Origin: a virus | Reading direction: 5' to 3' (one strand) | DNA length: 64,000 nucleotides | Virus record (IMG/VR): IMGVR_UViG_3300021962_000044 | Location: 32,001 to 96,000 of that record | Shown: positions 1-64,000 of the stretch, piece by piece | How positions within the stretch are numbered: the stretch's first letter is position 1 | Layout: the number at the start of each line of letters is the position of its first letter | Made by a program: the position numbers and the translations under genes | Notes under the pieces: model-generated | The model's database searches: none | The model's input: the letters and a program-made list of their open reading frames with translations, nothing else | Told to the model about the DNA's origin: nothing

Positions 1-321
1 TCGTTTCCAGGTAACTTCTTTCTTTTTAACCACTTCCACACAGTTAAGACAGATACTACGTAGATTAGATAGTTCAGCGTTATCTAAATTACCATCAATG
101 TGAAAGACTGTAATTTGACTTGTAAATAAACTTTTGAAGCCGCATAAGTCACATGCGGTTTTTTTCTTATAACCTTTAGTTTTCCATTTAGGGGCACGTG
201 GTTTAAGTTTATTTTTCTTTCTCCCACACTCATCACACATACTTCTATAGTGTGTTATTCCTGCACGATTGTAGTTAACAGCGCAGTGATTCTTTCCACA
301 AGTATTGCATACAGGTCTCAT
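1..321 (-). CDS. Zn-finger/HNH-like protein, 3' end runs off the window
   Basis: Not in the ORF track. Manual translation from ATG 321: MRPVCNTCGKNHCAVNY..CDECG..CDLCGF..VFHIDGNLDNAELSNLRSICLNC. CxxC pairs plus an H-I-D-G-N..N..NL HNH pattern; TAAATA 4 nt upstream. Confidence 0.7.
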   Translation of the reverse strand, partial: MRPVCNTCGKNHCAVNYNRAGITHYRSMCDECGRKKNKLKPRAPKWKTKGYKKKTACDLCGFKSLFTSQITVFHIDGNLDNAELSNLRSICLNCVEVVKKKEVTWKR

Positions 322-380
322 AATGTATTTATGCCCAGAACCTTCGAAGGTACGGTAAGTAAGCCTTTTTATAGGTATTT

Positions 381-388
381 GATAAATA
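381..388 (+). promoter_or_regulatory. T4-like late promoter motif GATAAATA (representative of 15 or more intergenic copies)
   Basis: TAAATA also at about 4058, 6732, 7226, 10663, 16532, 17584, 22419, 28429, 30927, 31983, 33714, 40089, 42375, 54289, 56599; on the minus strand at 326-331 and 40070-40075; T4 late consensus is TATAAATA. Confidence 0.75.
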
Positions 389-441
389 TTAATATGCAAA
401 CAGGTAGTAAACCTTAAAATTTTACATAAAGGAAATATAAA

Positions 442-3400
442 ATGGCATTAACATCTCCAGGCGTAGAAGTAACGATCATTGACCAGAGTCAATATCTTCC
501 AGCCCCAACGAATTCAGTCCCACTTATTCTATTAGCAACAGCACAAAACAAAGCTGATGCATCCGGAACAGGTGTAGCAGCCGCAACTACAGCGGCTAAC
601 GCAAATAAACTGTTCCAAGTAACAAGTCAACGAGATTTGGTAAACTTGTATGGTACACCATTTTTCTATACAACGACAAATGGAACACCAATTCAGGGTT
701 ATGAATTAAATGAATATGGTTTATTAGCAGCCTATTCAACATTAGGTGTAACAAATCGTTGTTATGTTTTACGTGCTGATATTGATTTAGCTAGCTTAGT
801 AGGTCAAACAGGTCGTCCAACAGGCAATCCAGATTCTGGTACATATTGGTTAGATACTACTACAAGTACATGGGGTATATATGAGTTTAATCAAACCACT
901 GGTCAATTCACATTACAAAATCCAATTGTTATCACAAATGCAACTGATTTAACTGCAGGTGTACCTAATAGTAGTATTGGTAATATCGGTGATTATGCAG
1001 TAGATGCTATTCAAATTACTAGTGTACCTACCGGAAGTGAAAGAACTTATTGGTATAAAACAACTGCTAATGTTTGGGTAAAATTAGGTACTGATGGTTG
1101 GAGGTTAGACACACCTGCAGTGCAGGCTACCGAATCTAATCCATCTTTAACAGCGGGCAATACATTTACAATTAATTTGTCGGGTATAGCAGGTGTAACA
1201 GCAACTATTACAGTTCCTGTAGCACCTAACAATAATGTAGCAGGAGTTGCTACCGCAATTAATTCTTTAGATTGGCCACAATTAACAGCAGAAGTTCGTA
1301 GTGGTAAGTTATGTTTATTCAGTAGTCAACATATTGTTTCAGGTACACAAAGTCTTGATATAGCTAACGGTGCTGGCACTGCATTGACTGACATGGGATT
1401 AGTGGCAGGCTCATATAATCAACCAGTAATTGCATATGGTACAAGTGCTCAAATGCCATTATGGGGAAGCAATCAATCAACACCTAGACCAACTGGTTCA
1501 GTCTGGTTAAAAGTTGGTTCTGCTGGTACTGGTTTAAATCCAGTACTATCAGTGTTCAATGGTGCCACCCAATCATTCCAAACTAAAAATGTATCTTTAG
1601 CTACATCAGATTGGACAGCAACAAGTAATTTAGATGCTACCGGTGGTCAAGCTATTCCTGCAGGTAGTATATATGCTCAGTATTCATTCAATACACAGGC
1701 ATCATCTGCCCCTGTTTATATGTGGGAAAGAATTGCTACTGGTCCAACTGTAATTACCGGTTCTAATACGGCTCCAAACTTTACTAGTGGTCCATATTAT
1801 ATGTTAGTATATGTAAGTATTCCCGGAAGCACATCATTAAGTTCTGGATATCAGTTTACATTAGCAGACAACACAGATGCTACAGATTTTGTAACAGCCT
1901 GGGCAGCAGCTAATATACCATATACAACTGCAAGTGTAACAACAGACGGTTCTATACAATTGACACATACTGAAGGTGGTGAAATTATTTTAAGTGATTA
2001 TTTTAATTCATCTTTTACTAATATTAATGTATCTAATGGGTTAATAGAAGATGCTGGATTTATCATTGGTACAACTGGTAGTGTAAAGACTGGCATTTCT
2101 AACAGTGCATCATTTATTGTATCTCAAACATCAACTAGTGGAGTAGGATCAGGTGCTACATTTGCTGTTAATACATTTTTAAATATTTATGTAGTAAATG
2201 GTGATGGTGTTAGTGGTGCAGGTGGCAGTGGTTATGCAGTAGGTGACACCGTTACTATCGCAGGTACTAGTTTAGGTGGAACAACACCAGCAAATGATTT
2301 AGTTCTTGAAATTACATCAGTATCTGCTGGTGCGGCAACATCTTGTACATATATATCAGGTCAACCCCCATCACACTTTACTACACAATTAAGTAATTGG
2401 GTAGAATTTACATACACTGCTAATGAAGGTGCTCCTGCAGTTGCTCCTGCTAATGATACAAACTGGTTCTACAGTGTAGTTGACCAAGTTGATATTATGA
2501 TTAACTTCTCGGGTCAATGGTATGGTTATGGTAATAGAGATTACGATAGTAATGGTTTCCCACTACCAAGTGGCACTAACGTAACTGATCCAAATGGACC
2601 ATTAATTAGTGCTACATCTCCTGCAGTACAAAGTGATGGTACTCCACTAGAATATGGTGACATATGGATTGACACTAGTGATTTAGAAAATTATCCAATA
2701 ATCAGCCGTTGGCAGAGTGTTAGTGGTACTGATCAGTGGGTGTTAATAAATAACACAGACCAAACAAGTAGCACGGGTGTAGTTTTTGCTGATGCTCGTT
2801 GGTCTAGTGATCAGGATACAATAAGTCCAGTAGATGATCCTATCCCAACAATTGTTAGTTTGTTAACTAGCAATAATTTAGATTTAGATGCTCCAGATCC
2901 AACATTGTATCCATCAGGTATGTTGTTGTTTAATACACGCCGTAGTGGTTATAACGTAAAACAATATAGATCAAACTATTTTAATGGTACAGATTTCCCA
3001 GATGAAACATTGCCAACATATACTGATACTTGGGTAACAGTAAGTGGCAATCAGACAAATGGTGCACCATATATGGGTCGTAAAGCACAACGTGCAATGG
3101 TTGTACAATCATTGAATGCGGCAATTGCTACAAATACAGCAATACGTGATGAAGATAACTTCTTTAACTTGCTAGCAACACCTAATTATCCAGAACTACA
3201 GCCTGGTATGATTACATTGAATAATGACCGTGGTCAAACTGGTTATATTCTAGGTGATACCCCAATGAGATTACCGGATGATGCTACTGCAATTCAAGCA
3301 TGGGCTAATAACGAAGCTGGTGCAGCAAGTACAGGTGAAGAAGGTCTTGTAAATCGTGATACGTATATGGGTCTATTCTATCCTAGTGGATTGGCAACAG

Positions 3401-4017
3401 ACTTATCAGGTAATCAAGTAGCAGTACCGGCATCATATATGATGTTACGTACATTCTTACGTAATGATACTATTAGCTATCCGTGGTTAGCGGCAGCAGG
3501 TACTCGTCGTGGTACAATTGACAATGCATTAAGTATTGGTTATGTTGATAGTACTACTGGTGAATTTATGCCAATTAAAACACGTTTAGGTATACGTGAT
3601 GTATTGTATATTAACTTCATTAATCCTCTAGTATTCTTTACTGGTGTTGGTTTATTGAATTACGGTAACAAAACAAGCTTTAATAGTTCAAGTGCATTAG
3701 ATAGAACTAACGTTGCTCGTTTAATTGCTTACATACGTAGACAATTAACATTGGCAGCAAGACCGTTCGTATTTGAACCTAATGATGCATTGACACGTAA
3801 TCAAATTGCAGGTGTTGTACAAACATTGATGGTTGATTTAGTTGCAAAACGCGGTCTATATGATTATCTTGTAGTTTGTGACGAAAGTAACAATACTCCA
3901 GCAAGAATCGATAGAAATGAATTGTGGATTGATGTTGCAGTTGAGCCAGTTAAGGCAGCTGAATTCATCTATATCCCAGTTCGTATATTGAACACAGGCG
4001 AGCTTGGTGGACAATAA
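442..4017 (+). CDS. contractile tail sheath protein (T4 gp18-like) with large central insertions
   Basis: N-terminal MALTSPGVEVTIID; C-terminal PWLAAAGTRRG, INP, NVARL, FEPND..TR, VVCDESNNTPARIDRNEL..EFIYIP sheath motifs; SD AAGGA. Confidence 0.95.
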   Translation: MALTSPGVEVTIIDQSQYLPAPTNSVPLILLATAQNKADASGTGVAAATTAANANKLFQVTSQRDLVNLYGTPFFYTTTNGTPIQGYELNEYGLLAAYSTLGVTNRCYVLRADIDLASLVGQTGRPTGNPDSGTYWLDTTTSTWGIYEFNQTTGQFTLQNPIVITNATDLTAGVPNSSIGNIGDYAVDAIQITSVPTGSERTYWYKTTANVWVKLGTDGWRLDTPAVQATESNPSLTAGNTFTINLSGIAGVTATITVPVAPNNNVAGVATAINSLDWPQLTAEVRSGKLCLFSSQHIVSGTQSLDIANGAGTALTDMGLVAGSYNQPVIAYGTSAQMPLWGSNQSTPRPTGSVWLKVGSAGTGLNPVLSVFNGATQSFQTKNVSLATSDWTATSNLDATGGQAIPAGSIYAQYSFNTQASSAPVYMWERIATGPTVITGSNTAPNFTSGPYYMLVYVSIPGSTSLSSGYQFTLADNTDATDFVTAWAAANIPYTTASVTTDGSIQLTHTEGGEIILSDYFNSSFTNINVSNGLIEDAGFIIGTTGSVKTGISNSASFIVSQTSTSGVGSGATFAVNTFLNIYVVNGDGVSGAGGSGYAVGDTVTIAGTSLGGTTPANDLVLEITSVSAGAATSCTYISGQPPSHFTTQLSNWVEFTYTANEGAPAVAPANDTNWFYSVVDQVDIMINFSGQWYGYGNRDYDSNGFPLPSGTNVTDPNGPLISATSPAVQSDGTPLEYGDIWIDTSDLENYPIISRWQSVSGTDQWVLINNTDQTSSTGVVFADARWSSDQDTISPVDDPIPTIVSLLTSNNLDLDAPDPTLYPSGMLLFNTRRSGYNVKQYRSNYFNGTDFPDETLPTYTDTWVTVSGNQTNGAPYMGRKAQRAMVVQSLNAAIATNTAIRDEDNFFNLLATPNYPELQPGMITLNNDRGQTGYILGDTPMRLPDDATAIQAWANNEAGAASTGEEGLVNRDTYMGLFYPSGLATDLSGNQVAVPASYMMLRTFLRNDTISYPWLAAAGTRRGTIDNALSIGYVDSTTGEFMPIKTRLGIRDVLYINFINPLVFFTGVGLLNYGNKTSFNSSSALDRTNVARLIAYIRRQLTLAARPFVFEPNDALTRNQIAGVVQTLMVDLVAKRGLYDYLVVCDESNNTPARIDRNELWIDVAVEPVKAAEFIYIPVRILNTGELGGQ

Positions 4018-4025
4018 TAAAATAT

Positions 4026-4050
4026 GATACCCCGAAAGGGGTATCTATTT
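4026..4050 (+). terminator. intrinsic terminator-like hairpin
   Basis: GATACCCC-GAAA-GGGGTATC right after the sheath stop; short T tail. Confidence 0.65.
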
Positions 4051-4082
4051 AAATAGATAAATATTAATAACAGGAGAAAAAA

Positions 4083-4718
4083 ATGGCAATAGCCTCACAA
4101 TCATTGTTTAACATGACCGTAGCATCTGATAATGCTGGCGGAAATCAGGGCTTGCTAATGCCCAAACTACAATATCGTTTTAGAGTTAATTTTCTTAACT
4201 TTGGTACGAGTGCATCTACAAATGAATTAACTAAGCAAGTTATTGACGTAACACGCCCTTCAGTTAGTTTTGGTGAGATTACTATACCAGTTTATAACTC
4301 TACTATGTATTTGGCAGGACGTCACGAATGGCAACCTATGACAATCAACGTTAGAGATGACGCTACCGGTAGTGTTTCAAAATTGGTTGGTCAACAATTA
4401 CAGAAACAAATGGACTTTGTTGAACAAGCATCTGCGGCTACTGGTCAAGATTATAAGTTCCAAACAAACATTGAAATCTTAGATGGTGGTAACGGTACTG
4501 CTGCTCCTGTGGTATTAGAAACATGGGAAGTATATGGATGTTTCTTACAAGGTGCTAATTACAATAATTTAGCATACAGTTCTAATGAAGTAGTAACTAT
4601 ACAGATGGCAATTCGTTTTGACAATGCAGTTCAATCACCATTGACTTCAGGTGTTGGCACAAGTGTTGGACGTGCTTTTGGTGGACAATCAACTACTGGT
4701 ATTGGTTCTACAACTTAA
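4083..4718 (+). CDS. tail tube protein (T4 gp19-like)
   Basis: Follows sheath; 211 aa; RFRV..P..AGR..W..MTI..DD and WEVYGCF..L.Y pattern of tube proteins. Confidence 0.88.
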   Translation: MAIASQSLFNMTVASDNAGGNQGLLMPKLQYRFRVNFLNFGTSASTNELTKQVIDVTRPSVSFGEITIPVYNSTMYLAGRHEWQPMTINVRDDATGSVSKLVGQQLQKQMDFVEQASAATGQDYKFQTNIEILDGGNGTAAPVVLETWEVYGCFLQGANYNNLAYSSNEVVTIQMAIRFDNAVQSPLTSGVGTSVGRAFGGQSTTGIGSTT

Positions 4719-4736
4719 TATATTTTAATATATTAA

Positions 4737-5927
4737 ATGTCTGGATTCTTTCAAAACTTACTAACAGACGCTGCCGGAGGATTCTTCGGCAACGACTACC
4801 TTCGTGATTATACTCACGCTAGTAAAACATTCAGACCTAATGCATATCAATATGCACCTAAATTTAAATTCCTATTCCATGTGTATTTTGAAATCAATCA
4901 AAGTGCATATGCAGTAGGATTACCTCAAGGTGCAAACTTTGGCTTAGCTGTTAAATCTATTAAATTGCCTAGCTACTCATTTGATACACATACAATGAAT
5001 CAATACAATCGTAAACGTATTGTACAAACAAAAATTAAATATGATCCTATAGATATTAACTTCCATGATGACAATGGTAATTTAATTCGTAATATGTGGT
5101 ATAATTACTATACATATTATTATAAAGATGCAAGTATTCCAGTAGCATCGGTATCAGGAAGACAAGCACAACAAACAGGTAATGGTAGTACTAATAGTCC
5201 CAATAATACAAATTATAATTTAAGAAATATCTATTCACAATCTATTACAGGTGATACTAATTGGGGCTATGTAGGAGAAACACCTGATAGTCCTGCTACT
5301 AATATACAAGCTAGTAATGGACAAACTAAAATTCCATTTTTTAAGAACGTTACAATATTTGGATTTAATCAACATAATTATGTAGCATATACCTTAATTA
5401 ATCCTATCATTAATAGATTTACACATGATACCTACGATTATTCACAGGGTAATGGTACAATGACAAATACAATGACATTAGATTATGAAACTGTTAAATA
5501 TTTCCAAGGTGCTATTAATGGTAAAGAACCTAGCAATATTGTTGCTGGATTTGGACTAGAGACTAATTATGATAGAGTACCTAGTCCTATTACAAGACCG
5601 GGAAGTCAGGCTAGTATATTAGGTCAAGGTGGTTTAGTAGACGGAGTTAATGGCGTCATTAACGATTTGTCCGGAGAAAACACAAATGTATTAGGAGCTA
5701 TACAAAAAGCAGGTGCTACTTATAATACTCTTAAAAATATGAATTTAAAACAAGCAATTAAGAGTGAAGTAACAACTGGAATCACTAATGCTATTATGAA
5801 TCCTTTAAATAATACTGGAAGAAATGTATTATTTAATTTACCTATATTTGGTAATACACCAAATCAATCTAAACAAGCAAATGGTAGAGCCGTAGTTCCT
5901 CCTAATATAAATAGTACAGGAGGATAA
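4737..5927 (+). CDS. tail-tube-like / baseplate-tube junction protein
   Basis: VKSIKLPSYSFDTHTMNQYNRK..YDPIDINFHDD and a final LDYE strand resemble the tube fold; position in tail module. Confidence 0.6.
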   Translation: MSGFFQNLLTDAAGGFFGNDYLRDYTHASKTFRPNAYQYAPKFKFLFHVYFEINQSAYAVGLPQGANFGLAVKSIKLPSYSFDTHTMNQYNRKRIVQTKIKYDPIDINFHDDNGNLIRNMWYNYYTYYYKDASIPVASVSGRQAQQTGNGSTNSPNNTNYNLRNIYSQSITGDTNWGYVGETPDSPATNIQASNGQTKIPFFKNVTIFGFNQHNYVAYTLINPIINRFTHDTYDYSQGNGTMTNTMTLDYETVKYFQGAINGKEPSNIVAGFGLETNYDRVPSPITRPGSQASILGQGGLVDGVNGVINDLSGENTNVLGAIQKAGATYNTLKNMNLKQAIKSEVTTGITNAIMNPLNNTGRNVLFNLPIFGNTPNQSKQANGRAVVPPNINSTGG

Positions 5928-5930
5928 CTC

Positions 5931-6290
5931 ATGGCACGAATTATAGATGACCGCACGTCAACTGATTTAACAGTTAAAATATTTGATGATTTCTATTCAT
6001 TTAATATGGTAGTTAACGGTAATGAATTTGATATTGTTAATGGATATTTTAAAACAGTATGCGCTACTAGAGCTATCGCAGGTAATTTTACTGCATTTTT
6101 ATTTAGAATATCACAAGAAACAGGAATTCCTGTATTAGATTTGTTGGGCCAAATTCAAGGTACTAACAAATTGCAAATGAATCAGGTTATATCATACTAC
6201 TTAAACAGTTTTAAATCTAAAACTAGTTTATACGGTGTCAGTACAATACCTCAACCAACTCAACCTGTAGCACGTAACATCGTGCAATAA
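5931..6290 (+). CDS. hypothetical protein (tail module)
   Basis: ORF with SD AGGA, tightly packed. Confidence 0.6.
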   Translation: MARIIDDRTSTDLTVKIFDDFYSFNMVVNGNEFDIVNGYFKTVCATRAIAGNFTAFLFRISQETGIPVLDLLGQIQGTNKLQMNQVISYYLNSFKSKTSLYGVSTIPQPTQPVARNIVQ

Positions 6291-6292
6291 TC

Positions 6293-6730
6293 ATGGCAAA
6301 GTTTGCTCAAGGTATATTCACTCCAAAAAATGTTCAAAAATATGTAGGTAAACATACACCTAGATATCGTAGTGGATGGGAACTCACATTTATGATGTTC
6401 CTGGATTCTAATTCGAGCATAATTCAATGGGCAAGTGAATCTATTAGAATTCCATATAGAAACCCCTTAACCGGAAAAGCTAGCACATATGTTCCGGATT
6501 TTTTAGTTTTATATGAAAATAAGTATAAGAAGCAAATAGCTGAACTTGTTGAAATCAAACCAAAAAAACAATCACTAATTGAAAGCAGAACAGCTAGTGC
6601 TAGAGACCAAGCTATTGTGGCAGTCAACCACGCTAAATGGGCATCCGCACGTGCATGGTGTTCACAAAATGGTTTAACTTTTAGAGTAATTAATGAAAAT
6701 GACCTTTTCTATAATGGGCGAAGCAAGTAA
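6293..6730 (+). CDS. head completion nuclease (T4 gp4-like, TnsA-type PD-(D/E)xK fold)
   Basis: KYVG..YRSGWE..WASE..IPY..YVPDF..EIKP..N.AKW..A..F.VI.E. Confidence 0.85.
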   Translation: MAKFAQGIFTPKNVQKYVGKHTPRYRSGWELTFMMFLDSNSSIIQWASESIRIPYRNPLTGKASTYVPDFLVLYENKYKKQIAELVEIKPKKQSLIESRTASARDQAIVAVNHAKWASARAWCSQNGLTFRVINENDLFYNGRSK

Positions 6731-6742
6731 CTAAATACTTGT

Positions 6743-7225
6743 ATGACAAAAAAATTAACCGAATTGTTTGAATTACCACAAGATGAAATTGACAGCTTGC
6801 ATATTCCTATTCCAGAAAATGCACATGAGATAACCACTGATGCATTAAGTGCGTTAGAAAAGATTGACCAAGCATTGCCACAAGTACGTGGATTAGATGC
6901 AAGTGACGGAGAACTAGATGAACTAGCACAAATGGCAGTAGATAGTTTTAAAGATTTAAGTGATTTGGGTATGCAAGTAGATAGTAGATTTAGTAGCGAA
7001 ATTTTTAGTGTTGCAAGTAATATGTTAGGCCATGCTATTACAGCTAAGACTGCAAAGCTTAATAAAAAGTTAAAAATGATTGATTTACAGCTTAAAAAAG
7101 CACAGTTGGATCAAAAATTAGCTAGCAAATCCGAAGAGATAGAGAATACTCCTGTCGGTGAAGGCAAAGCTTTAGACCGTAACGAGTTGTTAAAGATGTT
7201 GGCTACTAAAACAAATGAACAATGA
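6743..7225 (+). CDS. hypothetical helical/coiled-coil protein
   Basis: 160-aa ORF behind a TAAATA motif; no recognised family. Confidence 0.6.
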   Translation: MTKKLTELFELPQDEIDSLHIPIPENAHEITTDALSALEKIDQALPQVRGLDASDGELDELAQMAVDSFKDLSDLGMQVDSRFSSEIFSVASNMLGHAITAKTAKLNKKLKMIDLQLKKAQLDQKLASKSEEIENTPVGEGKALDRNELLKMLATKTNEQ

Positions 7226-7251
7226 TAAATACATAATACAGGAATAATGAA

Positions 7252-7881
7252 ATGAAAAGCCTAAAAACATACATAACCGAAAGTCTTAAGAGTTACAACT
7301 ATACTATAAAGATTGCTGGTGACGTTGATAAAAACTTTATAGATATGTTTAAGTACAATCTAAACAAGTTTGATCCTATACGAATCAGTGATCCAACTAA
7401 GACACCTATACAAAAAGATCCATATGGATTTCCTAATTTGAGTAATCAATCTGTAACTATTATTAAGGCAGACTTTAGATATCCAGCTACTGAACCAATG
7501 ATTCAACAAATTGCTCAATTATTGGGCTATAATGTTAATATGGTTCGTGTTATTACTACTGATTTTGATGATAGTATTAACAGTGAAGCTGAAGGTTATG
7601 CTAATGAAATGAAAGATAGTCCAATACTTACACATGAAGAAATGGGTGAGCAACCTGGTGCTAAAGAAGCAAATAAAGCATATGGTGATAGTTATTTAAC
7701 TAGCATCAAAGATCAAATGAAGGGTTCAACTATTGATATCCCTTATGCAGGACAAAAAACACCAAATTCGTTTGATCCATTCAAACCATATTTAGATGAT
7801 GAAAAAATGGGCGATAAGAGTCCAATGAGTACAATTAAACGTCCACCAAAGCCGGCAACTGGCGCCAGCGTATCAAAATAA
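7252..7881 (+). CDS. hypothetical protein, probable head-associated (leader MKSLKTYITE)
   Basis: Late-promoter motif upstream; N-terminus resembles the T4 capsid-targeting sequence. Confidence 0.55.
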   Translation: MKSLKTYITESLKSYNYTIKIAGDVDKNFIDMFKYNLNKFDPIRISDPTKTPIQKDPYGFPNLSNQSVTIIKADFRYPATEPMIQQIAQLLGYNVNMVRVITTDFDDSINSEAEGYANEMKDSPILTHEEMGEQPGAKEANKAYGDSYLTSIKDQMKGSTIDIPYAGQKTPNSFDPFKPYLDDEKMGDKSPMSTIKRPPKPATGASVSK

Positions 7882-7893
7882 AAGGAACATAAC

Positions 7894-10593
7894 ATGGATT
7901 TCAAAAGTTTATTATCACAACTAGACCAGTTGAACGAAGCAAAAGAAAAAACTAAAACTGGACTAAAGCATACTGCTGAACCCGGTGGCTACGGTCGTAA
8001 AGATGACGAAGATGACGAGGGTCATAAAGTTAAATCTACTGCTGTGAAAAAAGGCAAAGGTCGTCCTAAGAAAGACGCAGATGATTCAGGTGAAACTAAA
8101 AAATATGACTTTAGTGCATTTGGTGTTAAGTCTGGTAAAGATGTTAAGTTGCCTAAACATGATAAAAAGAAAACTACAGTAGTTAAAGGTAAATCACAAA
8201 GCCATGCCTCTAATAAAGTAGATGATGGTACTGATCCTGGTGAAGAACCCAAAACAAAGAAAAAAGGTCTAAAAGAATATTTTGATTCACTAGACAAAGC
8301 ATTGAACGAAGCTGAACAGATTCAAATCAAACCAGCAAGTCAAATGCCTAAACAACCTGGACAAACTTCAATGGGTCAAAAGCCAGCAATGCCTGGCCAG
8401 CAACAACAAGTAGCTGGTCAACCACAAAAGAATACACAAGTTATTCAGCAAGGTGATAAAGTTTTAGGTACTGTTGATAATCAAAATTTAGCTAATCAGA
8501 TTAAACAATCTATTGGCAAAGGCGAAATGACTTTGATGCCTGACCAACAAGTAAATGAATTAGATGCCGGCACAGTTGCTAGTTATCAAGATAAAGCCTT
8601 TGACAAGTTTATGGGTGGCGATGATAAACGTGCTCAGGGTTTAGATCGTGCATCTAAAAAACAAGCTGGGGCATTTGGACATGTACCAACTACACAAAAA
8701 GTAAATGAGAAAGATATCGGTAAGCACAACAATGCTACTACAGGCTTTGATGCATTAGTTAAGAAACTAACACCTAAGTATGGTGTAGAGGCAGCTAAAC
8801 GTATTGCTGGTGCACAACTAAAGAAAATTCGTGAAGCCGATCAACCACCAAACGATAGTTTGTTGAGTCCAATGAGTGAAGCACGTGCTAAAGCTGAAAC
8901 AGCAGGTAAGAAAGTTACTAAAGACTTGCCAGGTAATCAAGATAAATTAGATGTAGCAGAACCAAAAGGTAAGCTAGATGCTAAAGATTTCAAAGAATTG
9001 TCTAAGAAAAAGAAAGTGAAAGAAGGTATGGAACACAAATTAAAAGCAGCTCGCCATACAGGTAAAGCACACGCATTATCTAAGCAAGCATACAATTGCA
9101 ATTATGATGATATGGAAGAATCAAGACACTATCATGAAGGCTTCAAAGAAGGTTTAGATGAGTGCTATGGTCAAATGCCAATTCAAGGTTATATCGGTGA
9201 AGCAAATAACGAAGTAGCTGATATGGCTAGTTACGGTGCTCACACACCTACTATGGAAGATGACATGTACGAAATGGATAAAACTTCTTACATGAAGCAA
9301 CAAGCAATCAAGACTCCGGGTAACACCTTTAAGGCATTTGGTCAAACTTTCAAAGACAAGGAAGTACTAGAAAGTCCATTCGCTTTTGAAGCATGGGAAA
9401 AAGAATTGAATTCTATCTTAGAAGGTAAAGATGTTACTGAAGGAATGACTGTTTCTATCAGTAAAGGTCAACAAGGCACTCCTGATTCAGTAAGTGTTTC
9501 AGCACAAGATGCAGAAGCTGACCAATTATTAGGTATAATCAAATCAGCAGGTTTAGGCTTGTTTGGTGGCGATGATGCTGGTCACTCTCACACAGGTCAA
9601 CCAATGACAGTTGATGTTGACGGTGGTGAAGGTCCTCAAGCTAATATTGAAGTAGTTGATGACCATGATGATATGTTATCATTAATTCGTAAAATGACTG
9701 GTCAAGGCCCTGCTCAATCAAACGGTGATTATGAAGAAGAAGGTGGTGAAGAAATGCACGGTCATGATCATGGTCATGAAGAAACATGTGAAAGTTGCGG
9801 TGGAATGATGGAAGAGGGTCATTCATGCGGTGAGGCTGTTGAAGAAAATGAAACGATACCCCAGGCAGAAGAAGAAGTTGCCGAAGAAATCAATCCTAAC
9901 AACAATGATGAAGCTGAAGAAGAACAAACAGATGCCACACGTGATGCCGCATTAGCAACAGCTGCCGGTAAAAACTTTGCTGATACAGATGCTCCACTTG
10001 AAGAAGGTGGTGACGGTGGTGAAGCAAGTGATGCAGGAAACATTGGTGTTGAAGCCGGTGATGCAGAAGAAGAAATGCAAGCTTCTATGAATGAAGAAGA
10101 TGAAGATGAAAAACAGAAGGATGGTTTAGAAGAATCAAGTTTTGCCAATCTGTATAGAAAATTAGCAATGTTATCTGAAGAATCTACTAGTGAGAAAGAT
10201 GACAAAGCAGAAAAAGCCGCTAAAAAAGTCGCTAAAGATATCGAATATGATGAAGATCATAAGGGTAAAGATGACGACAAGGCAGAAGAAGCTGGTAAGA
10301 AAGTCAAAAAAGACATTGAGTATGATGACAAGAAAGATAAAAAAGAGAAGAAAGAAAAGATAGACGAATGGGCCAATGATGCAGGTCCGGGTAAATCTGC
10401 TTCAGATACATCATTTGAAACTGATATGGACTTTATGATGAATGTTATCAGCGGTGGTTTGAACAAGCGTAAATCAACTGGCCAAACAACTATTCCTGTT
10501 ATTGCCAATCAAGTTAATCGCACAGTATCAAACGGAATGACAGGTATCAATGAATCTGTTTCTGATTGGAAAAAACTAGCAGGTCTTAAGTAA
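7894..10593 (+). CDS. highly charged low-complexity protein, probable prohead core/internal protein
   Basis: E/D/K-rich; many (L/V/I/M)xE motifs (LNE, VNE, IRE, MSE, VKE, VTE, INE); repeated KKVxKDIEYD; ends WKKLAGLK. Confidence 0.6.
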   Translation: MDFKSLLSQLDQLNEAKEKTKTGLKHTAEPGGYGRKDDEDDEGHKVKSTAVKKGKGRPKKDADDSGETKKYDFSAFGVKSGKDVKLPKHDKKKTTVVKGKSQSHASNKVDDGTDPGEEPKTKKKGLKEYFDSLDKALNEAEQIQIKPASQMPKQPGQTSMGQKPAMPGQQQQVAGQPQKNTQVIQQGDKVLGTVDNQNLANQIKQSIGKGEMTLMPDQQVNELDAGTVASYQDKAFDKFMGGDDKRAQGLDRASKKQAGAFGHVPTTQKVNEKDIGKHNNATTGFDALVKKLTPKYGVEAAKRIAGAQLKKIREADQPPNDSLLSPMSEARAKAETAGKKVTKDLPGNQDKLDVAEPKGKLDAKDFKELSKKKKVKEGMEHKLKAARHTGKAHALSKQAYNCNYDDMEESRHYHEGFKEGLDECYGQMPIQGYIGEANNEVADMASYGAHTPTMEDDMYEMDKTSYMKQQAIKTPGNTFKAFGQTFKDKEVLESPFAFEAWEKELNSILEGKDVTEGMTVSISKGQQGTPDSVSVSAQDAEADQLLGIIKSAGLGLFGGDDAGHSHTGQPMTVDVDGGEGPQANIEVVDDHDDMLSLIRKMTGQGPAQSNGDYEEEGGEEMHGHDHGHEETCESCGGMMEEGHSCGEAVEENETIPQAEEEVAEEINPNNNDEAEEEQTDATRDAALATAAGKNFADTDAPLEEGGDGGEASDAGNIGVEAGDAEEEMQASMNEEDEDEKQKDGLEESSFANLYRKLAMLSEESTSEKDDKAEKAAKKVAKDIEYDEDHKGKDDDKAEEAGKKVKKDIEYDDKKDKKEKKEKIDEWANDAGPGKSASDTSFETDMDFMMNVISGGLNKRKSTGQTTIPVIANQVNRTVSNGMTGINESVSDWKKLAGLK

Positions 10594-10610
10594 TTAGTTC
10601 TGTGTAAAAG

Positions 10611-10637
10611 TACCCGGCATTAGTCGGGTATTTTTTT
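10611..10637 (+). terminator. intrinsic terminator
   Basis: TACCCGGC-ATTA-GTCGGGTA followed by T7. Confidence 0.8.
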
Positions 10638-10688
10638 GGCTATAGTCTTTATAAAAAAACGATAAATACTAAATAAGGTGATATAGTT

Positions 10689-13328
10689 ATGAGTCAACAA
10701 AACATAGATTTCGGTTCCTTCCCCGACGATCCGAATGCGGATGCAATAAGAACGGCATTCCAAAAAGTACAAGATAACTTTGATGAAATATATGCAGCAG
10801 CCACTGTAGGTAGTGTAACATCAGTTAATAATGGTTCCGGCATTACAGTTAATACTCCTACAGGTAGTGTTGTTGTTACAGCTAATATTGCATGTGTACA
10901 AGTATCCACATCTTCATTATTAGTTAGTCGATCAGGTAGTACACCCGGAACATCTGCTAATATTACCAGTTCTTCTCAAATATTAGTAATAGATATTAAT
11001 CCGGCAAATGTTTTTTCTGCTAATTTTTCTGGTGTCAGCGGAGCATTAGCAAATCTTACCGGAACATTAACAACAAACTCTAACAGTCAACCAAATATTA
11101 CAAGTGTTGGTACACTAGCAAACTTAACAGTAACTGGAAATGCTAATGTAGGTAATATTGGTGCTACCGGAGTTGTTGCAACTACATTAGGCGGAACATT
11201 AACAACTATATCACAACCAAATGTAACAAGCGTAGGAAATTTAACTTCATTAAATGTAACCGGTAATATTAGGTCATCAGCTTATATAGGTGGAAATGTA
11301 TCTACTACTGGAGCCAATGCAATATTTGTAGGTGACGGTGGTTTATTAAGTAACTTAACTGTCTCGGCTGGTAGTTCAATTGTTAATGGTAATAGTAATG
11401 TTAGTATAACGGCAAACGGTAATGTAACTACTAGTGTTGCAGGCATTGCTGACATATTCATTGTTACTAGTACTGGTGCTAATGTATCCGGATATCTAAC
11501 TGTTTCTGGTAATATCACCGGTGCAAATGCAAATCTTGGTAATGCTGTTACTGCTAATTATTTTATTGGTAATTTACATGGTATTGCTAACAGTGCTACT
11601 ACTGCGGGTACAGTAACAACTGCGGCACAACCTAATATTACAAGTGTCGGTACATTAAGCTCAGTAACAGTAACTGCTGATGTGACAGCAGGAAATGTTT
11701 ATGCTAATAGTGGTATAGTTAAGGGACAATATTTATACGGTGATGGCAGTAATATTTCTAATATTACTATTTCAGCAGGTAGCTCTATTGTTAATGGTAC
11801 AAGTAATGTAAGTATACCGGGAGCTAATGGTAATGTTAATACCGTTGTTGCCGGTAACACTACTTTAGTTGTCACTGGAACAGGGGTTAACGTAGCAGGT
11901 AATTTAAACGCTACCGGTACTATTACTGGTAACTTCAACGGCAATGTAATTAATGCTACACAGGGCAATATTACAAGTTTAGGAACATTAACAGGGTTAA
12001 ATGTATCTGGTGCAAGTAATTTAGGTCCAGTGGGTAATGTAACAATTACCGGCGGCAATGCCAATGCATTTTTAATGACTAATGGATCTGGAACATTAAC
12101 TTGGAATAACGGTACACTATTACCGGTACAAGGTAGTAATAGTCAAGTAATATTTAATGACGGTGGAACAATTTATGCAGGTAATGCTAACTTAACTTTT
12201 AATAAAACAACTGGATTATTAACATCAACTTTATTAGGTGGAACATTAACTACAGCCGCCCAACCAAATATAACAAGCTTGGGTTCACTAACATCAATCA
12301 CTATTAATGGACCTACTATTGCTAATGGTACATTTAATACCGGAAATGCTAATGCAAATATTATCACTGCTAACTATTACATAGGTAATGGTTCAAATTT
12401 AGCAAGTATAACAGGTGCAAATGTAACCGGAACTGTAGCAAACGCAACATACGCAATAACTGCGGGTACTGCAACAACTGCGGGTACAGTAACAACAGCC
12501 GCACAACCAAATATTACAAGTGTTGGTACACTGACTGGATTAGGTGTAAATGGTACAATTACTGGTGTAAATATTACTGCAAATACAGGCGTGTTTACAG
12601 GTAATGGTAGTTCTTTAACAGCACTAAATGCAAATAACATTAGTTCAGGTACTCTTGCTCAAGCAAGATTAGCAAATGCAAGTGTAACATTAGGTAGCAC
12701 AGCATTAACGCTTGGTTCAACAGTAACAACAGTTGCAGGCCTGTCAAGCGTTACATCAACTACATTTGTTGGTTCATTGAGTGGTGCGGCAACAACAGCA
12801 GGTACAGTAACAACAGCCGCACAACCAAATATTACAAGTGTTGGTACATTGACCTCATTAACAACAACTACTATTAGTACTGGTGCAAACTCAACAGCAG
12901 GAACTATTACTGGTAATTGGTCATTGTCAGCTGGATCCCAATTACGGGCTACATATGCTGACTTAGCAGAATATTATGCAGGTGATTCAAATATTGAACC
13001 AGGCACGGTAATTGAATTTGGCGGCACACAAGAAGTTCAAATTTGTAATTCATATATGAGTAGGTTAGTTGCTGGCATTGTTACAACAAAACCAGCATAT
13101 ATAATGAATACTGATATCAGTTGTGAATATCCTATTGCAATTGCATTACAAGGTCGTGTTCCGGCTAAAGTAATTGGACCAGTAAAACGAGGTGATATGA
13201 TGGTTAGCTCAAACAACGGTCATGCTATATCTTGTAAATCACCTAATATGGGAACTGTATTAGGAAAAGCACTAACTGATTTTGACGGTAAAACAGGTAT
13301 AATAGAAATTATGGTAGGAAGAACATAA
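10689..13328 (+). CDS. tail fibre / repeat-rich virion protein with C-terminal intramolecular-chaperone-like domain
   Basis: G/N/T/A-rich; about 7 xxQPNITSVGTL-type repeats; C-terminal YADLAEYY..IALQGRVPAKV.G.V..GD. Confidence 0.75.
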   Translation: MSQQNIDFGSFPDDPNADAIRTAFQKVQDNFDEIYAAATVGSVTSVNNGSGITVNTPTGSVVVTANIACVQVSTSSLLVSRSGSTPGTSANITSSSQILVIDINPANVFSANFSGVSGALANLTGTLTTNSNSQPNITSVGTLANLTVTGNANVGNIGATGVVATTLGGTLTTISQPNVTSVGNLTSLNVTGNIRSSAYIGGNVSTTGANAIFVGDGGLLSNLTVSAGSSIVNGNSNVSITANGNVTTSVAGIADIFIVTSTGANVSGYLTVSGNITGANANLGNAVTANYFIGNLHGIANSATTAGTVTTAAQPNITSVGTLSSVTVTADVTAGNVYANSGIVKGQYLYGDGSNISNITISAGSSIVNGTSNVSIPGANGNVNTVVAGNTTLVVTGTGVNVAGNLNATGTITGNFNGNVINATQGNITSLGTLTGLNVSGASNLGPVGNVTITGGNANAFLMTNGSGTLTWNNGTLLPVQGSNSQVIFNDGGTIYAGNANLTFNKTTGLLTSTLLGGTLTTAAQPNITSLGSLTSITINGPTIANGTFNTGNANANIITANYYIGNGSNLASITGANVTGTVANATYAITAGTATTAGTVTTAAQPNITSVGTLTGLGVNGTITGVNITANTGVFTGNGSSLTALNANNISSGTLAQARLANASVTLGSTALTLGSTVTTVAGLSSVTSTTFVGSLSGAATTAGTVTTAAQPNITSVGTLTSLTTTTISTGANSTAGTITGNWSLSAGSQLRATYADLAEYYAGDSNIEPGTVIEFGGTQEVQICNSYMSRLVAGIVTTKPAYIMNTDISCEYPIAIALQGRVPAKVIGPVKRGDMMVSSNNGHAISCKSPNMGTVLGKALTDFDGKTGIIEIMVGRT
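12483..12848 (+). repeat. 48-bp exact direct repeat inside the fibre gene (12483-12530, 12801-12848)
   Basis: GGTACAGTAACAACAGCCGCACAACCAAATATTACAAGTGTTGGTACA seen twice. Confidence 0.9.
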
Positions 13329-13329
13329 T

Positions 13330-13953
13330 ATGGTAACTATAGAATTATTAACGGCAATGTGTCCAAAAACAAAACGTTCTATCTTAGAGGGTTATGTAGA
13401 GCCACTCAACACAGTAGCAGAATACTATGAGATGTTTGAGAATCCACGTAGAATTGCTGGCTTCTTAGCACAAATAGCACACGAAAGTGGTGGCTTTAAC
13501 GCTGTCATTGAAAACTTAAATTACTCAGCTAAAGGATTGATGGGTACATTTAAAAAGTATTTTCCTAATGAAGAACTAGCAAAACAATATGAACGTAAGC
13601 CAGAAATGATTGCTAATCGTGTTTACGCTAATCGTATGAAGAACGGTGATGAGAATAGTGGTGATGGATTTAGATTCAGAGGTCGTGGACTAATTCAATT
13701 GACCGGTCGTGATAACTATACACGTTTTGCAGAAGCATTAGATATGAGTATTGAAGATACTGTAAGATATTTAGAAACACCAAATGGTGCTGTTGCCAGT
13801 GCTGGTTGGTTCTGGGACAATAATAAACTAAATCAATTCTGTGATAAAGATGATTTCATTACATTAACAAAACGTATTAATGGTGGCACTATTGGATTGG
13901 AAGATAGAAAACACCATTATCATTTGGCATTACAACATTTGGGCGCACATTAA
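13330..13953 (+). CDS. glycoside hydrolase family 19 endolysin
   Basis: AGFLAQIAHESGG..ENLNYS..FRGRGLIQLTGRDNY..SAGWFW..TKRINGG..GLEDR. Confidence 0.93.
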   Translation: MVTIELLTAMCPKTKRSILEGYVEPLNTVAEYYEMFENPRRIAGFLAQIAHESGGFNAVIENLNYSAKGLMGTFKKYFPNEELAKQYERKPEMIANRVYANRMKNGDENSGDGFRFRGRGLIQLTGRDNYTRFAEALDMSIEDTVRYLETPNGAVASAGWFWDNNKLNQFCDKDDFITLTKRINGGTIGLEDRKHHYHLALQHLGAH

Positions 13954-13954
13954 T

Positions 13955-16534
13955 ATGGCACAACCAATATGGAATACACCAGCAGGTTCATTGGGTACAT
14001 TCCCGGCCACAATACCGTTGGCTGTTCAATTATCAGCATCAGCCGTTTCTCCTGCAACTAGTGTTACATATACCTTACTTAGTGGTACATTACCTGCAGG
14101 ATTAACAATTAATAGTTCAGGGGTAATAAGTGGAACTACTCCGATAGTAACACAAGATGTAAGTAGTACATTTACAATTAGAGCCACTGATAATTTATTA
14201 GTAGTTCGTGACCGAACTTTTTCAATGATTATTTCAGGTGTGGCAATTCCTGAATTTACAACTCCAGCTGGTAGTATATTAAACACCATTGATAGTGTGT
14301 GGATTGAGTTACCAATAGAATATTCCAATCCTGATAATACTAATACAATTCAAATTGAGTTACAAGAAGGTCTATTACCACCTGGATTAGAGATTAATAC
14401 TGAGGGTATAATTAGAGGTTATCCTAATCCTCCTATAGTTACTGTAACAGTAAATCAAATAGTAACAAATGCTACAATTACTAATGGTTCTTCAAATACA
14501 ATTACATGTACAACTACTAATTCATTTACTGTAGGAAGACCGGTAGTTTTTACTAATACTGCTTTTGGTGGCATAGTCGGAGGAACTACTTATTACATAA
14601 GATCAATTGATAGCACAACTACATTTACTATATCTGCTACACAAGACGGACCAGTCTATGCATTAACAACTGGTACCGGATCTATGACAGTTACCCTGCC
14701 TTCAGTATCAACCGGTCAACCCATTATACGAACTTATTCTTTTATTCTTAGATTAACAAGTGCGTTAGGAGGAGATACAGCATCATATAATATTACTGTT
14801 ATAAATCAAAACACACCGGTAAGCCAAGGTGGACCAGGTAATCCACCTAACACACGTGTTCCTACTATACTTAATACTAGACCTAGAACATATGTAATTA
14901 CTGATAGTGATCCGTATTATGGATACTATATATTACCACCAGTAAGTCCATCTATACCGGCAACTATTGGTACAGTTAGAAGTGGTGAGAATTTTGCTTT
15001 TAAAATAATAGGTTACGATTTTGATGGCAATACTTTAGAATATGATTATATTAATTTGCCATCAGAATTGACAGGTGATATTAATACCGGATGGATTACT
15101 GGAGTTCCGACATTAAATTCAATTGGATTAAGCACATTTAATTTTGCAGTTAATGTTTATAAAGCAGGAAGAACTGATATTGTTACTGCTAATTTTAACT
15201 TCACTTATAATGTAAGTAATGAAATAACTGATACAATAGTATGGGTTACTCCTAATGATTTAGGTACAATTTTTAATGGTTCAATTAGTACATTAAGTGT
15301 TACTGCTATAGCAGATACTGAATTATCATATAGAATAGTTGATGGGGCATTACCTCCTAATCTTTATATTTTAGACAATGGTGAAATAACCGGTAGGGTG
15401 TCTGAACAACCCACTGATACATTATTAGCACAAAACACAGAAACAGTTTTCACTTTTACTGTAGAAGCATATTCACCTTTATATTCAGTAGTACAATCTG
15501 AAAAAACATTTACGGTAACTGTATTGCAAGAATATAATCAACCAACTGATACTCTTTATATACAAGCTACAACTAGTATAAATGATAGAAATATAATTAA
15601 TAGTTTGTTATCTAATGAAACATTAATTCCGGAAGAAATGTTATACAGACCAAATGACATTTATTTTGGTAAAGCAACTAATGTTATATATGAACATGCA
15701 TATGGAATATATGCTAGTAATATTGATGAATATTTAGCCGCAGTAACTCAAAATCATTATTGGAGAAATATTACATTAGGTGAAATAAAAACTGCATTAG
15801 CAAAAAATAGTGCAGGTGAAATCATATATGAAGTAGTATATAGTGAGGTTATTGATAATTTAGTTAATCCTCAAGGCATAAGTATTCAACAAGAAATTGT
15901 ATGGCCAAGACCAATTAATTTGGGATTAGGTCCTTGGTATACAAGTGTTACTAATACATATTCTAGTTATAATAAAGATTTACCTCCTGGTTATTATACT
16001 AGTAGGACACCGGGCTATGCACAAACATTATATCCAAATAGTTTATTCAACATGCGTAATCGTGTAGCACAAGTTGTTGGGCAAGAATATGATAGCAGAT
16101 TGTTACCATTGTGGATGACTAGTCAACAAGAAAATGGCGGTACATTAGGTTATACTCAAGCTTGGGTTATATGTTATACTAAACCTGGAATTATTGTTGA
16201 TGGTGAACAATTAACTTATGCTGAATTTGAAGCGACTGGTTTAAAAAGAACACATACTCTAAATGGAGCAACTGTAATAGACTATTTTAGTTATGCTGAA
16301 ACTATTAAAAATAATATACAAAATAATTGGCAATATACACTGAATCAAATCAACTTTAGAATTGATAGATTTAGTGTAGATAAAAGTGAAACATACAACT
16401 ACGACAAAAATCTTAATCCACCTGCTTGGACAGGATTACCAAGTGCAACACCCGTACCTGATCCATTGGATAGTAAGAATTTCTATGTATTGTTCCCTAG
16501 AGAAACAATTTTACCAGATCAATCAGAATACTAA
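13955..16534 (+). CDS. Ig-like repeat virion protein (baseplate/tail); start probably ATG 13955
   Basis: Repeated Y.L.SG.LP.GL.I...G.I.G.P and F.F.V.A putative-Ig motifs; ATG 13955 lies just after the endolysin stop. Confidence 0.75.
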   Translation: MAQPIWNTPAGSLGTFPATIPLAVQLSASAVSPATSVTYTLLSGTLPAGLTINSSGVISGTTPIVTQDVSSTFTIRATDNLLVVRDRTFSMIISGVAIPEFTTPAGSILNTIDSVWIELPIEYSNPDNTNTIQIELQEGLLPPGLEINTEGIIRGYPNPPIVTVTVNQIVTNATITNGSSNTITCTTTNSFTVGRPVVFTNTAFGGIVGGTTYYIRSIDSTTTFTISATQDGPVYALTTGTGSMTVTLPSVSTGQPIIRTYSFILRLTSALGGDTASYNITVINQNTPVSQGGPGNPPNTRVPTILNTRPRTYVITDSDPYYGYYILPPVSPSIPATIGTVRSGENFAFKIIGYDFDGNTLEYDYINLPSELTGDINTGWITGVPTLNSIGLSTFNFAVNVYKAGRTDIVTANFNFTYNVSNEITDTIVWVTPNDLGTIFNGSISTLSVTAIADTELSYRIVDGALPPNLYILDNGEITGRVSEQPTDTLLAQNTETVFTFTVEAYSPLYSVVQSEKTFTVTVLQEYNQPTDTLYIQATTSINDRNIINSLLSNETLIPEEMLYRPNDIYFGKATNVIYEHAYGIYASNIDEYLAAVTQNHYWRNITLGEIKTALAKNSAGEIIYEVVYSEVIDNLVNPQGISIQQEIVWPRPINLGLGPWYTSVTNTYSSYNKDLPPGYYTSRTPGYAQTLYPNSLFNMRNRVAQVVGQEYDSRLLPLWMTSQQENGGTLGYTQAWVICYTKPGIIVDGEQLTYAEFEATGLKRTHTLNGATVIDYFSYAETIKNNIQNNWQYTLNQINFRIDRFSVDKSETYNYDKNLNPPAWTGLPSATPVPDPLDSKNFYVLFPRETILPDQSEY

Positions 16535-16557
16535 ATATATAACGGAACACAACGAAT

Positions 16558-17583
16558 ATGAGCACAATTAACACAAACGGTATCAATGTAAATTACCCTG
16601 TACCAGGGGTAAATAACAACAGCCAAGGTTTTAGAGATAACTTTGCGGCAATTAGAACTAACTTGAATACAGCTGGTACTGAAATCACAGACCTACAAAA
16701 CAAAGTAGTTGTTAAATCAGCACTAGCAAATTCTACAGTAAACAATGATATGGCTAATACTCTTATTAGCAATGCTTTAACACGTAGTTTTCGTGCTAGT
16801 ACTTACAATTTAGGTAATGCAATATCAGGCACAGTATTAGTAAATGTATCCTTAGGTGATGTTCAGTATGGTACTATTGCAGGTAATACTACTATTCAAT
16901 TTACTGGATGGAGTCCTACTAGTACTCAAAGTAACGTTCAATTACAATTAGCAGTATCAAATAATTTAGCAGTATTATCATTCCCTAGTCAAGTGACCGA
17001 CGGTGTAACATCATTGGAAAATTATGCAAATGTTGCCAATACTAATACAGTTTCTATTCCATATGGTGTAACCCAATTAGATTATAGATTCAGTACATTG
17101 GATTGCGGTAATTCAATTACAGTAGAACCATTTAATAATCCCAGAATAATATCACAAGTTCAACAAAGAACACCGGCACCAACGGGCTTTCAAGGAGATG
17201 TAGCCGGCGATATTGCAATAGATGCTAACTATGTTTATGTATGTACTGCATCATACAATTCAATTGCAAATACAGTTGTAATTGCAAATGCTAGTTCTAC
17301 TGGAGATTTGTTAACAGTTTCAAATACAGGTAGCTTAACTTTAAACGATCCTATAATTTTTACAGGAGCTAACGTAACACAAGCTAATTTGGTAGCAAAT
17401 ACAATATATTATGTTAAAGCAATTGCATCCTCAGGTGCTAACGGAACAATTTCTGTAAGTGCTACTAGATCATCAGGCACTGCAGGAGCCAATGTTACAT
17501 TAACAACAACTGCAAATGGATTTAGCGCAAATACATTTAATGGTACTGATATATGGAAAAGAATTGCACTAACTTCTTGGTAA
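16558..17583 (+). CDS. virion structural protein (fibre/baseplate-associated)
   Basis: N-terminal SQGFRDNF..I..N, T/N/A-rich, C-terminal WKRIALTSW; TAAATA upstream. Confidence 0.65.
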   Translation: MSTINTNGINVNYPVPGVNNNSQGFRDNFAAIRTNLNTAGTEITDLQNKVVVKSALANSTVNNDMANTLISNALTRSFRASTYNLGNAISGTVLVNVSLGDVQYGTIAGNTTIQFTGWSPTSTQSNVQLQLAVSNNLAVLSFPSQVTDGVTSLENYANVANTNTVSIPYGVTQLDYRFSTLDCGNSITVEPFNNPRIISQVQQRTPAPTGFQGDVAGDIAIDANYVYVCTASYNSIANTVVIANASSTGDLLTVSNTGSLTLNDPIIFTGANVTQANLVANTIYYVKAIASSGANGTISVSATRSSGTAGANVTLTTTANGFSANTFNGTDIWKRIALTSW

Positions 17584-17594
17584 TAAATATTTGA

Positions 17595-17828
17595 ATGGAA
17601 CACCCATTCATTTCATCACTATCTGATAAAACTCTTGAGGAGTTGCAGACTGTCATGTCCGAATTAACTAAAAAACTAAACTTTGCATATCGTATGCAAA
17701 ACAGTGCCATGATTCATCAATTAAATATGGTTATGGCTAGCTATAAAGCTGAATATGGTCGCAAAATGGATGAGCTTCTTAAAAAGCAAGGTGACCGAAC
17801 TCAAATCAATATTCAAAAAGAAAGCTAA
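17595..17828 (+). CDS. hypothetical protein
   Basis: 77-aa ORF, TAAATA 5 nt before ATG. Confidence 0.6.
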   Translation: MEHPFISSLSDKTLEELQTVMSELTKKLNFAYRMQNSAMIHQLNMVMASYKAEYGRKMDELLKKQGDRTQINIQKES

Positions 17829-17830
17829 AA

Positions 17831-18433
17831 TTGACTACACGCATAGAACGAGATTTTTCATTTCAAGCAGGTGTTTATTTCCAAGAAGAATTTTTAATGA
17901 ACGTATATACTATATCATTATATATGGATGTAGAAACAGAATCTATTAGAGAACAAAACGTAGCAATGGAAAGAATCAAATACTTTCTAAATGATTGTTT
18001 AGAGAATAGCATTTTTGTACAAGATACTGAACATAAAATTATTGAGAAATATAATTCATGTGGCTTTAAAGTTTGTACAGTTCCCGAAGAACCTTACGAT
18101 CAAATTATTACTATACTGTTATTAACTAAACTGAATAGCATTACTGAAGGAAGATTAGTAATTACTGATATTACTTTAGGCTCAAGGATAAGCGATCAGG
18201 TTAAGTTTAGTTATGATATTGAAAGTCCACGTGGTCCTTTAGAAGTAGCCGGATGGTGGACAGATAACGGTACATCAATATCAGATCCTGTCAAAAAATC
18301 AGTACGTAAAGACAAAATTGTTAAGTTGTTTAAAACACAATCAACAGATTGGGCAGAATACAATTTAATTTGGAAAGAAAAAGATCCTAAAATTAAAAGT
18401 GAAATTGTTTTCACTACCGATCTTGAAAAATAA
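17831..18433 (+). CDS. hypothetical protein (TTG start)
   Basis: 200-aa ORF filling the gap. Confidence 0.6.
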   Translation: MTTRIERDFSFQAGVYFQEEFLMNVYTISLYMDVETESIREQNVAMERIKYFLNDCLENSIFVQDTEHKIIEKYNSCGFKVCTVPEEPYDQIITILLLTKLNSITEGRLVITDITLGSRISDQVKFSYDIESPRGPLEVAGWWTDNGTSISDPVKKSVRKDKIVKLFKTQSTDWAEYNLIWKEKDPKIKSEIVFTTDLEK

Positions 18434-18446
18434 CTAACCAAAACTA

Positions 18447-18475
18447 TTGTATACTATTGATAACTATGCTATAAT
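18447..18475 (+). promoter_or_regulatory. sigma70-type promoter with extended -10
   Basis: TTGTAT-17-TATAAT with TGn; ATG 6 nt downstream. Confidence 0.7.
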
Positions 18476-18481
18476 ATACAA

Positions 18482-18988
18482 ATGAAAACTGATAATTATG
18501 GTCAATTAATTTTTAATCAAAATGACCTATGCGAATTATTCTTACAAGACCCTACCCGTACTATCAATAATGCACTAGTTGATAGCGTGATAGAATTTAA
18601 TGGGTTTCTATCATTAGACAATATTCCAAATTTACAATTGTATCAAAAACCAACTATATCACTGGAAGAGTTTGATAACAATAAGCAGAAAAATTGGCAT
18701 ATGCCCAAAGAATATTATGAATTAGATATTGCTAAATGGGTGTTAGATCAATGCAAAAGTGAAGCAGAATTACAACGTGCAGGTGAGGAATTAATTAAGT
18801 TCCAAGAACGTAATATGTTTGTATTATTACAATATTTAAAGTATTTGGTTGACACAATGCGTAAGAATAATATTGTTTGGGGAGTGGGTAGGGGTAGTAG
18901 TGTAGCAAGTTTTGTATTGTTTTTAATAGGAATACACCGTATAAATAGTTTATACTATGATCTATCTATAGATGAGTTTTTAAAATAA
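18482..18988 (+). CDS. stand-alone fragment of DNA polymerase III alpha (DnaE)
   Basis: R..EEL..F..YLKYLVDTMRKNNIVWGVGRGSSVASFVLFLIGIHRI..L.YDL...EFL matches the DnaE GxGRGS region. Confidence 0.8.
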   Translation: MKTDNYGQLIFNQNDLCELFLQDPTRTINNALVDSVIEFNGFLSLDNIPNLQLYQKPTISLEEFDNNKQKNWHMPKEYYELDIAKWVLDQCKSEAELQRAGEELIKFQERNMFVLLQYLKYLVDTMRKNNIVWGVGRGSSVASFVLFLIGIHRINSLYYDLSIDEFLK

Positions 18989-18998
18989 GGAGAATATA

Positions 18999-19358
18999 AT
19001 GGCTAATTATAAAACAGCAATGGGTAAAACAGTTGATATGGCTGCATTAACCGCAAGAAATGAAAAAACTAGAGCAGTCGGTAATATGAAAGTTAATGCT
19101 CGAGGTGATACTATTGACGGGCAGGGTCGTATTATTAAAACGGCTACCGCCAAAGTAAATGATTCATATAACAAAACTGTAGGTAATCGTTCAGCACAAC
19201 CGGTACGCAATAAGCCAAAAACATCTGCGGCACCTCCATCAAAACCCGCAATTGATCTATCACAACTAAATGAAATTGAACGTGAATTAGAAGAATCATT
19301 AGAAGATGATTTAGAAATTGAAAAAATTAAAGCACAGGAAATTAAAGGTAAAAAATGA
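18999..19358 (+). CDS. hypothetical protein
   Basis: SD AAGGAG; 119 aa. Confidence 0.65.
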   Translation: MANYKTAMGKTVDMAALTARNEKTRAVGNMKVNARGDTIDGQGRIIKTATAKVNDSYNKTVGNRSAQPVRNKPKTSAAPPSKPAIDLSQLNEIERELEESLEDDLEIEKIKAQEIKGKK

Positions 19359-19732
19359 ACCAATACAGTAAACCAGCATTTAGCCCTACTAAAGTAGATA
19401 CAATGAGATTCTTTAAGGATCATATCATTGTATCTGACATGCATTTTGATGAACGTGTAACTTCAGGTGGTATTATCTTAATGGATGATGATAAGAAAAG
19501 TTCTGGCATTAGACCTCGTTGGGCAAAGATTTATGGTATAGGTCCTGATCAAAATGATCCACAATTAGAAATTGGTAAATGGATACTTATTAGTCATGGT
19601 CGGTGGACACGTGGAATTACAGTTGAAACTCCTGCAGGTAAACAAACATTGCGTAAAGTTGATCCTAATGATATACTCTTAGTATCAGATGAACCAATGG
19701 AAGATGAAACAATAAGTGATAAGGTATATTAA
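19355..19732 (+). CDS. GroES-like co-chaperonin
   Basis: D.IIV..ERVTSGGIIL..AKIYGIGP..LEIG..IL..DILLV pattern. Confidence 0.75.
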   Translation: MNQYSKPAFSPTKVDTMRFFKDHIIVSDMHFDERVTSGGIILMDDDKKSSGIRPRWAKIYGIGPDQNDPQLEIGKWILISHGRWTRGITVETPAGKQTLRKVDPNDILLVSDEPMEDETISDKVY

Positions 19733-19750
19733 CATGACAGGAGTGGATGA

Positions 19751-19966
19751 ATGAATTCAATTGAGTTAGCGGATCACTTAATATTTCGGGCAAAACATTT
19801 ACATGAATTTACTGTAACTACAACTGTACCCAAAAATCTTAAATTTAATGGTCATATACCATTTGACATTAGTGTAAAAGATGATATACTTAGTGCTATC
19901 GTATATGCTGTAGACTTTGATGAAGCTACAACAATACTTAATAATTATTTGGAAAAACACACATGA
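19751..19966 (+). CDS. hypothetical protein
   Basis: 71-aa ORF with AGGAG upstream. Confidence 0.5.
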   Translation: MNSIELADHLIFRAKHLHEFTVTTTVPKNLKFNGHIPFDISVKDDILSAIVYAVDFDEATTILNNYLEKHT

Positions 19967-20259
19967 TAAATTGGTTAAGACAAAAATTACAAAATTTTCT
20001 GCATCCACAATATCCACATGACAGTGATGTAGTAGAAACAAAAACTCATAGAAGAGGTGTTCTAGTTAGAGGATCAAGTCTTGATAGTAGAGGTATGAGT
20101 TTTACTATCCATATGGCTAGTGGTGGATATGTTTTAGAATACTCATCTTATGATGACAAAACAGATAGACATAACCATAATTTACATATTATCCCTTCCG
20201 ACCAAGATATGGGTCAGGGTATCGCACATATTATCACATTAGAAATGTTAAGAAAATGA
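19963..20259 (+). CDS. hypothetical protein
   Basis: ATGA overlaps with both neighbours. Confidence 0.6.
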   Translation: MINWLRQKLQNFLHPQYPHDSDVVETKTHRRGVLVRGSSLDSRGMSFTIHMASGGYVLEYSSYDDKTDRHNHNLHIIPSDQDMGQGIAHIITLEMLRK

Positions 20260-21182
20260 ATAAGAAACTTTGGGTAGAATCATACAGGCCGAACACAATA
20301 GCAGACTATGTGTTTGTAGATGAACGACAAAAGAATCAAGTAGAGGGTTGGGTTAAAGATGGATCTATCCCTCATTTATTACTATCAGGTGATCCGGGTA
20401 CAGGCAAAACAACTCTTGCTAAAGTACTGATCCACGAACTTGATGTAAGTGAATATGATGTATTGGAGATCAATGCATCACGTGAGAATAGCGTAGATGT
20501 TGTACGTAACAAGATTGTTAACTTTGTACAAACAATGCCTTTTGGTAGCTTCAAAGTAGTATTATTAGATGAAGCAGATTATTTGACACCAGCTGGTCAA
20601 GCGGCATTACGTAATGATATGGAAGCATATCATATGACAGCAAGATTTATTTTAACTTGTAACTATCAGCATAGAATTATCCCTGCATTGAAGTCACGAT
20701 GCCATGAGTTTCACATTACAAAAACAGATAAAACAGAGTTCACTGCGAGAGCGGCAACTGTGTTAGTAAGTGAAAACATTGAATTTGATTTAGATGATTT
20801 AGATAGTTATGTTCGTGCCACATATCCAGATTTGCGTAAATGTTTAAATCAGTTACAGGTTAATAGTAGTACAGGGAAACTATTACCACCACAAACACAA
20901 GGATCTAGTGAGAATGAATTATTAGTTGATGCAACTAATTTATTTAAAGCAGGCAAAATCCTTGAGGGTAGACAACAGTTATTACAATATATTGCTTTGT
21001 ATCCTACACGTATTGAAGATACATATGCATGGATGTATCAAAATTTAGATTTATGGGGTAAGTCTAATGAGAAGCGTGATGCTAGTATTATTGTTATTAG
21101 AAATGGTTTAGCTAATCTAAGTTTAGTGGGTATACCTGAAATTAGTTTGGCAGCAACTCTTTGCGAACTTTCTGCGTTATAG
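20256..21182 (+). CDS. clamp loader AAA+ subunit (T4 gp44/RFC-like)
   Basis: LWVESYRP, Walker A GDPGTGKTT, INAS, Walker B LLDEAD, FILTCN, ALKSRC, PDLR. Confidence 0.93.
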   Translation: MNKKLWVESYRPNTIADYVFVDERQKNQVEGWVKDGSIPHLLLSGDPGTGKTTLAKVLIHELDVSEYDVLEINASRENSVDVVRNKIVNFVQTMPFGSFKVVLLDEADYLTPAGQAALRNDMEAYHMTARFILTCNYQHRIIPALKSRCHEFHITKTDKTEFTARAATVLVSENIEFDLDDLDSYVRATYPDLRKCLNQLQVNSSTGKLLPPQTQGSSENELLVDATNLFKAGKILEGRQQLLQYIALYPTRIEDTYAWMYQNLDLWGKSNEKRDASIIVIRNGLANLSLVGIPEISLAATLCELSAL

Positions 21183-21192
21183 GATTATCAAC

Positions 21193-21465
21193 ATGAGATA
21201 TTTATTAATTACATTCATGAGAAAGCCCAATGGGCAAATTGATGAACAAGTAGCGGTATCAAAAAAAGTTAAACCAAGTGACTTGCAGACCTGTAATGTT
21301 ATATTAGATTATGCTAATAAAACAGTAGATAAATGCGTAATTGAAGGTAAAGCTTTAGATAGAGAGTGGGATAAGATGCATGAATATTATGTAAAGATTT
21401 ATCCTAATCTTATTTCACAACTTGAAAAAGAAGCAAGTATTACTGCAAAGACAAATGGGGCCTAA
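21193..21465 (+). CDS. hypothetical protein
   Basis: 90-aa ORF, SD AGGA. Confidence 0.6.
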   Translation: MRYLLITFMRKPNGQIDEQVAVSKKVKPSDLQTCNVILDYANKTVDKCVIEGKALDREWDKMHEYYVKIYPNLISQLEKEASITAKTNGA

Positions 21466-21475
21466 GCCCCATTTT
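21452..21475. terminator. bidirectional terminator between convergent genes
   Basis: AAATGGGGC-CTAA-GCCCCATTTT. Confidence 0.75.
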
Positions 21476-21476
21476 G

Positions 21477-22259
21477 TTAACTGTATAAGTTAAGCACATG
21501 TTCAATGATTTTATGTCGTTGAACGTCTTTGAGTTCAAATTTGCATAATTGCAATCCCGGAATCACCCCCTTCCTCAATCGATTTTGTAAATCTAATAGC
21601 CCATTGTCGGCTGTTTTACGATCGGCTTGTTCAATATCGCCAGTAATTACAATCTTACTACCGACGCCGATTCTGGTCATAATCATTTTAAGTTGACCCG
21701 GGGTTGCGTTTTGTGCTTCGTCTAATACTACCCAACTATGTTTGAAATTTCGTCCTCGACAAAATGCTAGAGGTGCAATTTCCACTATCTGTTCTTCTAG
21801 CATGTGGGCTATTTCCTTTGTTGTGTAGAATTCACGCAAAACGTCTAATAACGGTCTAGTCCATGGTTCCATCTTTTGATTGATATCTCCTGGCAAAAAC
21901 CCGTGTTTTTCGTCATCAACACCTACTGCAGGCCTAGATAATATAATTCTATCACATTCACCATTACGCATAGCTTTTATGGCAGCAAGCATAGCTAAGT
22001 AAGTTTTACCAGTACCCGCAGGACCTGTGACTACGACAATATCTGTCTGCTCATCCAGTAGTGCGAGGATATAATTTTCTTGGTTAACTGACTTAGGGAT
22101 AAGTTGAACGGGCTTTTTATTGACCCGCATTTCCCGTTGTGCTTGTGCGAAATCTATCGTTTTTGATTCATGTGTGTAAAATGTTTGATTATCTTGTTTT
22201 TTACTGTGTGAAAACCGTGTGTCTTGTGTACGTAATGCGCTAGTTTTTCTTTTGCTCAA
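21477..22259 (-). CDS. phoH: PhoH-family ATPase; probable start TTG 22259
   Basis: GPAGTGKT, RPAV, GFLPGD..KM.PW, RGRNF, LDEAQN, TRIG..SK..ITGD..Q.D; SD AAGGAG 7 nt before the in-frame TTG. Confidence 0.93.
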   Translation of the reverse strand: MSKRKTSALRTQDTRFSHSKKQDNQTFYTHESKTIDFAQAQREMRVNKKPVQLIPKSVNQENYILALLDEQTDIVVVTGPAGTGKTYLAMLAAIKAMRNGECDRIILSRPAVGVDDEKHGFLPGDINQKMEPWTRPLLDVLREFYTTKEIAHMLEEQIVEIAPLAFCRGRNFKHSWVVLDEAQNATPGQLKMIMTRIGVGSKIVITGDIEQADRKTADNGLLDLQNRLRKGVIPGLQLCKFELKDVQRHKIIEHVLNLYS

Positions 22260-22430
22260 GTTAATTCTCCTTTGTAGAGCGTGAGTTCTCATAACACTCA
22301 AGTTTATTTAAGGTCAATACTATCAGTCATAGTAGCATACTTATTGTGTAGCCATTAATGATAAATATTAGGCTACGGTATCAAATATCGTTATTTGATG
22401 TATTCAAACTATAAAAGATAAATACTTTAT

Positions 22431-23039
22431 ATGAAAACCGCAGACGAATTTTTTGACAACGTTGATTATGTTAGCATAATCGATACCGTTAAGGGTATAT
22501 TTACCAGTGACGGCTCAATGGCTGTTTTACTAGACTACGAGCGAGTCTTAGATGAAGCCGACTTATATGCATTTAAGAACTGGGAATTGGGCGAATTAGT
22601 TCAGGGCCCTGACGTTAAACGCTATACAGTAGCATGTATATTCATGTATCCATACAAATTAATGCCCGACCCACGTGGTGCTAAACGTTTAGCTAGTGTG
22701 GGATGCAAAATCAAGTTTAAAAAGACTAAGATTAAGGTTCCGGTAGCTGTGACTAATCCAGATGATTATATCCCGGGTACAAGATATCCAAAAACAGCTT
22801 TACGTGAAGTATGGCTAGTATATATTGAAATGCCCAAAGAATTGATGGATGATATCCGTGAAGGTTCTATTGACTTGGCTGGTCAGAATATTGACTTGAA
22901 TGAGTTAGATGATGCCTACGATGCTGATTTAGATAAAGAAGATACCGGTGAAGAGGAAGATCAACAACAGGATATGATGGATCAAACCGGTACAGCAGCT
23001 CCTGGAATGGGAATGCCTCCTCCATTACCGGCAATGTAA
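22431..23039 (+). CDS. hypothetical protein with acidic tail
   Basis: 202-aa ORF, TAAATA 6 nt before ATG. Confidence 0.65.
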   Translation: MKTADEFFDNVDYVSIIDTVKGIFTSDGSMAVLLDYERVLDEADLYAFKNWELGELVQGPDVKRYTVACIFMYPYKLMPDPRGAKRLASVGCKIKFKKTKIKVPVAVTNPDDYIPGTRYPKTALREVWLVYIEMPKELMDDIREGSIDLAGQNIDLNELDDAYDADLDKEDTGEEEDQQQDMMDQTGTAAPGMGMPPPLPAM

Positions 23040-23040
23040 T

Positions 23041-23598
23041 ATGACAAATAAAACTATATTAAATGAAGGTTTAGAATATCACGACTTAGTAGGTCAAATG
23101 CTTCCTACCGTAACTGTAGATGAATATGCGGCTCATATGGGTGAAGATAGTGAAATAGTAACATTAGCATTTACTGTTAAAAGTGAAGCTGCCGGAAATG
23201 ATTTAGCTGATTGGTTTGAACGTGGTTATGATTTTGTATTAGATGCACAAGTTAGCGAAGGTGAAGTTAAGCCCGGGCAATATCTAGTATTTGTTGAAAT
23301 GAATCGTAGAAGTAGTGTACCTAAACGTATCATTGAATTGTTAGATGATTTAGAAACATTAACTGCTATACCAGTTAAAGATTGGACAGTTGTTGTTGAT
23401 GATGAAGAATACTCACCAGAAGAAGATGTATTGAAACAAGTTATTACTATCAGTCCGCATGAATATCGTGAAACTGAAGAAGTTGATGAAGAAGAAATTA
23501 ATGAAATGCGTGAAAGAGCTGGATTAGAAGTTAAAGTACTTCATGCTGATAAACAAGATGCTGAAATAAAAGCATTTAAATCAATGGCGGGATTATAA
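23041..23598 (+). CDS. hypothetical acidic protein (leader MTNKTILNE)
   Basis: 185-aa ORF; ends FKSMAGL like ORF 7894. Confidence 0.6.
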   Translation: MTNKTILNEGLEYHDLVGQMLPTVTVDEYAAHMGEDSEIVTLAFTVKSEAAGNDLADWFERGYDFVLDAQVSEGEVKPGQYLVFVEMNRRSSVPKRIIELLDDLETLTAIPVKDWTVVVDDEEYSPEEDVLKQVITISPHEYRETEEVDEEEINEMRERAGLEVKVLHADKQDAEIKAFKSMAGL

Positions 23599-23600
23599 GA

Positions 23601-24176
23601 ATGGCAACAATATTACCTAAAAAAGCCGGATTTGAACAACCAATGGCATTGGATGATGATCACTATACAACATTGGCAGCTGATCCTAGTATTAATCAAT
23701 TCCCTCAAGGTAGTAGTTATGGTAGTACCTCTTTCGGTAATAACAGTATGAGTGCAGGTGGTTTTGGGTCACCAAACTCATTTTCAAGCCCAAACTTCAA
23801 TCAACAATCAACTTCAGGATTTGGAAGCACACAAAACGTTAATCAATCAAATAGCAATCAACCAGTACTCACAGGAGCCGCACCAACAAATGCTGCCAGT
23901 GGGGCAGATGTATTAGTAGCTAACGACAACACAGATTGGATTAACAAAAAATGGCGTCCAGTTATGGGTTGGATCTATATGCTAACTTGTACCATGGACT
24001 TTGTTATATTTCCAATCTTATGGAGCTTATTACAAGCAATGAGCAAGGGATCAGTTACAATGCAATGGCAACCACTAACATTGCAAGGTGCCGGTCTTTA
24101 TCACATCGCTATGGGTGCTGTTCTTGGTATTGCGGCTTATGGTCGTACAAAAGAAAAGATTGAGGGTAAATCTTAA
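23601..24176 (+). CDS. membrane protein, holin-like
   Basis: Low-complexity S/N/G N-terminus, then WRPVMGW, two hydrophobic helices, and GAVLGIAAYGRTKEK. Confidence 0.6.
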   Translation: MATILPKKAGFEQPMALDDDHYTTLAADPSINQFPQGSSYGSTSFGNNSMSAGGFGSPNSFSSPNFNQQSTSGFGSTQNVNQSNSNQPVLTGAAPTNAASGADVLVANDNTDWINKKWRPVMGWIYMLTCTMDFVIFPILWSLLQAMSKGSVTMQWQPLTLQGAGLYHIAMGAVLGIAAYGRTKEKIEGKS

Positions 24177-24177
24177 T

Positions 24178-24205
24178 TTGACAAATAGCACAACGGTGTT
24201 ATAAT
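24178..24205 (+). promoter_or_regulatory. near-consensus sigma70 promoter
   Basis: TTGACA-16-TATAAT with TGn; ATG 6 nt downstream. Confidence 0.8.
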
Positions 24206-24211
24206 AGTTAA

Positions 24212-25012
24212 ATGGAACATTATCAAACTTTAGGGGTAGCTAAAACTGCTACGCCTGATGAAATTAAAAAAGCATATCGCAAGTTAGCAAGTCAACATCA
24301 CCCTGATAAAGGTGGTGATACTGCTACATTTCAAAAAATTCAAATTGCATATGATATTTTAAGCGATCCTGAAAAACGTAAACAATATGACAATCCAATG
24401 CCTCAAGGTTTTCCTGGAGGTCATCCAGGACAAGGTGGATTCCATTTCAATATGAATGGTTTCAGCATGGATGATATATTTGGACAAATGTTTAAACAAC
24501 ATCATCAACAGCAACAGCAACAACAAGTATACAGAACAAGTGTTTGGATTAATTTGGAACAAGTATATTCGGGCGGGGAGCAAACAATGAAGTTGCAAAC
24601 TCAGCATAAAGCGCATATGATAAAGATTGATATACCCAAAGGTATACAAGAAGGTGGTCAAATACGTTATGAAAATATAGTTGATGGAGCACCTTTAATA
24701 GTAGAATTTAGAATTCATAATCATTTGAAATATGAAAGAAGAATTAATGACTTATACTGCAATCAACCCATATCAGTATTAGATTTAATTGTTGGAACAA
24801 GTTTTGAATTTACTACCCTGGGTGGTAAAACCCTAGAAGTAACAATTCCTCCCAAAACTCAACCGCATATGCATGTGAAATTAGGTGGGCATGGATTGCC
24901 AATACAAGGAACTATTGCGTATGGAGACCAAATACTATTGCTAAAACCCTTTATACCTGATATAGTTGATAGTCGTATAACTGATAGCATTTTGCTATCT
25001 AAATCTGAGTAA
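24212..25012 (+). CDS. dnaJ: DnaJ/CbpA-class co-chaperone lacking the Zn finger
   Basis: J domain HYQTLGV..IKKAYRKLA..HHPDKGG..AY.ILSD..KR..YD; G/F linker; C-terminal domain. Confidence 0.9.
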   Translation: MEHYQTLGVAKTATPDEIKKAYRKLASQHHPDKGGDTATFQKIQIAYDILSDPEKRKQYDNPMPQGFPGGHPGQGGFHFNMNGFSMDDIFGQMFKQHHQQQQQQQVYRTSVWINLEQVYSGGEQTMKLQTQHKAHMIKIDIPKGIQEGGQIRYENIVDGAPLIVEFRIHNHLKYERRINDLYCNQPISVLDLIVGTSFEFTTLGGKTLEVTIPPKTQPHMHVKLGGHGLPIQGTIAYGDQILLLKPFIPDIVDSRITDSILLSKSE

Positions 25013-25036
25013 ATAATTTTTTAAAAGGAACTGAAT

Positions 25037-27313
25037 GTGAATAATTCACCCGAAATCGAAGCAATTATCGAGGAAGCAATTGGATTTGCTAAACAGCGTA
25101 AACATCAATATTGTACTATTGAACATTTGTTATTAGCATTGATAACACACACACCATTTAAGAAATGTTTGGATAGTTTCGGAAGTGATACCGAAACAAT
25201 GATTCAAGAGGTTACTGCATACGTTGATAGTCTACATGCTATTGTTGCAAAGGTAGAACCTGAAATTGAAATTCAACCACGAAAAACTAATAGTTTAGAA
25301 CGGGTAATGAATCGTTCAGTAACACAGGTACTATTTACCGGTCGTAGACAAGTTACAACTATTGATTTATACTTAAGTATATCTAGCGAGGGAAATAGTC
25401 ATGCACATTATTTCTTATTAAAATATGGTATAAGTAAAAATGATTTTGTACCACATTGGCAACAAACTTACAAAGGGGCTGAATTCACAGCTAAACTTTC
25501 AGAAAATCAAGCTGATGAAATATTGGAAGAATATACAACTAATTTATCCGATCTAGCACGATCAGGTAAATTAGAGCCACTCATTGGACGTAGTAAAGAA
25601 CTTGATGATATTGTAAATGTTCTTGCTAAACGTTTTAAAAGTAATGTATTAATGGTGGGTGATCCGGGTGTGGGTAAAACTGCAATTGCTGAAGGTCTCG
25701 CACAAATGATTTCACTAGGTGATTGCCCGGAGTTTATTCTTAACCATGAAGTATATTCACTTGAAGTGGGAGCATTACTTGCAGGATCTAAATATCGTGG
25801 TGACTTTGAAGAAAAGGTCAAACAAGTACTAGAAGCACTAAACACTAAGAAAAAATCAATTTTATTTATTGACGAAGCACATACTATGAAGGGCAGTGGT
25901 TCAGCTAGCAATGGGTCAATTGACTTTGCTAACATGATTAAGCCTGCAATTACTAAAGGTACATTAAAAGTTATTGCAAGCACAACTTGGGAAGAATATT
26001 ACGAATCATTTGAAAAGGATCGTGCATTAATGCGTAGATTCTATCGTGTATCAATAGATGAACCATCACTTGACAGCACTATTCGTATTCTTAAAGGATT
26101 AAGCACACGATTAAATGACTTCCATGAAGTTGATATCAGTGAGGAAGCAGTAACGGCAGCAGTAGAAGCGTCAGCTAGATATATTCATGACCGCAAGAAC
26201 CCAGACAAAAGTATTGATTTACTTGATGCGGCTTGCGCTAAACAACGTGTTGCAGGGAATAAGGGAGCAATCATTACTAAAGATTTGATCCACGAACAAG
26301 TTGAAAAATTCACAGGTGTTCCTGCTGATAAACTTAATGGTGATAACTTTGACCGTATCAATAGCCTTGAAGTTAATATCAAAGGTAAATTGTATGGACA
26401 GGATGAAACCGTTGAACAAGTATTAGAACGTGTATATGTATCATTTGCTGGAATAGGTAATGAACATAAACCTACAGCAAGTTTTATCTTCTTAGGCCCA
26501 ACTGGCACAGGCAAAACAGAATTAGCCAAGTTGTTAAGTAAAAATCTTGACATGACATTACTCAAGTATGATATGAGTGAATATAGTGAAAAACACTCAG
26601 TATCAAGTTTGATTGGTCCGCCCCCTGGCTATGTTGGCTTTGGAGATAGCCAAGTAGGTGGAGGACGATTAATCAATGACTTAAGCAAGAACCCACACAG
26701 CATTCTGTTGTTTGACGAAGTAGAGAAAGCTCACCCTGATATCTTTAACATCTTCTTACAAATGTTAGATGAAGGACGTATTACTGGAAGCAATGGTAAA
26801 GAAGTTAACTGTAAGAATACTATTATTATTATGACAAGTAACTTGGGCAGTAGTGATAGTGAGAAAAACAATATTGGATTTGGTAATCAGGAAAAAGTAG
26901 GTGAAGATGACAAAGCAATTAAAGAATTCTTTAAACCAGAATTTAGAAATCGTGTTGATTTGATTTGTAAGTTTGGTAAACTTGATACATTAGCTATTAA
27001 GAAAATTGTTGTTAAGTTTACAGAAGAATTAAAAAAATCTCTAATAGAGAAACATAACATTAGTTTGAATTTGAGTGAGCCGGTTGTGGATTATTTAGCT
27101 GATAAAGGTTATGACAAAAAGATGGGCGCCCGTCCACTAGGTCGTAAAATTGATGAATTGATTCGTGTACCATTGAGTAAGAAAGTATTGTTTGAACGTA
27201 TTAAAAATGCTATGGTAACATGTATTCTAGTAGATGATAAAATTGAATTTAATGTAGTACAGAAATCAATAGCGAAAGTAGGATCAGATGGCATTATTGA
27301 AATCAGTAACTGA
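25037..27313 (+). CDS. clpA: ATP-dependent Clp protease ATPase subunit (ClpA-like), GTG start
   Basis: Clp N domain (EHLLLAL); two AAA+ modules GDPGVGKT/FIDEAH and GPTGTGKT/LFDEVEKAH; GARPL; no ClpB coiled coil. Confidence 0.92.
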   Translation: MNNSPEIEAIIEEAIGFAKQRKHQYCTIEHLLLALITHTPFKKCLDSFGSDTETMIQEVTAYVDSLHAIVAKVEPEIEIQPRKTNSLERVMNRSVTQVLFTGRRQVTTIDLYLSISSEGNSHAHYFLLKYGISKNDFVPHWQQTYKGAEFTAKLSENQADEILEEYTTNLSDLARSGKLEPLIGRSKELDDIVNVLAKRFKSNVLMVGDPGVGKTAIAEGLAQMISLGDCPEFILNHEVYSLEVGALLAGSKYRGDFEEKVKQVLEALNTKKKSILFIDEAHTMKGSGSASNGSIDFANMIKPAITKGTLKVIASTTWEEYYESFEKDRALMRRFYRVSIDEPSLDSTIRILKGLSTRLNDFHEVDISEEAVTAAVEASARYIHDRKNPDKSIDLLDAACAKQRVAGNKGAIITKDLIHEQVEKFTGVPADKLNGDNFDRINSLEVNIKGKLYGQDETVEQVLERVYVSFAGIGNEHKPTASFIFLGPTGTGKTELAKLLSKNLDMTLLKYDMSEYSEKHSVSSLIGPPPGYVGFGDSQVGGGRLINDLSKNPHSILLFDEVEKAHPDIFNIFLQMLDEGRITGSNGKEVNCKNTIIIMTSNLGSSDSEKNNIGFGNQEKVGEDDKAIKEFFKPEFRNRVDLICKFGKLDTLAIKKIVVKFTEELKKSLIEKHNISLNLSEPVVDYLADKGYDKKMGARPLGRKIDELIRVPLSKKVLFERIKNAMVTCILVDDKIEFNVVQKSIAKVGSDGIIEISN

Positions 27314-28022
27314 TGTACCGGGTATAGATTATTACGATTACCGAGATAGTGAATATTATAATAAGTTTGCTTATCGGTTAAGATTTAAAATGCCCAGTAT
27401 TAGGTATATCATCAATGAGACCAAAGTTGATGGTTTGATGAAAAGGTATAATGCTACTAGTGGTTGGCGAGTTATTAGAGAAGAAGATAGACCAATAGTT
27501 ACTGAAAATCTAGAAGCACTTAAACAGTTAATAGAGTTACGTAATAGTGTTAAAAAGAATGGTACAGCAACAGTTCGTTTAGAATGGAATCATGCATCTG
27601 TTTTTAGCAATGATTTATCTTTTTTGAAAAACATTGAAAACATCAAGCCTGAATTAGAATATGATTATACTCAGGTACAAACAAACAATTTTGTAGGTGT
27701 AAAATCATTTGTTAATGATCCTAAACATAAGTTTAGAGTATATTTGAAATCTAAGATAGTTAAGGGTGATTTAATACAACAACTTGATGATCTGTTAAAA
27801 CGCACCCCTAGCTTGTATCCATGTAATTCATTAAAAAATTGGTTACTAGGTGCATTACTTACTACAAATCAACATACTTGGAGATACCGTTTTACTAGTC
27901 CTACACATTTCATTGATTATGATGATGAAAGTACATTAAGCTATCTAGCAATAATGTATGGAGAATATCTTGGAAAACGATATAAATTAGAAAAAAGAAT
28001 AGAAAATTATGGAACCAATTAG
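27288..28022 (+). CDS. hypothetical protein
   Basis: 244-aa ORF overlapping neighbours. Confidence 0.6.
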   Translation: MALLKSVTDVPGIDYYDYRDSEYYNKFAYRLRFKMPSIRYIINETKVDGLMKRYNATSGWRVIREEDRPIVTENLEALKQLIELRNSVKKNGTATVRLEWNHASVFSNDLSFLKNIENIKPELEYDYTQVQTNNFVGVKSFVNDPKHKFRVYLKSKIVKGDLIQQLDDLLKRTPSLYPCNSLKNWLLGALLTTNQHTWRYRFTSPTHFIDYDDESTLSYLAIMYGEYLGKRYKLEKRIENYGTN

Positions 28023-28422
28023 AAAATTTATTAATTTAGTTGAATCTGCACAGAGTGTTGAACAACTAGCACATATAAGCGATAAAGCATTAGATGATGC
28101 TTATCATTATGGTCGTAGCACACCCGGAGCAAACTTTGGTTGGTTAGCTAATATTGAAAGTGCAAAAGCCGCTAAAAGATTGATTGATGCCGGTGAAACT
28201 GATATTGAAAAGATTAGTGATGCTATTCATGACGGCTGGAATATCACCGCAATGGCAGATTATAATAATAAATTACAATTAGATAGTCCTACTCCTGATG
28301 AAAAGAAGGCTAAAAGAGCTAAATTAGCACAACAATCTTATAGTCAGTTGCCGGAAGAAGAAAAAGAAAAAGATCGGGTAGTTGCTAGGGCTTTATTAAA
28401 CGCAATTACAGGTACTGCATAA
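28009..28422 (+). CDS. RyR-domain-like protein with leader MEPIRKFINLVE
   Basis: SDAIHDGW..L..SYSQLPEEEKEKDR resembles the RyR repeat (H..W..L.PY..L.E.EK..DR). Confidence 0.6.
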   Translation: MEPIRKFINLVESAQSVEQLAHISDKALDDAYHYGRSTPGANFGWLANIESAKAAKRLIDAGETDIEKISDAIHDGWNITAMADYNNKLQLDSPTPDEKKAKRAKLAQQSYSQLPEEEKEKDRVVARALLNAITGTA

Positions 28423-28458
28423 AAGTGATAAATACTCTAATAAAATGGAGTATTTACC

Positions 28459-28623
28459 ATGGCAAAGATTGTAACAGAATCAATCGTAATCACTTTTAGT
28501 AAAATAGTAAAAGACAACGATTCGGGTACTAGTATCACTAGTCCTGACATCCAAGCGGCTTTAGAGCAAGTAGCCCAAGAATTAATTGGCGATAGTGTAG
28601 TTGTTGAGGTTGTAAAAGCATAA
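28459..28623 (+). CDS. small hypothetical protein (54 aa), not in ORF track
   Basis: MAKIVTESIVITFSKIVKDNDSG..VVVEVVKA; GGAG SD, TAAATA upstream, TAATG overlap with next gene. Confidence 0.7.
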   Translation: MAKIVTESIVITFSKIVKDNDSGTSITSPDIQAALEQVAQELIGDSVVVEVVKA

Positions 28624-29009
28624 TGAGCCAAACAACTACTCTTATACTATTGCCACAAACAGCATATGTTAATCCAGGCAATGGAGCACCATACACTGTT
28701 ACTGGTAATAGCCAACCCGGCGCATCATACATTATCAGTCCTAGATCATTGCAAACAGTTAATATTAACTTGACAAATTGTACTGGTAATATTACTATTG
28801 AAGCTAGTTTAGCTACTACTCCTAGTAGTACAGATTGGTTTAAAGTATATGAATTAGAAGCTAACGCAAATGCCGCTAGTAATAGCGCACCACAAATAGC
28901 TAGCAATGCATCAGTTTACACAAATATTAATGGTAACTTTGTTTATATGAGAGCAAAGGTTGTAGATTTTCAAGGTGGATTGGTTAATTTTGTTAAGTTA
29001 AGTTATTGA
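28623..29009 (+). CDS. hypothetical beta-rich protein, possibly virion
   Basis: 128-aa ORF in a late-type operon. Confidence 0.55.
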   Translation: MSQTTTLILLPQTAYVNPGNGAPYTVTGNSQPGASYIISPRSLQTVNINLTNCTGNITIEASLATTPSSTDWFKVYELEANANAASNSAPQIASNASVYTNINGNFVYMRAKVVDFQGGLVNFVKLSY

Positions 29010-29010
29010 T

Positions 29011-30900
29011 ATGAGAAATATTGTCATTATGCCGGGAGGCTTTCATCCCTTTCATGCAGGTCATGCCGCATTATATCAAAGTGCAGTAAAAGCATTTAAT
29101 GATGCTGACGTATATGTAGCCGCAACAAATGACACAAAAACAAGACCTTTTCCTTTTTCTGTTAAAGAGAAGTTAGCAAAGCTTGCAGGTGTTGCAGATA
29201 AACACTTTGTACAAGTTAAAAGTCCCTTTCAACCAAAAGAAATAACCGATCACTATAATCCGGAAGAAGATGTATTAATCTTTGTTCGTAGTGAAAAAGA
29301 TAGAAATGAAAGTCCTAAGCCGGGTGGTACAAAGAAAGATGGTACTCCAGCATATTTTCAACCCTGGACAGGTAAGAATCTACAACCATTTGGTAAACAA
29401 GCATATATTGCTTATCTACCTACAGTAGAGTTTGGTCCAGGAATTAGTAGTGCAACAGAGATACGTAATGCATGGCCTAACTTAGATGACCGTCGTAAAA
29501 CAGCAATGGTTATGAGTTTGTACCCGGTAACTCAAAAGAATCCTAAGCTTGCCGCTAATGTTGTTAAGATGTTAGATATGGGTATGGGTAATGAGTTAGA
29601 TGAGGGTATGGGTAAAGCATTGGGTACAGCCGCGTTAGCAGGTAGCCTAGCATTAGGTGGTTTATCTAGTATGGGTAAAACAGCAGTTACTAACTGGGAT
29701 AAATTACCACAACAAATGAGTACTCAACAAGATAGTAAAGGTGGTGAAAAGATTATGTCTGTAACTGGTCCTAACAATAAAGGTGAGTATCGTGTTAGAG
29801 TTACTACAGATAATGATGTACAAGAGTTTGTTACTAAAACTCCACCAAAGGCATTAAATGAATTTGCCCCACCGAGTAGTGACCGAGGTGACGGCGGAGA
29901 TAGTAGAAGTCGTAGAATAAGAAAACTATTAGAAATTGCTATACAAGTAGCAAAAGAAAAAAATATCGATGAATTGGGTATGATTCATGGTATGAATATG
30001 ATAGCAGGTGATGAATTTTTCAATACAGCAGTTGAAGGTATACTACCAGACATAACAGATAAAGAATATATGTTTGTGCTACAGAGTGCTTATAAAACAG
30101 TAAAGCAAGGTTTGGCAGAAGCAAAGAAAAAAAGAAAAAAGAAAAGTAAAAACCGTAGTCTTGGAAGATACTTCTTCCCGGGATATAGTTACTATGGCGG
30201 CGGTGGAGAATCTGGTGAGGGTGGAGGAGATGGTGGAAGTGAAGGTATGGCGGAAGGCTTCCCTCAACCAGGACCAAGTTCAGGTGCTCCAAAACAGTTC
30301 GGTGCTGATGCCCAAATACAAACTCGCCAAATGACGGTAAAAGATATTATATCATCTATACCCGGTGTGCCTTACTATAACAATGTAGTCGATGATTGGG
30401 ACGCTAAAGATTATAGTTGGGGCGTTACTAAAAAAGTTATAGAGTATGCTACTTACTTGAAGGATCATCCAGAAAGTTTAGCAAAGTTGCCACCGGCAAT
30501 AGTATTAAACGGTAAGTTTGAAGATGGCGCCCATAGAGTATCTGCCATATGGTTGCTACAACAAAGAATGGATCCTAAAAATCCATTGTGGAAAAATGTT
30601 AAATTAAATGTTCAATTTGTTAAGCAAGGTATGACGGAAGGCGAAGAAATTACTGAAGGACCTTTTGTTCAACGTCTTGGACGTCCTAATAAAGTTAATA
30701 TCTATGTGAGACATACTACAGGCAAACCCTCTTTGCTTATTGCAACTGATATTCCTTATTCAATATATGATAAGTTTATTGCAAAGGCTATGCAAAAATA
30801 TCCACAATTTAGGCAAACAGACTTTTCATTTAAATCTGCTGATAAACTTAAGGAAGAAACTAAATTGTCCGAAAGTGCTGATTACTTAGACGAAAATTAA
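29011..30900 (+). CDS. mosaic protein: HxGH nucleotidyltransferase-like N-terminus, small modules, ParB/Srx-like domain
   Basis: IMPGGFHPFHAGH and ISSATEIR; later PPAIVLNGKFEDGAHRVSA; junctions LDE, LNE, QGLAE, EGMAE, QGMTE, ITE. Confidence 0.65.
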   Translation: MRNIVIMPGGFHPFHAGHAALYQSAVKAFNDADVYVAATNDTKTRPFPFSVKEKLAKLAGVADKHFVQVKSPFQPKEITDHYNPEEDVLIFVRSEKDRNESPKPGGTKKDGTPAYFQPWTGKNLQPFGKQAYIAYLPTVEFGPGISSATEIRNAWPNLDDRRKTAMVMSLYPVTQKNPKLAANVVKMLDMGMGNELDEGMGKALGTAALAGSLALGGLSSMGKTAVTNWDKLPQQMSTQQDSKGGEKIMSVTGPNNKGEYRVRVTTDNDVQEFVTKTPPKALNEFAPPSSDRGDGGDSRSRRIRKLLEIAIQVAKEKNIDELGMIHGMNMIAGDEFFNTAVEGILPDITDKEYMFVLQSAYKTVKQGLAEAKKKRKKKSKNRSLGRYFFPGYSYYGGGGESGEGGGDGGSEGMAEGFPQPGPSSGAPKQFGADAQIQTRQMTVKDIISSIPGVPYYNNVVDDWDAKDYSWGVTKKVIEYATYLKDHPESLAKLPPAIVLNGKFEDGAHRVSAIWLLQQRMDPKNPLWKNVKLNVQFVKQGMTEGEEITEGPFVQRLGRPNKVNIYVRHTTGKPSLLIATDIPYSIYDKFIAKAMQKYPQFRQTDFSFKSADKLKEETKLSESADYLDEN

Positions 30901-30957
30901 AAATATTTTGACCCCCTTGTTTTGATGTAAATATTACTATCTTAACAAGAGGATCAA

Positions 30958-31947
30958 ATGGCAACTAAGAAAACAATCGAAAAGGTTACTGCTAAACCAG
31001 CAAAAGCCGCAACTAAAACTCCAGCAAAAGCACCGGTTAAAGCACCCGCTAAAGCTTCTAAAACAGCTAAAACAGTTCCTGTAGAAAAACTACAAGAAAT
31101 TGCTGATCAGGCTGCTAAAGAACCAGCTCAGGCAGCGGGCCCGGGTCAAGTTCAAGTTAACGTAGATTTTCTACGTACAACTAAAGTACATATTGCTATG
31201 CCATGTTATGGTGGTATGCTAACAGAATCAACATTCATGTCATTCATCAAGTGGGCAAATACAGCTCGTCAACTTGGTATTGATTGGACATTAGAAACAA
31301 TGGTTAATGAATCACTCATTAGCCGAGCAAGAAATACATTAACTGCTAAGTTTTTGGATATGCCAGACGCAACACATTTATTCTTTGTTGATGCTGACAT
31401 TGGTTGGGAGCCATGGCATCTACTAGTTCTACTGAACCGTGACGTTGATGTTATCGGTGGACTATATCCAATGAAGACAATGCCAATTAAATGGGTTGTT
31501 AATGGATTTGAAGGTGCTGAAGAAGGTACTGATGGATTACAAGAAGTATCTAAAGCAGGTACAGGTTTCTTGTTGATGAAGAAACATGTGTTTGAAAAGA
31601 TGAAGACTCATCCTGCAGTTAAACAGTATAAGAACGACATTGGATTAGATCCAAAGTTTGACCAGCACTTAAAAACGTATTTTGATACAGCGGTTCGTCA
31701 GAATCGTTACTATAGTGAAGATTGGACATTCTGTGAAAACTGGCGTGATATGGGCGGCCGCATCTGGGTTGACAAACGTGTATTGTTACGTCACTCAGGT
31801 AGTTATGTATTCTGTATGGAAAATCAGGAACATTTGATGAAAACGATCGGCCCTATGTATGTTGAAGAACAGGCTAAAAAGGCACAACCGGCAGCTCCGG
31901 CAGTTCTCCCGGATGCAACTGGTGTAGTATCAATAGCTACAACTTAA
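30958..31947 (+). CDS. GT-A fold glycosyltransferase-like protein with K/A/P-rich N-terminal extension
   Basis: IAMPCYGG, ESLISRARN, LFFVDADI (DxD), GTGFLL, SEDWTFC, L.HSG. Confidence 0.75.
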   Translation: MATKKTIEKVTAKPAKAATKTPAKAPVKAPAKASKTAKTVPVEKLQEIADQAAKEPAQAAGPGQVQVNVDFLRTTKVHIAMPCYGGMLTESTFMSFIKWANTARQLGIDWTLETMVNESLISRARNTLTAKFLDMPDATHLFFVDADIGWEPWHLLVLLNRDVDVIGGLYPMKTMPIKWVVNGFEGAEEGTDGLQEVSKAGTGFLLMKKHVFEKMKTHPAVKQYKNDIGLDPKFDQHLKTYFDTAVRQNRYYSEDWTFCENWRDMGGRIWVDKRVLLRHSGSYVFCMENQEHLMKTIGPMYVEEQAKKAQPAAPAVLPDATGVVSIATT

Positions 31948-31950
31948 TAC

Positions 31951-31971
31951 AAAGCCCCGAAAGGGGCTTTT
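31951..31971 (+). terminator. intrinsic terminator
   Basis: AAAGCCCC-GAAA-GGGGCTTTT. Confidence 0.85.
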
Positions 31972-31992
31972 ATCTTTTTAGATAAATACTCT

Positions 31993-33687
31993 ATGGACTT
32001 AAAAGAATTACATTCATTCAAAATGTCAGATGCTGTGACATTTCACGATAGCCTCAATCCTAAACTGTTTCGTGGACAACATCTACAACCTGAAGTAGAA
32101 TTACAATTAAAAACCATAGCACAAGACTTTTTACAAGAGATAGGTATACACGACTTAGATGTACGTGATATCACTATTTCTGGAAGTAATGCCGCCTATA
32201 GTTACACAGACCATAGTGATTTAGATTTACATATTTTAGTCAATATGAAGGATTTACCGGATGATGACATTTACCATGAATTCTTCAAAGCTAAAAAAGA
32301 TTTATACAATGACTCACATGATATTACTATCAACGGGATTCCAGTAGAATTATACATACAAGATGCGGCAGAACCTGTAACTAGTTTAGGTGAATATAGT
32401 GTTAAAGATAATAAATGGTTGCGAATGCCCGCAAAGCGTAGAGCAAACTTTGACCAAACAGCTACTAAGTCAAAATATATAAAACTATTAGATATTATTG
32501 ATACAACATTACAATCTGATAAAATAAGTAAAGTTAATAAAGTATTGAAAAAGATTAAACAATATCGTCAAGCTGGATTAGATAAAGGTGGTGAGTTTAG
32601 CCCTGAAAATCTAGCATATAAAGCATTACGTAGCCGTGGTTACATTACAAAGTTATATGACTTAAGAGACAGATTACATAGTAAGCATTTGAGTTTAAAT
32701 AACATGTATGCTAATGTAGATGAAGATTATGATCCAAATGGTATTCCTCCTGGACCAGAATTTAAGCCAACCATGCCAGCCGGTACTGTTAAAGTAGATG
32801 TAAGTGATACATATGATTGGTATAAGTTGGGACAACATATCAGTAATCTTGATGGATTGGGTAAACATGACTTTGGGCAAGGTCCTCCAAGTACTATAAT
32901 GGCATTTGGTAGTGAAGAGGCAGAACATAAGTATATTGATGCACTAAAGAAAACTGGTCTTACCACAACTGATATTGATCCGTTAGATCCTAATCAACCT
33001 AAAGGTATGAAGCGTCAAAAGACTGACCCTACATATAATGTAAATGAAGCTGTTACTGATAATTATCTATATCACGCTACTATGCCTGCAGGCATGATGC
33101 GTATATTGCGTACAGGTATAATTAAAGCAACTGATAGACCGCAACCATCTACTAAATCAAAAACACAATACCCTACAATTAGTACAACTAGATCAAAACA
33201 ATATGCAGAATCAAACGATTTTGTAGATTTCTTAAACTTAACCAACGACGGTAATGCAGTCATATTAGTATTTGATCGTGCCGCAGTCGCTAATCATTAC
33301 AAAATGTTTAGTACAAGTCAAGGTACACAGACAGTAGGTGACGAATATGAAGAAGTAATTGTTGCCCCCAAAGGAGCAATGCCGATCAAAGGAACCTTAA
33401 AGGGCTTCTATTTCAACCCTAGAAGCACAGAAGAAATAGAAGGATATAAAGATATACCTTGGTTCAACGAGTTATTGACCAGTCCATATTATATAGGACC
33501 AAAACAAGGTGTGGCGGAAGCATCAGGTTATATCCCTAGTGAAAAACAGAAGAATGACCCAAGATTTAGTACAGCATTAACAGTAGATATTAAGCCCGAC
33601 AGTATCAAAAAGAACGCAAAAGCATTCTATTGGAATACTAGTAGAGCAGGTATTCCTCCAACAGCAAAGCCATCAGGCAAAATCTAA
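31993..33687 (+). CDS. mosaic protein: Pol-beta-superfamily nucleotidyltransferase plus ADP-ribosyltransferase-like module
   Basis: ISGSNAAYSYTDHSDLDLHI (GS..DxD) and VELY; later YLYHAT..ISTTRS..LVFDR..EYEEVI between VNE and QGVAE. Confidence 0.65.
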   Translation: MDLKELHSFKMSDAVTFHDSLNPKLFRGQHLQPEVELQLKTIAQDFLQEIGIHDLDVRDITISGSNAAYSYTDHSDLDLHILVNMKDLPDDDIYHEFFKAKKDLYNDSHDITINGIPVELYIQDAAEPVTSLGEYSVKDNKWLRMPAKRRANFDQTATKSKYIKLLDIIDTTLQSDKISKVNKVLKKIKQYRQAGLDKGGEFSPENLAYKALRSRGYITKLYDLRDRLHSKHLSLNNMYANVDEDYDPNGIPPGPEFKPTMPAGTVKVDVSDTYDWYKLGQHISNLDGLGKHDFGQGPPSTIMAFGSEEAEHKYIDALKKTGLTTTDIDPLDPNQPKGMKRQKTDPTYNVNEAVTDNYLYHATMPAGMMRILRTGIIKATDRPQPSTKSKTQYPTISTTRSKQYAESNDFVDFLNLTNDGNAVILVFDRAAVANHYKMFSTSQGTQTVGDEYEEVIVAPKGAMPIKGTLKGFYFNPRSTEEIEGYKDIPWFNELLTSPYYIGPKQGVAEASGYIPSEKQKNDPRFSTALTVDIKPDSIKKNAKAFYWNTSRAGIPPTAKPSGKI

Positions 33688-33742
33688 TAAGTTTCCATAT
33701 TATGGTATTTTGATAAATACACTATTAGTATGGAAATCCGTT

Positions 33743-35026
33743 ATGAAAATCAAACAAATCACTGAAACTACAACAGCAGGTGCAATAGCTACTGTAAATT
33801 CACCATTAGGTGGCACACAAAGTAGAGGAAATCCTAGCATATATGGTGGCAAGAAAGTAGGAACTCTATTCAAGGGTAAAAAGACTAAAGCCCCATATGC
33901 TAATAGCATCAATGAAAGTGCTGAACTTAGTGAAGCACATTTAGAAGAAGATGATGTTATTGTTGTTCCAGGACAGGGTCGTAGTCGTAAAAACGGATTT
34001 GTTCCACATGGCCAAAGTCGTGTAGACCACGAAGTTGAAATGGCACGTAGTGATTTATTCAGTGCCGCAAAGAATGCTCAACAAGTCTTTTCAATGATTA
34101 AAGATGTTAGTGAAGATGAAGGTCTTGACGGTTGGGTACAAGAAAAGATTATTAAAGCCAATGATTATCTAAACACTATACGTGAATACCTAGAAGGTAA
34201 GCAAGTTCAAGGTGTAACGGAAAACAATCAAAGAGTTGATTCACTTGTCACAGACTCATTAAAAATAATGCGTGGTCCAGAAGTAAATGATGCAGTCAAA
34301 GCAATAAAGACTGTGCTAGGAGAAAGAGAATACAATAGCCGTCGCGGTTATTATAGTTTCTATGTTCGACAACTAATGGATATGCATGGTCAAGAAGGTT
34401 TAACGGAAGGCTTACACCCAATGATTATTGATGATGTTAAAAAATTAGCAACGTTGAGTCCTACTGACAGATATAGTGCTTATTCTAATATTCGTGGTTA
34501 CTTCAAGGCCGACCCAGCGTTGAGCAAGATGGCGTCAGATTTAATGGGAGGATACTACGAAGCAGACATGCTTAGAGGCAAGTATAAAACAGCCGAAGCA
34601 AAAGCCAAGTATGCTGAATTAGAACCAATGCATCAGGCATTTATTAAACAATCACTAGGTCAAGAGCAAGGTGTAACGGAAGGCTCCAGAAACGCATATT
34701 TGAAGCACAACAATTTAATTGATTTAGAAAAACCACTTGCCGGATTAAAGGACGAGTTTAATAAGTTTTTGCGAACCCACGATCCTGAAGAAAAACAAAA
34801 ATTCCAACAAGGTATCAAACAAAGAATAAAGACACGCCCAATGGCGGGACCTAAAGGCGTATTACCAGAGCAAGGTATATCAGAAGGCGCTAAAGTTGAC
34901 CGTATGGTTAAGCACATTGAAAAGTCAGAAGAAAAATCTGGCAAGAGTAAAAAAGAAGCTGAAAACATTGCTTGGGCAACTGCTAACAAACGTGGCATGT
35001 TAAATAACAAGAATAAGAAAGCGTAA
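33743..35026 (+). CDS. mosaic putative head-packaged protein (leader MKIKQITE)
   Basis: In-frame ATG 33743 downstream of TAAATA 33714-33719; four (Q/E)G(V/L/I)(T/S)E junctions. Confidence 0.65.
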   Translation: MKIKQITETTTAGAIATVNSPLGGTQSRGNPSIYGGKKVGTLFKGKKTKAPYANSINESAELSEAHLEEDDVIVVPGQGRSRKNGFVPHGQSRVDHEVEMARSDLFSAAKNAQQVFSMIKDVSEDEGLDGWVQEKIIKANDYLNTIREYLEGKQVQGVTENNQRVDSLVTDSLKIMRGPEVNDAVKAIKTVLGEREYNSRRGYYSFYVRQLMDMHGQEGLTEGLHPMIIDDVKKLATLSPTDRYSAYSNIRGYFKADPALSKMASDLMGGYYEADMLRGKYKTAEAKAKYAELEPMHQAFIKQSLGQEQGVTEGSRNAYLKHNNLIDLEKPLAGLKDEFNKFLRTHDPEEKQKFQQGIKQRIKTRPMAGPKGVLPEQGISEGAKVDRMVKHIEKSEEKSGKSKKEAENIAWATANKRGMLNNKNKKA

Positions 35027-35027
35027 T

Positions 35028-38000
35028 ATGAGCAATATTCTTAAAGGTATAATAAACGAAGTTAGTCCACATAACTATGATAGTGATTGGGATTATCAAG
35101 ATGCAGTAGCACGTAGTGGTAAATCACGTTCTAGCTATCGTTCACAAGAAGATGATACTTTTGACTCTGATGTTGCATATTCCAGAAAGATGTATCAATT
35201 GGGACAACAACAAAAGGCTGCAAAAGAAAAAGCACAACGTGATAGTGACCATGATAGATTGGCAAGTGGTACAAATGAAGATATAACTGAAGCCTCTAAT
35301 CCTTATGAACCAGTAATGATTCAAGGTTATGATAAGTGGCTTAAGTTAGTTAGTATTCCTAATGTTGATAGACATGCTTATAAAAGTGATATAACAGCAG
35401 TTACTTCCTTAGGTGATGTGATTGGTGAATTTAATACAGATAAAGATTTAGGATACGTTATTAAAAAATATGCTAAAGGTGTTAGTGAGAGTTTAGATGA
35501 TCCATGGGGAGATCAAGGTAACTTTGCAGGTGATAAGCCAGTTAATCTTGGTGGTGTCTCTATTAAGAATATACAAGTGGGTGATACTGTTAAGTATTTT
35601 GGACAACCTTCAAAAGTAGTTGCTATGAGTAAGGATCGTAAATATTCTCGCATCACAATTTCTAAAGGCATGGGTACTGTTACACAAGATGTATTAACAC
35701 GTGACTTACAACAATTAGGCCAGGGCAAAGCAATAGAAGAAAATGATAATATTCAAACTAGAATGCGAATGGATGATTATTATAAATTGGCAGATGCTAT
35801 TCAGGAAAAACTTAGACAAGCAATTAAACTAGGTGATAACGAACTTGTACATAAATTATCCAAAGAACGTGCTGACTTAGATGCACGTGTTAAAAAATAT
35901 GGATTGATACCAGAATCACAACTAGATGAAATCTCTAATGAAAAGTTAGCACAATACAAAACAGCTGCCGCATTAGATGCAGGCAAAGCTGATAAAGAAG
36001 GTGATTATAAACGTGGCGATAAACGTTTCAGTGGTATTGTTAAAGCAACTAAGAAACAGTTTGCTAATGATACAAAGAAATCTGGTATCAGTCAAGGTAT
36101 AAATGAATTTGCCCCCATTAAACCCCCTACTGCCGGGGCATTTGGTGGTAATAAAGATTACGGACAACCAAATAGTTCACGCTATATAGGTGGTAACAAG
36201 TTTGTAGTAGGTACTACTAACAATTATGTATTGACCGCTACAATAGACAAATGGGGATTAGAATGGGATGAGGATGACGAGATATGGTTCTTAGACAGTC
36301 CCGGTGCCGCACATATTGCTGATGCTAGTGAAGGTGAAATAGAACTACCTCCACCCCGTGAACAAAGAAATCAAATACATGATTTAGTAACTGATTATCT
36401 TAATGAAAGAAATTCTGCTGATTTACAAAAGGTAGCCGCATATTATGGTCACAGTAATGATGGCGAAATGGCAACAAATGAAAGTTCAGAAGCACCTAGA
36501 TTTAACAGTAAACAAGAAGTTATTAATCACTTTGTTAAAAACGGCAAAAGTGCGGCAGCAGGTGCAGCGGCATGGGAACGTGGTTATAGAGGTTCATCTA
36601 AGAAACCAATAGAGTTAAAAAAACCACCACAAAGAAGTTACCATGATGAACTAGATGATAAACGTTATTCAAATACATTTGAAAACTTAGGTGATCAATT
36701 GAAATCTAATTCATTAAACGCACTAGTTCAAGCCAAATTAGCTATAGAGCAACAACGTCAAGCTGAAATAGAAGCTTGGAAAAGAGATTTTGAAAAGAAT
36801 ACAGTACAAAAAGCACAACAAGGTTTACGTAGAGAATTTGAACCAACTCCAGTTGCACAGCCTGGCGAGAAGCATTCTGTATTGAAAGCTAGGTTAGCAC
36901 AATTAAATAATGCTATACAGAAGCAAGAACTAGTAGATAAGTTAGTTGATAGATTAGAGCGTAAGGGTTTAATGACTCCTGCAATGCAAAACGATACTGA
37001 TACAAGAATGCATGTTAAGTATGGTGCAAAAGATAACTATCAATCTTTAAATAAAAAATTAGACAATGCTATTCAAATGTTACAGAATAGATTAAATATC
37101 CGTAAAATTTCTGGATTAAAAGAAGGTCATGATGAGCGTGATGAATATGATAATCCTAGAATGGGTAGAGATTACGGCAAAGGCAATCTATTTGTAGATC
37201 CTGGTTCAAATGAATTTAAAAAAGAAGTACATATAGGTAGCAATGACGGCGAACGTGGCAGACCAAAAAATCTAAAGGGTGTTTCAAAAGTATTACCAGC
37301 TGATGCATTTGGCCGTACTACAGGTAAGATACCAGATAGTGCAAGACCAACATCAAAAGAAGATCCTTTTAAAGACGTTGATGAAGACCTAGACGAAAAT
37401 CTACATAAGTGGTTTCAAGAAAAGTGGGTACGATTTGGACCTGATGGTAAGATCCGTGGTGATTGCGCTAGAGGTGATGATAGTGAAGGTAAACCAAAAT
37501 GCTTACCACAAAGTAAAGCACAGAATTTAGGCAAAGCAGGTCGTGCTAGTGCGGCAAGTCGTAAGCGTAGAGAAGATCCTAATCCAGAACGCAGTGGTAA
37601 GGCTATCAATGTTGCTACTAAGAAAAAGAGTAACGAAGGTGTGGCGGAAGACCAACTTGATGAATTAAGTTGCTGGTCTGGTTATCATAGAGTCGCTGGC
37701 ACCAAAGCAGGCTTTCCAGGTAGTTGTGCTAAAAATAAAACAAACGAAGAAGCAGTTGATGAAGCTGATATGAACCGTAGAGGATTCTTAAAAGGTATGG
37801 GTGCGGCGGCTGTGGCAGGTAGCGCATTAGTTAATCCTATTGTTGCTAAAGCGCAAGATTCAACATCTGCTAGAGGAATAACAAAATCTGATTTACAAAA
37901 AAAATTCCCTAATAGTTTAGATATTAAAGCGACAGGAACAAGACCACCCTCTATTATAACGGATTTAGGTTTATCATCCGGTAAAAATTTAGAATTGGAA

Positions 38001-39365
38001 GTAAAGACTACCGATTTATTGGGTAATGCATCGTTAGGATATATTGAATTTATAAATGATATAATGGTTGGTCAATTTTATATCACTGATAAATCAAACT
38101 TACCAAAAATTTCAGCGTTTACTAAAAAGCCAGAAATTATTGAGTATTTTAAAAATATAGCCACACGAATATTAGGCACGGGTAAATTAGGTTCTGTTCA
38201 AGGAAAAATCTCACTAGACAAAGTAAATACGGATCAGGGAGTGGGAGCCGGAGTGATGAAAGGACTCTTTGAAATTAGTTATGATACAATTAATATTAAT
38301 GTAGAAACATCAAATGGATCAATTAACCTATTAGTCGGTGCCTATGAAAGTGGAAACTACTTTGTTATAAGTTTAATAACTGCAATAAAAAAACAACAAA
38401 ATAATTTAACACTTGACGAATTCAACAAAAAAGTTGTGGCGGAAGAACAACATAGTTGCCCACATTGCGGTGGCGAGATGGTTAGTGAAGAACTAATGAA
38501 TGAAAAGAAAGATGCTTGCTACTATAAAGTAAAGAGTCGTTATAAAGTATGGCCAAGTGCTTATGCATCTGGTGCGTTAGTTAAGTGTCGTAAGAGTGGT
38601 GCTGATAGTTGGGGAAACAGCGGTAAGAAAAACGAAAGCATTGAAGAAGGCTGGCAAGATGAAGCACAAGAGTTAGAGGACTGGTCAAAAGAAGTCAATA
38701 AGAAATTGTATAGAGCGCATGAAACTCAGCGTCCTGGACTAGCAAGACAACTAAGCAAACTAGAACAAAAACATTTTGGTAGTAGTCTAAATCAAGGATC
38801 ACTTACAGAAATAGTTAAGGCAGCATTGATGGCATTACAAAAAGGTCAAATGGTTCACTATGATCCACAACAAGTAGGTCAAATGCCATTTGGTAACATA
38901 GTAGGCGATGAAGCTAAACTTATTGCAAAATATAATATAACCCGTGACGAACTTGCTGGTTACCGTATGTTACACGATAAAAATATGGTAGATAATCTTG
39001 AACAATTTTTAAAGTTACGCCGTTTGGTACGTGCAAAGTCATGGCCTCTAGAGTATTATGAAGAACTAGAGAAGTTAACACCGGAAGAAGCATGGTTAAA
39101 AATGGCCGATGATTTGAATTGGTCCAAAGATGACATGAATGAAGAAATTCAATCTAAAACAGATGATAAGTTATTAGCATACTACGCACAGCGTAAGGCT
39201 GAAAAACAAAAACAACAAAGTCAACCACAAGACCAACTTGATGAAAAGTGGACTAAGAAATACAAAGATAGCATCAACTGTAGTAATCCAAAAGGATTTA
39301 GTCAAAAAGCACATTGTGCCGGTAAACAGAAAAATGAAAGTGCTATTATGAAAGGTCTTAAATAA
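35028..39365 (+). CDS. 1445-aa mosaic putative polyprotein with an internal Tat-signal module
   Basis: Leader MSNILKGIINE; more than 15 short modules bounded by xxE motifs; MNRRGFLKG..AKA at 37770-37853; small Cys-containing basic modules. Confidence 0.7.
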   Translation: MSNILKGIINEVSPHNYDSDWDYQDAVARSGKSRSSYRSQEDDTFDSDVAYSRKMYQLGQQQKAAKEKAQRDSDHDRLASGTNEDITEASNPYEPVMIQGYDKWLKLVSIPNVDRHAYKSDITAVTSLGDVIGEFNTDKDLGYVIKKYAKGVSESLDDPWGDQGNFAGDKPVNLGGVSIKNIQVGDTVKYFGQPSKVVAMSKDRKYSRITISKGMGTVTQDVLTRDLQQLGQGKAIEENDNIQTRMRMDDYYKLADAIQEKLRQAIKLGDNELVHKLSKERADLDARVKKYGLIPESQLDEISNEKLAQYKTAAALDAGKADKEGDYKRGDKRFSGIVKATKKQFANDTKKSGISQGINEFAPIKPPTAGAFGGNKDYGQPNSSRYIGGNKFVVGTTNNYVLTATIDKWGLEWDEDDEIWFLDSPGAAHIADASEGEIELPPPREQRNQIHDLVTDYLNERNSADLQKVAAYYGHSNDGEMATNESSEAPRFNSKQEVINHFVKNGKSAAAGAAAWERGYRGSSKKPIELKKPPQRSYHDELDDKRYSNTFENLGDQLKSNSLNALVQAKLAIEQQRQAEIEAWKRDFEKNTVQKAQQGLRREFEPTPVAQPGEKHSVLKARLAQLNNAIQKQELVDKLVDRLERKGLMTPAMQNDTDTRMHVKYGAKDNYQSLNKKLDNAIQMLQNRLNIRKISGLKEGHDERDEYDNPRMGRDYGKGNLFVDPGSNEFKKEVHIGSNDGERGRPKNLKGVSKVLPADAFGRTTGKIPDSARPTSKEDPFKDVDEDLDENLHKWFQEKWVRFGPDGKIRGDCARGDDSEGKPKCLPQSKAQNLGKAGRASAASRKRREDPNPERSGKAINVATKKKSNEGVAEDQLDELSCWSGYHRVAGTKAGFPGSCAKNKTNEEAVDEADMNRRGFLKGMGAAAVAGSALVNPIVAKAQDSTSARGITKSDLQKKFPNSLDIKATGTRPPSIITDLGLSSGKNLELEVKTTDLLGNASLGYIEFINDIMVGQFYITDKSNLPKISAFTKKPEIIEYFKNIATRILGTGKLGSVQGKISLDKVNTDQGVGAGVMKGLFEISYDTININVETSNGSINLLVGAYESGNYFVISLITAIKKQQNNLTLDEFNKKVVAEEQHSCPHCGGEMVSEELMNEKKDACYYKVKSRYKVWPSAYASGALVKCRKSGADSWGNSGKKNESIEEGWQDEAQELEDWSKEVNKKLYRAHETQRPGLARQLSKLEQKHFGSSLNQGSLTEIVKAALMALQKGQMVHYDPQQVGQMPFGNIVGDEAKLIAKYNITRDELAGYRMLHDKNMVDNLEQFLKLRRLVRAKSWPLEYYEELEKLTPEEAWLKMADDLNWSKDDMNEEIQSKTDDKLLAYYAQRKAEKQKQQSQPQDQLDEKWTKKYKDSINCSNPKGFSQKAHCAGKQKNESAIMKGLK

Positions 39366-39411
39366 TGAAAGACTATGATTTTTATTGGAATTTAAAAGGA
39401 TACCCTAGAGG

Positions 39412-40011
39412 CTAATCAAAAATTATTCTCCAACCCTTATAAGAGGTCTCGTTTTTTCGGATGAGACCTCTTAATCCTTTAGTACTAATAGAGTATTTTA
39501 TAGCAAATTCATATGAGGTACTGTATACTCTTTCTAGAGTATTGATGTTCTCAAAGCAATAGACTGTTTTATTAAATCTAGTATTATTAGTTCCGGCTTT
39601 GGATCGTTTTGTGAATTTTGAAGCATATTCATTTGATATTAATCTGCCGCGCACCCAACCTTCTGGAATATCTCCACGAATTTTCTTATTAATAATACCA
39701 TTGTTAATCCAAATAGTGCCATACATTGGATTATTCTCACCGGTATTCGATAATTTTGCGAGATAAGATTTTTCTTCAGGAGAGACTTTCATTCTCTGAG
39801 ACATGATTAAACATGCTTTGTAATCCCCTTGTGATTTATGTATTTCGTAATGTTCTTTGATGGAAACACATAGTAAATTTGATATTTCATTATTATTGTG
39901 ATTTCCATCAATATGATGAATTTCATAACTGCGACCATCTTCATCTTTAGGAATGGGCCCTATAAATGTTTCGTAAATCTTACGATGATCCGTGGTTGAA
40001 TAAATACTCAT
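39412..40011 (-). CDS. free-standing HNH homing endonuclease; probable start ATG 40011
   Basis: YEIHHIDGNHNNNEISNL.C.S..EH; GENNPMYG and WINNG..GWVRGR DNA-binding motifs; opposite strand to neighbours; SD AAGGAG. Confidence 0.88.
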   Translation of the reverse strand: MSIYSTTDHRKIYETFIGPIPKDEDGRSYEIHHIDGNHNNNEISNLLCVSIKEHYEIHKSQGDYKACLIMSQRMKVSPEEKSYLAKLSNTGENNPMYGTIWINNGIINKKIRGDIPEGWVRGRLISNEYASKFTKRSKAGTNNTRFNKTVYCFENINTLERVYSTSYEFAIKYSISTKGLRGLIRKNETSYKGWRIIFD

Positions 40012-40111
40012 GCTGGTGCTCCTTTTTAGCATTAGAGTAGTTGGGCCTGCCAGCCGCGAACTACACTTTTATTTATCATAAGTTTAGATAAATATATGAA
40101 TAAGGATTAAT

Positions 40112-40552
40112 ATGTTAGTAGAAAACTTAAAAGTGTTATTGGCTAGTACTCAAGTGTTTGCGATTAAAACGCAACAATTCCATTGGTGCGTAGAGGGGAC
40201 CAACTTCCCGCAATATCACGAATTCTTTAATACGTTATATGGAGATGTGAGTGCTACTATTGATCCTATTGCTGAATATATTAGAATACTAGGTCATTAC
40301 ACTCCGGGTAGTTTAACACGTTATGCAGAACTAAGTATCATTCAAGACCAAATTAAAATTCCACGTGCTGAGTTAATGTTTGCAGAATCATTGCAAGATT
40401 GTGAAGCAATGGGTCAACTTGTTGTTGCTATGTTTGATCAGGCAGCTAGTGAGAATCAGCATGGTATCGAAAACTATATGGCTGAACTACAAGATTTGTA
40501 TGGCAAGAAAGCATGGTTTATCCGTTCAACATTAAAAAGAGAACGTGAGTGA
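40112..40552 (+). CDS. dps: Dps/ferritin-like protein
   Basis: K...FHWCVEG.NF..YHEFF..LY..IDPIAEYIR.LG; C-terminal K.AWF. Confidence 0.88.
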   Translation: MLVENLKVLLASTQVFAIKTQQFHWCVEGTNFPQYHEFFNTLYGDVSATIDPIAEYIRILGHYTPGSLTRYAELSIIQDQIKIPRAELMFAESLQDCEAMGQLVVAMFDQAASENQHGIENYMAELQDLYGKKAWFIRSTLKRERE

Positions 40553-41046
40553 GAGCAATTGATTTTTTAATTGAAGTAGGTGACAGTCCATACAAGTTAC
40601 CTAACCGTTGGAAAAACAACGGAGATTCTGTTAAGAAGTCAATAGAATTACCTAGTGGTAATTATTTAGAAATTGATATAACGGCTGATACTAAATTAGC
40701 TTTAGTAAATTTTTATGTAGGTGGAAGTCAAAAAATTACAGGTGAGGGTGATGCTATTAAAATCTTTTCAACTGTAGGTAATGCCATAAATGATTATGCT
40801 ATAAAGAAAAGACCATATGTAATTTGTTTTACTGGTCACATATTTGATAATAGTAGAATACGTTTATATGATAGATTAGCAAACAGATGGTTAACTATGC
40901 CCGGGCTTAAGGGATATGTTAATTTAACAGACCATGAAGATTTATGGCCAACAGATTTAGTATATTTTATGGATGATATACAAGATTTAACCGATCAAAA
41001 AATTTATGTTTTAGCAAGCCCAACTTGGATGAGAAACGTAACATGA
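40549..41046 (+). CDS. hypothetical protein (leader MRAIDFLIE), paralogue of next gene
   Basis: EVGDSPY, ITGEGDAIKIFSTV, SRIRLY shared with ORF 41043. Confidence 0.65.
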   Translation: MRAIDFLIEVGDSPYKLPNRWKNNGDSVKKSIELPSGNYLEIDITADTKLALVNFYVGGSQKITGEGDAIKIFSTVGNAINDYAIKKRPYVICFTGHIFDNSRIRLYDRLANRWLTMPGLKGYVNLTDHEDLWPTDLVYFMDDIQDLTDQKIYVLASPTWMRNVT

Positions 41047-41846
41047 GAGCAACAGAATTTATTTTAAATGAGGTCGGGGACAATCCTTATACGTTTGAGC
41101 CATATCAACCACCCAATCAGCAACATATTAAAGTTCGTGCCCGTAATGCAATAGATAAAATACCTCCTAATAAAAATACAATTACAACTAATGTATCTAA
41201 TCCAAATATAAAAAATTATTCCTTCGTTACTAAAAACGGACTTAGATATGTTGTAATATTAAAACCTTCTACTCCAAAAGCTAACGGAGAGATTAACACA
41301 GTAGAACTAGCATTTTATGCTATTGATAAAAGAGGTAGACCAAATTTTGACCTCACTGGTACAGGTGATGCGGCAAATGTTTTTGCTACAGTAAAAAATG
41401 TATTAGCAAAATATATTGAAGAATATAATCCAAAACTTATTGGTTTTTCAAGTGAGAAAAAAATAGATACTACCCCAAACAACGATAGTAGATTTAAACT
41501 ATATTCATTATTTGCTAAACAGTTTAGTAAATGGTTTCCTGCTTATGCAAAATCATACACACGTGATGAAGCAGACAGAACTGTGTTTATGTTTAAGCGT
41601 AATGCTGATGAACAAGTTACTGAACAAACAAACCCTAAAATAGATTTGACACCAAACTATCCTAACTATAAAGTATTAGTGGGAGAGTTTATTGGCATTA
41701 GAAAAAACAGAGCAAGATTTTTAATTGTAGCATCTGAACTTAAACCAGGCGTACGTGAGACTGATAATATATTTAGAGCAAAAACAACTAATACACCAAT
41801 CAGTATTGAAATTAGTAAAGTAAAGAATCGAACAGTAGTAGGATAA
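41043..41846 (+). CDS. hypothetical protein (leader MRATEFILNE) with extra C-terminal module after VTE
   Basis: EVGDNPY, LTGTGDAANVFATV, SRFKLY; ATGA overlap supports start 41043. Confidence 0.65.
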   Translation: MRATEFILNEVGDNPYTFEPYQPPNQQHIKVRARNAIDKIPPNKNTITTNVSNPNIKNYSFVTKNGLRYVVILKPSTPKANGEINTVELAFYAIDKRGRPNFDLTGTGDAANVFATVKNVLAKYIEEYNPKLIGFSSEKKIDTTPNNDSRFKLYSLFAKQFSKWFPAYAKSYTRDEADRTVFMFKRNADEQVTEQTNPKIDLTPNYPNYKVLVGEFIGIRKNRARFLIVASELKPGVRETDNIFRAKTTNTPISIEISKVKNRTVVG

Positions 41847-41848
41847 AA

Positions 41849-42286
41849 ATGAAAAAAATATTAATATTAATAATGCTAACATTAACAACTATAGCATTTG
41901 CACAAAAACAAAAGCCAATGAATATATATGAATTTCCAATCACTAGAGTTATTGATGGAGATACTGTAGCATTTCAAGCACCGTTCTTACCCCCACCATT
42001 AAAACAAGAGTTAAGTATTCGTGTATTTGGTGTTGATACACCTGAAAAAGGTCATAGAGCAATGTGTCCAAGTGAAGACCAACGTGGTCAAGCCGCTACT
42101 GCATTTACAAAAAATGCTATCAGTAAAGCACAGAAACGTCAAGTAGCTATTGCTGATTGGGATAAGTATGGTGGACGTGTATTGGGTGATATAATACTTG
42201 ATGGACAAAGTTTAAGAATGATGTTAATACAGAATGGATTTGCAAGAGAATACTACGGAGAAGCTAAAACTTCTTGGTGCAACTAA
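41849..42286 (+). CDS. thermonuclease (SNase-like) with Sec signal peptide
   Basis: MKKILILIMLTLTTIAFA signal; RVIDGDT, IRVFGVDTPE, DKYGGRVLG, LIQNGFA. Confidence 0.9.
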   Translation: MKKILILIMLTLTTIAFAQKQKPMNIYEFPITRVIDGDTVAFQAPFLPPPLKQELSIRVFGVDTPEKGHRAMCPSEDQRGQAATAFTKNAISKAQKRQVAIADWDKYGGRVLGDIILDGQSLRMMLIQNGFAREYYGEAKTSWCN

Positions 42287-42287
42287 C

Positions 42288-42359
42288 ACACCTTAGGACC
42301 GGTACTTGTTACCGTGGTGTAGGCGGCTTCTGCCTTAAGCAATCCAATTCGCTACTGGA
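42288..42359 (+). ncRNA. candidate structured RNA element (multi-hairpin, GC-rich intergenic)
   Basis: ACACC/GGTGT enclosing CGGTA/TACCG; AGGCGG/CTGCCT; TCCA/TGGA; family not recognised. Confidence 0.35.
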
Positions 42360-42385
42360 CCTTATAAGTGAGCATAAATACTAAT

Positions 42386-43525
42386 ATGAGAGCAATAGAA
42401 CTATACGAATCAGCCGCAAGTGAACTAGCTAAGAAACTTCCTAGCTTAGAGAAGCACGACTATAATACCATTGATAAACTAATGAGAAATATAGCAAAGA
42501 AACATCGTATAACCGGTGATGCATTGCATGATTTATTTGTTAGAAAATATCACAAAACTCCAGACAGTTGGATTAAAGATAAACTAGATGAGGTTGGAGG
42601 ACGACATTACAACCCGGATGGTTCAACATATCGCGGATCCAATAATAAAATGCCGACATTAAATGATCCGGAAGATATTTATAACAGGGCAGAACGAGTA
42701 CCATATCAAGATCCAGCCGGTGAGGATCCTGAAATAGATGATAGTGTTAAACAAATTATTAAAAATGGATTAGACAGGTTAAGTGATGATGAACGAAAAG
42801 TATTAATTTTAAGATTTTGGCATGATTTGACATTACGACAAATTGCTGATAAGTTTGGACTATCTGAACCTAGAATAAGACAAATTGAAGCTAAGGGTTT
42901 AAGAAGATTACAAGTTTCTGCTAAACATAAAGGATATGATCCAGAAGCATTAAAACTGTATGTAAAACAAAACGAAAATCCACCAAAACTAATGGCTCAA
43001 GATAAAACCAAAGCACAAGCGTTAAAAGTAGCAAATGCGTATAAGACAGCGTTCCCAAAGAAGCCTTACTACCCGCCTAAAGCAAAGAAAGATATAGATA
43101 CGGGTGAAGTATGGGTTTACTACCCGCCTAAAGCAAAGAAAGATGTCATTAAAGAATCTGAACAAGAAGATTTAAATAATAATCCTATTGTACAGAAGTT
43201 TCTTGCTTGGACAAGTAAGAAGTTAAACTTAGAAACTACACCAAAGATAGAGTTTAGTTATGATAGTGATGAAGCACAAGAAGGTCATCATACTGGAAGA
43301 CATAATCCAGATACGGGTGAAGTATGGGTTTATTGTGCCAATAGAAATTTAGTAGATATATTACGTACTGTGTTCCATGAATTAACTCATGTACGTCAGG
43401 GTGAATTAAATATGATTAAGCCGGGTGATAGTTATCCAGGTAGTCCAATAGAAGCAGAAGCGGATGTAATGGCTGGCAAGTATATTAAGATATTTGGCAA
43501 AATGCATCCAGAAATATTTCAATAA
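42386..43525 (+). CDS. mosaic protein (leader MRAIELYE): sigma70 region-4 HTH module plus HExxH metallopeptidase-like module
   Basis: LSDDERKVLILRF..LTLRQIA.KFGLS..RIRQIEAKGLRRL; LRTVFHELTHVRQ..EAEAD; TAAATA 5 nt before ATG 42386. Confidence 0.7.
   Translation: MRAIELYESAASELAKKLPSLEKHDYNTIDKLMRNIAKKHRITGDALHDLFVRKYHKTPDSWIKDKLDEVGGRHYNPDGSTYRGSNNKMPTLNDPEDIYNRAERVPYQDPAGEDPEIDDSVKQIIKNGLDRLSDDERKVLILRFWHDLTLRQIADKFGLSEPRIRQIEAKGLRRLQVSAKHKGYDPEALKLYVKQNENPPKLMAQDKTKAQALKVANAYKTAFPKKPYYPPKAKKDIDTGEVWVYYPPKAKKDVIKESEQEDLNNNPIVQKFLAWTSKKLNLETTPKIEFSYDSDEAQEGHHTGRHNPDTGEVWVYCANRNLVDILRTVFHELTHVRQGELNMIKPGDSYPGSPIEAEADVMAGKYIKIFGKMHPEIFQ
43066..43144 (+). repeat. 28-bp exact direct repeat (43066-43093, 43117-43144)
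   Basis: TTACTACCCGCCTAAAGCAAAGAAAGAT twice; the intervening DNA matches 43309-43332. Confidence 0.9.
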
Positions 43526-43536
43526 AGGTTTTATAA

Positions 43537-44472
43537 ATGTCAATAACAATAACAGGTGGAATAACAATATCCGGCGGAGGATGGACTCTAGAGGCACCCC
43601 CGGCTGGTAATAAGGCTATATTTGGATACGGAGCTGCTGTAGACAATGTCTACGTCAACGTGACCAATCTAGTGTCAAATACAGGTGTAGTTGCTACTGA
43701 TACTGCTGGTGTAGGTACTGCTAGAAGTGGTCTTGCAGCCGCCGGCTATGGCGGTGATAAAGCTATATTTGGATACGGAGCAACATCAGTTTTTGCTGAT
43801 AGTAGTGTGTCAATGACAAACAAAGTATCAAATACAGGTGTGGTTGCGAGTGATACCACAGGTGTTGGTACTATTAGGAGATATCTTGCAGCCGCAGGTT
43901 ATGGTGGTGATAAGGCTATATTTGGATATGGATATAATGGATCAACTAATGTATCAATAACCAACCTAGTATCAAATACTGGTGTAGTTGCTACTGATAC
44001 TGCAGGTGTTGGTACTGCTAGGTCTAATTTAGCAGCCGCAGGATATGGTAGTGATAAAGCTATATTTGGATATGGAAGTGGTCCAGTTTCAATAACCAAC
44101 CTAGTATCAAATACTGGTGTAGTTGCTAATGATACTACAGGTGTCGGTACTGCTAGAACTCAACTTGCAGCCGCAGGATATGGCGGTGATAAAGCTATAT
44201 TTGGATATGGATCCGCTAGTGGTTATGTATCAATAACCAATCTAGTATCAAACACTGGTGTAGTTGGTAATGATGTTACAGGCGTCGGTACTGCTAGAGG
44301 ATCACCTGCAGCCGCAACATATGGTACTGATAAAGCTATATTTGGATATGGTTACACCAGTGTCACATGGACCGCAATAACCAACCTAGTATCAAACACA
44401 GGTGTAGTTGCTAGTGATACTGCTGGTGTTGGTACTGCTAGATATGGATTGGCAGCCGCAGCCTACGGTTAA
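43537..44472 (+). CDS. six-repeat protein (about 45-50 aa units), probable beta-propeller
   Basis: Six copies of KAIFGYG-(variable)-TNLVSNTGVVAxDTxGVGTAR-xx-LAAAGYG. Confidence 0.75.
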   Translation: MSITITGGITISGGGWTLEAPPAGNKAIFGYGAAVDNVYVNVTNLVSNTGVVATDTAGVGTARSGLAAAGYGGDKAIFGYGATSVFADSSVSMTNKVSNTGVVASDTTGVGTIRRYLAAAGYGGDKAIFGYGYNGSTNVSITNLVSNTGVVATDTAGVGTARSNLAAAGYGSDKAIFGYGSGPVSITNLVSNTGVVANDTTGVGTARTQLAAAGYGGDKAIFGYGSASGYVSITNLVSNTGVVGNDVTGVGTARGSPAAATYGTDKAIFGYGYTSVTWTAITNLVSNTGVVASDTAGVGTARYGLAAAAYG

Positions 44473-44492
44473 ACAACAATTTACCATAATCA

Positions 44493-44521
44493 TTGCTAAT
44501 CAAATCATTCTATGTTATAAT
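44493..44521 (+). promoter_or_regulatory. sigma70-type promoter with extended -10
   Basis: TTGCTA-17-TATAAT with TGn; ATG 6 nt downstream. Confidence 0.7.
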
Positions 44522-44527
44522 AGCTAA

Positions 44528-45154
44528 ATGATTAAGTTAACAGTACCATTACCCAAAAGTATCACAATCGCATTCAGTGGCGGTGTTGACTCTTGCGCTA
44601 TCGTTGACTTTCTAAGTCGTAAACATAATGTCTCTTGCGCTTACTTTCATCACGGTACTACACATGGTAATAAATCACTAGAGTTTGTATCTAACTTCTG
44701 CGAAAATAGAAATATACCATTATATCTAGGTGTGCTAAATCGTGATAAACCTAAATCAATGAGTCAAGAAGAATTCTGGAGAGAAGAACGATATCAATAT
44801 TTCGCTACTCTCGGTCCAGTTATTACTGCTCATCACTTGGATGACTGCGTAGAAACATATATCTGGTCAAGTCTTCATGGTACACCCAAAGTCATTCCAT
44901 TAACAAGAGACAATGTATTAAGACCATTTCTAACTACAAGAAAAGAAGATTTCATATATTGGTGCGAAAGTCATAACATTGAATGGTGTGAGGATAACTC
45001 TAATAAAAATAACAAATATATCCGCAATTACATTCGCAATGAACTAATGCCACACGCATTACGAGTTAACCCAGGTTTACATACTTTGGTCAAAAAGATC
45101 GTAGAAGGTAAAAAAATACTTGACTTCTCTACACAACTCAAGTATACTAACTAA
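44528..45154 (+). CDS. tilS: minimal TilS-like PP-loop ATPase (catalytic domain only)
   Basis: AFSGGVDS, R..RY, TAHHLDDCVET, RPFL, EDNSN..RNYIRNELMP. Confidence 0.8.
   Translation: MIKLTVPLPKSITIAFSGGVDSCAIVDFLSRKHNVSCAYFHHGTTHGNKSLEFVSNFCENRNIPLYLGVLNRDKPKSMSQEEFWREERYQYFATLGPVITAHHLDDCVETYIWSSLHGTPKVIPLTRDNVLRPFLTTRKEDFIYWCESHNIEWCEDNSNKNNKYIRNYIRNELMPHALRVNPGLHTLVKKIVEGKKILDFSTQLKYTN
45120..45148 (+). promoter_or_regulatory. sigma70-type promoter for the polymerase operon
   Basis: TTGACT-17-TATACT. Confidence 0.65.
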
Positions 45155-45171
45155 TTATTTAAGGAGAAACT

Positions 45172-45438
45172 ATGTCGGATTATAACAGAACGTTTAATGG
45201 TGAGGCAAAAATTAAGCTTACCCAAATCGTAAATGAAGGGATGCATGTACTACATGAAATTGATACATTGAATGGTGGATTAAATGACACTATTAAAGCG
45301 GTGGCTGATGAGCTGGAAATTAAAGCTAGTACATTAAAGAAAGCAATTAAAATTGCACACAAGGCATCATTAGGTCAGACTAACAAGGATCACGATGAAC
45401 TCAATACAATCCTAGAAACTGTGGGAAAAACGCTTTGA
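45172..45438 (+). CDS. small helical protein, possibly T4 DsbA/GapR-like dsDNA-binding protein
   Basis: 88 aa, EI..L...L.D..K.V..EL.I....LKK.IK pattern; SD AAGGAG. Confidence 0.5.
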   Translation: MSDYNRTFNGEAKIKLTQIVNEGMHVLHEIDTLNGGLNDTIKAVADELEIKASTLKKAIKIAHKASLGQTNKDHDELNTILETVGKTL

Positions 45439-48152
45439 GTTATGTGGATGCTATTCATAGTAAAGACGAAGACCGTATCTATGTAGTAGAACGATCTCCT
45501 GAGGGTAAACGATTGTATAAAGAATACCCTACTAACTATGTATTGTATTATCCTGATAACAAAGGTAAACATCGTAGTATCTATGGTGATCCAGTCAGTC
45601 GTTTTAGCACACGCAAACGACAAGAGTTTGAAAAAGAAAGACGCATCCACTCAAATAAAAAACTATTTGAGAGTGATGTGCCAGTAGTCTTCCGTTGTCT
45701 AAGTGAAAACTATCTTAAGGTTGATGCACCTAAACTTCATACTTGCTTCTTTGACATTGAGGTGGACTTTGATCCTGAAAAGGGTTTTAGTCCTACTAGT
45801 GATCCATTCAATCCTGTTACAGCTATCAGTTGTTACTTAGATTGGCTAGATCAATGCATTACATTAGTGATTGCTCCGAAACATATGAGCAGTGAAACAG
45901 CCCAAGAAATCACTAATGAGTTTGAAAACACAATGCTTTTCAAATCAGAGAAAGAAATGTTTGACGTTTTCTTTCAATTAATAGATGATGCCGATGTATT
46001 AACTGGGTGGAACTCAGAAGGCTATGATATACCCTATATGGTCAATCGTGTTACTAGAGTGATGAGTAAAGATGACACACGCAAGTTTTGCTTGATGGGT
46101 CAATTACCTAAAGCTAGAGAATATGAACGATTCGGTAAGAGTGAAACAACTTATGACTTGGTAGGTCGTATTCACTTAGACTATCTACAATTATACAAAA
46201 AGTATAACTATGAATCACGCCATAGTTATAAACTAGACAGTATCGGTGAGATGGAAGTAGGTGAAAACAAAACACAATATGAAGGTACTCTTGACCAACT
46301 GTATAACAAAGACTTTAAGAAGTTTATTGAATACAACAGACAAGATACAATGTTGTTGGTGAAGATTCACAACAAACTTAAGTTTTTAGAATTAGCTAAT
46401 CAACTTGCACATGAGAACACAGTATTATTACCGACAGTAATGGGTTCTGTAGCAATGATTGAGATGGCAATTTTTAATGAAGCACATGAACGTGGCTTAG
46501 TAGTACCAGATAAAAAACGAAAGGTTGAAAATGAAGAAGATGTCCAGCAGGCAGCAGGTGCCTTTGTTGCTACGCCGAAAAGAGGCATGCATGAATATGT
46601 CGGAGCAGTTGACATTAACTCACTCTATCCCTCGGTTATTCGTGCCCTCAACATGGCAGGTGAAACCATCGTTGCTCAGGTCAGACAAACAATCACTGAC
46701 CAATATATGCAAGACAAAGGCGTGCGATTAGCAAGTGAAAAGAAACGTCACAAAGAAGGTGATGACGCAGTTACAGGAAGTATTCTCTGGGAGAATCTGT
46801 TTGGTGCATTAGAGTATACTGCTATTATGAACCAAGAACGTGGTACAATTCTTACTATTGACTTTGAAGATGGTCGTAGTGTAGAAATGAGTGCGGCAGA
46901 AATCTGGAAGATGATATTTGATAGTCATAAGCCTTGGATGTTAAGTGCTAATGGCACAATCTTTACTTATGAAAAAGAAGGTGTTGTTCCCGGTCTACTT
47001 ACACGCTGGTATACAGAACGTAAAGTTATTCAGAAACAAGCTAAAGAAGCATATGGTACTGATATGTATGATTACTACGACAAACGACAACTTGTTCGTA
47101 AGATTTTACTTAACTCAGCATATGGTGCATTGTTAAATGAACATTGTCGTTTTTATGATAAACGTATAGGTCAATCAGTAACACTATCTGGTCGACAAAT
47201 TGTTAAGCATATGATGAGTACTATCAATGAAACAGTTGAAGGTATCTATTCGCATGAAGGTAATGCTATTGTGTATGGTGATACTGACAGTTGTTATTTT
47301 ACAGCTTATCCAACACTAAAGCCACAGATTGAATCTGGTGCATTAGAGTGGAATAAAGAAACCTGTATCGGTTTATATGATGGTATTGCTGAACAAGCAA
47401 ATGAAAGTTTCCCATCATTCATGGAACGTGCTTTTCATGCTCCAAGAAAGAACGGGGAGATTATCAAAGCTGGTCGTGAATTGATTGGTGATCGTAGTAT
47501 CTTTATTACTAAAAAACGTTATGCTATCAATATTTTTGATAAAGAGGGCAAACGTAAAGATAAAGATGGAGTAGCAGGTGATATCAAGGCAATGGGTCTT
47601 GATTTAAAACGTGCAGACACACCTAAGTATGTACAAGAGTTTTTAATGAATGTACTACAAATGGTTTTACAACAAGGTAAAGGTCGTGATGATGTGATTG
47701 AAGCCGTAAAGGATTTCAAACGTATCTTAACTGCACAAGATAGTTGGACTAAAGGTTCACCTAAAGGCGTAAACAAACTTACGATGTATGGTGATTTAGA
47801 AGCAAAAAGTAGTACAGGTCGTGCTAATATGCCCGGTCACGTTAGAGCGGCATTGAACTACAATTATTTACGCAAAGTAAATGGAGACAACTATAGTCAA
47901 AAGATTATTGATGGTATGAAGGTTGTTGTATGTAAACTTAAAAGTAATCCATTAGGATTTACATCAATAGCTTATCCTGTTGATGAATTAAGATTACCAC
48001 AATGGTTTACTGAGTTACCATTTGATGATCAGGCTATGGAACAAACGTTAGTAGATGAGAAGATTGATAATTTATTGGGTGTATTAGATTGGGATATTCG
48101 TAGCAATACAGATACTAACAGTACATTTGATGATTTATTCAGTTTCGGTTAA
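45435..48152 (+). CDS. family B DNA polymerase (T4 gp43-like), TTG start
   Basis: Exonuclease FDIEV, GWNSEGYDIPY, YNRQD; polymerase DINSLYPS, KILLNSAYG, YGDTDS, KKRY. Confidence 0.96.
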   Translation: MSYVDAIHSKDEDRIYVVERSPEGKRLYKEYPTNYVLYYPDNKGKHRSIYGDPVSRFSTRKRQEFEKERRIHSNKKLFESDVPVVFRCLSENYLKVDAPKLHTCFFDIEVDFDPEKGFSPTSDPFNPVTAISCYLDWLDQCITLVIAPKHMSSETAQEITNEFENTMLFKSEKEMFDVFFQLIDDADVLTGWNSEGYDIPYMVNRVTRVMSKDDTRKFCLMGQLPKAREYERFGKSETTYDLVGRIHLDYLQLYKKYNYESRHSYKLDSIGEMEVGENKTQYEGTLDQLYNKDFKKFIEYNRQDTMLLVKIHNKLKFLELANQLAHENTVLLPTVMGSVAMIEMAIFNEAHERGLVVPDKKRKVENEEDVQQAAGAFVATPKRGMHEYVGAVDINSLYPSVIRALNMAGETIVAQVRQTITDQYMQDKGVRLASEKKRHKEGDDAVTGSILWENLFGALEYTAIMNQERGTILTIDFEDGRSVEMSAAEIWKMIFDSHKPWMLSANGTIFTYEKEGVVPGLLTRWYTERKVIQKQAKEAYGTDMYDYYDKRQLVRKILLNSAYGALLNEHCRFYDKRIGQSVTLSGRQIVKHMMSTINETVEGIYSHEGNAIVYGDTDSCYFTAYPTLKPQIESGALEWNKETCIGLYDGIAEQANESFPSFMERAFHAPRKNGEIIKAGRELIGDRSIFITKKRYAINIFDKEGKRKDKDGVAGDIKAMGLDLKRADTPKYVQEFLMNVLQMVLQQGKGRDDVIEAVKDFKRILTAQDSWTKGSPKGVNKLTMYGDLEAKSSTGRANMPGHVRAALNYNYLRKVNGDNYSQKIIDGMKVVVCKLKSNPLGFTSIAYPVDELRLPQWFTELPFDDQAMEQTLVDEKIDNLLGVLDWDIRSNTDTNSTFDDLFSFG

Positions 48153-48159
48153 ATTGGTG

Positions 48160-48188
48160 TTGCTATTCGCAATATATTCCGTTATAAT
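48160..48188 (+). promoter_or_regulatory. sigma70-type promoter followed by a late-type CTAAATA
   Basis: TTGCTA-17-TATAAT; CTAAATA near 48204. Confidence 0.6.
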
Positions 48189-48230
48189 ACACATTATAAC
48201 TACCTAAATAGTTTAAACAAAGGAAAAAAC

Positions 48231-48962
48231 ATGAAAGATAATTTACAAGATTTAATTCAATATACACATGGCTTAGGCTGTATTGATTTAATTAAAGTCA
48301 GTGGTACTGACACAGAGACGACACTAAATGCTATTGCAGAAGATAAAAGTGTAATTGTTAGTGGTGCATTTAAAAATCCTAACGCAGAGTTTATTGGTAC
48401 TTTTGGTATGCCTAACTTAGGCAAGCTAAAAACAATTTTAAGCTTTGAAGATTATGATGAACATGCTAAAATCAATGTTGTTCGTGGAACACGTGATGAC
48501 CCAAATGCTCCTGCTAATATTCACTTTGAAACAAAAGCAGGTGATTTCATTAACGATTATCGTTTAATGGGAAAAGCTATTGTTGAAGAAAAAGTCAAAT
48601 CAGTTACATTTAAAGGTGCTACTTGGAATGTAGAATTTGAACCTTCTATTGCTGGCATTCAACGATTGAAACGTCAAGCAAGTGCTAATAGTGAAGAAAA
48701 GAACTTTACTACTAAAACAGAAAACGGTGACTTGAAGATTTTCTTTGGAGACCCGTCAACTCACAGTGGTAACTTTGTGTTTCAACCAGGTGTTACTGGT
48801 TCATTAGCTAAAGCATGGATGTGGCCTGTTAAAGAATTTCTAAGTATTATGGATCTTCCAGGTGACAAAACTGTTCGTATTTCTGATGCAGGAGCGGCAG
48901 AGGTTACAGTTGATAGTGGTCTTGCAACATATCGTTACTTACTCCCAGCACAAGCAAAATGA
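48231..48962 (+). CDS. probable sliding clamp (T4 gp45-like)
   Basis: 243 aa right after polB; FG..NL..L..IL and final Y.YLLPA strand are clamp-like; clamp loader present in window. Confidence 0.6.
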   Translation: MKDNLQDLIQYTHGLGCIDLIKVSGTDTETTLNAIAEDKSVIVSGAFKNPNAEFIGTFGMPNLGKLKTILSFEDYDEHAKINVVRGTRDDPNAPANIHFETKAGDFINDYRLMGKAIVEEKVKSVTFKGATWNVEFEPSIAGIQRLKRQASANSEEKNFTTKTENGDLKIFFGDPSTHSGNFVFQPGVTGSLAKAWMWPVKEFLSIMDLPGDKTVRISDAGAAEVTVDSGLATYRYLLPAQAK

Positions 48963-49330
48963 TTAAAAGTTTAAGTACTAGCAGTCCTTTTCTAACAGTA
49001 TCAGGTGGCAATCCTGGATCTACTTATATAGGTAACTATAGCAATAGTCCTGGTGTGGGTAATATGCGATATAACCCCAATAATCAGAATGTAGAAGTGT
49101 ATGACGGTAGTACTTGGATTATTCTTTCAGCACATCATGCTAGTATAAACTTAAATGATGAAACAGTTAGATTGTTAGAGTGGGCTAAAAAGAAAATGCT
49201 AGAAGAAGCCGAGCGCAACAAATTAGCAGAAACAAATCCCACTATTAAAGATTTGATGGAACAAATCAGAGACAAAGAAGAACAAGTTCGTATTGTTCAA
49301 ACATTGATTAAAGAAGAAGTAAGAGTTTAA
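48959..49330 (+). CDS. hypothetical protein
   Basis: GNMRYN..N.EVYDGSTW motif plus coiled coil. Confidence 0.6.
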   Translation: MIKSLSTSSPFLTVSGGNPGSTYIGNYSNSPGVGNMRYNPNNQNVEVYDGSTWIILSAHHASINLNDETVRLLEWAKKKMLEEAERNKLAETNPTIKDLMEQIRDKEEQVRIVQTLIKEEVRV

Positions 49331-50922
49331 TGGAACAAGATAATCTATCAGCAAAGCAAAGCCCTGATTGGGCATTGTTTTTACCCGCAGTCAGTAGTTT
49401 TTATATTTCTGGTTTAGGTAAGCAACGTAAGGGTGAACAATATTTTGACCCTGCACGTATCCCTGCAAAATTTAACGGTGATGTAGAGAAACTAAACTTT
49501 CTTAATAGTAAAGAAGGTCTCTATTATTATAAATGGGGACTATACTCTGCTGGTCATGCTAACTTAGATACTACTAAAGACGATGCTAGTGAATCAATCA
49601 TTAGAGAACGTGAAGAAGGTACATTTATGTTGGGTGACTCTGGTGGATTTCAAATTCTTAAAGGACAATGGCCAGCTGATTGGAAAGATCCTAATTGCCC
49701 TAAAGCTATGATAAAGCGTAAAGCAGTATTGAACTGGATGGATACATACATGGACTATGGCATGGTCCTTGATATTCCTTCACAATCATTAACTACCTTT
49801 CATATGAAGGATCCTAAAACAATTGAAAAAGATGTACATGGTAATGATATTCCGGGTAGTGGAGTAAGTCTTCATGGAATTCAATTTATTGCAGATGCAG
49901 TTAAAGCTACTCATATCAATAACGAATACTTCATTAACAATCGTTCGGGCAAATGTAAATTCTTAAACGTATTACAAGGTCGTACACATACACAATCAAA
50001 CGATTGGTATAATGAGATGAAAAAGTATTGCGATCCAAATATCTATCCAGATAATCATTTTAATGGTTGGGCATTTGGTGGTCAAAACAAAATTGATCCA
50101 CACTTAATGCTAACACGTATGATTGATATTATACATGATGGATTGTTAGTAGAAGATAAACATGATTTAATTCATTGTTTGGGTACAAGTATTTTAGAGT
50201 ATGCTGTCTTGTTTACTGAAATTCAAAAAGCTATTCGTAAATATCATAACCCAAAACTTAAGATTACATTTGATTGTGCAAGCCCATTCTATAGTGCGGC
50301 TAAAGGATTAGCATATTTCAATACTAATATTGAGCATGATAAAAAATGGTCATACAGTATGGAAAAGACGGCCGAGAAAAAAGATTATGCCAATGACACT
50401 AGAAAATACAGAGATGCTGTATTAGCTGAAGGTATCCATAATCTATTTACAGATAGTCCAGTAACTGATAAACTAGTGCTTAAGGATATGTGTTATCGTG
50501 GTCATGGTTTTTTAGGTCAACATAACAAAGAAACCAAAACTAGTTGGGATACATTGAGTTATACATTGATTCAAAGTCATAATGTATGGATGCATATGAA
50601 TGCTGTTCAAGAGGCTAATCGTCAATATGAACAAGGTGTTGTACCTAAAATGCTTATTCATAAACTTGAAGGTAGTAAGTTTTTTAGTAAGGTAATTGAT
50701 GAAATCTTTAGTAAAAAAACTAAACAAGAAGCTATTGACCTAATTGATTATTATAGTAGTTATTGGATGCAGTTTCAATCTGGTAGTCAGGGAATTAGTG
50801 GTAAGAAAACTGCTAATGCAATGACTAGCTTTGACAGGTTATTTATTGTAGAAGATAAACCAAAATTTGAAGAAGAAATAGAAGATAGTGATGATGCAAT
50901 GAATGAGGTATTAGGAGAATGA
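49330..50922 (+). CDS. dpdA: DNA-guanine transglycosylase (TGT/DpdA family)
   Basis: MLGDSGGFQI, VLDIP, LNVLQG, GWAFGG, IHCLG, TFDCASP, SHN motifs; clustered with folE/queD/queE. Confidence 0.85.
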   Translation: MEQDNLSAKQSPDWALFLPAVSSFYISGLGKQRKGEQYFDPARIPAKFNGDVEKLNFLNSKEGLYYYKWGLYSAGHANLDTTKDDASESIIREREEGTFMLGDSGGFQILKGQWPADWKDPNCPKAMIKRKAVLNWMDTYMDYGMVLDIPSQSLTTFHMKDPKTIEKDVHGNDIPGSGVSLHGIQFIADAVKATHINNEYFINNRSGKCKFLNVLQGRTHTQSNDWYNEMKKYCDPNIYPDNHFNGWAFGGQNKIDPHLMLTRMIDIIHDGLLVEDKHDLIHCLGTSILEYAVLFTEIQKAIRKYHNPKLKITFDCASPFYSAAKGLAYFNTNIEHDKKWSYSMEKTAEKKDYANDTRKYRDAVLAEGIHNLFTDSPVTDKLVLKDMCYRGHGFLGQHNKETKTSWDTLSYTLIQSHNVWMHMNAVQEANRQYEQGVVPKMLIHKLEGSKFFSKVIDEIFSKKTKQEAIDLIDYYSSYWMQFQSGSQGISGKKTANAMTSFDRLFIVEDKPKFEEEIEDSDDAMNEVLGE

Positions 50923-50923
50923 T

Positions 50924-51136
50924 ATGCCATATAAACAACGTATTAAAACTTTAGAAGAATCACATAGATTAGTTGAGAATCAAATCTTTCAATTAGAGAA
51001 GTCTGGTAGTACTGATATTGAAAAAATTAAAAGTTTAAAAGAACTTAAGGATAAGTATTTTACTGAATTGCGTTCATTGAATAGAGCGCAATGGGATCAT
51101 GACCATGAAAGAGTAGATTTAGATGATGACCGTTAA
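50924..51136 (+). CDS. small coiled-coil protein (DUF465-like)
   Basis: RIKTLEESHRLVENQI..LE..I..LK..K. Confidence 0.5.
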   Translation: MPYKQRIKTLEESHRLVENQIFQLEKSGSTDIEKIKSLKELKDKYFTELRSLNRAQWDHDHERVDLDDDR

Positions 51137-51350
51137 TCCAGCACTTACTATAAAATCAACAATGACTAGTGATACCCAGGACTCTATTATTACCTTTACT
51201 GGTGGTTCAGATGAAATGTTACGTATTGCAAAAGATGGGTTTTATATACGTGGTAAACGGGTAAATCAGGATGACAAAGAAGCAGAATTAGTGTATAATA
51301 CATTTCATCAATGGTTAACATGGGCAACACTTAATAGGGATTACAAATGA
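51123..51350 (+). CDS. hypothetical protein
   Basis: 75-aa overlapping ORF. Confidence 0.5.
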   Translation: MMTVNPALTIKSTMTSDTQDSIITFTGGSDEMLRIAKDGFYIRGKRVNQDDKEAELVYNTFHQWLTWATLNRDYK

Positions 51351-51802
51351 TAGAACAACATGAACAAGCAATGGCAGAGAAACGTTCTCGCATTAAAGAT
51401 AAAGCATTACGTACAATTTTTGTGCGTTTTCAAAAAGAAGGTATTCACAAATACCCAGCGGCAGCAACAGACCCATCACTTGCTACAGGTGATGAGTATG
51501 ATGTTAGCTTTTTAGCTACTCCACATAGACACATCTTTCATTTTGATGTGGCTATTGAAGTATTTCACAACGACCGTGATATTGAGTTTATTCAGTTTAA
51601 AAGATGGTTAGAGAATCAATATTCTCAAGGCATACTAGAATTGGATTACAAAAGTTGTGAAATGATTAGTGATGACCTCTATGAAGTTATTGCAACTCGG
51701 TATCCAGATCGTAGTATCGCTATTCAAGTATCAGAAGATAATGAGAATGGTGCTCATATTGTCTATAACACAACAACAAATTTACATAAACTCGCTATTT
51801 AA
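51347..51802 (+). CDS. dpdL: QueD-paralogous T-fold protein, DpdL-like (candidate CDG decarboxylase)
   Basis: FLATPHRHIFHF (LxxxHRHxF rather than QueD CxxxHG), DRDIEF, SCEMI, VSEDNENGA; near dpdA. Confidence 0.65.
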   Translation: MIEQHEQAMAEKRSRIKDKALRTIFVRFQKEGIHKYPAAATDPSLATGDEYDVSFLATPHRHIFHFDVAIEVFHNDRDIEFIQFKRWLENQYSQGILELDYKSCEMISDDLYEVIATRYPDRSIAIQVSEDNENGAHIVYNTTTNLHKLAI

Positions 51803-51814
51803 AAGGAAATAAAA

Positions 51815-52015
51815 ATGGCAAAACAACAATCTAACCCACGTGTTCAACAAATCTTTGAGGATCTAGAAAACTATCTAGCTTTCTGTCAAGATTTCGGATA
51901 CAAGTTTGATGAATCAACACTATATGATATGCGTAGCTTTGCATATCGTCAATTTAGTAAGGCAGTAACTGGCAAGTGGGCTAAAGATCAATGGCAGGAA
52001 GACGCACGTCCATGA
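51815..52015 (+). CDS. hypothetical protein
   Basis: 66 aa, SD AAGGA. Confidence 0.6.
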   Translation: MAKQQSNPRVQQIFEDLENYLAFCQDFGYKFDESTLYDMRSFAYRQFSKAVTGKWAKDQWQEDARP

Positions 52016-53190
52016 GAAAACTGTTTTACATGGGGCTTGAACCTTATAAAGCACGTTACACTTTGCAATTACAAGAGTGGAATGAACGTGTCTTTAAACG
52101 TAGAGGTATTAACTATGTTATCGTTCCCGGCGAAACATTAAGTAATGATCAAGCTATTGTTACAGGACAAGTATTAGATGCTCATGGTCGTACATACTTT
52201 GGCATGAGTCAATTAATGAATTTAGTTAAAATGATGAAGGCAGGAGAATGTAGTAATGAAGATATTGTCTACTTTGAAGATATGTTTCAACCAGGTATTG
52301 AAAGTTTGCCTTATATACTTAAGCAAGTTCCTGCTAATCTGCGTCCTCGTATATTTGTCCGTTGTCTTGCTCAGTCAATTGATCCGGATGATTTCGTACA
52401 TGTATGGGGTATGAGTGAGTTCATGGGTCACTATGAAAAGATGGTTGATTCATTTGTTGATGGCGTATTAGCTACCAACGAAGAAATGATTATGCATATG
52501 AAGATTGCTGGTTGGAAGGCTCCATTATATAACGTTAGCGGTCTTGCATTTGGTAAGGATGAAGTTCGTAATCGGATTGAAGGTCCGTTAAAACCCTTCA
52601 ATGAACGTAAAATGCGTGTAGCATTTTCAGCAAGATGGGATCAAGAGAAACAACCTGATTTCTATATGGATTTGATTGAAGCATTTTATGCTAGGTCTAA
52701 TACTAAAGTAGAGTTCTGCGTATTCAGTGGTAGCAAGTTAAAAAGTAATAACGAAAGTTACATGGAACGTACCCGAAAACTTCAAAGTCAAGGTAAACTA
52801 GTTATCTATGAAGATTTAGAAAAGAATGCATATTATGAATTACTAAATGACACAAGAGTATTGTTTAACTGTGCATTGCAAGACTGGGTAAGTAATACAG
52901 TTAGTGAAGCAGATACATTGGGTTGTAATGTATTATATCCAGCATATCGTTCATTCCCGGAAACGTTTGCTAATGATAATACACGATTATATATTCCCTG
53001 GAGTATTGATGATGCTATGTCTAAATTGCAAAATTTGTTAGTAGCACCACATAACTATCAAGGTCGTATTAGTAATTACAATGATGGTACTATTGACCGT
53101 ATCTGTGATATTATGGAAGGCAACGGGGAACAATATTTACGTATGAGTAACGACTATCGTAAATACACAAGAGAAACAAAATACTCATAA
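52012..53190 (+). CDS. GT-B glycosyltransferase-like protein; start probably 52012
   Basis: VAFSARWDQEKQP, YYELL..RVLFN..Q..VS.T.SEA..GC..L.P..RSFPE. Confidence 0.7.
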   Translation: MRKLFYMGLEPYKARYTLQLQEWNERVFKRRGINYVIVPGETLSNDQAIVTGQVLDAHGRTYFGMSQLMNLVKMMKAGECSNEDIVYFEDMFQPGIESLPYILKQVPANLRPRIFVRCLAQSIDPDDFVHVWGMSEFMGHYEKMVDSFVDGVLATNEEMIMHMKIAGWKAPLYNVSGLAFGKDEVRNRIEGPLKPFNERKMRVAFSARWDQEKQPDFYMDLIEAFYARSNTKVEFCVFSGSKLKSNNESYMERTRKLQSQGKLVIYEDLEKNAYYELLNDTRVLFNCALQDWVSNTVSEADTLGCNVLYPAYRSFPETFANDNTRLYIPWSIDDAMSKLQNLLVAPHNYQGRISNYNDGTIDRICDIMEGNGEQYLRMSNDYRKYTRETKYS

Positions 53191-53207
53191 CATTTAAAGG
53201 AAACAAA

Positions 53208-53402
53208 ATGAGCGCACAAAATGATATTGAAACAAGCTTGGCAGCATACAATGCCGAGAACGATAAGTTTAACAAAGGCAATGCAGCCGCTGGTACACGT
53301 GCCCGTAAAGCATTAGCAGAGTTAGCTAAAGCAGTTAAGGCTCGCCGTAATGAAATTACAGCAGAAAAAGCCGCACGTGCAGAAGCAAAAGCTAAGGCTT
53401 AA
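53208..53402 (+). CDS. histone H1-like (Hc1-type) small basic protein
   Basis: KFNKGNAAAGTRARKAL.EL.K..K..R.EI. Confidence 0.7.
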   Translation: MSAQNDIETSLAAYNAENDKFNKGNAAAGTRARKALAELAKAVKARRNEITAEKAARAEAKAKA

Positions 53403-53414
53403 TCGAACAACATT

Positions 53415-54077
53415 ATGAGTGAAATTAATGTTTTACCATTATTTTCTACTCCGGTGATGTACGAATATAAAACAGAATATCGTGTTTCACAAAAAGAAAA
53501 AGATATTTTATATTCTTTGGAAGAGCGAACCAATTATGGAAATGCTCTTTCTAAAAATACATATGTTTTAGATTTACCTGGATTAGAAAATTTAAAAAGT
53601 TTTTTGCAATTTAAATTAGATTATTATGCAAAAAATATTGTAGCTGTAGAAGAACAGAAATTCTATATTACAAATTCCTGGACAACAAGGAATCAAATGG
53701 GTGAAAAACATCATTCACATAGACACCCAAATTCTATGCTAAGTGGTGTATTTTATCTGGAAGCTGATGGTAATTCGCCTTTAGAAATTTCACATCGTTC
53801 TAGGATTTTTGAAGATTTTAGATTTTCATTTAAACATACCGAAATGAATATGTTTAATTCTCCGTCTTGGAAGGGGTTAGTTGTTACAGGAAGTTTAATC
53901 ATATTTCCAAGTTGGCTAGTCCATGAAGCACACTCAAACACATCTAATATAGATAGACGAGTATTAGGATTTAATAGTTTTGTTGAGGGTAAGTTTGGTC
54001 CTCAACTAGGATCTGAAGATGCATATTCCGCAGAACTTATACTTACTAACTCAAAGGAAAATTATGGCAACACGTAA
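53415..54077 (+). CDS. 2OG-Fe(II) oxygenase-like protein
   Basis: LFSTP, SW..N, HxH-PNS.LSGVFY, G.LIIFPSWLVH, R.VLGFN. Confidence 0.85.
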   Translation: MSEINVLPLFSTPVMYEYKTEYRVSQKEKDILYSLEERTNYGNALSKNTYVLDLPGLENLKSFLQFKLDYYAKNIVAVEEQKFYITNSWTTRNQMGEKHHSHRHPNSMLSGVFYLEADGNSPLEISHRSRIFEDFRFSFKHTEMNMFNSPSWKGLVVTGSLIIFPSWLVHEAHSNTSNIDRRVLGFNSFVEGKFGPQLGSEDAYSAELILTNSKENYGNT

Positions 54078-54288
54078 ATTAAAGAATATAGATAACGAGC
54101 AATGGCCTAAAATTAATCAAGGAACTCATCTAACAGTAAAAACATTTGAAGATGGGCACACTGAGTTACTATGGGATTGGGACGCACTAGTCAATGAAGT
54201 ACGTGAAGCTTGTGCTAGTGCTAAACTTGCCAATACAAAGCCTGCAGTTAAGGCTAAATCAAAAAAATCAGTTGCTAAAACAAAATGA
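54064..54288 (+). CDS. hypothetical protein; start probably 54064
   Basis: SD AAGGA before MATRKLK; G.HL.V.T..DG.T.L.WD. Confidence 0.55.
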   Translation: MATRKLKNIDNEQWPKINQGTHLTVKTFEDGHTELLWDWDALVNEVREACASAKLANTKPAVKAKSKKSVAKTK

Positions 54289-54369
54289 TAAATACATATG
54301 TTGCATAAAGGCAACAATATAGACCTAGGTCTCGTTGAGCATTAACGATAGATGCTTTGAAAGGAACAT

Positions 54370-55047
54370 ATGTATAAACTTTATCAAATAACCAATACGG
54401 TCAACGGAAAATCGTATATAGGTATCACTAAACTTTCCATAACTGAACGATGGAATGTCCATATCTCTAACTCAATAAAACCCAAATATCCATTACATCA
54501 CGCTATTGCAAAGTATGGATACAATTCTTTTACAATTAATCTTTTAGAAGAAAATCAGGATAGAAAAGTTATCAGTGGACTAGAAGAACCCACTATTCAG
54601 AGACTAAGAACTCATGTAAGTAAACACGGATATAATGTTGCCAAAGGTGGTTATGGTGGTGATTTAGGGCCAGAGGCTACTGCAAAACGAATTGAAACAA
54701 TCAAAAACTATTCACCTGAAAGAAAAGCCAAACATCAAGAAAAATTGCGGTTGCGTAATTTAGGTAAGACGAAAGAAAATGATGCCGGAAGATTATCACA
54801 ATCAGAAAAAATAAAAGGTAATTCTTTTAGAAAAAACATACCACACACCCCTAAATCAAGTTTAAAAATTTCTAGGGCAAATACAGGTAAAATAAGATCC
54901 GAAAGCTCTAGACAGCTATATAGTAAAATTGCTAAAATAAGAGGAACAGGACCTCAATTGCAAGGCAAAAAAGTAAGTTGTATTTGCTGCCAAAGAGATT
55001 GGGATTTAGGTAATTTCACACAACATATCAAAAGGAATTTAAAATGA
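54370..55047 (+). CDS. free-standing GIY-YIG homing endonuclease
   Basis: YKLYQITNTVNGKSYIGIT..RW..H..E..I..GYN..GG.GG; basic NUMOD3-like repeats. Confidence 0.88.
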   Translation: MYKLYQITNTVNGKSYIGITKLSITERWNVHISNSIKPKYPLHHAIAKYGYNSFTINLLEENQDRKVISGLEEPTIQRLRTHVSKHGYNVAKGGYGGDLGPEATAKRIETIKNYSPERKAKHQEKLRLRNLGKTKENDAGRLSQSEKIKGNSFRKNIPHTPKSSLKISRANTGKIRSESSRQLYSKIAKIRGTGPQLQGKKVSCICCQRDWDLGNFTQHIKRNLK

Positions 55048-55724
55048 GTTTTAATAAAAACAAAGCAGACTCGGAGTTGGGAAAACAAGTACATGAATAT
55101 TTGGTAAAGATGGGTGTAGAAACACCTACAAATCCTAACGGATTGAGCCGTACTGATAAAATTGATATCATTGAAGCAAAATTCACTGATATAATGAATG
55201 CATTGGGATTAGATTTATCTGATGATAGTTTAATTGAAACCCCGAAACGTGTTGCAAAAATGATGGTAGGGGAAATCTTTTGGGGGCTAGACTATGAAGC
55301 ATTCCCAAAATGTACAACAGTTGACAACAAGATGCAATACAACGAAATGGTTGTAGAGCGTAATGTTAATGTTCAATCTAACTGCGAACATCATTTTGTA
55401 GTAATTGATGGATTGGCTACTGTAGCTTATGTCCCTAAACAAAAAGTATTAGGGCTTAGTAAGATCAACCGTATTGTAGAATATTTTAGCAAAAGACCTC
55501 AGATTCAAGAGAGGTTAACAGAGCAAATTTTTCACACCTTACAGTTCATCCTTGATACAGAAGATGTTGCAGTTATGATTGATGCCCAACACTATTGCGT
55601 TAAAAGCAGGGGAGTTGAGGATACAGGATCTAGTACTGTTACTTGTCGTTTAGGTGGAGGATTTAAATCTGATCCAGCGGCACGACAAGAGTTCTTACAG
55701 ATTGCTAACAAAGGTTGCAAATGA
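55044..55724 (+). CDS. folE: GTP cyclohydrolase I
   Basis: [39 protein letters not shown]. Confidence 0.96.
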
Positions 55725-55912
55725 AGTTTAAATTAGGTGATATGGTTAAAAAAGTATCAGGTTCACAATGGCACGGTAAAGTAGTAGGTACATATTCAAC
55801 TGAGTTAACTCCTGAAGGATATGCAGTTGAAAGTCATACAGAAAAAGGTTCTGTTCAAATATATCCTGCAAAGGCTCTTGAGTTATGGGAGTTGAATAAT
55901 GGGAATGCGTAA
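55721..55912 (+). CDS. dfrB: type II (R67/DfrB-like) dihydrofolate reductase
   Basis: [52 protein letters not shown] aligns without gaps to the R67 core, including VQIY. Confidence 0.88.
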
Positions 55913-56135
55913 ACAAATGGATTACAATAGTGTACATCATCAAATCTATATGTCTGGTGTAGAACTACATAGTAACTACAATGATGGTTACAATCAATTT
56001 GAAATCAAAAAAGATTTACATCGTATTAAATGGCTATTAGATGAGATTATGGCTGATAGTCCTACATTTGCAGGTGAGGATGAATTCTTAAAAGAACATG
56101 AGCAAACTAAGATGTGGAGAACTCTTTCAAAATGA
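55899..56135 (+). CDS. hypothetical protein
   Basis: 78-aa overlapping ORF. Confidence 0.55.
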
Positions 56136-56605
56136 TTTTTAATCACATTAAGAAACTTAAACAAGACGGTAAGAAAATTGGTATTACCTTCAGTACATTT
56201 GACCTACTTCACGCAGGTCATATTGCTATGTTAAGTGAAGCAAAGAATCATTGTGATTACTTAATTTGTGGACTACAAACTGACCCGACTATTGATCGTC
56301 CTGATACTAAGAATAAACCTATTCAAAGTATCGTAGAACGACAGATTCAACTTGCGGCTTGCCGTTATGTAGATGAAGTAGTTGTATATCAAACTGAACA
56401 GGACCTTATAGACTTATTACTTATTCTACCATTAGATGTTCGCATTTTGGGTGTTGAATATGCTGAGAAAGAGTTTACTGGAAGATATGAAGGCGGAGAG
56501 CGTGGCATTGAACTTGTGTTTAATGGTCGTGACCACAGTTTCAGTAGTTCAAGTTTACGTAAACGGGTAGCTGATGCCCAAATTATTAATACTCTTAATA
56601 AATAA
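56132..56605 (+). CDS. cytidylyltransferase (TagD/RfaE-like); start probably 56132
   Basis: FSTFDLLHAGH, CDYLICGL, KP..S..ER, RYVDEV, SSS.LR. Confidence 0.88.
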   Translation: MIFNHIKKLKQDGKKIGITFSTFDLLHAGHIAMLSEAKNHCDYLICGLQTDPTIDRPDTKNKPIQSIVERQIQLAACRYVDEVVVYQTEQDLIDLLLILPLDVRILGVEYAEKEFTGRYEGGERGIELVFNGRDHSFSSSSLRKRVADAQIINTLNK

Positions 56606-56681
56606 GATAACCGGTCTCTTTGGGCTCATCCCGGTATACAAATTCTGCGTCCTATGCTATAATATAACATAGGAGAACACA

Positions 56682-57164
56682 ATGGCAAACAAAAAATTCT
56701 TTTCAACAAAAACATACAGACAAATAGGTCCTGTAGCATATCGTCAATGGCGTGCTGACAGTCATTGTAACTTAATTCATGGATATGCTATGAGTTTTCA
56801 CTTTGAGTTTGAAGCTGATACATTAGATGCCCGTAACTGGGTAACTGACTTTGGTGGATTACGCCCACTTAAAGATAAACTAGAAGAATGGTTTGACCAT
56901 ACTCTACTAGTCGCACAAGATGACCCAATGCGTGAACATCTATTAGAACTAGGTAGATTGAAACTAGCAAAGATTACAGAAGTAGAACGTACTGGTTGTG
57001 AAGGTATTTCAGACTTTTTATACGAATATGTTAATACAATCTTTTTACCTAACTGCGGTAGTGAAGAAGCTAAACGTGTTTGGTGTTGTAGAGTAGAAGT
57101 ACGTGAGACTGATAGCAATATGGCAGGCCGTAGTGGTCACAGAGAAGATAGAGAGTTTGAGTAA
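56682..57164 (+). CDS. queD: 6-carboxytetrahydropterin synthase
   Basis: SHCNLIHGY, WVTDFG, FDHTLL, GCE, VEVRET. Confidence 0.88.
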   Translation: MANKKFFSTKTYRQIGPVAYRQWRADSHCNLIHGYAMSFHFEFEADTLDARNWVTDFGGLRPLKDKLEEWFDHTLLVAQDDPMREHLLELGRLKLAKITEVERTGCEGISDFLYEYVNTIFLPNCGSEEAKRVWCCRVEVRETDSNMAGRSGHREDREFE

Positions 57165-58012
57165 TGGCACAGTTAAAAATTTCAGAACTATTTTATAGTA
57201 TACAAGGAGAGGGCCGATATATCGGTGTACCAAGTATTTTCCTAAGAACATTTGGTTGTAACTTTACCTGTGCAGGCTTTGGCATGCCTAAAGGTCAAGT
57301 AAGTAAAGAAGTAGAAGATATTGCCGCAAGGGTTCACTATTATGATGATTATAAAAAATTACCGTTGGTTAGTACAGGGTGTGATAGTTATGCTAGTTGG
57401 GATCCTAGGTTTAAGCATCTTAGCCCTATGCGTAGCACCGATGATATTGTTGACAGCATTATGGCTATGCTTCCTCACAGTCGCTGGATGGATGAGCACC
57501 TTGTTATCACTGGTGGAGAGCCTCTACTTGGTTGGCAAAGGTCTTATCCTGAATTACTTTCAAACGAAAAGATGAGAGCATTAAAAGAGATTACTTTTGA
57601 AACTAATGGTACACAAGAACTAAGTCAAGACCTATCAATCTATCTACAGAAGTGGAAGATTAATAGAGAAAAGAATGCATTAACATTTAGTGTTAGTCCT
57701 AAACTAAGTATCAGTGGTGAGAAGTGGGAAGACGCAATTTGTCCTGATATCATTCGTCAATATGAAACTGTAGGCTTTGTGTATTTAAAGTTTGTGATTG
57801 CTACTAAAGAAGATGCATTAGAAGCAGATAAAGCCGTACAAGCGTTTCGGACTGGTGGATTTAGAGGTCCAGTATACTTTATGCCATGCGGTGGTGTAGA
57901 ATCTGTTTATAATTTAAATGCAAAAAATGTTGCTATTGAAGCAATGAATCGTGGTTATCGTTATAGTGATAGATTACAAGTGCCGTTGTTTAAGAATGAA
58001 TGGGGAACATAA
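57164..58012 (+). CDS. queE: 7-carboxy-7-deazaguanine synthase (radical SAM)
   Basis: ISELFYSIQGEG..G.P..FLRTFGCNFTC..(insert)..CDS, VITGGEPL, ETNGT, SVSPKL. Confidence 0.92.
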   Translation: MAQLKISELFYSIQGEGRYIGVPSIFLRTFGCNFTCAGFGMPKGQVSKEVEDIAARVHYYDDYKKLPLVSTGCDSYASWDPRFKHLSPMRSTDDIVDSIMAMLPHSRWMDEHLVITGGEPLLGWQRSYPELLSNEKMRALKEITFETNGTQELSQDLSIYLQKWKINREKNALTFSVSPKLSISGEKWEDAICPDIIRQYETVGFVYLKFVIATKEDALEADKAVQAFRTGGFRGPVYFMPCGGVESVYNLNAKNVAIEAMNRGYRYSDRLQVPLFKNEWGT

Positions 58013-58021
58013 GATAGTTCC

Positions 58022-58255
58022 ATGTTAGATTATCCAATAGATGATGATGTATTTTACAACAATGCATTAATGAGAGGTCTAGGATCAACTCTTAAGTTTG
58101 CATGGTTGCCTAAAAGATGCGTGTTAACAGGTAAGTTAATTTGGTTAAAATATGGTTATAGAATTACAGCAATGTGGACAGGGCCAGGTGAGCCCGTATT
58201 TGAACACAAGTGGCACGATAAGAATGCCCATATTATGTGGTTATTAAAAAGGTAA
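58022..58255 (+). CDS. hypothetical protein
   Basis: KFAWLPKRC..TGK.IWL..GY. Confidence 0.5.
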   Translation: MLDYPIDDDVFYNNALMRGLGSTLKFAWLPKRCVLTGKLIWLKYGYRITAMWTGPGEPVFEHKWHDKNAHIMWLLKR

Positions 58256-58259
58256 ATAT

Positions 58260-58442
58260 ATGTATGAATTAAGATATCTTGTCCGAAGTGGTTGGGACGG
58301 ACCTGAACAAGTGTTACAATATAGAACACAACTTGAAGTTACAGACTATAGCGGAACTACTACAAACGGTAGTTTTACTAAAAAACGTGAATGGACTGAA
58401 TGGCAAGATGTACCTACTATAGATGAAACTAAGAAAAAATGA
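58260..58442 (+). CDS. hypothetical protein
   Basis: LQYR..WTEWQDVP; ATGA overlap with next gene. Confidence 0.55.
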   Translation: MYELRYLVRSGWDGPEQVLQYRTQLEVTDYSGTTTNGSFTKKREWTEWQDVPTIDETKKK

Positions 58443-59776
58443 GAACATACGATAAACGAATTGGCTTTTTAGTAAGCTATCAAACCCTCATCCCGCACGG
58501 GGGAATAGGGCAATTTACTAAAAGTTTTTGCGAATTAATGAATCAACATAATATTAAAGTTGATATCATTACGGATAAAGAACCACAAAATACTGAGTTT
58601 GTTAAATCTATAAAAGCAAATATTATTGCTCCATTGGAATCATTAAAATATACCGATCACAGCAGTATCTTTATGTATGGAGATACATTTTGTTATGAAC
58701 GAATGGCTAACTTCCGTACAGCTATTGTAGAAGCATTAGAACATAATCTATATGATGCATTGATATGTAACACCTACGAAACTGTACAAGTAGCAAGTAC
58801 TATGGGACTTGAAGATGTTATTCAAGTGATTGCATACACACACTTAGAAAGTCAAATCTTTAAAGATACAAAAAATCCCTTTTTGTATTCTACAAATGAA
58901 ATGATGCGTAAACAATTAGATATGAATGGTATTGTAGTTGGTACACAGAGTAAATTTAATCAAGTTAGTATTGGTGACACAGTATTTCATTTACCTATTC
59001 CTATCACCGAGTCTAGTCTATTAAAAGAATATCACAATCCGCGTGAAGGTATATTGTTTGTAGGTAGATGGGAAGAAGGTAAGAATCCTGAATTGTTTAT
59101 TGATTTAATTGAACAAACAAAACTACCTGCAAAAGTTATGACTAGTCCAAACGGTGTTAAGAAGTTTGAAGAACGACTATCAAAATTAGGTGTCAAGTAT
59201 GATGTTCGTGCTAGTATTGTAGGTCAAGAAAAAGTTGACTTTATGACAAGTGCTAGAATTGCATTCAATCCTAGTATTGTTGAGAGTTATGGTATGGCAT
59301 TCTATGAACAACATATTCAATTACCTACATTAGTATTAGAAAATCAACGTTGGACTAATAACTTTAACAAAGATTTCTTTTACACTTGTACTAAAAAAGA
59401 TATGGCATCAAAAGCAAAAGAATTGTACGATATTTTTGAAAAAGCAGAAAGATGGTATAACTTGGGATCATTGCAACATGCACAAGAACAAGAAGCTACT
59501 GTCTTTCATAAATGGAACAACTGTTTTAATGACTTTGAACCTAAAAAATCTAACACAAATACTGCAAAGATATGTAATGAAAATACAGTTAAACTTGTTG
59601 ACTTCATTAGTGATTTAAACCGTAGTATTATATGTATTGATGATGTACGCAGTGTTTTAACCAATAAACATAAGTTTAGAGTTATCTATACTGATGACGA
59701 CACATATTTAACAAAAGATCCTAGTTTTGAACCAATAGAAGAAGTTGAAAGTTTATCACTATTTGAGGGATTATGA
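58439..59776 (+). CDS. GT-B (GT4-like) glycosyltransferase
   Basis: PHGGIGQF, ILFVGRWEEGKNP, FNPSIVESYGMAFYE. Confidence 0.85.
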   Translation: MRTYDKRIGFLVSYQTLIPHGGIGQFTKSFCELMNQHNIKVDIITDKEPQNTEFVKSIKANIIAPLESLKYTDHSSIFMYGDTFCYERMANFRTAIVEALEHNLYDALICNTYETVQVASTMGLEDVIQVIAYTHLESQIFKDTKNPFLYSTNEMMRKQLDMNGIVVGTQSKFNQVSIGDTVFHLPIPITESSLLKEYHNPREGILFVGRWEEGKNPELFIDLIEQTKLPAKVMTSPNGVKKFEERLSKLGVKYDVRASIVGQEKVDFMTSARIAFNPSIVESYGMAFYEQHIQLPTLVLENQRWTNNFNKDFFYTCTKKDMASKAKELYDIFEKAERWYNLGSLQHAQEQEATVFHKWNNCFNDFEPKKSNTNTAKICNENTVKLVDFISDLNRSIICIDDVRSVLTNKHKFRVIYTDDDTYLTKDPSFEPIEEVESLSLFEGL

Positions 59777-60603
59777 AAAAGATTTTAATTACTGGTTGTT
59801 CAGGATACATAGGTTCACATCTATCTAAGATGTTAGCTAATGATTATGAAGTTTATGGTTTAGATATTGATGAACCACAGGCACCACTTAATGAGTTTTA
59901 TCGCTGTGATATCAATAGACAATTTGCTATCCCAGGTGATATAGAATATGATTGTGTAATTCATTTAGCGGCATTAGTACGTGTGGGTGAGAGTGAACAA
60001 ATACCTATCAAGTACTATATCACTAACTTAAATGGTACAATGAATGTAGTTAATAAAATAAAGACAAAGAACTTTATCTTTGCTAGTACAGGCGCCGCAC
60101 AAGATTGTTCTAGTGCTTATGGTATCAGCAAGCGAGCCGCTGAAGATGTAGTTAGAGAATATTGTACAAAACATAAACAACAAGATTATACTATCTTTAG
60201 ATTCTATAACGTTATCGGAAGTGATGGTTATGAACCAACCAACCCTGATGGTTTAATGTACAAACTAATGGAAGCACGTGATACAGGCGTATTTACTATA
60301 TATGGTAATGATTATGATGTATCACCTGACGGTACTTGTGTACGTGACTATGTTCATGTTAATGAAATATGTGATGCAATAAAACAAGCTATTGAGAAGC
60401 CTAGTAATAGTGTTGAATGTCTAGGACATGGTGTAGGATATACGGTACAAGATATTGTTGATTTATTTCAAAAAGTAAATAATTGTGACTTTACAGTAAA
60501 ATACGGCACTAGAAGAAAGGGTGATTTACCTAGTAGTGTACTAGCCAATGTGTCACCTTATATGCGTAATCTTTACTCTATGGAAGAGTTATTGAAAGTT
60601 TAA
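59773..60603 (+). CDS. NAD-dependent epimerase/dehydratase (GalE-like)
   Basis: ILITGCSGYIGSHL, HLAA, YGISK, RFYNV.G, DGTCVRDYVHV, RRKGD. Confidence 0.92.
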   Translation: MKKILITGCSGYIGSHLSKMLANDYEVYGLDIDEPQAPLNEFYRCDINRQFAIPGDIEYDCVIHLAALVRVGESEQIPIKYYITNLNGTMNVVNKIKTKNFIFASTGAAQDCSSAYGISKRAAEDVVREYCTKHKQQDYTIFRFYNVIGSDGYEPTNPDGLMYKLMEARDTGVFTIYGNDYDVSPDGTCVRDYVHVNEICDAIKQAIEKPSNSVECLGHGVGYTVQDIVDLFQKVNNCDFTVKYGTRRKGDLPSSVLANVSPYMRNLYSMEELLKV

Positions 60604-62126
60604 GCTAAATGTGTCATTAAGGTATTCATTTGTTGAACACCACCTTTTGATAACTGAAATCCTTTTTGGTCTGCACGTTTGATTCGTTGGTCATAACTAG
60701 GATGTGAGCTATTGGGAAGTTTAGTTATACTATTATAAAAGTCGTAATCAGATTGTTTTTGGTGCAAGAACTTAAACATCTCAACTTTGTTGTAACCTAA
60801 AGCCCTACATAACTTAATAGCAAAGTCGTCAGCATCCATTTCTTCCCGACGTGCTTTCCCGGGATCAGGCTGAAAACCGTGTCCTAGGGCAATGTGTCCC
60901 AGTTCATGTGCAATAGCAAATGCCAGTGTAGAATCAGGAGCATCCCAAAACACAGTTAGGTCAAGACTGACATTACGAGTATCAGCATTTCCTTGAACCC
61001 ACTGGTCATTCGACGTAACAAGAACTTTTGTCCCCTGCAGTCTTTGTGCCCATTCTGGTCCGGCGGCTCGCATTAACTTACCCAGCATACCATTACTGCG
61101 TTGTTGCAGTTGTTCAAATCTAGGCATCCAAACGTCAGGTTGTTTTTTTATAGTTTCTAAATCTTGATATTCACCTGCTTTAGCTAAACCAGTAGCACCT
61201 AATGCGGCAGCACCTGCTGCACCTTTAAGCAGGTCTCTACGACTAATAGCTTCAGCTAATTCATTGTTCGTTTTTACAATAGGTGGAACCCAGTTGTATA
61301 GTTCTCTTGGACCGCCGGATTCATTGTGGTAATAATTTGCTTTAAACGGACCATCAAATTTAATAACGTTTTGAACTTCTTTTGGATTACCACCTGTTAA
61401 TCTCTTAAATGCATCTATTGCTTTTTCTTTTGTCAAACCAGCCTTATTAAACTCACCGGTATCACCAATAGGCAAGATTAAGCCATCAGGTGTAGCACTC
61501 CATAATGTATATCCATCTGGATTGTCTCTCCTTGCTACGATTTGAACTTCATTTGGCTTATAGTAATGTTTACTATTCAATGGTGGTTTAGCTAACTTAC
61601 GTGAGAACGTTCCCTTATTAGTAGGATCATCTTTCATAGCAGTTAATTCTAAGCCACTATCACTAATCAATTTTAATAGACCTTCTGGAACTTTATTCAT
61701 TAACTCTTTGCGTATCTGAATGCCCACAACATATGGTTTCTTAACAGGGATCCCTATACCTCTCGGATGATAGATACGTTCTTCTGTTTCTTGTTTATAC
61801 ATTGGGTTACTAGCTGTTGGACCCGTACCATCAGGTTGATTATAGAATTGCATATAAGAGAATGGCATTACTTTGAATCCAGCTTGACGTAATGCATTTC
61901 TATCTAGTACAAGTTGAATACTGCCGCCGCCATACGGGAATCTATAATATTGATTTCTACTTGCGCTGATTACTGGTATCTCCCAACCACCTTCTTCATC
62001 TGTATCAGATAAGTGTGGTTGTATCACACCTTTTCTGAGTATGTTCCAGATTTGATTAGGTTGTGATACACTATGATAAACATAGTCTCCGCCTACGGCT
62101 TCTGATAAAAATTCACTTGCTCTCAT
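60600..62126 (-). CDS. mosaic protein (leader MRASEFLSE): ART-like module, internal Tat signal, M48-type zinc peptidase
   Basis: YVYHSV..ISASRN..LVLDR..ETEERI; LAE|AISRRDLLKGAAGAAALGATGLAKA; LAFAIAHELGH..EMDAD..SSHPS..RI. Confidence 0.75.
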   Translation of the reverse strand: MRASEFLSEAVGGDYVYHSVSQPNQIWNILRKGVIQPHLSDTDEEGGWEIPVISASRNQYYRFPYGGGSIQLVLDRNALRQAGFKVMPFSYMQFYNQPDGTGPTASNPMYKQETEERIYHPRGIGIPVKKPYVVGIQIRKELMNKVPEGLLKLISDSGLELTAMKDDPTNKGTFSRKLAKPPLNSKHYYKPNEVQIVARRDNPDGYTLWSATPDGLILPIGDTGEFNKAGLTKEKAIDAFKRLTGGNPKEVQNVIKFDGPFKANYYHNESGGPRELYNWVPPIVKTNNELAEAISRRDLLKGAAGAAALGATGLAKAGEYQDLETIKKQPDVWMPRFEQLQQRSNGMLGKLMRAAGPEWAQRLQGTKVLVTSNDQWVQGNADTRNVSLDLTVFWDAPDSTLAFAIAHELGHIALGHGFQPDPGKARREEMDADDFAIKLCRALGYNKVEMFKFLHQKQSDYDFYNSITKLPNSSHPSYDQRIKRADQKGFQLSKGGVQQMNTLMTHLA

Positions 62127-64000
62127 TAGTGTTTCAATAATAGTGTTGACAATACATCTTGTCTATTAGCACTGATATCACCCTCACCCGGGGCAATAAT
62201 AACATTCCATTTCTTAATGTTATTCTTTTGAGGAGTAGCCATCATCTCATTGTAATCAATGATAGTATCACGTTTTAAGTTATATTGTTGTGCTAATCTG
62301 TCTTTTAATTCGTCTAATGCTGCCGCATCTTTTGGTTGCCATGCACCATCAGCAGTCTTATCTAACTTACCGGTCTCATCTTTCTTTAATAAGTCATAAA
62401 ATAACTTACTAGGAACAATACGACTATTTTTTGTAACATCTAATTGCGGGTCTTGTTGTTTAACTTGTTTTTCTTGACTAGTACTTGCACCTTCACTCCA
62501 GTTAACAATAAAGTTACTTGGCTTTTGACCTAATGCCGCATCTGCTATTTTTGTATAAGCATAGAACTTAACATCAGGATGAGAGGCAGCTAACTTAAAT
62601 GCTAAATCCATATATTCTGGGCTAAAGAAATCACCAGCATCATGCCAACGAATAGTTAGATTGTAACCACCTTTTTGTGCTGATTTTTCTTCTTTTGTAA
62701 TTTCATTACTTAATTGATTGAAGAAACCATCTGGATCATTCAATAAGAAAGTTAGTATTCTTCCGTCGCTTAACCATGGCCCTTCAAACTGAACCTTACC
62801 GCCCTTCATAGCAAAACAATCCACTTTACATGAGCCGGCACCTGGACATGTATTAACTACTATAAGTTCGTTTGTACCTTCATCTAATGCGATACCAACT
62901 AATGCGGCAAAGCCAATGTTATAAAATTGTTCTAGTTCACCATTAGAATGTTTCATCTTCTCATTTTGTTTAAGAAGTTTCTTTGGGCGAACACCTAATG
63001 CTGTTTTGATTTGGTCTGTATCGTAGCGTTTACCTTCTTCATTGTAGTATTTGACTACACTTGAGCGATGTATGTAAGGTAGTTTATATTTGTCTGTTTT
63101 ACCCTTTTCACGATTACGAATTCTATCTAAGTAATCTTCTAGTTCTTGACCTTTTAGTTCACGTGTTTGTGCTGGGAGTTTTGTTGCTTCATTTACACCT
63201 TGTTTTTTTATTAATGAAATAATATTACTAATACCATTTAATGAAATATCCCTCTCGGATGTAGTTCCAAATTTACCAGTTGGGTTTTGCCATGTAAATT
63301 TCACTGTTAAAACATTTGAATTAGCAATTTTATCAAGGGCATGGGTTAAATCTACTCTACCCCTATTAGAAATAGTTACAGGAATGGTTTTAATAGTATT
63401 GGTATTATTATTCAACATATACTTGAATTCAGTATTTGGCTGAAAATTATAGTCATGTCCTAACTTAAATGTTAACCGTAAACCACCATAATTTATCCAA
63501 TGAAGAAAAAGGTCATTAGTATTATTAGATGCCATAATTTCTTTATCTTTTTTATCAAATTTTGATGTTCTAATAGTTACGCTCCATTCACCAATATTTT
63601 CAGTTGTAGTATTTGATAAAGCTTCACCGGCTGCGCCCGTTGCGGCTGCCGCGCCCATACCTTTTAAGAACCCTCTACGGCTAATGTCAGCTTCATTCAC
63701 ACCGTGTTGTTTATGTTGTGTAGATGGTTTACCACGTTTATCACTATCAGGGAACATTATAGACATACTTTTACCATAAGCCTGATCAATTGTTTTAGGA
63801 TCTATTTTAGATTTATCAGTTCTAGCCTTATGTGTAAACTGTGCTAATTGTTCAGGGGACATTTTATCTAATTCTTCGGAAGACATTTCATCTATTTTTT
63901 CTTCCGGTTCATCACCTGATTGAGCAAGGAATTGATCCATACTCATAACTTTGATGCCACCTACAGCACCCGGTAATTTGGGTGTCGCACCCTCAAATAA
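62126..64000 (-). CDS. mosaic protein, 5' end outside the window: internal Tat-signal module plus Cys-rich GP88/radical-SAM-like domain
   Basis: Frame stays open to the window edge (LFEGATPKLPGAVGGIKV-MSMDQ); VNE|ADISRRGFLKG; TCPGAGSCKVDCFA..IRWHDAGDF..FYAYTK. Confidence 0.7.
   Translation of the reverse strand, partial: LFEGATPKLPGAVGGIKVMSMDQFLAQSGDEPEEKIDEMSSEELDKMSPEQLAQFTHKARTDKSKIDPKTIDQAYGKSMSIMFPDSDKRGKPSTQHKQHGVNEADISRRGFLKGMGAAAATGAAGEALSNTTTENIGEWSVTIRTSKFDKKDKEIMASNNTNDLFLHWINYGGLRLTFKLGHDYNFQPNTEFKYMLNNNTNTIKTIPVTISNRGRVDLTHALDKIANSNVLTVKFTWQNPTGKFGTTSERDISLNGISNIISLIKKQGVNEATKLPAQTRELKGQELEDYLDRIRNREKGKTDKYKLPYIHRSSVVKYYNEEGKRYDTDQIKTALGVRPKKLLKQNEKMKHSNGELEQFYNIGFAALVGIALDEGTNELIVVNTCPGAGSCKVDCFAMKGGKVQFEGPWLSDGRILTFLLNDPDGFFNQLSNEITKEEKSAQKGGYNLTIRWHDAGDFFSPEYMDLAFKLAASHPDVKFYAYTKIADAALGQKPSNFIVNWSEGASTSQEKQVKQQDPQLDVTKNSRIVPSKLFYDLLKKDETGKLDKTADGAWQPKDAAALDELKDRLAQQYNLKRDTIIDYNEMMATPQKNNIKKWNVIIAPGEGDISANRQDVLSTLLLKH

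Follow-up and report, generated by a model that had tools for sequence, protein, structure and literature searches.

In an aquatic, uncultured jumbo myophage that belongs to the Rak2/Atu_ph07 branch of the T4 superfamily, we identified string proteins of unrelated enzymes that are probably packed in the capsid, cut, and injected with the DNA, because a T4-type head-protease motif stands at the end of each T4-like leader and each module joint. The window analyzed is a 64,000-nucleotide stretch of a 111-kb fragment (32% complete) of this phage. On balance, the evidence tips slightly in favor of leader-tagged modular effector polyproteins that would be made late, packed in the capsid, cut by the prohead protease, and injected with the DNA, with their Tat modules then re-exported.

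In the proposed pathway, the phage would make modular effector polyproteins and single-module proteins late in infection. Most have at their N terminus a short propeptide of the T4 capsid-targeting kind (MRAxEF[IL]xE, MSxILKGxxxE, or MK..ITE), and every module boundary has hydrophobic-x-Glu, frequently in the form [QEK]-G-[VLIM]-x-E with G, A, or S next. The leader would bring the precursor into the prohead core, where a gp21-type (Peptidase_S77) prohead protease would cut after each Glu. The released modules would remain in the head and accompany the DNA into the next host. Three precursors have a Tat signal that would be N-terminal only once cut, and re-export would take those modules to the periplasm.

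A T4-like leader on unrelated proteins

The leader genes of the window, and other genes of the interval 28009-43525, are as follows (a plus sign separates the leader from the next residue).

7252 (within 7252..10593), plus strand: leader MKSLKTYITE+S; protein of 209 aa in the tail/structural block
7894 (within 7252..10593), plus strand: leader MDFKSLLSQLDQLNE+A; protein of 899 aa in the tail/structural block
23041..23598, plus strand: leader MTNKTILNE+G; protein of 185 aa with tail ..KSMAGL; phrog_13138 (E 1.9e-18)
28009..28422, plus strand: leader MEPIRKFINLVE+S; single-module protein of 137 aa, weak RyR-domain match
28623-29009: ordinary gene, neither leader nor joints
29011..30900, plus strand: polyprotein of 629 aa without leader; N-terminal cytidylyltransferase-like module, aa 1-198
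30958-31947: ordinary gene, neither leader nor joints
31993..33687, plus strand: polyprotein of 564 aa starting MDLKE+L; phrog_36119
33743..35026, plus strand: leader MKIKQITE+T; polyprotein of 427 aa with joint INE58
35028..39365, plus strand: leader MSNILKGIINE+V; polyprotein of 1445 aa with at least 13 modules
37764..37862, plus strand: internal Tat-type signal (ADMNRRGFLKGMGAAAVAGSALVNPIVAKAQ) of the 35028 polyprotein, directly after VDE912
39412-40032, minus strand: HNH endonuclease, neither leader nor joints
40112-40552: ferritin-like gene, neither leader nor joints
40549..41046, plus strand: leader MRAIDFLIE+V, GTG start; protein of 165 aa, weak DUF6934 match, paralogue of 41043
41043..41846, plus strand: leader MRATEFILNE+V; protein of 267 aa
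41849-42286: signal-peptide SNase, neither leader nor joints
42386..43525, plus strand: leader MRAIELYE+S; protein of 379 aa, Pfam Sigma70_r4 (E 3e-17)
60600..62126, minus strand: leader MRASEFLSE+A; protein of 508 aa
62126..64000, minus strand: leader MNFTELFE+G; protein of 629 aa, ORF start (64015) just outside the window edge

All 11 leaders claimed in an earlier, sequence-only reading of this DNA are present where it had placed them. As it also claimed, the leader-bearing proteins are unrelated, with no mutual BLAST similarity save that of the paralogous pair 40549/41043. A propeptide of ~6 to 20 residues ending in [LI]-x-E is found in ten ORFs of the window. The leader of the 31993 protein is merely 5 residues long (MDLKE), and the 29011 protein is without one, both in this contig and in 23 relatives.

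A loose leader rule (hydrophobic-x-E in the first 16 residues) is weak: 33 ORFs match, compared to 19.8 ± 3.9 by shuffle, and ClpA matches too. A strict T4-like form (^M.{3,4}[DE][FILVM].{1,3}E) is specific, being found in 6 of the 145 ORFs of the window versus 1.3 by shuffle. Among metagenomic relatives, whose kinship inflates such counts, the leader stands in front of 139 non-redundant ORFs, whose first modules are of at least 50 unrelated kinds, and the stricter form MRAx[DE]F[IL]xE occurs in 188 copies with synonymous sites free to vary. Free synonymous variation at the leaders and at QLDE-type joints indicates that selection there acts on the peptide. From these comparisons, we take the leader to be a portable peptide under protein-level selection. 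We also sought it in the cultured relatives Rak2, Atu_ph07, XaC1, and Vibrio 2.275.O and found 0 matches in each.

Modules of the polyproteins

Besides ART-like modules and two nucleotidyltransferases, we identified an M48 peptidase, sigma region 4 accompanied by a zincin, and small basic cysteine modules that cyanophages also have. The 28009 protein matches Pfam RyR under the cut-off (E 5.7e-4); in relatives its module is internal, after GMAE+G, GVAE+G, or LEE+G. The cytidylyltransferase-like module of the 29011 protein is over the cut-off (Pfam CTP_transf_like, 26.6 bits) and is followed by joints LDE198, LNE284, LAE370, MAE415, MTE543, and ITE549, with breakpoint clusters at 195, 281, 373, and 541; a ParB/Srx-like DGAHR module is possible. 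The 31993 protein runs from a nucleotidyltransferase (1-244) through VDE244, a linker module, VNE352, an ART-like module (353-509), and QGVAE509 to a tail. The structural model of its ART-like module has the ART fold (pLDDT, 82.8), with KptA/Tpt1, cholera toxin A, and DarT as top Foldseek hits.

The 33743 protein has G[VLI]xE joints at four places (Glu 160, 222, 313, and 381), and different relatives have different subsets of its modules. Breakpoint clusters of the 1445-aa polyprotein (86, 297, 360, 700, 785, 870, 910, 1138, and 1400) each adjoin an [LIV]xE, several of its modules are free-standing or otherwise combined in cyanomyophages, and its C-terminal tail is ..AIMKGLK. In the 42386 protein, the leader is followed by a module to LDE69, sigma-70 region 4, IKE257, and an HExxH zincin of IrrE/M78-like appearance (Peptidase_M78 is its atlas lead, with a score of 0.96); breakpoint clusters are at 69 and 251.

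Outside this interval, the charged 899-aa protein contains 26 [LIVM]xE sites and has ..KKLAGLK as its tail, and the family of the 23041 protein carries the annotation of virion structural protein. The 60600 minus-strand protein consists of the leader, an ART-like module (by alignment), LAE292, a Tat signal (aa 294-313; Pfam TAT_signal, 22.0 bits), and a Peptidase_M48 module (32.3 bits). The protein at the window edge consists of the leader, a module, GVNE108, a Tat signal (23.5 bits, over the cut-off) with a beta-rich module, QGVNE276, and a GP88-family module (E 2.4e-27).

The sequence-only reading had put the payload at about 15 kb. The motif-bearing ORFs of 28009-43525 amount to 4013 aa, or ~12 kb, not 15.5 kb, and the payload is not fixed in the lineage, since a complete relative (G001) has just eight leader ORFs, of 125 to 457 aa. 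That reading is partly supported: its T4 likeness stands and the comparisons favor cleavable joints, but its payload size is too large, and the 29011 polyprotein has no leader.

Joints coincide with module boundaries

Hydrophobic-x-E is common in helical proteins generally, and in the remaining proteome it occurs 467 times versus 401 ± 17 by shuffle. The form G[LIVM].E[GASN] is enriched only in the polyprotein set, with 14 occurrences versus 1.8 ± 1.3 by shuffle, as against 4 versus 5.8 in the remaining proteome. We set module boundaries independently of the motif, by homology breakpoints against 80 related contigs. A total of 21 of 30 breakpoint clusters lie ≤4 residues from an [LIVM]xE, compared to 14.5% of random positions, and the observed mean distance was reached in 0 of 20,000 resamplings. 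The earlier reading had placed domain boundaries at such motifs, which the breakpoint test bears out. At the joints, Glu never varies and the P3 residue is hydrophobic throughout, also where the DNA motif described below is lacking.

The end of the leader and the internal joint are equivalent in the homologues compared. The ART-like module opens with AVGxxYLYH directly behind the leader in free-standing proteins (P0006, MRASEFIVE+A; P0007, MRVYELFE+A; and the window protein at 60600, minus strand). Inside polyproteins it opens identically, directly behind VNE or LDE. Likewise, the RyR-like module starts right behind xE, whether after a leader or inside a polyprotein. These identical starts in both contexts point to cleavage. 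In the AlphaFold (AF2) model of the 427-aa protein (pTM, 0.26), the modules are helical and the four joints are placed in the only internal disordered, low-pLDDT breaks (156-162, 219-225, 304-311, and 366-379), which also points to cleavage.

A Tat substrate has a twin-arginine motif, an h-region, and an AxA-type end, at the N terminus. All 7 internal Tat-like signals start 1 to 3 residues after xE, ahead of diverse modules, which again points to cleavage. With a Pfam TAT_signal cut-off of 22.7 bits, three precursors score 23.5 bits (over), 22.0 bits (under), and, for the 35028 polyprotein, 18.1 bits (under). Since these three signals are internal, the proteins would be Tat substrates only if the precursor were cut.

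A prohead protease in relatives and a promoter-like box

The sequence-only reading had called for the prohead protease to be found elsewhere in the genome. Protease, portal, and capsid genes are absent from the 111-kb fragment (32% complete); Peptidase_S77 (T4 gp21 type) is encoded by all 10 long related contigs with leader genes (E 1e-25 to 1e-29), which points to cleavage. Beside the protease in G001, the scaffold has 29 [LIVM]xE sites versus 13.8 ± 2.9 by shuffle, and the capsid protein has ILE34 and LAE43+S at the place of the T4 gp23 cut.

A common box, GATAAATA, occurs 12 times in the window, always intergenic and co-oriented with the downstream gene. It precedes sheath, tube, and virion-protein genes as well as two polyprotein genes, and does likewise in G001. 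Three copies lie before genes listed above.

7224-7231: GATAAATA, before 7252
31981-31988: GATAAATA, before 31993
33712-33719: GATAAATA, before 33743

The third copy supports a start of the 33743 protein at an ATG inside the ORF called from TTG 33710. GCATAAATA lies just upstream of 42386. The operon of the gene at the window edge starts at a 353-aa MRFTEIISE+N gene (64012-65073) with GATAAATA upstream. By analogy with T4 TATAAATA, the box is promoter-like and may be a late promoter. The comparative evidence supports cleavable joints and suggests late co-expression with virion genes.

Alternatives to cleavage in the prohead

We consider it unlikely that the joints are cut in the cytoplasm rather than in the prohead, by another phage or host enzyme such as the IrrE-like zincin or the M48 module, with products that work unpackaged in the same infection. 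This would suit the 29011 polyprotein, which has no leader, and Tat export would be most straightforward in the cell that makes the proteins. Embedded peptidases as releasing enzymes were proposed by Iyer et al. 2017 (PMC5512222), and peptidase-like modules (Peptidase_M48, and HExxH with the M78 lead) are indeed embedded here in two precursors. However, the other precursors have none; the leaders match T4 capsid-targeting propeptides, the genes have the box of sheath and tube genes, and purified S-CREM2 virions contain a homologous module. A cut behind Glu where P3 is hydrophobic is the known specificity of T4 gp21, whereas M48 and M78 enzymes do not have it.

For the commonest joint, conservation extends to the nucleotide sequence. 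This feature, missed by the sequence-only reading, points to an additional function, in the recombination of cassettes. At the QGVAEG joint, across 238 non-redundant homologues, GCG makes up 72 of 88 Ala codons (82%, versus 7% background), GGC 64% (versus 21%), and ACG 4 of 5 Thr codons (versus 4%). These rare codons suggest that it may double as a recombination joint, a testable mechanism of payload diversification. It is rather improbable, in our judgment, that the joints are mainly in-frame recombination joints and flexible linkers, in proteins that act uncut as ordinary multidomain polyvalent proteins. The 18-nt CAA GGT GTN GCG GAA GGC would then let homologous recombination swap cassettes with the frame kept, and the leader would be a conserved N-terminal helix with another role. 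Cleavage gives no account of the synonymous-codon bias fixed across these homologues, and relatives shuffle cassettes extensively, exactly at joints. However, the free synonymous variation of leaders and QLDE-type joints indicates a selected peptide, Glu and the hydrophobic P3 persist without the DNA motif, an internal Tat signal would serve no purpose unless the protein were cut, and modules are also free-standing behind a leader. A recombination joint is compatible with cleavage and fits poorly as the sole explanation. We put forward, tentatively, a version that joins the two: one trans-acting prohead protease might read the repeated hydrophobic-x-Glu and dismantle capsid-packed effector strings, the cut unmasking Tat signals that would send some injected modules on into the new host's periplasm, and CAAGGTGTNGCGGAAGGC (QGVAEG) might be both a protease site and an in-frame recombination joint by which the phage population could reshuffle its payload.

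Chance or composition, by which Glu-rich helical proteins often give hydrophobic-x-E and the matches were hand-picked, is barely credible: the loose rule is mildly enriched and also matches ClpA, and generic [LIVM].E is slightly over shuffle everywhere, but chance falls far short of explaining the strict leader, G[LIVM].E[GASN] (14 versus 1.8), the result of the breakpoint test, modules that start identically across contexts, and where the Tat signals lie, all of which recur in independent contigs.

Comparison with known systems

The T4 likeness claimed for the leaders holds on T4's own sequence (NC_000866): IPII and IPIII begin MKTYQEFIAE+A, IPI MKTFKEF..ITE+A, Alt MELITE+LFDE (which MDLKE+L of the 31993 protein resembles), and gp24 MAKINELLRE+S, and gp23 is cut at FLTE65+A. 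As in IPI-III and Alt, a short N-terminal propeptide ends in hydrophobic-x-Glu (MKTYQEFIAE+A and MELITE+LFDE in T4, MRASEFLSE+A and MNFTELFE+G here), unrelated cargo, putative in this phage, stands behind one conserved leader, the cargo includes an ADP-ribosyltransferase fold, and the lineage has a gp21-family protease. By sequence, the window proteins have no homology to T4 IPs or Alt. Unlike T4 cargo, which consists of single proteins cut once near the N terminus, one ORF here has at least 13 modules, the site is repeated at each boundary, and at least 50 families of modules follow leaders of this one family.

If the cleavage-and-injection reading is true, the T4 capsid-targeting and gp21 pathway is a general delivery platform rather than a curiosity of three small internal proteins, and environmental jumbo phages have expanded it into cleavable strings of host-takeover and counter-defense enzymes. 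It would also be a concrete case of proteolysis unmasking export signals after injection. The reading supplies a simple rule by which injected proteins of metagenomic phages can be predicted from sequence, and the natural leaders and linkers could be used to load foreign proteins into capsids.

Polyvalent proteins (Iyer, Burroughs, Anand, de Souza, and Aravind 2017, PMC5512222) similarly have many unrelated effector domains in one polypeptide (ART, nucleotidyltransferase, zincin, and possibly ParB), are phage encoded near late genes, and have been predicted to accompany the DNA; that study already likened them to viral polyproteins. CTP_transf_like, Sigma70_r4, Peptidase_M48, GP88, the ART fold, and the nucleotidyltransferase of phrog_36119 are all found here. 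Release there was proposed to be by embedded peptidases, without a common leader or repeated consensus site, whereas the sites here fit a prohead protease acting in trans, and most precursors have no peptidase module.

In phiKZ-like giants (phiKZ, 201phi2-1, and SPN3US), many head-internal proteins are cut after Glu by a prohead protease, some at several sites, and then ejected (PMC5694885, PMC10052503). That protease is S80, with a small P3 (S/A/G-x-E) and propeptides mostly of 100 to 250 residues; the substrates are not modular effector strings, and the lineages are unrelated. We rejected this inner-body class for the window proteins, since the relatives' protease is S77 and P3 is L, I, V, or M, not a small residue.

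Mass spectrometry of CsCl-purified virions of S-CREM2, a 175-kb T4-like cyanophage, found ORF156 and the adjacent cytidylyltransferase ORF154, which starts MKNFSSFLTE+A (PMC10665884, Table 3). ORF156 has 36% identity to aa 18-235 of the 31993 protein. The virion-associated, non-structural ORF154-156 share one homologous nucleotidyltransferase module and leader-like N termini (such as FLTE+A) with the window proteins but are single-module proteins.

The contig and its polyprotein genes

The window spans bases 32001-96000 of a 111-kb IMG/VR contig with a CheckV completeness of 32%. The family B DNA polymerase shares 43-48% identity with its counterparts in Sinorhizobium phage Phosso, Agrobacterium phage Atu_ph07, Vibrio phage 2.275.O, Xanthomonas phage XaC1, and Klebsiella phage RaK2; these identities place the phage, which is uncultured, in the Rak2/Atu_ph07 branch of the T4 superfamily. 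Megablast returned zero matches in cultured phages to the interval 28009-43525. A sequence-only reading had assigned to this interval ~15 kb of payload, encoded as capsid-targeted, protease-processed cargo polyproteins. Motif-bearing ORFs do occupy ~12 kb of it (4013 aa in total), but five genes there are of other kinds; the minus-strand operon 64012-62126-60600 adds 1490 aa of motif-bearing ORFs. Landmark genes, including two that lie among the leader genes, are as follows.

442-5927, tail sheath and tube
25037-27313, full-length ClpA-like AAA+ unfoldase, directly upstream of the polyprotein cluster
40112-40552, ferritin/Dps-like gene (Pfam E value, 1.8e-15), among leader genes, without leader or joints
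41849-42286, staphylococcal-nuclease homologue with a Sec-type signal peptide, among leader genes, without leader or joints
45435-48152, polB

We considered the ClpA-like product as a cargo unfoldase; it has been speculated that such chaperones translocate proteins in virion assembly (Iyer et al. 2021, PMC7824862). The ORF at 30958-31947 encodes a 329-aa protein in which 60 lysine/alanine/proline-rich, histone H1-like N-terminal residues precede a conserved phage domain (phrog_1574). In G001, the complete genome of a relative, a single ORF reaches 5996 aa (G001:C1:57050-75040, minus strand).

Short leaders precede unrelated proteins

All eleven leaders (short N-terminal peptides ending in hydrophobic-x-E) listed in the sequence-only reading were present where it had placed them. 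The loose rule behind that list, hydrophobic-x-E within the first 16 residues, discriminated weakly: 33 of 145 ORFs matched, ClpA among them, against 19.8 ± 3.9 after shuffling. We therefore used a strict pattern modelled on T4, ^M.{3,4}[DE][FILVM].{1,3}E, which matched 6 of 145 ORFs (MRAIDFLIE, MRATEFILNE, MRAIELYE, MRASEFLSE, MNFTELFE, and MRFTEIISE), with 1.3 expected by shuffling. As had been claimed, the proteins behind the leaders share no mutual BLAST similarity, except for the paralogous pair 40549/41043.

The proposed likeness to T4 capsid-targeting leaders was close when we compared N-termini from NC_000866 (a slash marks the cut, known or putative): MKTYQEFIAE/A in IPII and IPIII, MKTFKEF...ITE/A in IPI, MELITE/LFDE in Alt, and MAKINELLRE/S in gp24; gp23 has FLTE65/A. 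Among related loci, 139 non-redundant ORFs carried a leader, with at least 50 unrelated first modules behind it. A back-translated leader pattern matched at least 120 additional IMG/VR stretches, often as tandem sets of two or three; neither it nor the strict pattern matched cultured Rak2, Atu_ph07, XaC1, or Vibrio phage 2.275.O, so these comparisons yielded no cultured model. Synonymous positions show free variation across the 188 copies of MRAx[DE]F[IL]xE, and the peptide is therefore the conserved entity. In G001 the leader ORFs number just eight (125-457 aa), indicating that payload size is variable. The 29011 polyprotein has no leader, either in the window contig or in 23 relatives.

Module boundaries coincide with [LIVM]xE

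Between polyprotein modules, the typical joint reads [QEK]-G-[VLIM]-x-E, the next residue being G, A, or S; [LIV]-[DN]-E is an alternative. G[LIVM].E[GASN] occurred 14 times in the polyproteins versus 1.8 ± 1.3 after shuffling, and 4 times versus 5.8 in the other 29,653 residues of the proteome. To set boundaries independently of the motif, we used the ends of BLAST matches between five window polyproteins and ORFs of 80 related IMG/VR loci, among which module subsets and orders differ. Of 30 breakpoint clusters, 21 lay within 4 residues of an [LIVM]xE, compared with 14.5% of random positions, and the mean distance seen for the real clusters was not matched in any resampling. This upholds the earlier claim that module boundaries and [LIVM]xE coincide.

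An AlphaFold model of the 427-aa protein (33743-35026), built from a 58-row alignment, consists of helical modules whose mutual arrangement is not fixed (pTM, 0.26), behind 90 disordered residues. Past residue 90, the sole internal low-confidence breaks (156-162, 219-225, 304-311, and 366-379) fall on or beside its four joints (Glu 160, 222, 313, and 381). Shine-Dalgarno-like bases at joints (AAGGTG and GGAAGG) were rejected as internal initiation signals, since no start codon follows at a consistent spacing. We also dropped a ParB/Srx identity for residues 416-543 of the 29011 protein, which had been based on a DGAHR motif alone, Pfam being empty. The HExxH module had no sequence match among solved structures.

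The same modules follow a leader or a joint

Residues 353-509 of the 31993 protein are predicted to adopt an ADP-ribosyltransferase (ART) fold (pLDDT, 82.8); the top Foldseek matches were all KptA/Tpt1, cholera toxin A, DarT, or PARP (E values from 1.6e-3), and the Atlas lead for the module agrees. In the window, this ART-like module, which always starts AVGxxYLYH, lies behind VNE/ inside the 31993 protein and, in the 60600(-) protein, behind the leader MRASEFLSE/. LDE/ precedes it in relatives, and other metagenomes encode free-standing ART-like proteins (160-176 aa) in which nothing but MRASEFIVE/, MRVYELFE/, or MLISELIQE/ stands before the module. The 60600(-) protein showed no similarity to T4 Alt by BLAST or to cultured phages by tblastn. 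Similarly, the RyR-like module of the 28009 protein stands free behind MEPIRKFINLVE/ in the window and is internal in relatives, after GMAE/G, GVAE/G, or LEE/G. The end of a leader and an internal joint are thus equivalent, and we consider this our most telling result.

Complete Tat-type signals occur mid-protein in seven precursors, of which the contig has three and relatives have four. All seven begin 1-3 residues past an xE, and their downstream modules differ, one on the contig containing a Peptidase_M48 domain. The three contig signals scored 23.5, 22.0, and 18.1 bits against Pfam TAT_signal (cut-off, 22.7). An internal Tat-type signal would be sensible only if the precursor were cut there.

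One class of joint is conserved at the codon level

Nearly all QG[VLM][AT]EG joints (window 30106-38447 and related loci) are written in rare codons, CAA GGT NTN GCG/ACG GAA GGC, giving nucleotide-level conservation of a coding 18-mer whose flanking modules are just 50-60% identical among relatives. Counted over 93 sites in 238 non-redundant homologues, the P2 Ala codon was GCG at 72 of 88 (background, 7%), the P2 Thr codon was ACG at 4 of 5 (background, 4%), and the P1' Gly codon was GGC at 64% (background, 21%). QLDE joints and leaders lack a bias of this kind. Cleavage does not explain the bias. It would be accounted for if joints of the QGVAEG class served for in-frame recombination and were homogenized by the exchanges they promote; the two roles are compatible.

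A candidate protease in relatives

The prohead protease, which had been expected elsewhere in the genome, is absent from the 111-kb fragment, as are portal and major capsid genes, but relatives encode a homologue. Each of five long contigs found via the polyprotein has one Peptidase_S77 (T4 gp21) homologue (E value, ~1e-28), and all five found only via the leader DNA pattern have Peptidase_S77 too. T4 gp21 has an established specificity for cleavage after Glu where P3 is hydrophobic. Because of this specificity and the T4-like leaders, we favor the prohead protease as the probable cutting enzyme. The G001 genes run portal, core protein, protease, scaffold, and capsid protein. The scaffold contains 29 [LIVM]xE versus 13.8 ± 2.9 after shuffling (T4 gp22 has 16 such sites in 269 residues), and the capsid protein, which aligns to T4 gp23 (E value, 4e-43), has ILE34 and LAE43/S at the position of the gp23 cut.

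Three window ORFs share a C-terminal tail, K-x-[LM]-[AK]-G-L(K), which may be a second capsid-interior tag; among G001 ORFs just three, including the scaffold, have it. T4 gp68 ends in ..KALGLS.

10560-10593, ..KKLAGLK, 899-aa leader ORF
23570-23598, ..KSMAGL, 23041 virion-protein homologue
39340-39365, ..AIMKGLK, 1445-aa polyprotein (35028-39365)
L092:10188-11288, ..KRLAGL, gp22-like scaffold of G001

Comparison with known systems

The cargo-polyprotein observation is confirmed. The proposed working principle resembles that of the T4 IP/Alt pathway. The polyproteins are similar in appearance to polyvalent proteins, which Iyer et al. (PMC5512222) compared to viral polyproteins; their proposal was that embedded peptidases carry out the release. 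The phiKZ-like phages offer a parallel in their processed ejection proteins (PMC5694885, PMC10052503), but there the protease is of another family and the P3 residue is small. In the open literature we found no description of this leader family or of prohead-protease sites repeated at every module boundary of polyvalent proteins.

One item of experimental support comes from another phage, the T4-like cyanophage S-CREM2, whose ORF156 shares 36% identity with the first module of the 31993 protein. Mass spectrometry of CsCl-purified S-CREM2 virions detected the adjacent ORF154, ORF155, and ORF156, the last with 6 unique peptides, and the authors suggested that these proteins are encapsidated (PMC10665884, Table 3); ORF154, a cytidylyltransferase, begins MKNFSSFLTE/A. 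Small basic modules with cysteines, the same as those of the window (DACYKKVKSRY.., KCWxGY.., and DUF6321), are strung together with NES/[LI]xE-type linkers in cyanomyophages S-8S29, P-SSM2, and BUCT-ZZ01 (L004:346-2115, L005:1135-1950, and L006:499-2337); the P-SSM2 carrier gene, PSSM2_123, sits between gp15 and gp16.

The best available interpretation is the complete series of packaging, cleavage in the prohead, and injection, and we put it at about an even chance; cleavage of the joints by itself is somewhat more probable. The system is worth experimental work.

A probable late promoter

The window has fewer copies of the T4 late promoter TATAAATA than expected (4 versus 12.3), and we rejected it as the late box of this phage, adopting GATAAATA as a working box. 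All 12 window copies of GATAAATA (381, 4056, 7224, 10661, 22360, 22417, 28427, 31981, 33712, 40070(-), 40087, and 54287) are intergenic and in the same orientation as the next gene. The genes behind them include sheath, tube, a fibre-like gene, a virion protein, leader gene 7252, and polyprotein genes 31993 and 33743; a related box lies upstream of 42386 and of the operon 64012-62126-60600. Of the 388 ORFs of G001, 50 have the box upstream, among them sheath, tube, fibre, and polyprotein genes. By analogy with T4, we read GATAAATA as the lineage's probable late promoter. Homing endonuclease genes (HNH and GIY-YIG; window 39412-40032, minus strand, and G001) also lie behind a GATAAATA-type box, as if borrowing the late promoter.

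Follow-up and report, generated by a model that had tools for sequence, protein, structure and literature searches.

The question raised by this locus is why one short DNA word, in an unusual codon spelling, recurs between the parts of neighboring viral proteins. The window, which is the whole stretch of 64,000 nucleotides analyzed here, corresponds to positions 32,001 to 96,000 of the IMG/VR record IMGVR_UViG_3300021962_000044. The word joins unrelated modules in frame within a cluster of genes coding for "cargo" polyproteins. A sequence-only reading had proposed that it doubles as a protease linker and a crossover site, at which modules are shuffled in the manner of integron cassettes.

Linker copies and the cargo polyproteins

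Exact matches to AAGGTNTNRCGGAA were found seven times in the window, all on the + strand (30242, 30626, 33506, 34209, 34395, 34668, and 37636), whereas 0.01 would be expected by chance and seven copies were reached in none of 100 shuffles. A search of the whole 111,075-bp contig revealed no further copies beyond the window. The eighth copy is a near copy at 38430–38447 which reads AAA GTT GTG GCG GAA GAA, as described earlier. GCG or ACG preceded GAA in all eight. The eight in-frame copies reported from the sequence were all real, but they are spread over four adjacent ORFs (29011–39365) and not one. These local copies are partly decayed forms of an 18-nt word, CAAGGTGTGGCGGAAGGC (CAA GGT GTG GCG GAA GGC), which encodes Q-G-V-A-E-G.

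The four polyproteins and their linkers are all located on the + strand. Cargo polyprotein 1 (29011–30900; 629 aa) had an N-terminal cytidylyltransferase-like domain (PF01467, E 7.8e-6) followed by three more linker-separated modules, and its linkers were CAA GGT TTG GCA GAA GCA (30106–30123; weak), GAA GGT ATG GCG GAA GGC (30241–30258; E-G-M-A-E-G), and CAA GGT ATG ACG GAA GGC (30625–30642). Cargo polyprotein 2 (31993–33687; 564 aa) began with an N-terminal nucleotidyltransferase-like domain (phrog_36119), the hits of which in cyanophages were annotated as nucleotidyltransferase; this was followed by a second region and, downstream of the linker CAA GGT GTG GCG GAA GCA (33505–33522), by a tail module of 55 aa. 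In cargo polyprotein 3 (33710–35026; 438 aa), a conserved N-terminal module was followed by four small modules; the linkers in between were three strong ones, CAA GGT GTA ACG GAA AAC (34208–34225), GAA GGT TTA ACG GAA GGC (34394–34411), and CAA GGT GTA ACG GAA GGC (34667–34684), and a weak one, CAA GGT ATA TCA GAA GGC (34871–34888). Cargo polyprotein 4 (35028–39365; 1445 aa) contained many modules, several of which are stand-alone small genes in cyanomyoviruses. It carried a degenerate linker, AAA GGT GTT AGT GAG AGT (35475–35492; K-G-V-S-E-S), which is a homology boundary too, the linker GAA GGT GTG GCG GAA GAC (37635–37652), and the near copy at 38430. An internal Tat-signal-like stretch could also be observed after V-D-E at approximately 37750 (TAT_signal, weak, E 0.0025).

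The weaker copies that had been listed at 30106, 34871, and near 63190 belong to the same peptide class, but they use ordinary codons (GCA, TCA, and AAT). The last of these encodes Q-G-V-N-E-A (GGT GTA AAT GAA; 63185–63202, minus strand) and is part of another cargo-like ORF (62126–63946), also on this strand. The module at 34411–34683, which had been suspected of being GC-rich, had a GC content of 40.7% compared to 35.5% (sd 3.7%) for 256-nt windows, and this is within the normal spread.

The modules were mutually unrelated, and a given module family varied among phages in the gene that carried it and in its position there. A shared N-terminal leader was not seen among the four polyproteins; the N-terminus of polyprotein 3 weakly resembled that of the mature capsid protein (E 0.006, one-on-one comparison). 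No homologue in cultured relatives was annotated as a virion protein. The homologues of a neighboring single-module ORF (30958–31947) in cultured phages were mostly labeled "hypothetical protein"; a virion annotation was absent, and they therefore give no virion evidence. A megablast search of the 10-kb region and a tblastn search of polyprotein 3 against cultured phages returned no matches. Based on the tail sheath, the nearest cultured relatives were Atu_ph07, Phosso, and PA5oct (approximately 45% identity). The phages that carry the polyproteins are uncultured T4-related giant myoviruses.

Codon usage and conservation of the word

Codon usage over 121 ORFs of the contig revealed that GCG makes up 6% of Ala, ACG 4% of Thr, and GTG 9% of Val codons; GGC and GGT make up 14% and 58% of Gly codons, and GAA makes up 81% of Glu codons. 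This check, which the earlier reading had proposed, placed the NCG codons of all eight copies far from contig usage, with a chance of approximately 3e-11 from overall codon usage and 1e-9 when usage before G-starting codons was applied. Within the contig, in-frame ACG-GAA occurred four times, always inside the motif. RCG-GAA occurred 12 times, of which eight were the sites already described, and a ninth was a minus-strand S-V-A-E-G located just past the window end. Among 67 related loci, NCG was used in 120 of 185 in-frame G-[VMLI]-[ATS]-E sites compared to 3% at other [ATS]-E pairs. The 60 unique Q-G-V-A-E sites carried GTG in 52 and GCG in 55 cases (background 9% and 7%). Other linker classes, Q-L-D/E-E and h-N-E-F, had ordinary codons; therefore, the anomaly at the DNA level is specific to the G-V-A-E word.

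The exact 18-nt word was present in at least 120 IMG/VR contigs compared to 12 for its common-codon synonym, and nearly all copies across these contigs had the rare-codon spelling. The position matrix was sharply limited to 18 nt with unconserved flanks. Copies were in frame within long ORFs in 153 of 154 cases, and the spacing between them was a multiple of three in 158 of 164 (median 273 nt). In complete relatives, the word was restricted to a few genes. Phages that share the spelling have diverged to 40–50% protein identity, and the flanks of the word are unrelated. Across phages, the conservation of the linker at synonymous positions far exceeds codon usage, in agreement with the earlier reading. 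No published description of the linker was found in the literature.

The same reading had further held that the synonymous positions are maintained at each site, and here the result was the opposite. DNA alignments spanning the linker with 45 nt on each side were too few (n = 9) for a rate test, which was replaced by protein-anchored shared junctions with 50–70% flank identity. At these junctions, hydrophobic-x-Glu was kept in 65% of partners, while GTGGCGGAR was kept in 8 of 54, compared to 63% for the codons of identical flank residues. The word was lost faster than flanking synonymous codons, which argues that recombination copies the word and that selection does not maintain it site by site. 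Vertical descent of each junction cannot explain the spelling either, given how quickly the word disappears from shared junctions.

These results also bear on whether the word is needed in the mRNA, either as a ribosome pause aiding module folding or cleavage, or as a site for an RNA-binding protein. A pause would be produced by the Shine-Dalgarno-like AAGG together with the rare codons GTG, GCG, and GGC. Three of the six codons of the word are indeed rare, and AAGG is the core of the ribosome-binding sites of the phage (the sequences ahead of starts are enriched in TAAGG, AAGGA, and AGGAG). However, the preference is for one particular spelling and not for rare codons in general (in related loci, the motif had GCG in 107 cases and GCC in 0), and this spelling is unconserved at shared junctions. 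Four linkers with their flanks folded no better than shuffles (z -0.6 to 1.3), no Rfam family matched, and the flanks are unconserved. Moreover, a pause at the linker itself would occur before the upstream module could have emerged from the ribosome. A signal in RNA or translation thus seems improbable.

Module boundaries in relatives

Comparison with related loci confirmed that the linker is located at module boundaries, and that the breakpoints at which relatives have gained, lost, or swapped modules fall on it. DNA homology ended at window linkers in 196 of 205 cases compared to 13% at control positions; many of the loci are near-duplicates, and the locus counts therefore overstate the number of independent events. 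A ninefold enrichment of HSP ends was seen at distances of up to 10 nt from a linker. Homology ended in 25 loci and continued in one at 33505, and the corresponding numbers were 17 and 0 at 34394, 36 and 0 at the weak linker 34871, 40 and 0 at 37635, and 39 and 0 at the near copy 38430. At 34208, homology ended in 22 loci and continued in five, and the partners there read ACA, ACT, or TCA. Such a homology end marks where an old rearrangement ended, not where a given crossover took place. Modules on either side of the word assorted independently among relatives. Further, the frame was kept in 134 of 170 indels among relatives, and long flanking repeats were mostly the word.

An unbiased analysis of boundary peaks placed all 16 at [LIVM]-x-E. 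Eight of the 16 mapped boundaries were other hydrophobic-x-Glu linkers with ordinary codons, and hence the word is not required for a module boundary. One of these classes, Q-L-D-E with a following K, is located at 39229–39246 on the + strand (homology stopped in 30 cases and ran through in one); similar boundaries occur near 29596, 29845, 33046, 35274, 37383, 37749, and 38628.

Such boundaries are equally sharp with ordinary codons, as an explanation at the protein level only would have it. Q-G-V-A-E-G would then be a preferred protease site and flexible linker, and the DNA word would have no role in recombination. Breakpoints would fall there because recombinants that violate domain borders are lost, and the spelling would hitch-hike from a few ancestral copies. 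Frame-keeping among indels is also expected from selection alone. However, GTG-GCG is used at approximately 80% of Q-G-V-A-E sites compared to 0.6% expected, despite the unrelated flanks and the divergence of the phages. We consider this explanation unlikely, and a recombinant joint described below also speaks against it.

Recombinant joints at the linkers

In two related loci (L021 and L015), the joint took its left half from the 30106 copy and its right half from the 30625 copy. A chimeric joint of two window linkers implies a crossover inside the word, and this is the one clear case of an intra-word chimera dissected in detail. At least one crossover inside the linker is thereby established, as expected if the linker serves as a crossover site and contrary to a purely protein-level role. 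The same 519-nt skip was present as a contig joint from 30099 to 30619 in an independent metagenome (run X4).

A strain with 99.6% identity (L004) had modules replaced at the linkers 34872, 37636, and 38431. It carried a different linker and module from the 34871 copy onward, and a replaced module extended from the 37635 linker as its left edge to the 38430 near copy as its right edge. The comparison revealed alleles with differing linkers at 34872 and the lack of a linker at 38431. The swaps may therefore have crossed over in flanking homology, and the differing linkers are in favor of the protein-level explanation. Other contig joints were observed from 34874 to 37761 (metagenome run X5), from 37748/37752 to 38456 in three metagenome runs, and from 35280 to 35491 and 38638 to 39229; all metagenome joints, being from assembled contigs, were taken only as the presence of variants.

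Protease and recombination genes

Proteases of the gp21 family cut C-terminal to Glu (PMC5694885). Both complete relatives with the linker carried a Peptidase_S77 (gp21-type) gene adjoining the Gp23 capsid gene, and their capsid protein contained L-A-E where the propeptide is expected to end. The linker peptide, hydrophobic-x-Glu, fits a gp21-type protease site, as had been suggested, and the protease encoded by the complete relatives is a candidate for its cleavage, judging from the sequences. Searches for Peptidase_S77 and Gp23 had no match in the contig of the window itself; this contig is approximately 32% complete.

For the recombination itself, an integron-like mechanism and a recombinase elsewhere in the genome had been envisaged. 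A dedicated site-specific system, either integron-like or nuclease-driven, would use a recombinase or homing nuclease that recognizes the word and moves the cassettes. The identical, oriented site on both sides of a cassette would suit such a system, as would an HNH endonuclease gene directly downstream of the cargo cluster (39412–40032). However, tyrosine and serine recombinases (PF00589 and PF00239) had no match in the contig or in two complete relatives (352 and 524 kb). The linker is not an inverted repeat and forms no hairpin, and the cassettes are in-frame pieces of ORFs, as opposed to promoterless genes. The HNH gene was rejected as a gene linked to cargo loci; besides the window strain and its near-twin, only one further locus had it, and there in another position. 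We regard a dedicated system as highly improbable, and the integron analogy was not supported as a mechanism. The complete relatives encode RecA/UvsX.

Proposed role of the linker

We lean, if only slightly, toward reading the linker as a protease-site linker that also provides in-frame microhomology for general recombination, and not as an integron-like element. The linker peptide would be cut after Glu by the gp21-type prohead protease, and the polyproteins would be processed in the head into separate small proteins that are probably delivered with the DNA. Modules may be joined, deleted, duplicated, and swapped at the DNA word by the general recombination or replication machinery, for which RecA/UvsX-type strand exchange, annealing, or template switching are candidates. 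The spelling would be uniform because new joints derive from existing joints and are young; neither selection on each copy nor a dedicated site-specific recombinase would be needed. The length of 18 bp is short for RecA-type exchange, which counts against this reading.

It is possible, though we propose it more tentatively, that the word has evolved as a recombinase-free in-frame cassette joint, with a head-protease cut site and a crossover point in one. Giant phages would then reshuffle their arsenal of injected proteins at a high rate, and the word would stay uniform across hundreds of phages because module exchange continues among the lineages and cassettes in which it is retained.

A linker that is both protease site and crossover point would offer a simple route to combinatorial protein arsenals without a dedicated recombinase. 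It would imply a large, fast-turning pool of probably injected proteins in abundant aquatic giant phages, and the cargo proteins would be candidate anti-defense or host-takeover factors. The exact word can be used as a search handle for cargo genes in metagenomes, and the linker provides a rule, taken from nature, by which processed polyproteins can be designed. Furthermore, the loss of the word at shared junctions recasts the fixed silent sites as a testable question of turnover versus selection.

Comparison with known systems

The internal proteins of T4 (IPI, IPII, IPIII, and Alt) are similar in being part of a T4-type head module whose gp21-family protease cuts after Glu. These small proteins form a diverse set that changes rapidly; they are packaged into the head and delivered along with the DNA, and their sole conserved part is a short processing or targeting sequence (PMC3012670, PMC5694885). 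Each is encoded by a separate gene with an N-terminal leader, whereas here unrelated modules are fused through an internal repeated linker. For the cargo proteins, packaging and cleavage are predicted.

Polyvalent proteins (Iyer et al. 2017, PMC5512222) likewise carry many unrelated effector- or conflict-type domains per polypeptide, e.g., nucleotidyltransferases, and are predicted to be delivered with DNA and freed by proteolysis. They usually have their own peptidase domain (zincin-like MPTase), whereas Pfam and PHROG scans of the four cargo polyproteins revealed no peptidase family; processing would therefore be in trans by the head protease. No mention of a linker conserved at the nucleotide level, nor the word "linker", was found in Iyer et al. 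2017 (PMC5512222).

Integron attC cassettes resemble the locus as an array of exchangeable units between recurrent, oriented sites. Here, however, neither an integrase nor a hairpin site is present, and the units, which are less than whole genes, are exchanged in frame within an ORF. In polymorphic toxins (CdiA VENN, Rhs core end), a conserved peptide and DNA motif marks the point at which variable modules are swapped through homologous recombination. Each such gene has a single junction, with a toxin at the C-terminus and a cognate immunity gene, whereas the junctions here are serial and without immunity partners.

Motif-mediated exchange of modules has reportedly been described for the His boxes of T-even tail-fiber genes and for the variable IP locus. 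The likeness is in the use of short conserved borders of non-homologous segments as crossovers for general recombination, with no dedicated recombinase. In the present locus, too, a short conserved DNA motif borders non-homologous segments, and in one case the exchange point lies inside the motif. Unlike in the T-even phages, one gene here can contain up to 11 copies of the same 18-nt word, which recurs across hundreds of phages and also encodes a probable protease site.

Genomic context and cargo genes

The contig (111,075 bp) is an IMG/VR viral fragment with a CheckV completeness of 32%. It encodes a 1191-aa tail sheath with approximately 45% identity to the sheaths of Atu_ph07, Phosso, and PA5oct, together with a family B DNA polymerase, a clamp loader, a ClpB-like ATPase, and PhoH; based on this gene set, it could be assigned to a T4-related giant myovirus of the jumbo group. 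The metagenome runs holding the contig were of marine, estuary, and freshwater origin. Four multi-module ORFs, designated polyproteins 1–4, include a cytidylyltransferase-like and a nucleotidyltransferase-like domain, and some of their modules occur as small stand-alone genes in cyanomyoviruses, while most modules of the four ORFs did not match a known family.

Two more ORFs with several modules were observed on the minus strand, at 60600–63946 and past the end of the window (contig 96362), with Q-G-V-N-E and S-V-A-E-G linkers, and one of them matched the metalloprotease-like phrog_87; they probably form a second cargo cluster. Polyprotein 4 contained a twin-arginine-signal-like stretch at 37752–37853, after V-D-E, consisting of N-R-R-G-F-L-K-G and then an Ala/Gly-rich run (weak Pfam TAT_signal match, E 0.0025), and a similar stretch lay immediately 3' of the linkers at two places in the near-twin strain L004. 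Across four metagenomes, summed contig depth over 31082–31775 (ORF 30958–31947) was several-fold to more than 10-fold above that of most neighbouring bins, and this segment may be common to other, more abundant phages.

Linker copies in the window

The pattern AAGGTNTNRCGGAA had seven exact matches in the window, all on the plus strand (within the copies at 30241, 30625, 33505, 34208, 34394, 34667, and 37635), where 0.01 was expected and none of 100 shuffles reached seven; no extra copy could be found in the whole 111,075-bp contig. In frame, these seven and a near copy at 38430 spell [Q/E/K]-[G/V]-[V/M/L]-[A/T]-E. The pattern count thus confirmed the eight in-frame copies of the sequence-only reading, but placed them in four adjacent ORFs (29011–30900, 31993–33687, 33710–35026, and 35028–39365) rather than in one. 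The weaker copies noted at 30106, 34871, and 63185–63202 (minus strand) belonged to the same peptide class, but their codons were ordinary.

The suspected codon bias before GAA was real. All eight sites used GCG or ACG, compared with 6% of Ala and 4% of Thr codons in the contig (121 ORFs), where GTG had a share of 9% among Val codons and GGC one of 14% among Gly codons. The motif accounted for all four ACG-GAA pairs found in frame across the contig, and linker copies for 9 of the 12 RCG-GAA pairs. One module described as GC-rich had 40.7% GC, which is inside the normal spread.

The word across relatives

A scan with polyprotein 3 retrieved 67 related loci, among them two complete genomes (352 and 524 kb); because of partial redundancy among the loci, locus counts overstate how many events were independent. 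The position matrix gave a sharply bounded 18-nt consensus, CAA GGT GTG GCG GAA GGC (hereafter the word), with unconserved flanks. NCG was used in 120 of 185 in-frame G-[VMLI]-[ATS]-E sites of these loci and in 3% of other [ATS]-E pairs, and unique Q-G-V-A-E sites carried GTG in 52 and GCG in 55 of 60 cases. At the motif, GCG was counted 107 times but GCC not once, which argues against the notion that any rare codon will do. Most differences between the window copies and the consensus were G-to-A changes (GTG to ATG or GTA, GCG to ACG), and this spelling marks the copies as a local dialect of the word that has decayed.

The exact word was present in at least 120 IMG/VR contigs, and a synonym in the commonest codons in 12. 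Among the at least 120 contigs listed, 153 of 154 copies lay in frame within long ORFs, and the spacing of neighbouring linkers (median 273 nt) was a multiple of three in 158 of 164 cases. In the two complete genomes the copies were restricted to one to three gene clusters; hence, the word is not a genome-wide signal.

Module boundaries

When ORFs were split at the linkers and clustered, the modules were mostly unrelated to one another, and one module family recurred in different genes and positions across phages. Tandem duplication of one repeat unit as the source of the word could thus be ruled out. Both the protein and the DNA homology of the window to its relatives broke off at linkers, with a nine-fold enrichment of HSP ends at most 10 nt from a linker. 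Of 205 locus comparisons at the ten linker positions, 196 showed a stop in homology, compared with 13% at control positions; these ends are edges of old rearrangements and not necessarily crossover points. Of 170 unique indels spanning 60 nt or more, 134 kept the frame, and the longest direct repeats at their flanks were mostly the word, in agreement with the earlier proposal of the motif as a crossover site.

When the four ORFs were scanned without bias, all 16 boundary peaks coincided with [LIVM]-x-E. Eight were of the G-V-A/T/S-E kind and eight were others, such as L-D-E, L-N-E, V-N-E, I-T-E, V-D-E, and I-E-E; the codons of the linker classes other than G-V-A-E were ordinary.

Copying or selection of the spelling

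Shared junctions were compared in 183 pairs anchored by protein alignment over at least 25 residues on each side. At 50–70% flank identity, the partner retained hydrophobic-x-Glu in 65% of cases, with readings at shared junctions such as Q-S-V-V-E-G, Q-D-M-Y-E-G, and Q-G-M-N-E-G. Synonymous positions had been thought to be held at each site; however, the core GTGGCGGAR was kept in 8 of 54 partners at this flank identity, whereas the same codon was kept at 63% of identical flank residues. By this comparison the word disappears from a fixed junction more quickly than ordinary silent sites change, and yet it is the prevailing form overall, a pattern that fits copying rather than purifying selection on each copy. 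New joints would be made from those already present and would subsequently decay within the loose constraint of a protease site. An RNA or translation signal, to which the 5' AAGG of the word lends some likeness by resembling the ribosome-binding core of this phage, does not fit, as the likeness leaves GCG and GGC unexplained and the decay at shared junctions is inconsistent with such a signal.

Crossover and mechanism

In two related loci (L021 and L015), the 519 nt separating the 30106 copy from the 30625 copy were absent, and one joint remained. Its left flank and left half came from the 30106 copy and its right half and right flank from the 30625 copy, a chimera within the word that supports the motif as a crossover site, as dissected in this single case. 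The 519-nt skip was also seen in an independent metagenome, in the form of a contig joint. L004, with 99.6% identity across most of the region, carried different modules downstream of the 34872 linker and between the linkers at 37636 and 38431, and contigs from three studies joined 37748/37752 to 38456. The alleles in these swaps and joints have no common word at both edges, so that crossover may lie in flanking homology. L004 (position 4073) also showed a 124-nt deletion relative to 34440–34563, within a module and away from linkers; it puts the homologue of polyprotein 3 out of frame and may be real pseudogenisation or an assembly error.

The integron-like system suggested earlier was not borne out, since no tyrosine or serine recombinase was found in the contig or in two complete relatives, and the linkers tested had no fold; no Rfam family matched them. 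A RecA/UvsX homologue was present in both complete relatives. In our preferred reading, the 18-nt word is an in-frame microhomology at which general recombination or template switching takes place, and it would also encode a putative protease site. An HNH homing-endonuclease-like gene (39412–40032, minus strand) directly follows the cargo cluster and was found only in the window strain, L004, and, at another place, the related locus L049. It was considered as a linker-associated nuclease and rejected, as it was not linked to linkers.

Putative protease processing

Both complete relatives encode a gp21-type Peptidase_S77 adjoining a scaffold-like gene and a Gp23-type capsid protein gene. This capsid protein carries L-A-E approximately 40 residues ahead of a conserved G-V-Q-P-M, in a region which we take to be where T4 gp23 is cut. 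The gp21-type proteases cleave after Glu (PMC5694885). We infer that the polyproteins are cleaved and packaged.

Directly after I-T-E, polyprotein 3 (33764–33800, residues ~19–30) reads T-T-T-A-G-A-I-A-T-V-N, and the Gp23-type capsid protein of relatives (L073, 352-kb relative) reads T-T-T-A-G-N-I-A-T-L-N a few residues past the predicted L-A-E maturation site (one-on-one BLAST E 0.006). This stretch of polyprotein 3 is a possible mimic for targeting or co-assembly. Beside the protease gene, the complete relatives L071 and L072 encode a very acidic 262–276-aa protein with several G-M-x-E sites (A-G-M-S-E-G, E-G-M-G-E-E, and Q-G-M-V-E-A), a possible core or scaffold protein that would be cleaved at linker-like sites.

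Comparison with known systems

No published description of a linker fixed at the nucleotide level could be found in the literature search. Among the closest known systems are the T-even tail-fibre genes, with their motif-mediated exchange, and polymorphic toxin cassettes. Polyvalent proteins, described in a paper whose text does not contain the term "linker" (PMC5512222), are also among those closest to the linker-joined polyproteins, as are the T4 internal proteins, a diverse gp21-processed set in which conservation is limited to a short leader (PMC3012670).

Follow-up and report, generated by a model that had tools for sequence, protein, structure and literature searches.

Twin-arginine-type signals set behind protease-site-like joints in cassette-built proteins of a T4-related jumbo phage

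How could a complete twin-arginine (Tat) signal peptide serve its protein when it lies deep inside a long open reading frame? The question is raised by three ORFs, P0002, P0003, and P0004, in a 64,000-nucleotide stretch of viral DNA (positions 32,001 to 96,000 of IMG/VR record IMGVR_UViG_3300021962_000044; hereafter the window), which comes from an uncultured, giant, T4-related phage of the T4-core jumbo type. A preliminary description had proposed that cleavage during head maturation unmasks each signal, such that the module behind it is injected with the DNA and exported by the Tat machinery of the next host.

The presence of three internal Tat-type signals was confirmed: they are in frame, deep within long ORFs, and have the peptides and coordinates originally reported (Table 1). 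Their twin arginines lie at residue 917 of P0002, 296 of P0003, and 90 of P0004 (113 in its 629-aa form), positions that are not N-terminal. As described, each is preceded by a hydrophobic-x-Glu motif, here termed a joint (AVDE in P0002, ELAE in P0003, GVNE in P0004), behind which the signal sits by 3–4 residues in all three cases. The consensus (S/N)RRx(F/L)LK appears in turn as NRRGFLK, SRRDLLK, and SRRGFLK, each followed by an A/G-rich h-region, which in P0004 is short and weakly hydrophobic. Against the Pfam model TAT_signal (PF10518; cut-off 22.7 bits), the signals scored 18.1 (P0002), 22.0 (P0003), and 23.5 bits (P0004), only the last being above the cut-off. Trimming at the joint Glu, the cut that had been proposed, leaves fragments that all exceed the curated cut-off of TIGR01409, 16.7 bits (19.9, 19.9, and 23.1 bits for P0002, P0003, and P0004). 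When all six frames of the complete 111,075-bp record were scanned, RRx[FL]LK occurred at just these three sites, all within long frames, compared with a rough, composition-based chance expectation of ~0.4. The AxA/AxS ends attributed to the signals fit in P0002 (AKA-Q; a hyphen in a motif marks a joint or cleavage position) and P0003 (AKA-G) but are weaker in P0004 (ALS-N). A Met stands at the signal in P0002 alone (ATG 37770), P0003 and P0004 having ATT at that position, and the three cargoes are mutually unrelated, both as noted earlier. When the ORFs of the genome, P0002, P0003, and P0004 among them, were scanned for hydrophobicity, the sequence upstream of each signal showed no hydrophobic stretch. 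Judged by sequence, these are genuine Tat-type signal peptides incorporated into proteins of cassette-like build, whose export by Tat is putative.

Table 1. Features of the modular proteins, in window coordinates
Feature	Position	Strand	Remarks
Four more modular ORFs	29011-35026	+	upstream of P0002; common linker [QE]G[VILM][ATS]E
P0002	35028-39365	+	1445-aa modular ORF; N-terminus MSNILKGIINE
Joint AVDE	37752-37763	+	directly 5' of P0002 signal, hydrophobic-x-Glu
Tat-type signal of P0002	37764-37853	+	residues 913-942; ADMNRRGFLKG, A/G-rich h-region, VAKA
P0002 cargo	37854-38420	+	189 aa, no assigned fold, C-terminal LTLDE
Two adjacent genes without Tat signal	40549-41846	+	at 40549 and 41043; leaders MRAIDFLIE, MRATEFILNE
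P0003	60600-62126	-	508 aa: leader, 280-aa N-module, joint, Tat signal, peptidase
P0003 leader MRASEFLSE	62100-62126	-	
Joint NNELAE	61251-61268	-	before P0003 signal
Tat-type signal of P0003	61176-61250	-	residues 293-317; AISRRDLLKG, h-region, LAKA
P0003 cargo, M48-like zinc metallopeptidase	60603-61175	-	191 aa; HELGH at 60894-60908
P0004	62126-63946 as listed; 62126-64000, past the window's end	-	
Joint HGVNE	63692-63706	-	before P0004 signal
Tat-type signal of P0004	63614-63691	-	residues 86-111; starts ADISRRGFLKGMGAAA
P0004 cargo	63188-63613	-	142 aa, variable insert
Second joint KKQGVNE	63188-63208	-	ends P0004 cargo
GP88-family domain of P0004	62129-63187	-	PF17338, E = 2.2e-27

The surroundings of the signals bear out this modular construction. 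P0002 closes a tight plus-strand operon (29011–39365). The linker common to its upstream neighbors occurs nine times in 4895 aa of modular proteins and 0 times in 25,017 aa of other ORFs (shuffle mean 0.03). Several P0002 modules recur in T4-like cyanophages as separate or otherwise combined ORFs, and its basic modules recur in cyanophage P-SSM2 gene PSSM2_123, located between gp15 and gp16 in a structural cluster. Its cassette EAVDE-ADM(S/N)RRGFLKG precedes different cargo in loci L016 and L034. The P0002 cargo has two representatives in total among 1.84 billion, and its AF2 model was unusable (pLDDT 31). P0071, the better match to it, is a stand-alone protein in which the leader MDIRSLIEQLDE is followed by a Tat signal.

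P0004 comprises an N-module, joint, Tat signal, cargo, second joint, and GP88 domain, in that order. Its start most likely lies 23 codons upstream of the listed one, at window position 64015, just outside the window; the protein would then have 629 aa and begin MNFTELFE-G, an N-terminus conserved in relatives. At its VNE-A joint, relatives form a natural indel series with flanks 87–99% identical (97–99% for the GP88 domain across L010–L014): L014 has no insert, L010 and L011 carry a Tat signal with lipobox cargo, and L012 carries a Tat-less cargo, each insert ending (V/L)xE. The L010 lipobox, VAGC, is placed correctly after the h-region. Language-model look-alikes of the P0004 cargo, a lead only, come from among the small proteins of Pseudomonadota, with the VasI and IalB families represented.

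The P0003 cargo scored 32.3 bits against PF01435 (cut-off 20.3), covering profile positions 137–183 of 186, and its HELGH is unchanged across 32 homologues. The top fold matches of its AF2 model (pLDDT 83.6), E. coli BepA and minigluzincins, are weak (E ~0.02). It is like the periplasmic M48 metalloproteases BepA and LoiP of E. coli in being an HExxH zincin above the PF01435 cut-off with BepA as top fold match, but it has only ~190 aa, no TPR domain, and M48 equivalog scores far under the cut-offs (17 bits vs 570). Its usual form, shared by 43 of 66 homologues, consists of a 9-residue leader, MRAxEF(I/V)xE, then a Tat signal just 11–12 residues from the N-terminus, then the peptidase. Seven homologues have the leader without the Tat signal and one, starting MSRRGFLRG, has the signal without the leader; where the signal is lost, it goes as one whole. 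Hydrophobic-x-Glu stands 2–3 residues before the RR in 28 of 29 distinct contexts in this family, and the NNELAE joint of P0003 looks like a remnant of the MRANEFISE leader of stand-alone homologues.

T4 ipII and ipIII start with MKTYQEFIAE (from NC_000866), a capsid-targeting sequence removed by gp21 (PMC9026906, PMC3012670). A leader of ~10 residues ending (L/I)xE is matched here by MRASEFLSE of P0003 and more loosely by MSNILKGIINE of P0002 and MNFTELFE of P0004. Such leaders also begin Tat-less proteins, namely the seven peptidase homologues, the genes at 40549 and 41043, and a gene at genome position 97073 (MRAxEF type), and are therefore not merely a Tat n-region. T4 IPI, IPII, IPIII, and Alt resemble the proteins of this phage in their short leader ending hydrophobic-x-Glu, hypervariable cargo, genes outside the head module, and a lineage with an S77 protease; they differ in that here several modules are chained per ORF via internal joints, a whole Tat signal opens some of the modules, and packaging and cleavage are putative. 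No export signal is known to us in any T4 internal protein, and full-text literature searches returned nothing that combines T4-type internal proteins with such signals.

An independent DNA-pattern scan returned 12 loci. In all of them the RR has an acidic joint ahead of it and the frame is long and open; in 10 the RR lies 88–888 residues into that frame. As a sequence pattern, the layout is general among relatives; no published description of it was found in the literature. The 111-kb fragment, 32% complete by CheckV, carries no prohead protease or capsid genes, but comparison with relatives supports a T4-type (S77) prohead protease in the lineage. The nearest cultured relatives by tail sheath, Atu_ph07 and PA5oct (~45% identity), both have one. 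In G004, whose tail sheath is 72% identical to that in the window, the gene order is portal, small core protein (MKLFEMFDE-A), S77 protease (94 bits), scaffold, and major capsid protein, in which LLAE-S aligns with the T4 gp23 maturation site LTE-A. Atu_ph07 and PA5oct have no Tat cassettes and are nearly devoid of MRAxEF-type leaders. The phage records contain no TatA or TatC genes.

From these features we infer, for every step, a protease-activated two-step delivery from virion head to new host cytoplasm and on to the periplasm via the host Tat system, a route we hold tentatively, at somewhat less than an even chance. A short N-terminal leader of the MRAxEF[IL]xE type would direct each protein into the prohead, where a T4-type (S77) protease would cleave behind hydrophobic-x-Glu joints and free the modules. 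The cut before the signal would create a neo-N-terminus with a 2–4 residue n-region ahead of RRxFLK. Fragments would enter the next host along with the DNA, and the host's post-translational Tat translocase would export the cargo, the signal being taken off by signal peptidase. The exported cargoes would be the M48-like peptidase and two orphan domains, and in a relative a lipoprotein. Since cytoplasm-type modules (the GP88 domain; basic, Cys-rich) stand behind cargo in the same ORF, export of the cargo only would need cuts on both sides.

Several observations argue for the capsid route: Tat signals that pass curated models and are unique in the record, a leader resembling the T4 capsid-targeting sequence, the fixed joint-RR spacing, the P0004 indel series, the cytoplasm-type modules behind the cargo, the T4-type head module of G004 together with S77 in Atu_ph07 and PA5oct, the P0002 basic modules in PSSM2_123, and the T4 ip genes likewise lying outside the head module. 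Others argue against it: the fragment itself lacks protease and capsid genes, leader and Tat signal each occur without the other among peptidase homologues, Atu_ph07 and PA5oct lack the cassettes and almost lack the leaders, stand-alone signals near the start could permit producer-cell export without cleavage, and, as set out below, joint codons are rare and RR-less segments also follow joints. To our knowledge, a virion protein reaching the periplasm by way of the cytoplasm would be unprecedented.

The bipartite transit peptides of chloroplasts offer an analogy of logic only: a peptidase of the stroma uncovers a Tat signal for the thylakoid. There too a first segment is cut off, which leaves the Tat signal at the N-terminus for a further transport step (see also PMC10267391), but the proteins, the protease, and the compartments are unrelated to those considered here. 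Polyvalent proteins (Iyer et al. 2017, PMC5512222) are alike as multi-domain effectors thought to be delivered with DNA and processed, with a zincin-type metallopeptidase module; the modules studied here similarly occur alone, reordered, or absent among relatives, in variable architectures. Pfam, however, found none of the polyvalent hallmark domains, such as MPTase-PolyVal, ArdC-N, and MuF, in the three ORFs, only TAT_signal, Peptidase_M48, and GP88, and the joints resemble prohead-protease rather than autoproteolytic sites. The terms signal peptide, twin-arginine, and periplasm have 0 occurrences in that paper.

A serious rival, if an unlikely one, is export in the infected (producer) cell with no capsid route, whether through an N-terminal signal in stand-alone forms, cleavage by a cytoplasmic protease, or an internal signal whose upstream part stays cytoplasmic. 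The signals near the N-terminus in 43 of 66 peptidase homologues, and the one starting MSRRGFLRG, favor it. The polyprotein reading of the preliminary description is supported in part by comparison: real modular proteins bounded by hydrophobic-x-Glu joints, with signals 2–4 residues behind, T4-like leaders, and S77 in the lineage, are upheld, while the masking step is weakened for stand-alone forms, because a signal that is effectively N-terminal could work uncut in the producer cell. Nor is its premise that Tat signals act at the N-terminus strict, as internal ones function in membrane proteins of the dual Sec-Tat kind, for instance Sco2149, the Rieske protein of Streptomyces (PMC3471235, PMC5449189); there, however, the signal is preceded by transmembrane helices that Sec inserts and needs no cleavage, whereas here it is preceded by soluble modules of 85–900 residues with no such helices. 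The three genes sit amid replication and metabolism genes, outside the head module, but so do T4 ip genes lie outside theirs. Periplasmic M48 proteases such as BepA as top fold matches further suit producer-cell export. Against it, the leader is common to Tat-less proteins and resembles the T4 capsid-targeting sequence, downstream cytoplasm-type modules would leave too unless the protein were cut, and the ordinary secreted proteins of these phages have N-terminal Sec or lipoprotein signals without the leader.

We consider it improbable that joints and Tat cassettes serve mainly as units of recombination between DNAs, with the fused ORFs as by-products of shuffling among neighboring genes, hydrophobic-x-Glu as a scar of the joint sequence they share instead of a protease site, and the signal functional only where it lands near an N-terminus. 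Joint codons are rare ones (GCG or ACG, then GAA, then GGC), far above genome usage: GCG/ACG fills 7 of 9 Ala/Thr joint positions vs 5–7% genome usage, and the following Gly is GGC, so it may equally be recombination at the DNA level, and not recognition by a protease, that has conserved the joints. At the DNA level the signals of P0002 and P0004 are highly similar, near-identical joint repeats bracket the P0004 insert, and the same cargo is found both stand-alone and fused. Yet in 10 of 12 independent long ORFs, from genomes of 36–48% GC, no joint interrupts the frame, which counts against by-products because random frames close quickly at such composition, and hydrophobic-x-Glu persists despite differing DNA and neighbors (VNE, LAE, VDE, LEE, VQE, ITE). 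Recombination units are, moreover, compatible with protease sites.

Separate translation of signal plus cargo from an internal start (ATG 37770 in P0002, ATT in P0003 and P0004) is very doubtful. The residue two before the RR is always Met, Ile, or Val (ATG, ATT, ATA, ATC, GTA), a pattern resembling a decayed or near-cognate start; but Shine-Dalgarno pairing (-1.0, +0.4, and -3.0 kcal/mol; background mean -1.5) does not exceed what randomly chosen internal codons give, GTA does not serve as a start codon, stand-alone genes retain this Ile although they have their own start 11 codons upstream, and the persistent frame fusion would be left unexplained. Equally improbable are merely Tat-like, membrane-active or anchoring segments of ejected or assembly proteins, a reading to which the weak P0004 h-region and the RR-less A/G-rich hydrophobic segments behind similar joints (29011–30900, residues 203–222; G004), which make the joint-Tat association non-exclusive, lend something, but which has against it the full (S/N)RRx(F/L)LK, h-region, and AxA passing curated models, the correctly placed lipobox in a relative, and the loss of the peptidase-family signal only as a whole.

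If the capsid route is correct, these phages would have a new viral means of putting ready-made proteins into the bacterial periplasm, using the single export pathway that accepts finished, folded proteins, and the idea of injected effectors, so far cytoplasmic, would widen to take in the cell envelope. A peptidase, a lipoprotein, and orphan domains would reach the envelope as pre-made effectors within minutes of infection, and the variable cargoes would form a library of effectors aimed at the envelope, for example to counter defenses based there or superinfection, whose study could reveal new host targets. Even with producer-cell export, the cassette system, with its leader, protease-type joints, and swappable signal-plus-cargo units conserved at the DNA level, shows with unusual clarity how jumbo phages can construct proteins from modules.

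Each of the three modular ORFs P0002, P0003, and P0004 had been described as carrying a twin-arginine (Tat)-type signal peptide in its interior, just behind a hydrophobic-x-Glu motif, and we recovered all three signals in frame. They score 18.1, 22.0, and 23.5 bits with Pfam TAT_signal (cutoff 22.7 bits), and fragments beginning after the Glu, on which the preliminary description had proposed running a Tat predictor, score 19.9, 19.9, and 23.1 bits with TIGR01409 (curated cutoff 16.7 bits). Across all six frames of the whole record, RRx[FL]LK occurs at these three sites only. The claim that two signals lack Met also held: P0002 alone has Met, where the other two ORFs have ATT. The most likely start of P0004 is window position 64015, just outside the window. 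The N-terminus read from there is 87–93% conserved among relatives, and the 629-aa product would begin MNFTELFE·G (here and below, a raised dot marks the boundary).

Coordinates of the modular ORFs and surrounding features (window positions unless stated)
Feature	Coordinates	Strand	Remark
P0002	35028-39365	+	modular ORF
P0003	60600-62126	-	modular ORF
P0004	62126-64000	-	modular ORF
Operon	29011-39365	+	
Operon	60600-65073	-	
ORF with hydrophobic segment	29011-30900	+	residues ~190-225
Small modules	37300-39365		within P0002
Joints conserved in DNA	30106-38447; 63188-63706		GGT NTN RCG GAA GGC
Leader gene	40549		MRAIDFLIE, no Tat signal
Leader gene	41043		MRATEFILNE, no Tat signal
Leader gene	97073 (genome)		MRFTEIISE, no Tat signal
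Stand-alone 145-aa ORF	41849-42286	+	Sec-type signal
HNH homing-endonuclease gene	39412-40032	-	opposite strand, immediately past polyprotein operon
DnaJ-like J-domain protein and Clp-type AAA+ ATPase	24212-27313	+	side by side; ATPase of 758 aa (phrog_4871)

Eight ORFs in the two operons share the linker [QE]G[VILM][ATS]E[GANDS]: we counted 9 copies in their 4895 aa and none in 25,017 aa of other ORFs (shuffled mean, 0.03). As an independent sample, we scanned IMG/VR DNA with a pattern for RRGFLKGMGA; the contigs of the resulting 12 loci measure up to 524 kb. Every locus falls within a long open frame, with the RR 88–888 residues into the frame in 10, and an acidic joint stands ahead of the RR in every one (...QGVAE·GSLEE·(I/V)D-RR, VDE·DIS-RR, VQE·DID-RR, and TDE·AID-RR); the cargoes, the domains after the signal, vary between loci. 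The architecture of joints and Tat signals in modular ORFs is real and recurrent. In the ORF at the start of the plus-strand operon, a HIGH-motif nucleotidyltransferase module is followed by ...NELDE·GMGK and a 20-residue A/G/L-rich hydrophobic segment without RR; the homologous position in a relative (L031) reads QGVAE·GSLSE·ID-RRGFLKG, a full Tat signal, and the segment is possibly a Tat signal that has decayed, or else another type of signal. In another combination, the small, basic, Cys-containing modules found in P0002 and in a 353-aa ORF make up PSSM2_123 of cyanophage P-SSM2, a conserved T4-like cyanophage gene located between gp15 and gp16.

One P0004 joint exists in four states among relatives whose N-module and GP88 domain are 87–99% identical. 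The insert is absent from L014 (...NVNE·ATKLPAQ); P0004 of the window has VNE·ADIS-RRGFLKG, a 142-aa cargo, and QGVNE·ATKLPAQ; L010 and L011 have VNE·AGMN-RRGFLKG, an h-region that closes with the lipobox VAGC, another cargo, and GLNE·ATKLPAQ; and in L012, VLE·G is followed by a third cargo, which lacks a signal, and by KVSE·ATKLPAQ. Every unit at this joint terminates in (V/L)xE. The lipobox of L010 and L011 is correctly placed after the h-region, which argues for true export signals.

P0003 carries an M48-like zincin as its cargo (PF01435, 32.3 bits; AF2 model pLDDT 83.6); E. coli BepA, selecase, and IrrE-type proteins are the top fold matches, all weak. Scanning IMG/VR with the signal-plus-peptidase part of P0003 gave 15 loci, 13 of them stand-alone genes whose products open with (M/V)RA(N/S)EFIxE, 2–3 further residues, and RRDLLKG. 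The remaining two are L014, fused as in the window, and L016, which at the match carries a different Tat cassette (EAVDE·ADMSRRGFLKG) and has a stand-alone copy ~670 bases downstream. Among 66 further homologues in the protein database, 43 combine this short N-terminal leader with a Tat signal, 7 keep the leader with a Pro/Ala/Thr-rich linker instead of the signal, 3 follow another module in a fusion, 2 have the signal after some other N-terminus, and 1 has the signal alone (start MSRRGFLRG); 10, several apparently truncated, have neither. Hydrophobic-x-Glu stands 2–3 residues ahead of the RR in 28 of 29 distinct contexts in the family. P0047, P0051, P0053, P0056, and P0058–P0062 retain the leader with the entire Tat signal swapped for a Pro/Ala/Thr-rich linker; phages apparently differ in whether they use this peptidase with an export signal.

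For the P0002 cargo the one real relative is P0071, a stand-alone protein with its own leader and Tat signal; our cargo search matched a single locus, over the signal alone, and atlas look-alikes fell under a useful score. We discarded its AF2 model (pLDDT 31). For the P0004 cargo, neither peptide patterns in IMG/VR nor proteins of 96–307 aa yielded relatives, and the language-model look-alikes, small proteins of Pseudomonadota with the VasI and IalB families among them, are a lead only.

The leader at the P0003 start, MRASEFLSE, resembles the MKTYQEFIAE with which T4 ipII and ipIII begin; ipI has ...ITE at residue 19 (read from NC_000866). These capsid-targeting sequences are removed by gp21 (PMC9026906, PMC3012670). 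Since the leader is also present on three genes without a Tat signal, it is a separate unit and not a Tat n-region. The stand-alone 145-aa ORF lacks the leader and has a classical Sec-type signal at its N-terminus (MKK, a hydrophobic run, AFA·Q), and this phage's ordinary secreted proteins seem to use Sec signals at their true N-termini.

The window covers bases 32001-96000 of a 111,075-bp IMG/VR virus record (CheckV completeness 32%; GC 35.5%), which encodes a contractile tail sheath of 1191 aa, tail tube proteins, a T4-type family B DNA polymerase, QueE, a 2OG-oxygenase, a Clp-like ATPase, and a sigma-like factor. Three jumbo phages with a T4-like core are its closest cultured relatives by sheath protein (~45% identity): Agrobacterium phage Atu_ph07, Sinorhizobium phage Phosso, and Pseudomonas phage PA5oct. 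Neither megablast of the ORFs nor tblastn of P0003 matched cultured phages, and the T4 late promoter TATAAATA shows no enrichment (9 occurrences vs ~15 expected per strand). Atu_ph07 and PA5oct encode an S77 protease; they have no Tat cassette and almost no leaders (3 pattern matches only, no enrichment).

The region holding the three Tat signals is outside the head module, and we found no S77 protease or gp23 homologue on the 111-kb fragment, with PF03420 and PF07068 searches equally without match in control genomes and thus uninformative. In one relative, G004 (IMGVR_UViG_3300027749_002876), the sheath matches the window's at 72% identity over its full length, and an internal Tat cassette is present. 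The G004 head module follows T4 order: portal, a 74-aa protein (MKLFEMFDE·A), an acidic protein, Peptidase_S77 (94 bits), scaffold, and a major capsid protein in which LLAE·S aligns with the T4 gp23 site LTE·A. This 524-kb contig (L050–L076) has many similar, non-identical genes in inverted order toward both ends (e.g., 18719-21436 vs 508476-511193). Two related genomes may have been joined in it as a chimera, or it may contain very large inverted duplications, and its CheckV rating of 100% complete calls for caution.

Export by Tat might instead take place in the infected, producing cell, a serious rival that we consider somewhat less probable than our best reading. The stand-alone forms resemble Tat precursors of the ordinary kind, and Tat signals can function internally (PMC3471235, PMC5449189). 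Against it, the phages' ordinary secreted proteins carry N-terminal Sec or lipoprotein signals without leaders, a contrast that is not clean. We rejected a rule of Tat only, never Sec, behind joints, as A/G-rich hydrophobic segments without RR also occur there.

Part of the remaining probability falls to joints as DNA-level recombination units, with fused ORFs as by-products. The joints are conserved in DNA as well, 7 of 9 Ala/Thr joints read GCG or ACG before GAA (vs 5–7% genome usage) with GGC next, and the P0004 insert is flanked by near-identical joint repeats, which suggests cassette exchange through recombination at joints. GCG, ACG, and GGC are rare codons in this genome. Such conservation makes it harder to infer a protease site from a conserved joint, but it leaves unexplained both the open frames and the persistence of hydrophobic-x-Glu where the joint DNA differs. 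Internal translation starts at the Met/Ile codon of the signal take another share; however, anti-Shine-Dalgarno pairing upstream of that codon does not exceed the level seen for random internal codons, and some relatives have GTA there. Non-export roles for the Tat-like segments account for the rest.

The preliminary description knew of no account of a route from virion to periplasm, and full-text searches found no Tat signals reported in packaged or ejected phage proteins. Searches pairing Tat signals with capsid-targeting sequences, jumbo phages, or ejection proteins turned up no account of the layout, and the polyvalent-protein paper mentions neither signal peptides, twin-arginine, nor the periplasm. 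As no phage record examined has TatA or TatC genes, a host translocase would be required. Our best reading, which we hold tentatively, is that these ORFs encode T4-type packaged polyproteins whose processing would expose the Tat signals for use after injection.

Follow-up and report, generated by a model that had tools for sequence, protein, structure and literature searches.

An R67-type dihydrofolate reductase homologue encoded as an optional cassette in the folE-queD-queE region of a giant phage lineage

The dfrB-like gene and its surroundings

The window analysed here is a stretch of 64,000 nucleotides (positions 32,001 to 96,000) of a single IMG/VR record, IMGVR_UViG_3300021962_000044, which measures 111,075 bp and was estimated by CheckV to be 32% complete. 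The record encodes a 1191-aa tail sheath protein and a family-B DNA polymerase whose best GenBank matches, at 43-48% identity, come from giant phages (Atu_ph07, Phosso and RaK2-like). On the basis of these two proteins and of its completeness, the contig represents roughly a third of the genome of a giant myophage and, since only 32% of that genome is covered, absences on the contig mean little. Positions 54370-58012 of the window hold a set of tightly packed genes, all co-oriented on the plus strand, and no terminator-like site was found on that strand between folE and queE. The set opens with a GIY-YIG homing-endonuclease-like gene (54370..55047; PF01541, E = 1.6e-7), which among the related loci was detected by tblastn in L001 and L010 only, and continues with folE (55044..55724), coding for a GTP cyclohydrolase I (PF01227, E = 1e-60; NF006824, 321 bits for a cut-off of 202). 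The folE stop codon overlaps the start of the 63-aa ORF under study here, dfrB (55721-55912): the dfrB ATG at 55721 and the folE TGA at 55722-55724 share the sequence ATGA, and an AAGG is located 9-12 nt 5' of that ATG. The next gene, orf78 (55899..56135), is conserved in 23 related loci and gave no family match in Pfam or NCBIfam; its first 14 nt, read in another frame, encode the last DfrB residues (NGNA) and the dfrB stop codon. It is followed by genes for a cytidylyl/adenylyl-transferase-like protein similar to RfaE domain II (56114..56605; PF01467, E = 4e-12; TIGR02199, E = 2e-22, below the cut-off), a divergent QueD/PTPS-family protein (56682..57164; PF01242, E = 5e-15; TIGR03367, 33 bits for a cut-off of 89) with a weak PDB match to 6-carboxytetrahydropterin synthase, and a divergent QueE-like radical-SAM protein (57164..58012; five QueE NCBIfam models with E values from 1e-13 to 8e-10, all below cut-off, and a weak Pfam Radical_SAM match). 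Given the sub-threshold NCBIfam scores, the QueD and QueE assignments are putative. QueD enzymes carry a CxxxHGH motif, which in the window protein reads CNLIHGY, i.e. CxxxHGY, with a tyrosine replacing the presumed zinc-ligand histidine. Two glycosyltransferase-like genes, a 2OG-Fe(II) oxygenase gene and a GalE-like epimerase gene flank the array.

Searches of the window's own contig (32% complete) gave no match to ThyA, ThyX, TGT/DpdA or QueC, and the complete related genome G025 yielded nothing above cut-off for TGT/DpdA and QueC, so that the end product of the cluster and a DNA-insertion enzyme are putative. Just 5' of the cluster there is a 530-aa ORF (49330-50922) with no Pfam or PDB sequence match, for which the sole lead was a language-model similarity of 0.93 to a viral protein cluster carrying a TGT domain in 30% of its members. 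A preQ1-I-like riboswitch considered at positions 56610-56684 found no support, as a search of positions 54000-58500 against all Rfam families, with E values up to 1 and permissive filters, returned no match. Nucleotide comparison of the 3.6-kb cluster with GenBank phages, in a set from which records close to the window may be missing, was also without matches.

The 63-aa product contains both TPEGYAVES and GSVQIYP. It matched the Pfam family DHFR_2 (PF06442) with an E value of 4.3e-22 and 78.2 bits (cut-off 25) over profile positions 24-75 of 78, and the NCBIfam model trim_DfrB (NF000331) with an E value of 3.9e-25 and 87.6 bits, a score that lies under the cut-off of 137 bits for naming DfrB alleles. 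R67 chains of the PDB (1vie, 6ny0, 3sfm and 2p4t) aligned to residues 3-54 with about 63% identity (E ~2.6e-17). As judged from sequence, the DHFR_2, trim_DfrB and R67 matches are far above chance, and the single DHFR_2 match within the whole 111-kb record corresponds to this gene. We are thus virtually certain that the 63-aa protein is a homologue of the DfrB family of dihydrofolate reductases (DHFRs; R67-type or type II). The initial annotation of this DNA had described a 63-aa ORF with an R67 core that overlaps the folE stop codon as ATGA, and had placed it in the SH3-fold DfrB family and in a phage setting. The ORF, the two motifs and the family matches bore out that description, as did the translational overlap with folE and a neighbourhood with no integron or clinical context.

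The fold assigned to the protein also agreed with R67. A single-chain AlphaFold model, built on an alignment of 39 homologues, showed five strands with a mean pLDDT of 88.1 and superposed on the five-stranded SH3-like barrel of R67. The non-SH3 fold that the initial annotation had named as an outcome speaking against its reading was therefore not obtained. When the model was compared with the PDB by Foldseek, the top 7 matches were all R67 DHFR (TM 0.85-0.96, rmsd 0.8 Å, 56 columns), and the next ones were generic SH3/KOW-like folds with E values of 0.018 or worse. According to the R67 alignment, R67 numbering equals the window residue number plus 21. Lys11 (codon 55751..55753, plus strand) corresponds to R67 Lys32, a pore-rim residue contacting the tails of substrate and cofactor, and Ser44-Val45-Gln46-Ile47-Tyr48 (55850..55864, plus strand) corresponds to S65-V66-Q67-I68-Y69 of the pore or "active-site" strand B4; all these residues are kept and were invariant in the 39 homologues. 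Ser38, equivalent to R67 Ser59, is also retained, and Thr24 occupies the position of R67 Trp45. Of the two R67 residues of the dimer-dimer interface, Trp38 is retained (Trp17, invariant in the 39 homologues) and His62 is replaced by Glu41 (codon 55841..55843, plus strand), a change with respect to the clinical enzymes that is nearly invariant in the environmental and phage clade. His62 may not be defining for the family, as active homologues vary widely outside the fold (PMC12486381). Comparison of dfrB with its relatives on other viral contigs produced dN/dS values of 0.00-0.06 at dS values from 0.4 to about 3, indicating strong purifying selection. The gene has a GC content of 35.4% and a GC3 of 20%, in agreement with the values of the phage (GC 35.5%), which points to a long-resident gene and not to a recent import.

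Distribution of dfrB among related phages

A scan of IMG/VR with the DfrB protein retrieved at least 94 viral stretches, from which 80 loci were kept, and at least 474 protein clusters were found. In about 38 related viral contigs (L001-L037 and L042), dfrB was inside a folE...queD...queE cluster in one of two arrangements. The window type reads folE-dfrB-orf78-nucleotidyltransferase...queD...queE; the other one reads folE...nucleotidyltransferase-queD-dfrB-queE, with dfrB placed 20 nt 3' of queD and often overlapping the queE start. The queD-dfrB pair alone was visible in six loci, and in a third group (L039-L045, L058 and L060) dfrB preceded the GT399 block by about 1.5 kb or more. Every copy seen in this lineage thus belonged to the folE...queE region or its vicinity, with three positions in all, a recurrence that at first glance speaks for a functional link. 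However, all the dfrB-containing clusters belong to one lineage, for which one acquisition plus local shuffling suffices, so the two or three positions do not constitute independent evidence.

A second survey was anchored on QueE, keeping the best 80 of more than 599 viral stretches. FolE, QueD and QueE were all present in 36 of these 80 loci, only 4 of which had dfrB, and the gene order of the window was found in 20, again with dfrB in 4; these four contigs were already among those of the DfrB scan. Constant co-occurrence of dfrB with the FolE-QueD-QueE cluster was thus not observed, and the gene was absent also from the complete relatives G051 and G052. In the relatives lacking dfrB (81-94% QueE identity), the folE TAA overlaps the ATG of orf78 (TAATG). 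Aligning the DNA of this junction from the window, L002 and L011, with dfrB, and from L091, L093 and L105, without it, revealed a clean gene-sized indel, the inserted cassette extending approximately over positions 55723..55895 of the plus strand with similar short flanks, GTTGCAAATGA on the left and GTTGAATAATG on the right.

The slot between folE and orf78 can also be filled by other genes. An unrelated ORF of about 64 aa was present there in L090, L108 and L109, and a phosphoribosyltransferase-like ORF of about 180 aa with the motif ILIVDDINDSGATL replaced dfrB in L112 (~790-1340) and L161 (~1260-1815); a purine or 7-deazapurine salvage enzyme at this site could be functionally meaningful. 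L004-L006 had an extra small ORF at the same junction. Other junctions of the cluster contained, depending on the relative, genes for a Bax1-I membrane protein, a class II aldolase, a P-loop kinase, a sugar epimerase/dehydratase or a UvdE endonuclease, and the accessory genes at the queD-queE junction were very varied (e.g. L002, 7443-8793; L016, 8365-9405). This diversity of cassettes marks the region as a hot spot for accessory genes, with dfrB as one optional occupant. We conclude that dfrB is an optional accessory cassette in this giant, freshwater-type myophage lineage and has no fixed partnership with folE. The initial annotation had suggested a native role in pterin/folate redox from the link to folE and queD, along with a neighbourhood survey as a check. 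The survey found dfrB in just 4 of 20 syntenic loci; as the cluster occurs without dfrB in the majority of relatives, and the gene behaves as a clean indel in a slot reused by other cassettes, a native pterin role was not supported by that link.

Outside this lineage, 26 phage records of GenBank had a DfrB domain, several of them annotated as R67 DHFR. Their contexts included replication and recombination modules, a DNA methylase and a site between two pieces of a DNA polymerase, and none adjoined folE. The last of these sites (L172; MW202697.1, 2842-4966) has an "R67 dihydrofolate reductase" gene between two ORFs both annotated as DNA polymerase, an arrangement that resembles a split polymerase gene with a mobile insert; the phage concerned, a freshwater podovirus, is the closest GenBank phage (78% identity). 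In many smaller viral contigs among L050-L076 (e.g. L061, 3377-4600, and L063, 5938-7000) the DfrB domain was apparently C-terminal in ORFs of 140-345 aa, whose starts were left unrefined, and sometimes two or three DfrB-cluster ORFs were in tandem. Fusions of the DfrB domain are known from the literature.

Candidate roles of the phage DfrB

By homology with R67, four SH3-like protomers would form a ring with a single central pore, and this pore would have Lys11 and Ser44-Val45-Gln46-Ile47-Tyr48 along its wall and accommodate NADPH and 7,8-dihydrofolate for hydride transfer; a pore with the R67-type architecture would also be intrinsically insensitive to trimethoprim. Based on the conserved pore residues and on the experiments performed with homologues (PMC9835603, PMC12486381), the 63-aa protein is very probably an active, trimethoprim-insensitive DHFR. 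FolA-type DHFR (PF00186) gave no match in the window's contig, 32% complete, or in its relatives searched. The relative G025 (367 kb, 100% complete) encodes ThyA (352,580-353,488) and DfrB (239,971-240,141) and has no PF00186 match. ThyA is equally present in the complete genomes G051 (349 kb) and G052 (525 kb), which have neither DfrB nor PF00186. Since these two phages have ThyA without a DHFR of either type, dfrB must be dispensable and the host FolA can serve. The distance from dfrB to ThyA was 15 kb in G018 and 112 kb in G025, so the two genes are not adjacent in these relatives. Adjacency was seen only in an unrelated viral locus (L073), where dfrB overlaps the start of a gene for a 370-aa ThyA and is preceded, at a distance of about 1.6 kb, by a dCMP-deaminase-like ORF, an arrangement that is a classical nucleotide-metabolism module. 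Among four near-complete viral records with DfrB, one had ThyA.

The explanation that we favour is that the ORF is a genuine, expressed-type gene for a DfrB DHFR, carried by a cassette that would have landed at junctions of the folE-queD-queE hot-spot region, and that its product would turn the dihydrofolate left by the phage ThyA during dTMP synthesis back into tetrahydrofolate; taken as a whole, we regard this account as probable. Recycling for thymidylate synthesis is preferred because the phages of the lineage lack a FolA-type enzyme, and this part of the account, which coincides with the role proposed for viral DfrB (PMC12486381), we hold to be reasonably likely. Several observations go against it. 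A pure thymidylate role does not predict that the copies of the lineage are all found in the folE...queE region or close to it; the residue at the position of R67 His62 is a glutamate and the tetramer is a prediction from homology; the 111-kb fragment of the window, 32% complete, has no ThyA, and in relatives ThyA is 15 or 112 kb away from dfrB; G051 and G052 encode ThyA but no DHFR; just one of the four near-complete records with DfrB has ThyA; and dihydrofolate reduction by DfrB may itself be secondary (PMC12486381).

The location of dfrB would also be accounted for if DfrB worked with FolE, QueD and QueE. It might, for instance, salvage CPH4 from oxidised 6-carboxy-7,8-dihydropterin by renewed reduction, or act on a different dihydropterin derived from the FolE product. 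The gene lies inside the cluster in the ~38 contigs mentioned above, where it follows folE immediately with the ATGA overlap or else begins 20 nt past queD and runs into the queE start, and the six loci with the queD-dfrB pair alone point the same way. Besides, R67-type enzymes hold mainly the pteridine ring of the substrate, in a permissive pore, and CPH4, the substrate of QueE, is oxygen-sensitive. Nevertheless, we consider such a pterin-related function unlikely: the established FolE-QueD-QueE chemistry proceeds without an external reductase, dfrB accompanies the three genes in only 4 of the 36 loci that have them all and in 4 of the 20 that are syntenic (among the best 80 of more than 599), the complete relatives G051 and G052 carry the cluster without it, its positions are not independent but those of one lineage in a region full of unrelated inserts, and phage DfrB homologues elsewhere have no link to folE. 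Were it true, it would explain the copies directly after folE or queD and give the R67 fold its first native role outside folate reduction.

Two further readings were weighed against recycling for ThyA. The folate route begins with the FolE reaction and ends with that of DHFR, and the translational overlap of folE and dfrB would suit a phage FolE that raises folate flux in the host and a DfrB that reduces the newly made dihydrofolate. This is the same chemistry as in ThyA recycling with another source of substrate, and it seems improbable to us, since the other enzymes of the cluster suggest 7-deazaguanine over folate, the second arrangement has dfrB after queD and not after folE, and most relatives with folE have no dfrB. 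It is also conceivable that the SH3-like domain binds a nucleotide or a protein, or simply rides on mobile DNA, dihydrofolate reduction being incidental. Catalysis by DfrB has been argued to be possibly promiscuous to an unknown binding function (PMC12486381), the domain of GenBank phages is often fused to other domains and encoded in replication or recombination modules, the MW202697 copy lies between two DNA-polymerase pieces and, in the window, a GIY-YIG endonuclease gene is just 5' of folE. On the other hand, the invariant VQIY pore strand and Lys32 equivalent and the very strong purifying selection are more in line with a pore used for catalysis than with a surface for generic binding, and the window copy consists, as the active clinical enzymes do, of the minimal domain standing alone; we therefore give this possibility little credence as well.

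No new pathway is established by the dfrB of the window. What this work adds to the known environmental pool of this intrinsically trimethoprim-insensitive enzyme is a large, well-conserved set of DfrB-type reductases of minimal size from giant phages that are uncultured, and the occurrence of the same cluster with and without dfrB offers a natural presence/absence series that could be used to test the value of the gene to the phage.

Comparison with known DfrB enzymes and phage reductases

DfrB copies of phages had been published before. DfrB2-like ORFs were reported in 2020 in four freshwater virome contigs, with 67.31% identity and 83% coverage, and their function was left open (PMC7265639); the window protein gave the same figures, 67.31% identity and 83% coverage, against the clinical DfrB3 and DfrB10. 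In 2023, a Vibrio-phage homologue was shown to confer on E. coli resistance to trimethoprim up to 600 µg/ml, and a Pseudomonas-phage homologue was not solubly expressed (PMC9835603). A 2025 study collected 386 homologues and analysed 20 viral ones (PMC12486381). It found that VQIY is exclusive to DfrB cluster I, which includes the clinical enzymes, that cluster I homologues with 38-55% identity to DfrB1 are active tetramers and that 114 of the 148 homologues tested produced trimethoprim resistance; it proposed that DfrB serves dTMP production in ThyA+ FolA- viruses, with the reservation that some unknown binding function may come first and dihydrofolate reduction second, and the word folE is absent from its main text. 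The non-clinical phage reservoir of dfrB-like genes put forward in the initial annotation is thus correct, as attested by the 26 GenBank phage records and the at least 94 IMG/VR stretches, but it is not new (PMC7265639, PMC9835603, PMC12486381). To these published copies the window gene adds another one, in a folE-queD-queE setting.

The core of the window protein is 63-67% identical, over 52 residues, to R67/DfrB1-DfrB10, the plasmid- and integron-borne type II DHFRs (PDB 1vie, 2rk1 and 6nxz), with which it has in common the SH3-like fold and the equivalents of Lys32, Trp38 and Ser65-Tyr69. It differs from them in lacking the disordered N-terminus of about 20 residues of the clinical DfrB proteins and, relative to R67, in having Glu for His62 and Thr for Trp45; furthermore, its gene is part of a phage operon with 35% GC, whereas the clinical ones are integron cassettes. 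The phylogeny against clinical DfrB that had been suggested along with the initial annotation was built from 209 DfrB domains over 56 columns and, with 116 of its 166 branches open, was used only for the separation of the clinical clade. In it, clinical DfrB1/3/4/10 formed a separate clade on a long branch (SH-aLRT 99), and the window protein fell outside, in a large and poorly resolved environmental and phage clade. The picture of the origin of the clinical dfrB genes is accordingly left unchanged. Of the viral copies seen, that of L078 (1481-1636; IMGVR_UViG_3300032046_000995) came closest to the clinical genes: its DfrB domain is 79-81% identical to clinical DfrB1/3, has the AHP motif, in the clinical-type form DAHPGSVQIYPV, and groups with the clinical clade (SH-aLRT 91).

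With the viral DfrB proteins characterised previously (DfrB-H3 from a Pseudomonas phage and DfrB-H4 from a Vibrio phage; PMC12486381, PMC9835603), the window protein shares a phage origin and the VQIY type of cluster I, and its complete relative G025 matches the ThyA+ FolA- state for which the dTMP role was proposed. The published viral copies have ThyA, a DNA methylase or replication genes as neighbours, in contrast to the folE-queD-queE region of a giant phage, and DfrB-H3 and DfrB-H4 were reported with additional domains, whereas the window protein consists of the 63-aa domain and nothing else. Among Pseudomonas- and Vibrio-phage records, the best matches encode proteins of 167 and 218 aa, which may correspond to DfrB-H3 and DfrB-H4. 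Phage T4 provides a functional parallel, its frd (FolA-type) and td (ThyA) genes having the same proposed job of recycling the dihydrofolate from the phage thymidylate synthase; however, frd is unrelated to DfrB in fold and origin, and dfrB and ThyA are not neighbours in this lineage. A further counterpart, from a clinical setting, is encoded by plasmid p1160-VIM of P. aeruginosa (WP_257792703.1, 67 aa), in which (L088, 177-380; NZ_MF144194.1) a short-type "DfrB family" gene with a TERG motif lies between aadA1 and an IS110-family transposase gene. Its product is 69% identical to the window protein over residues 2-62, is likewise a short form without the long N-terminus, has the TE(K/R)G motif and belongs to the same environmental clade, but its gene resides on a conjugative clinical plasmid and that of the window in a phage.
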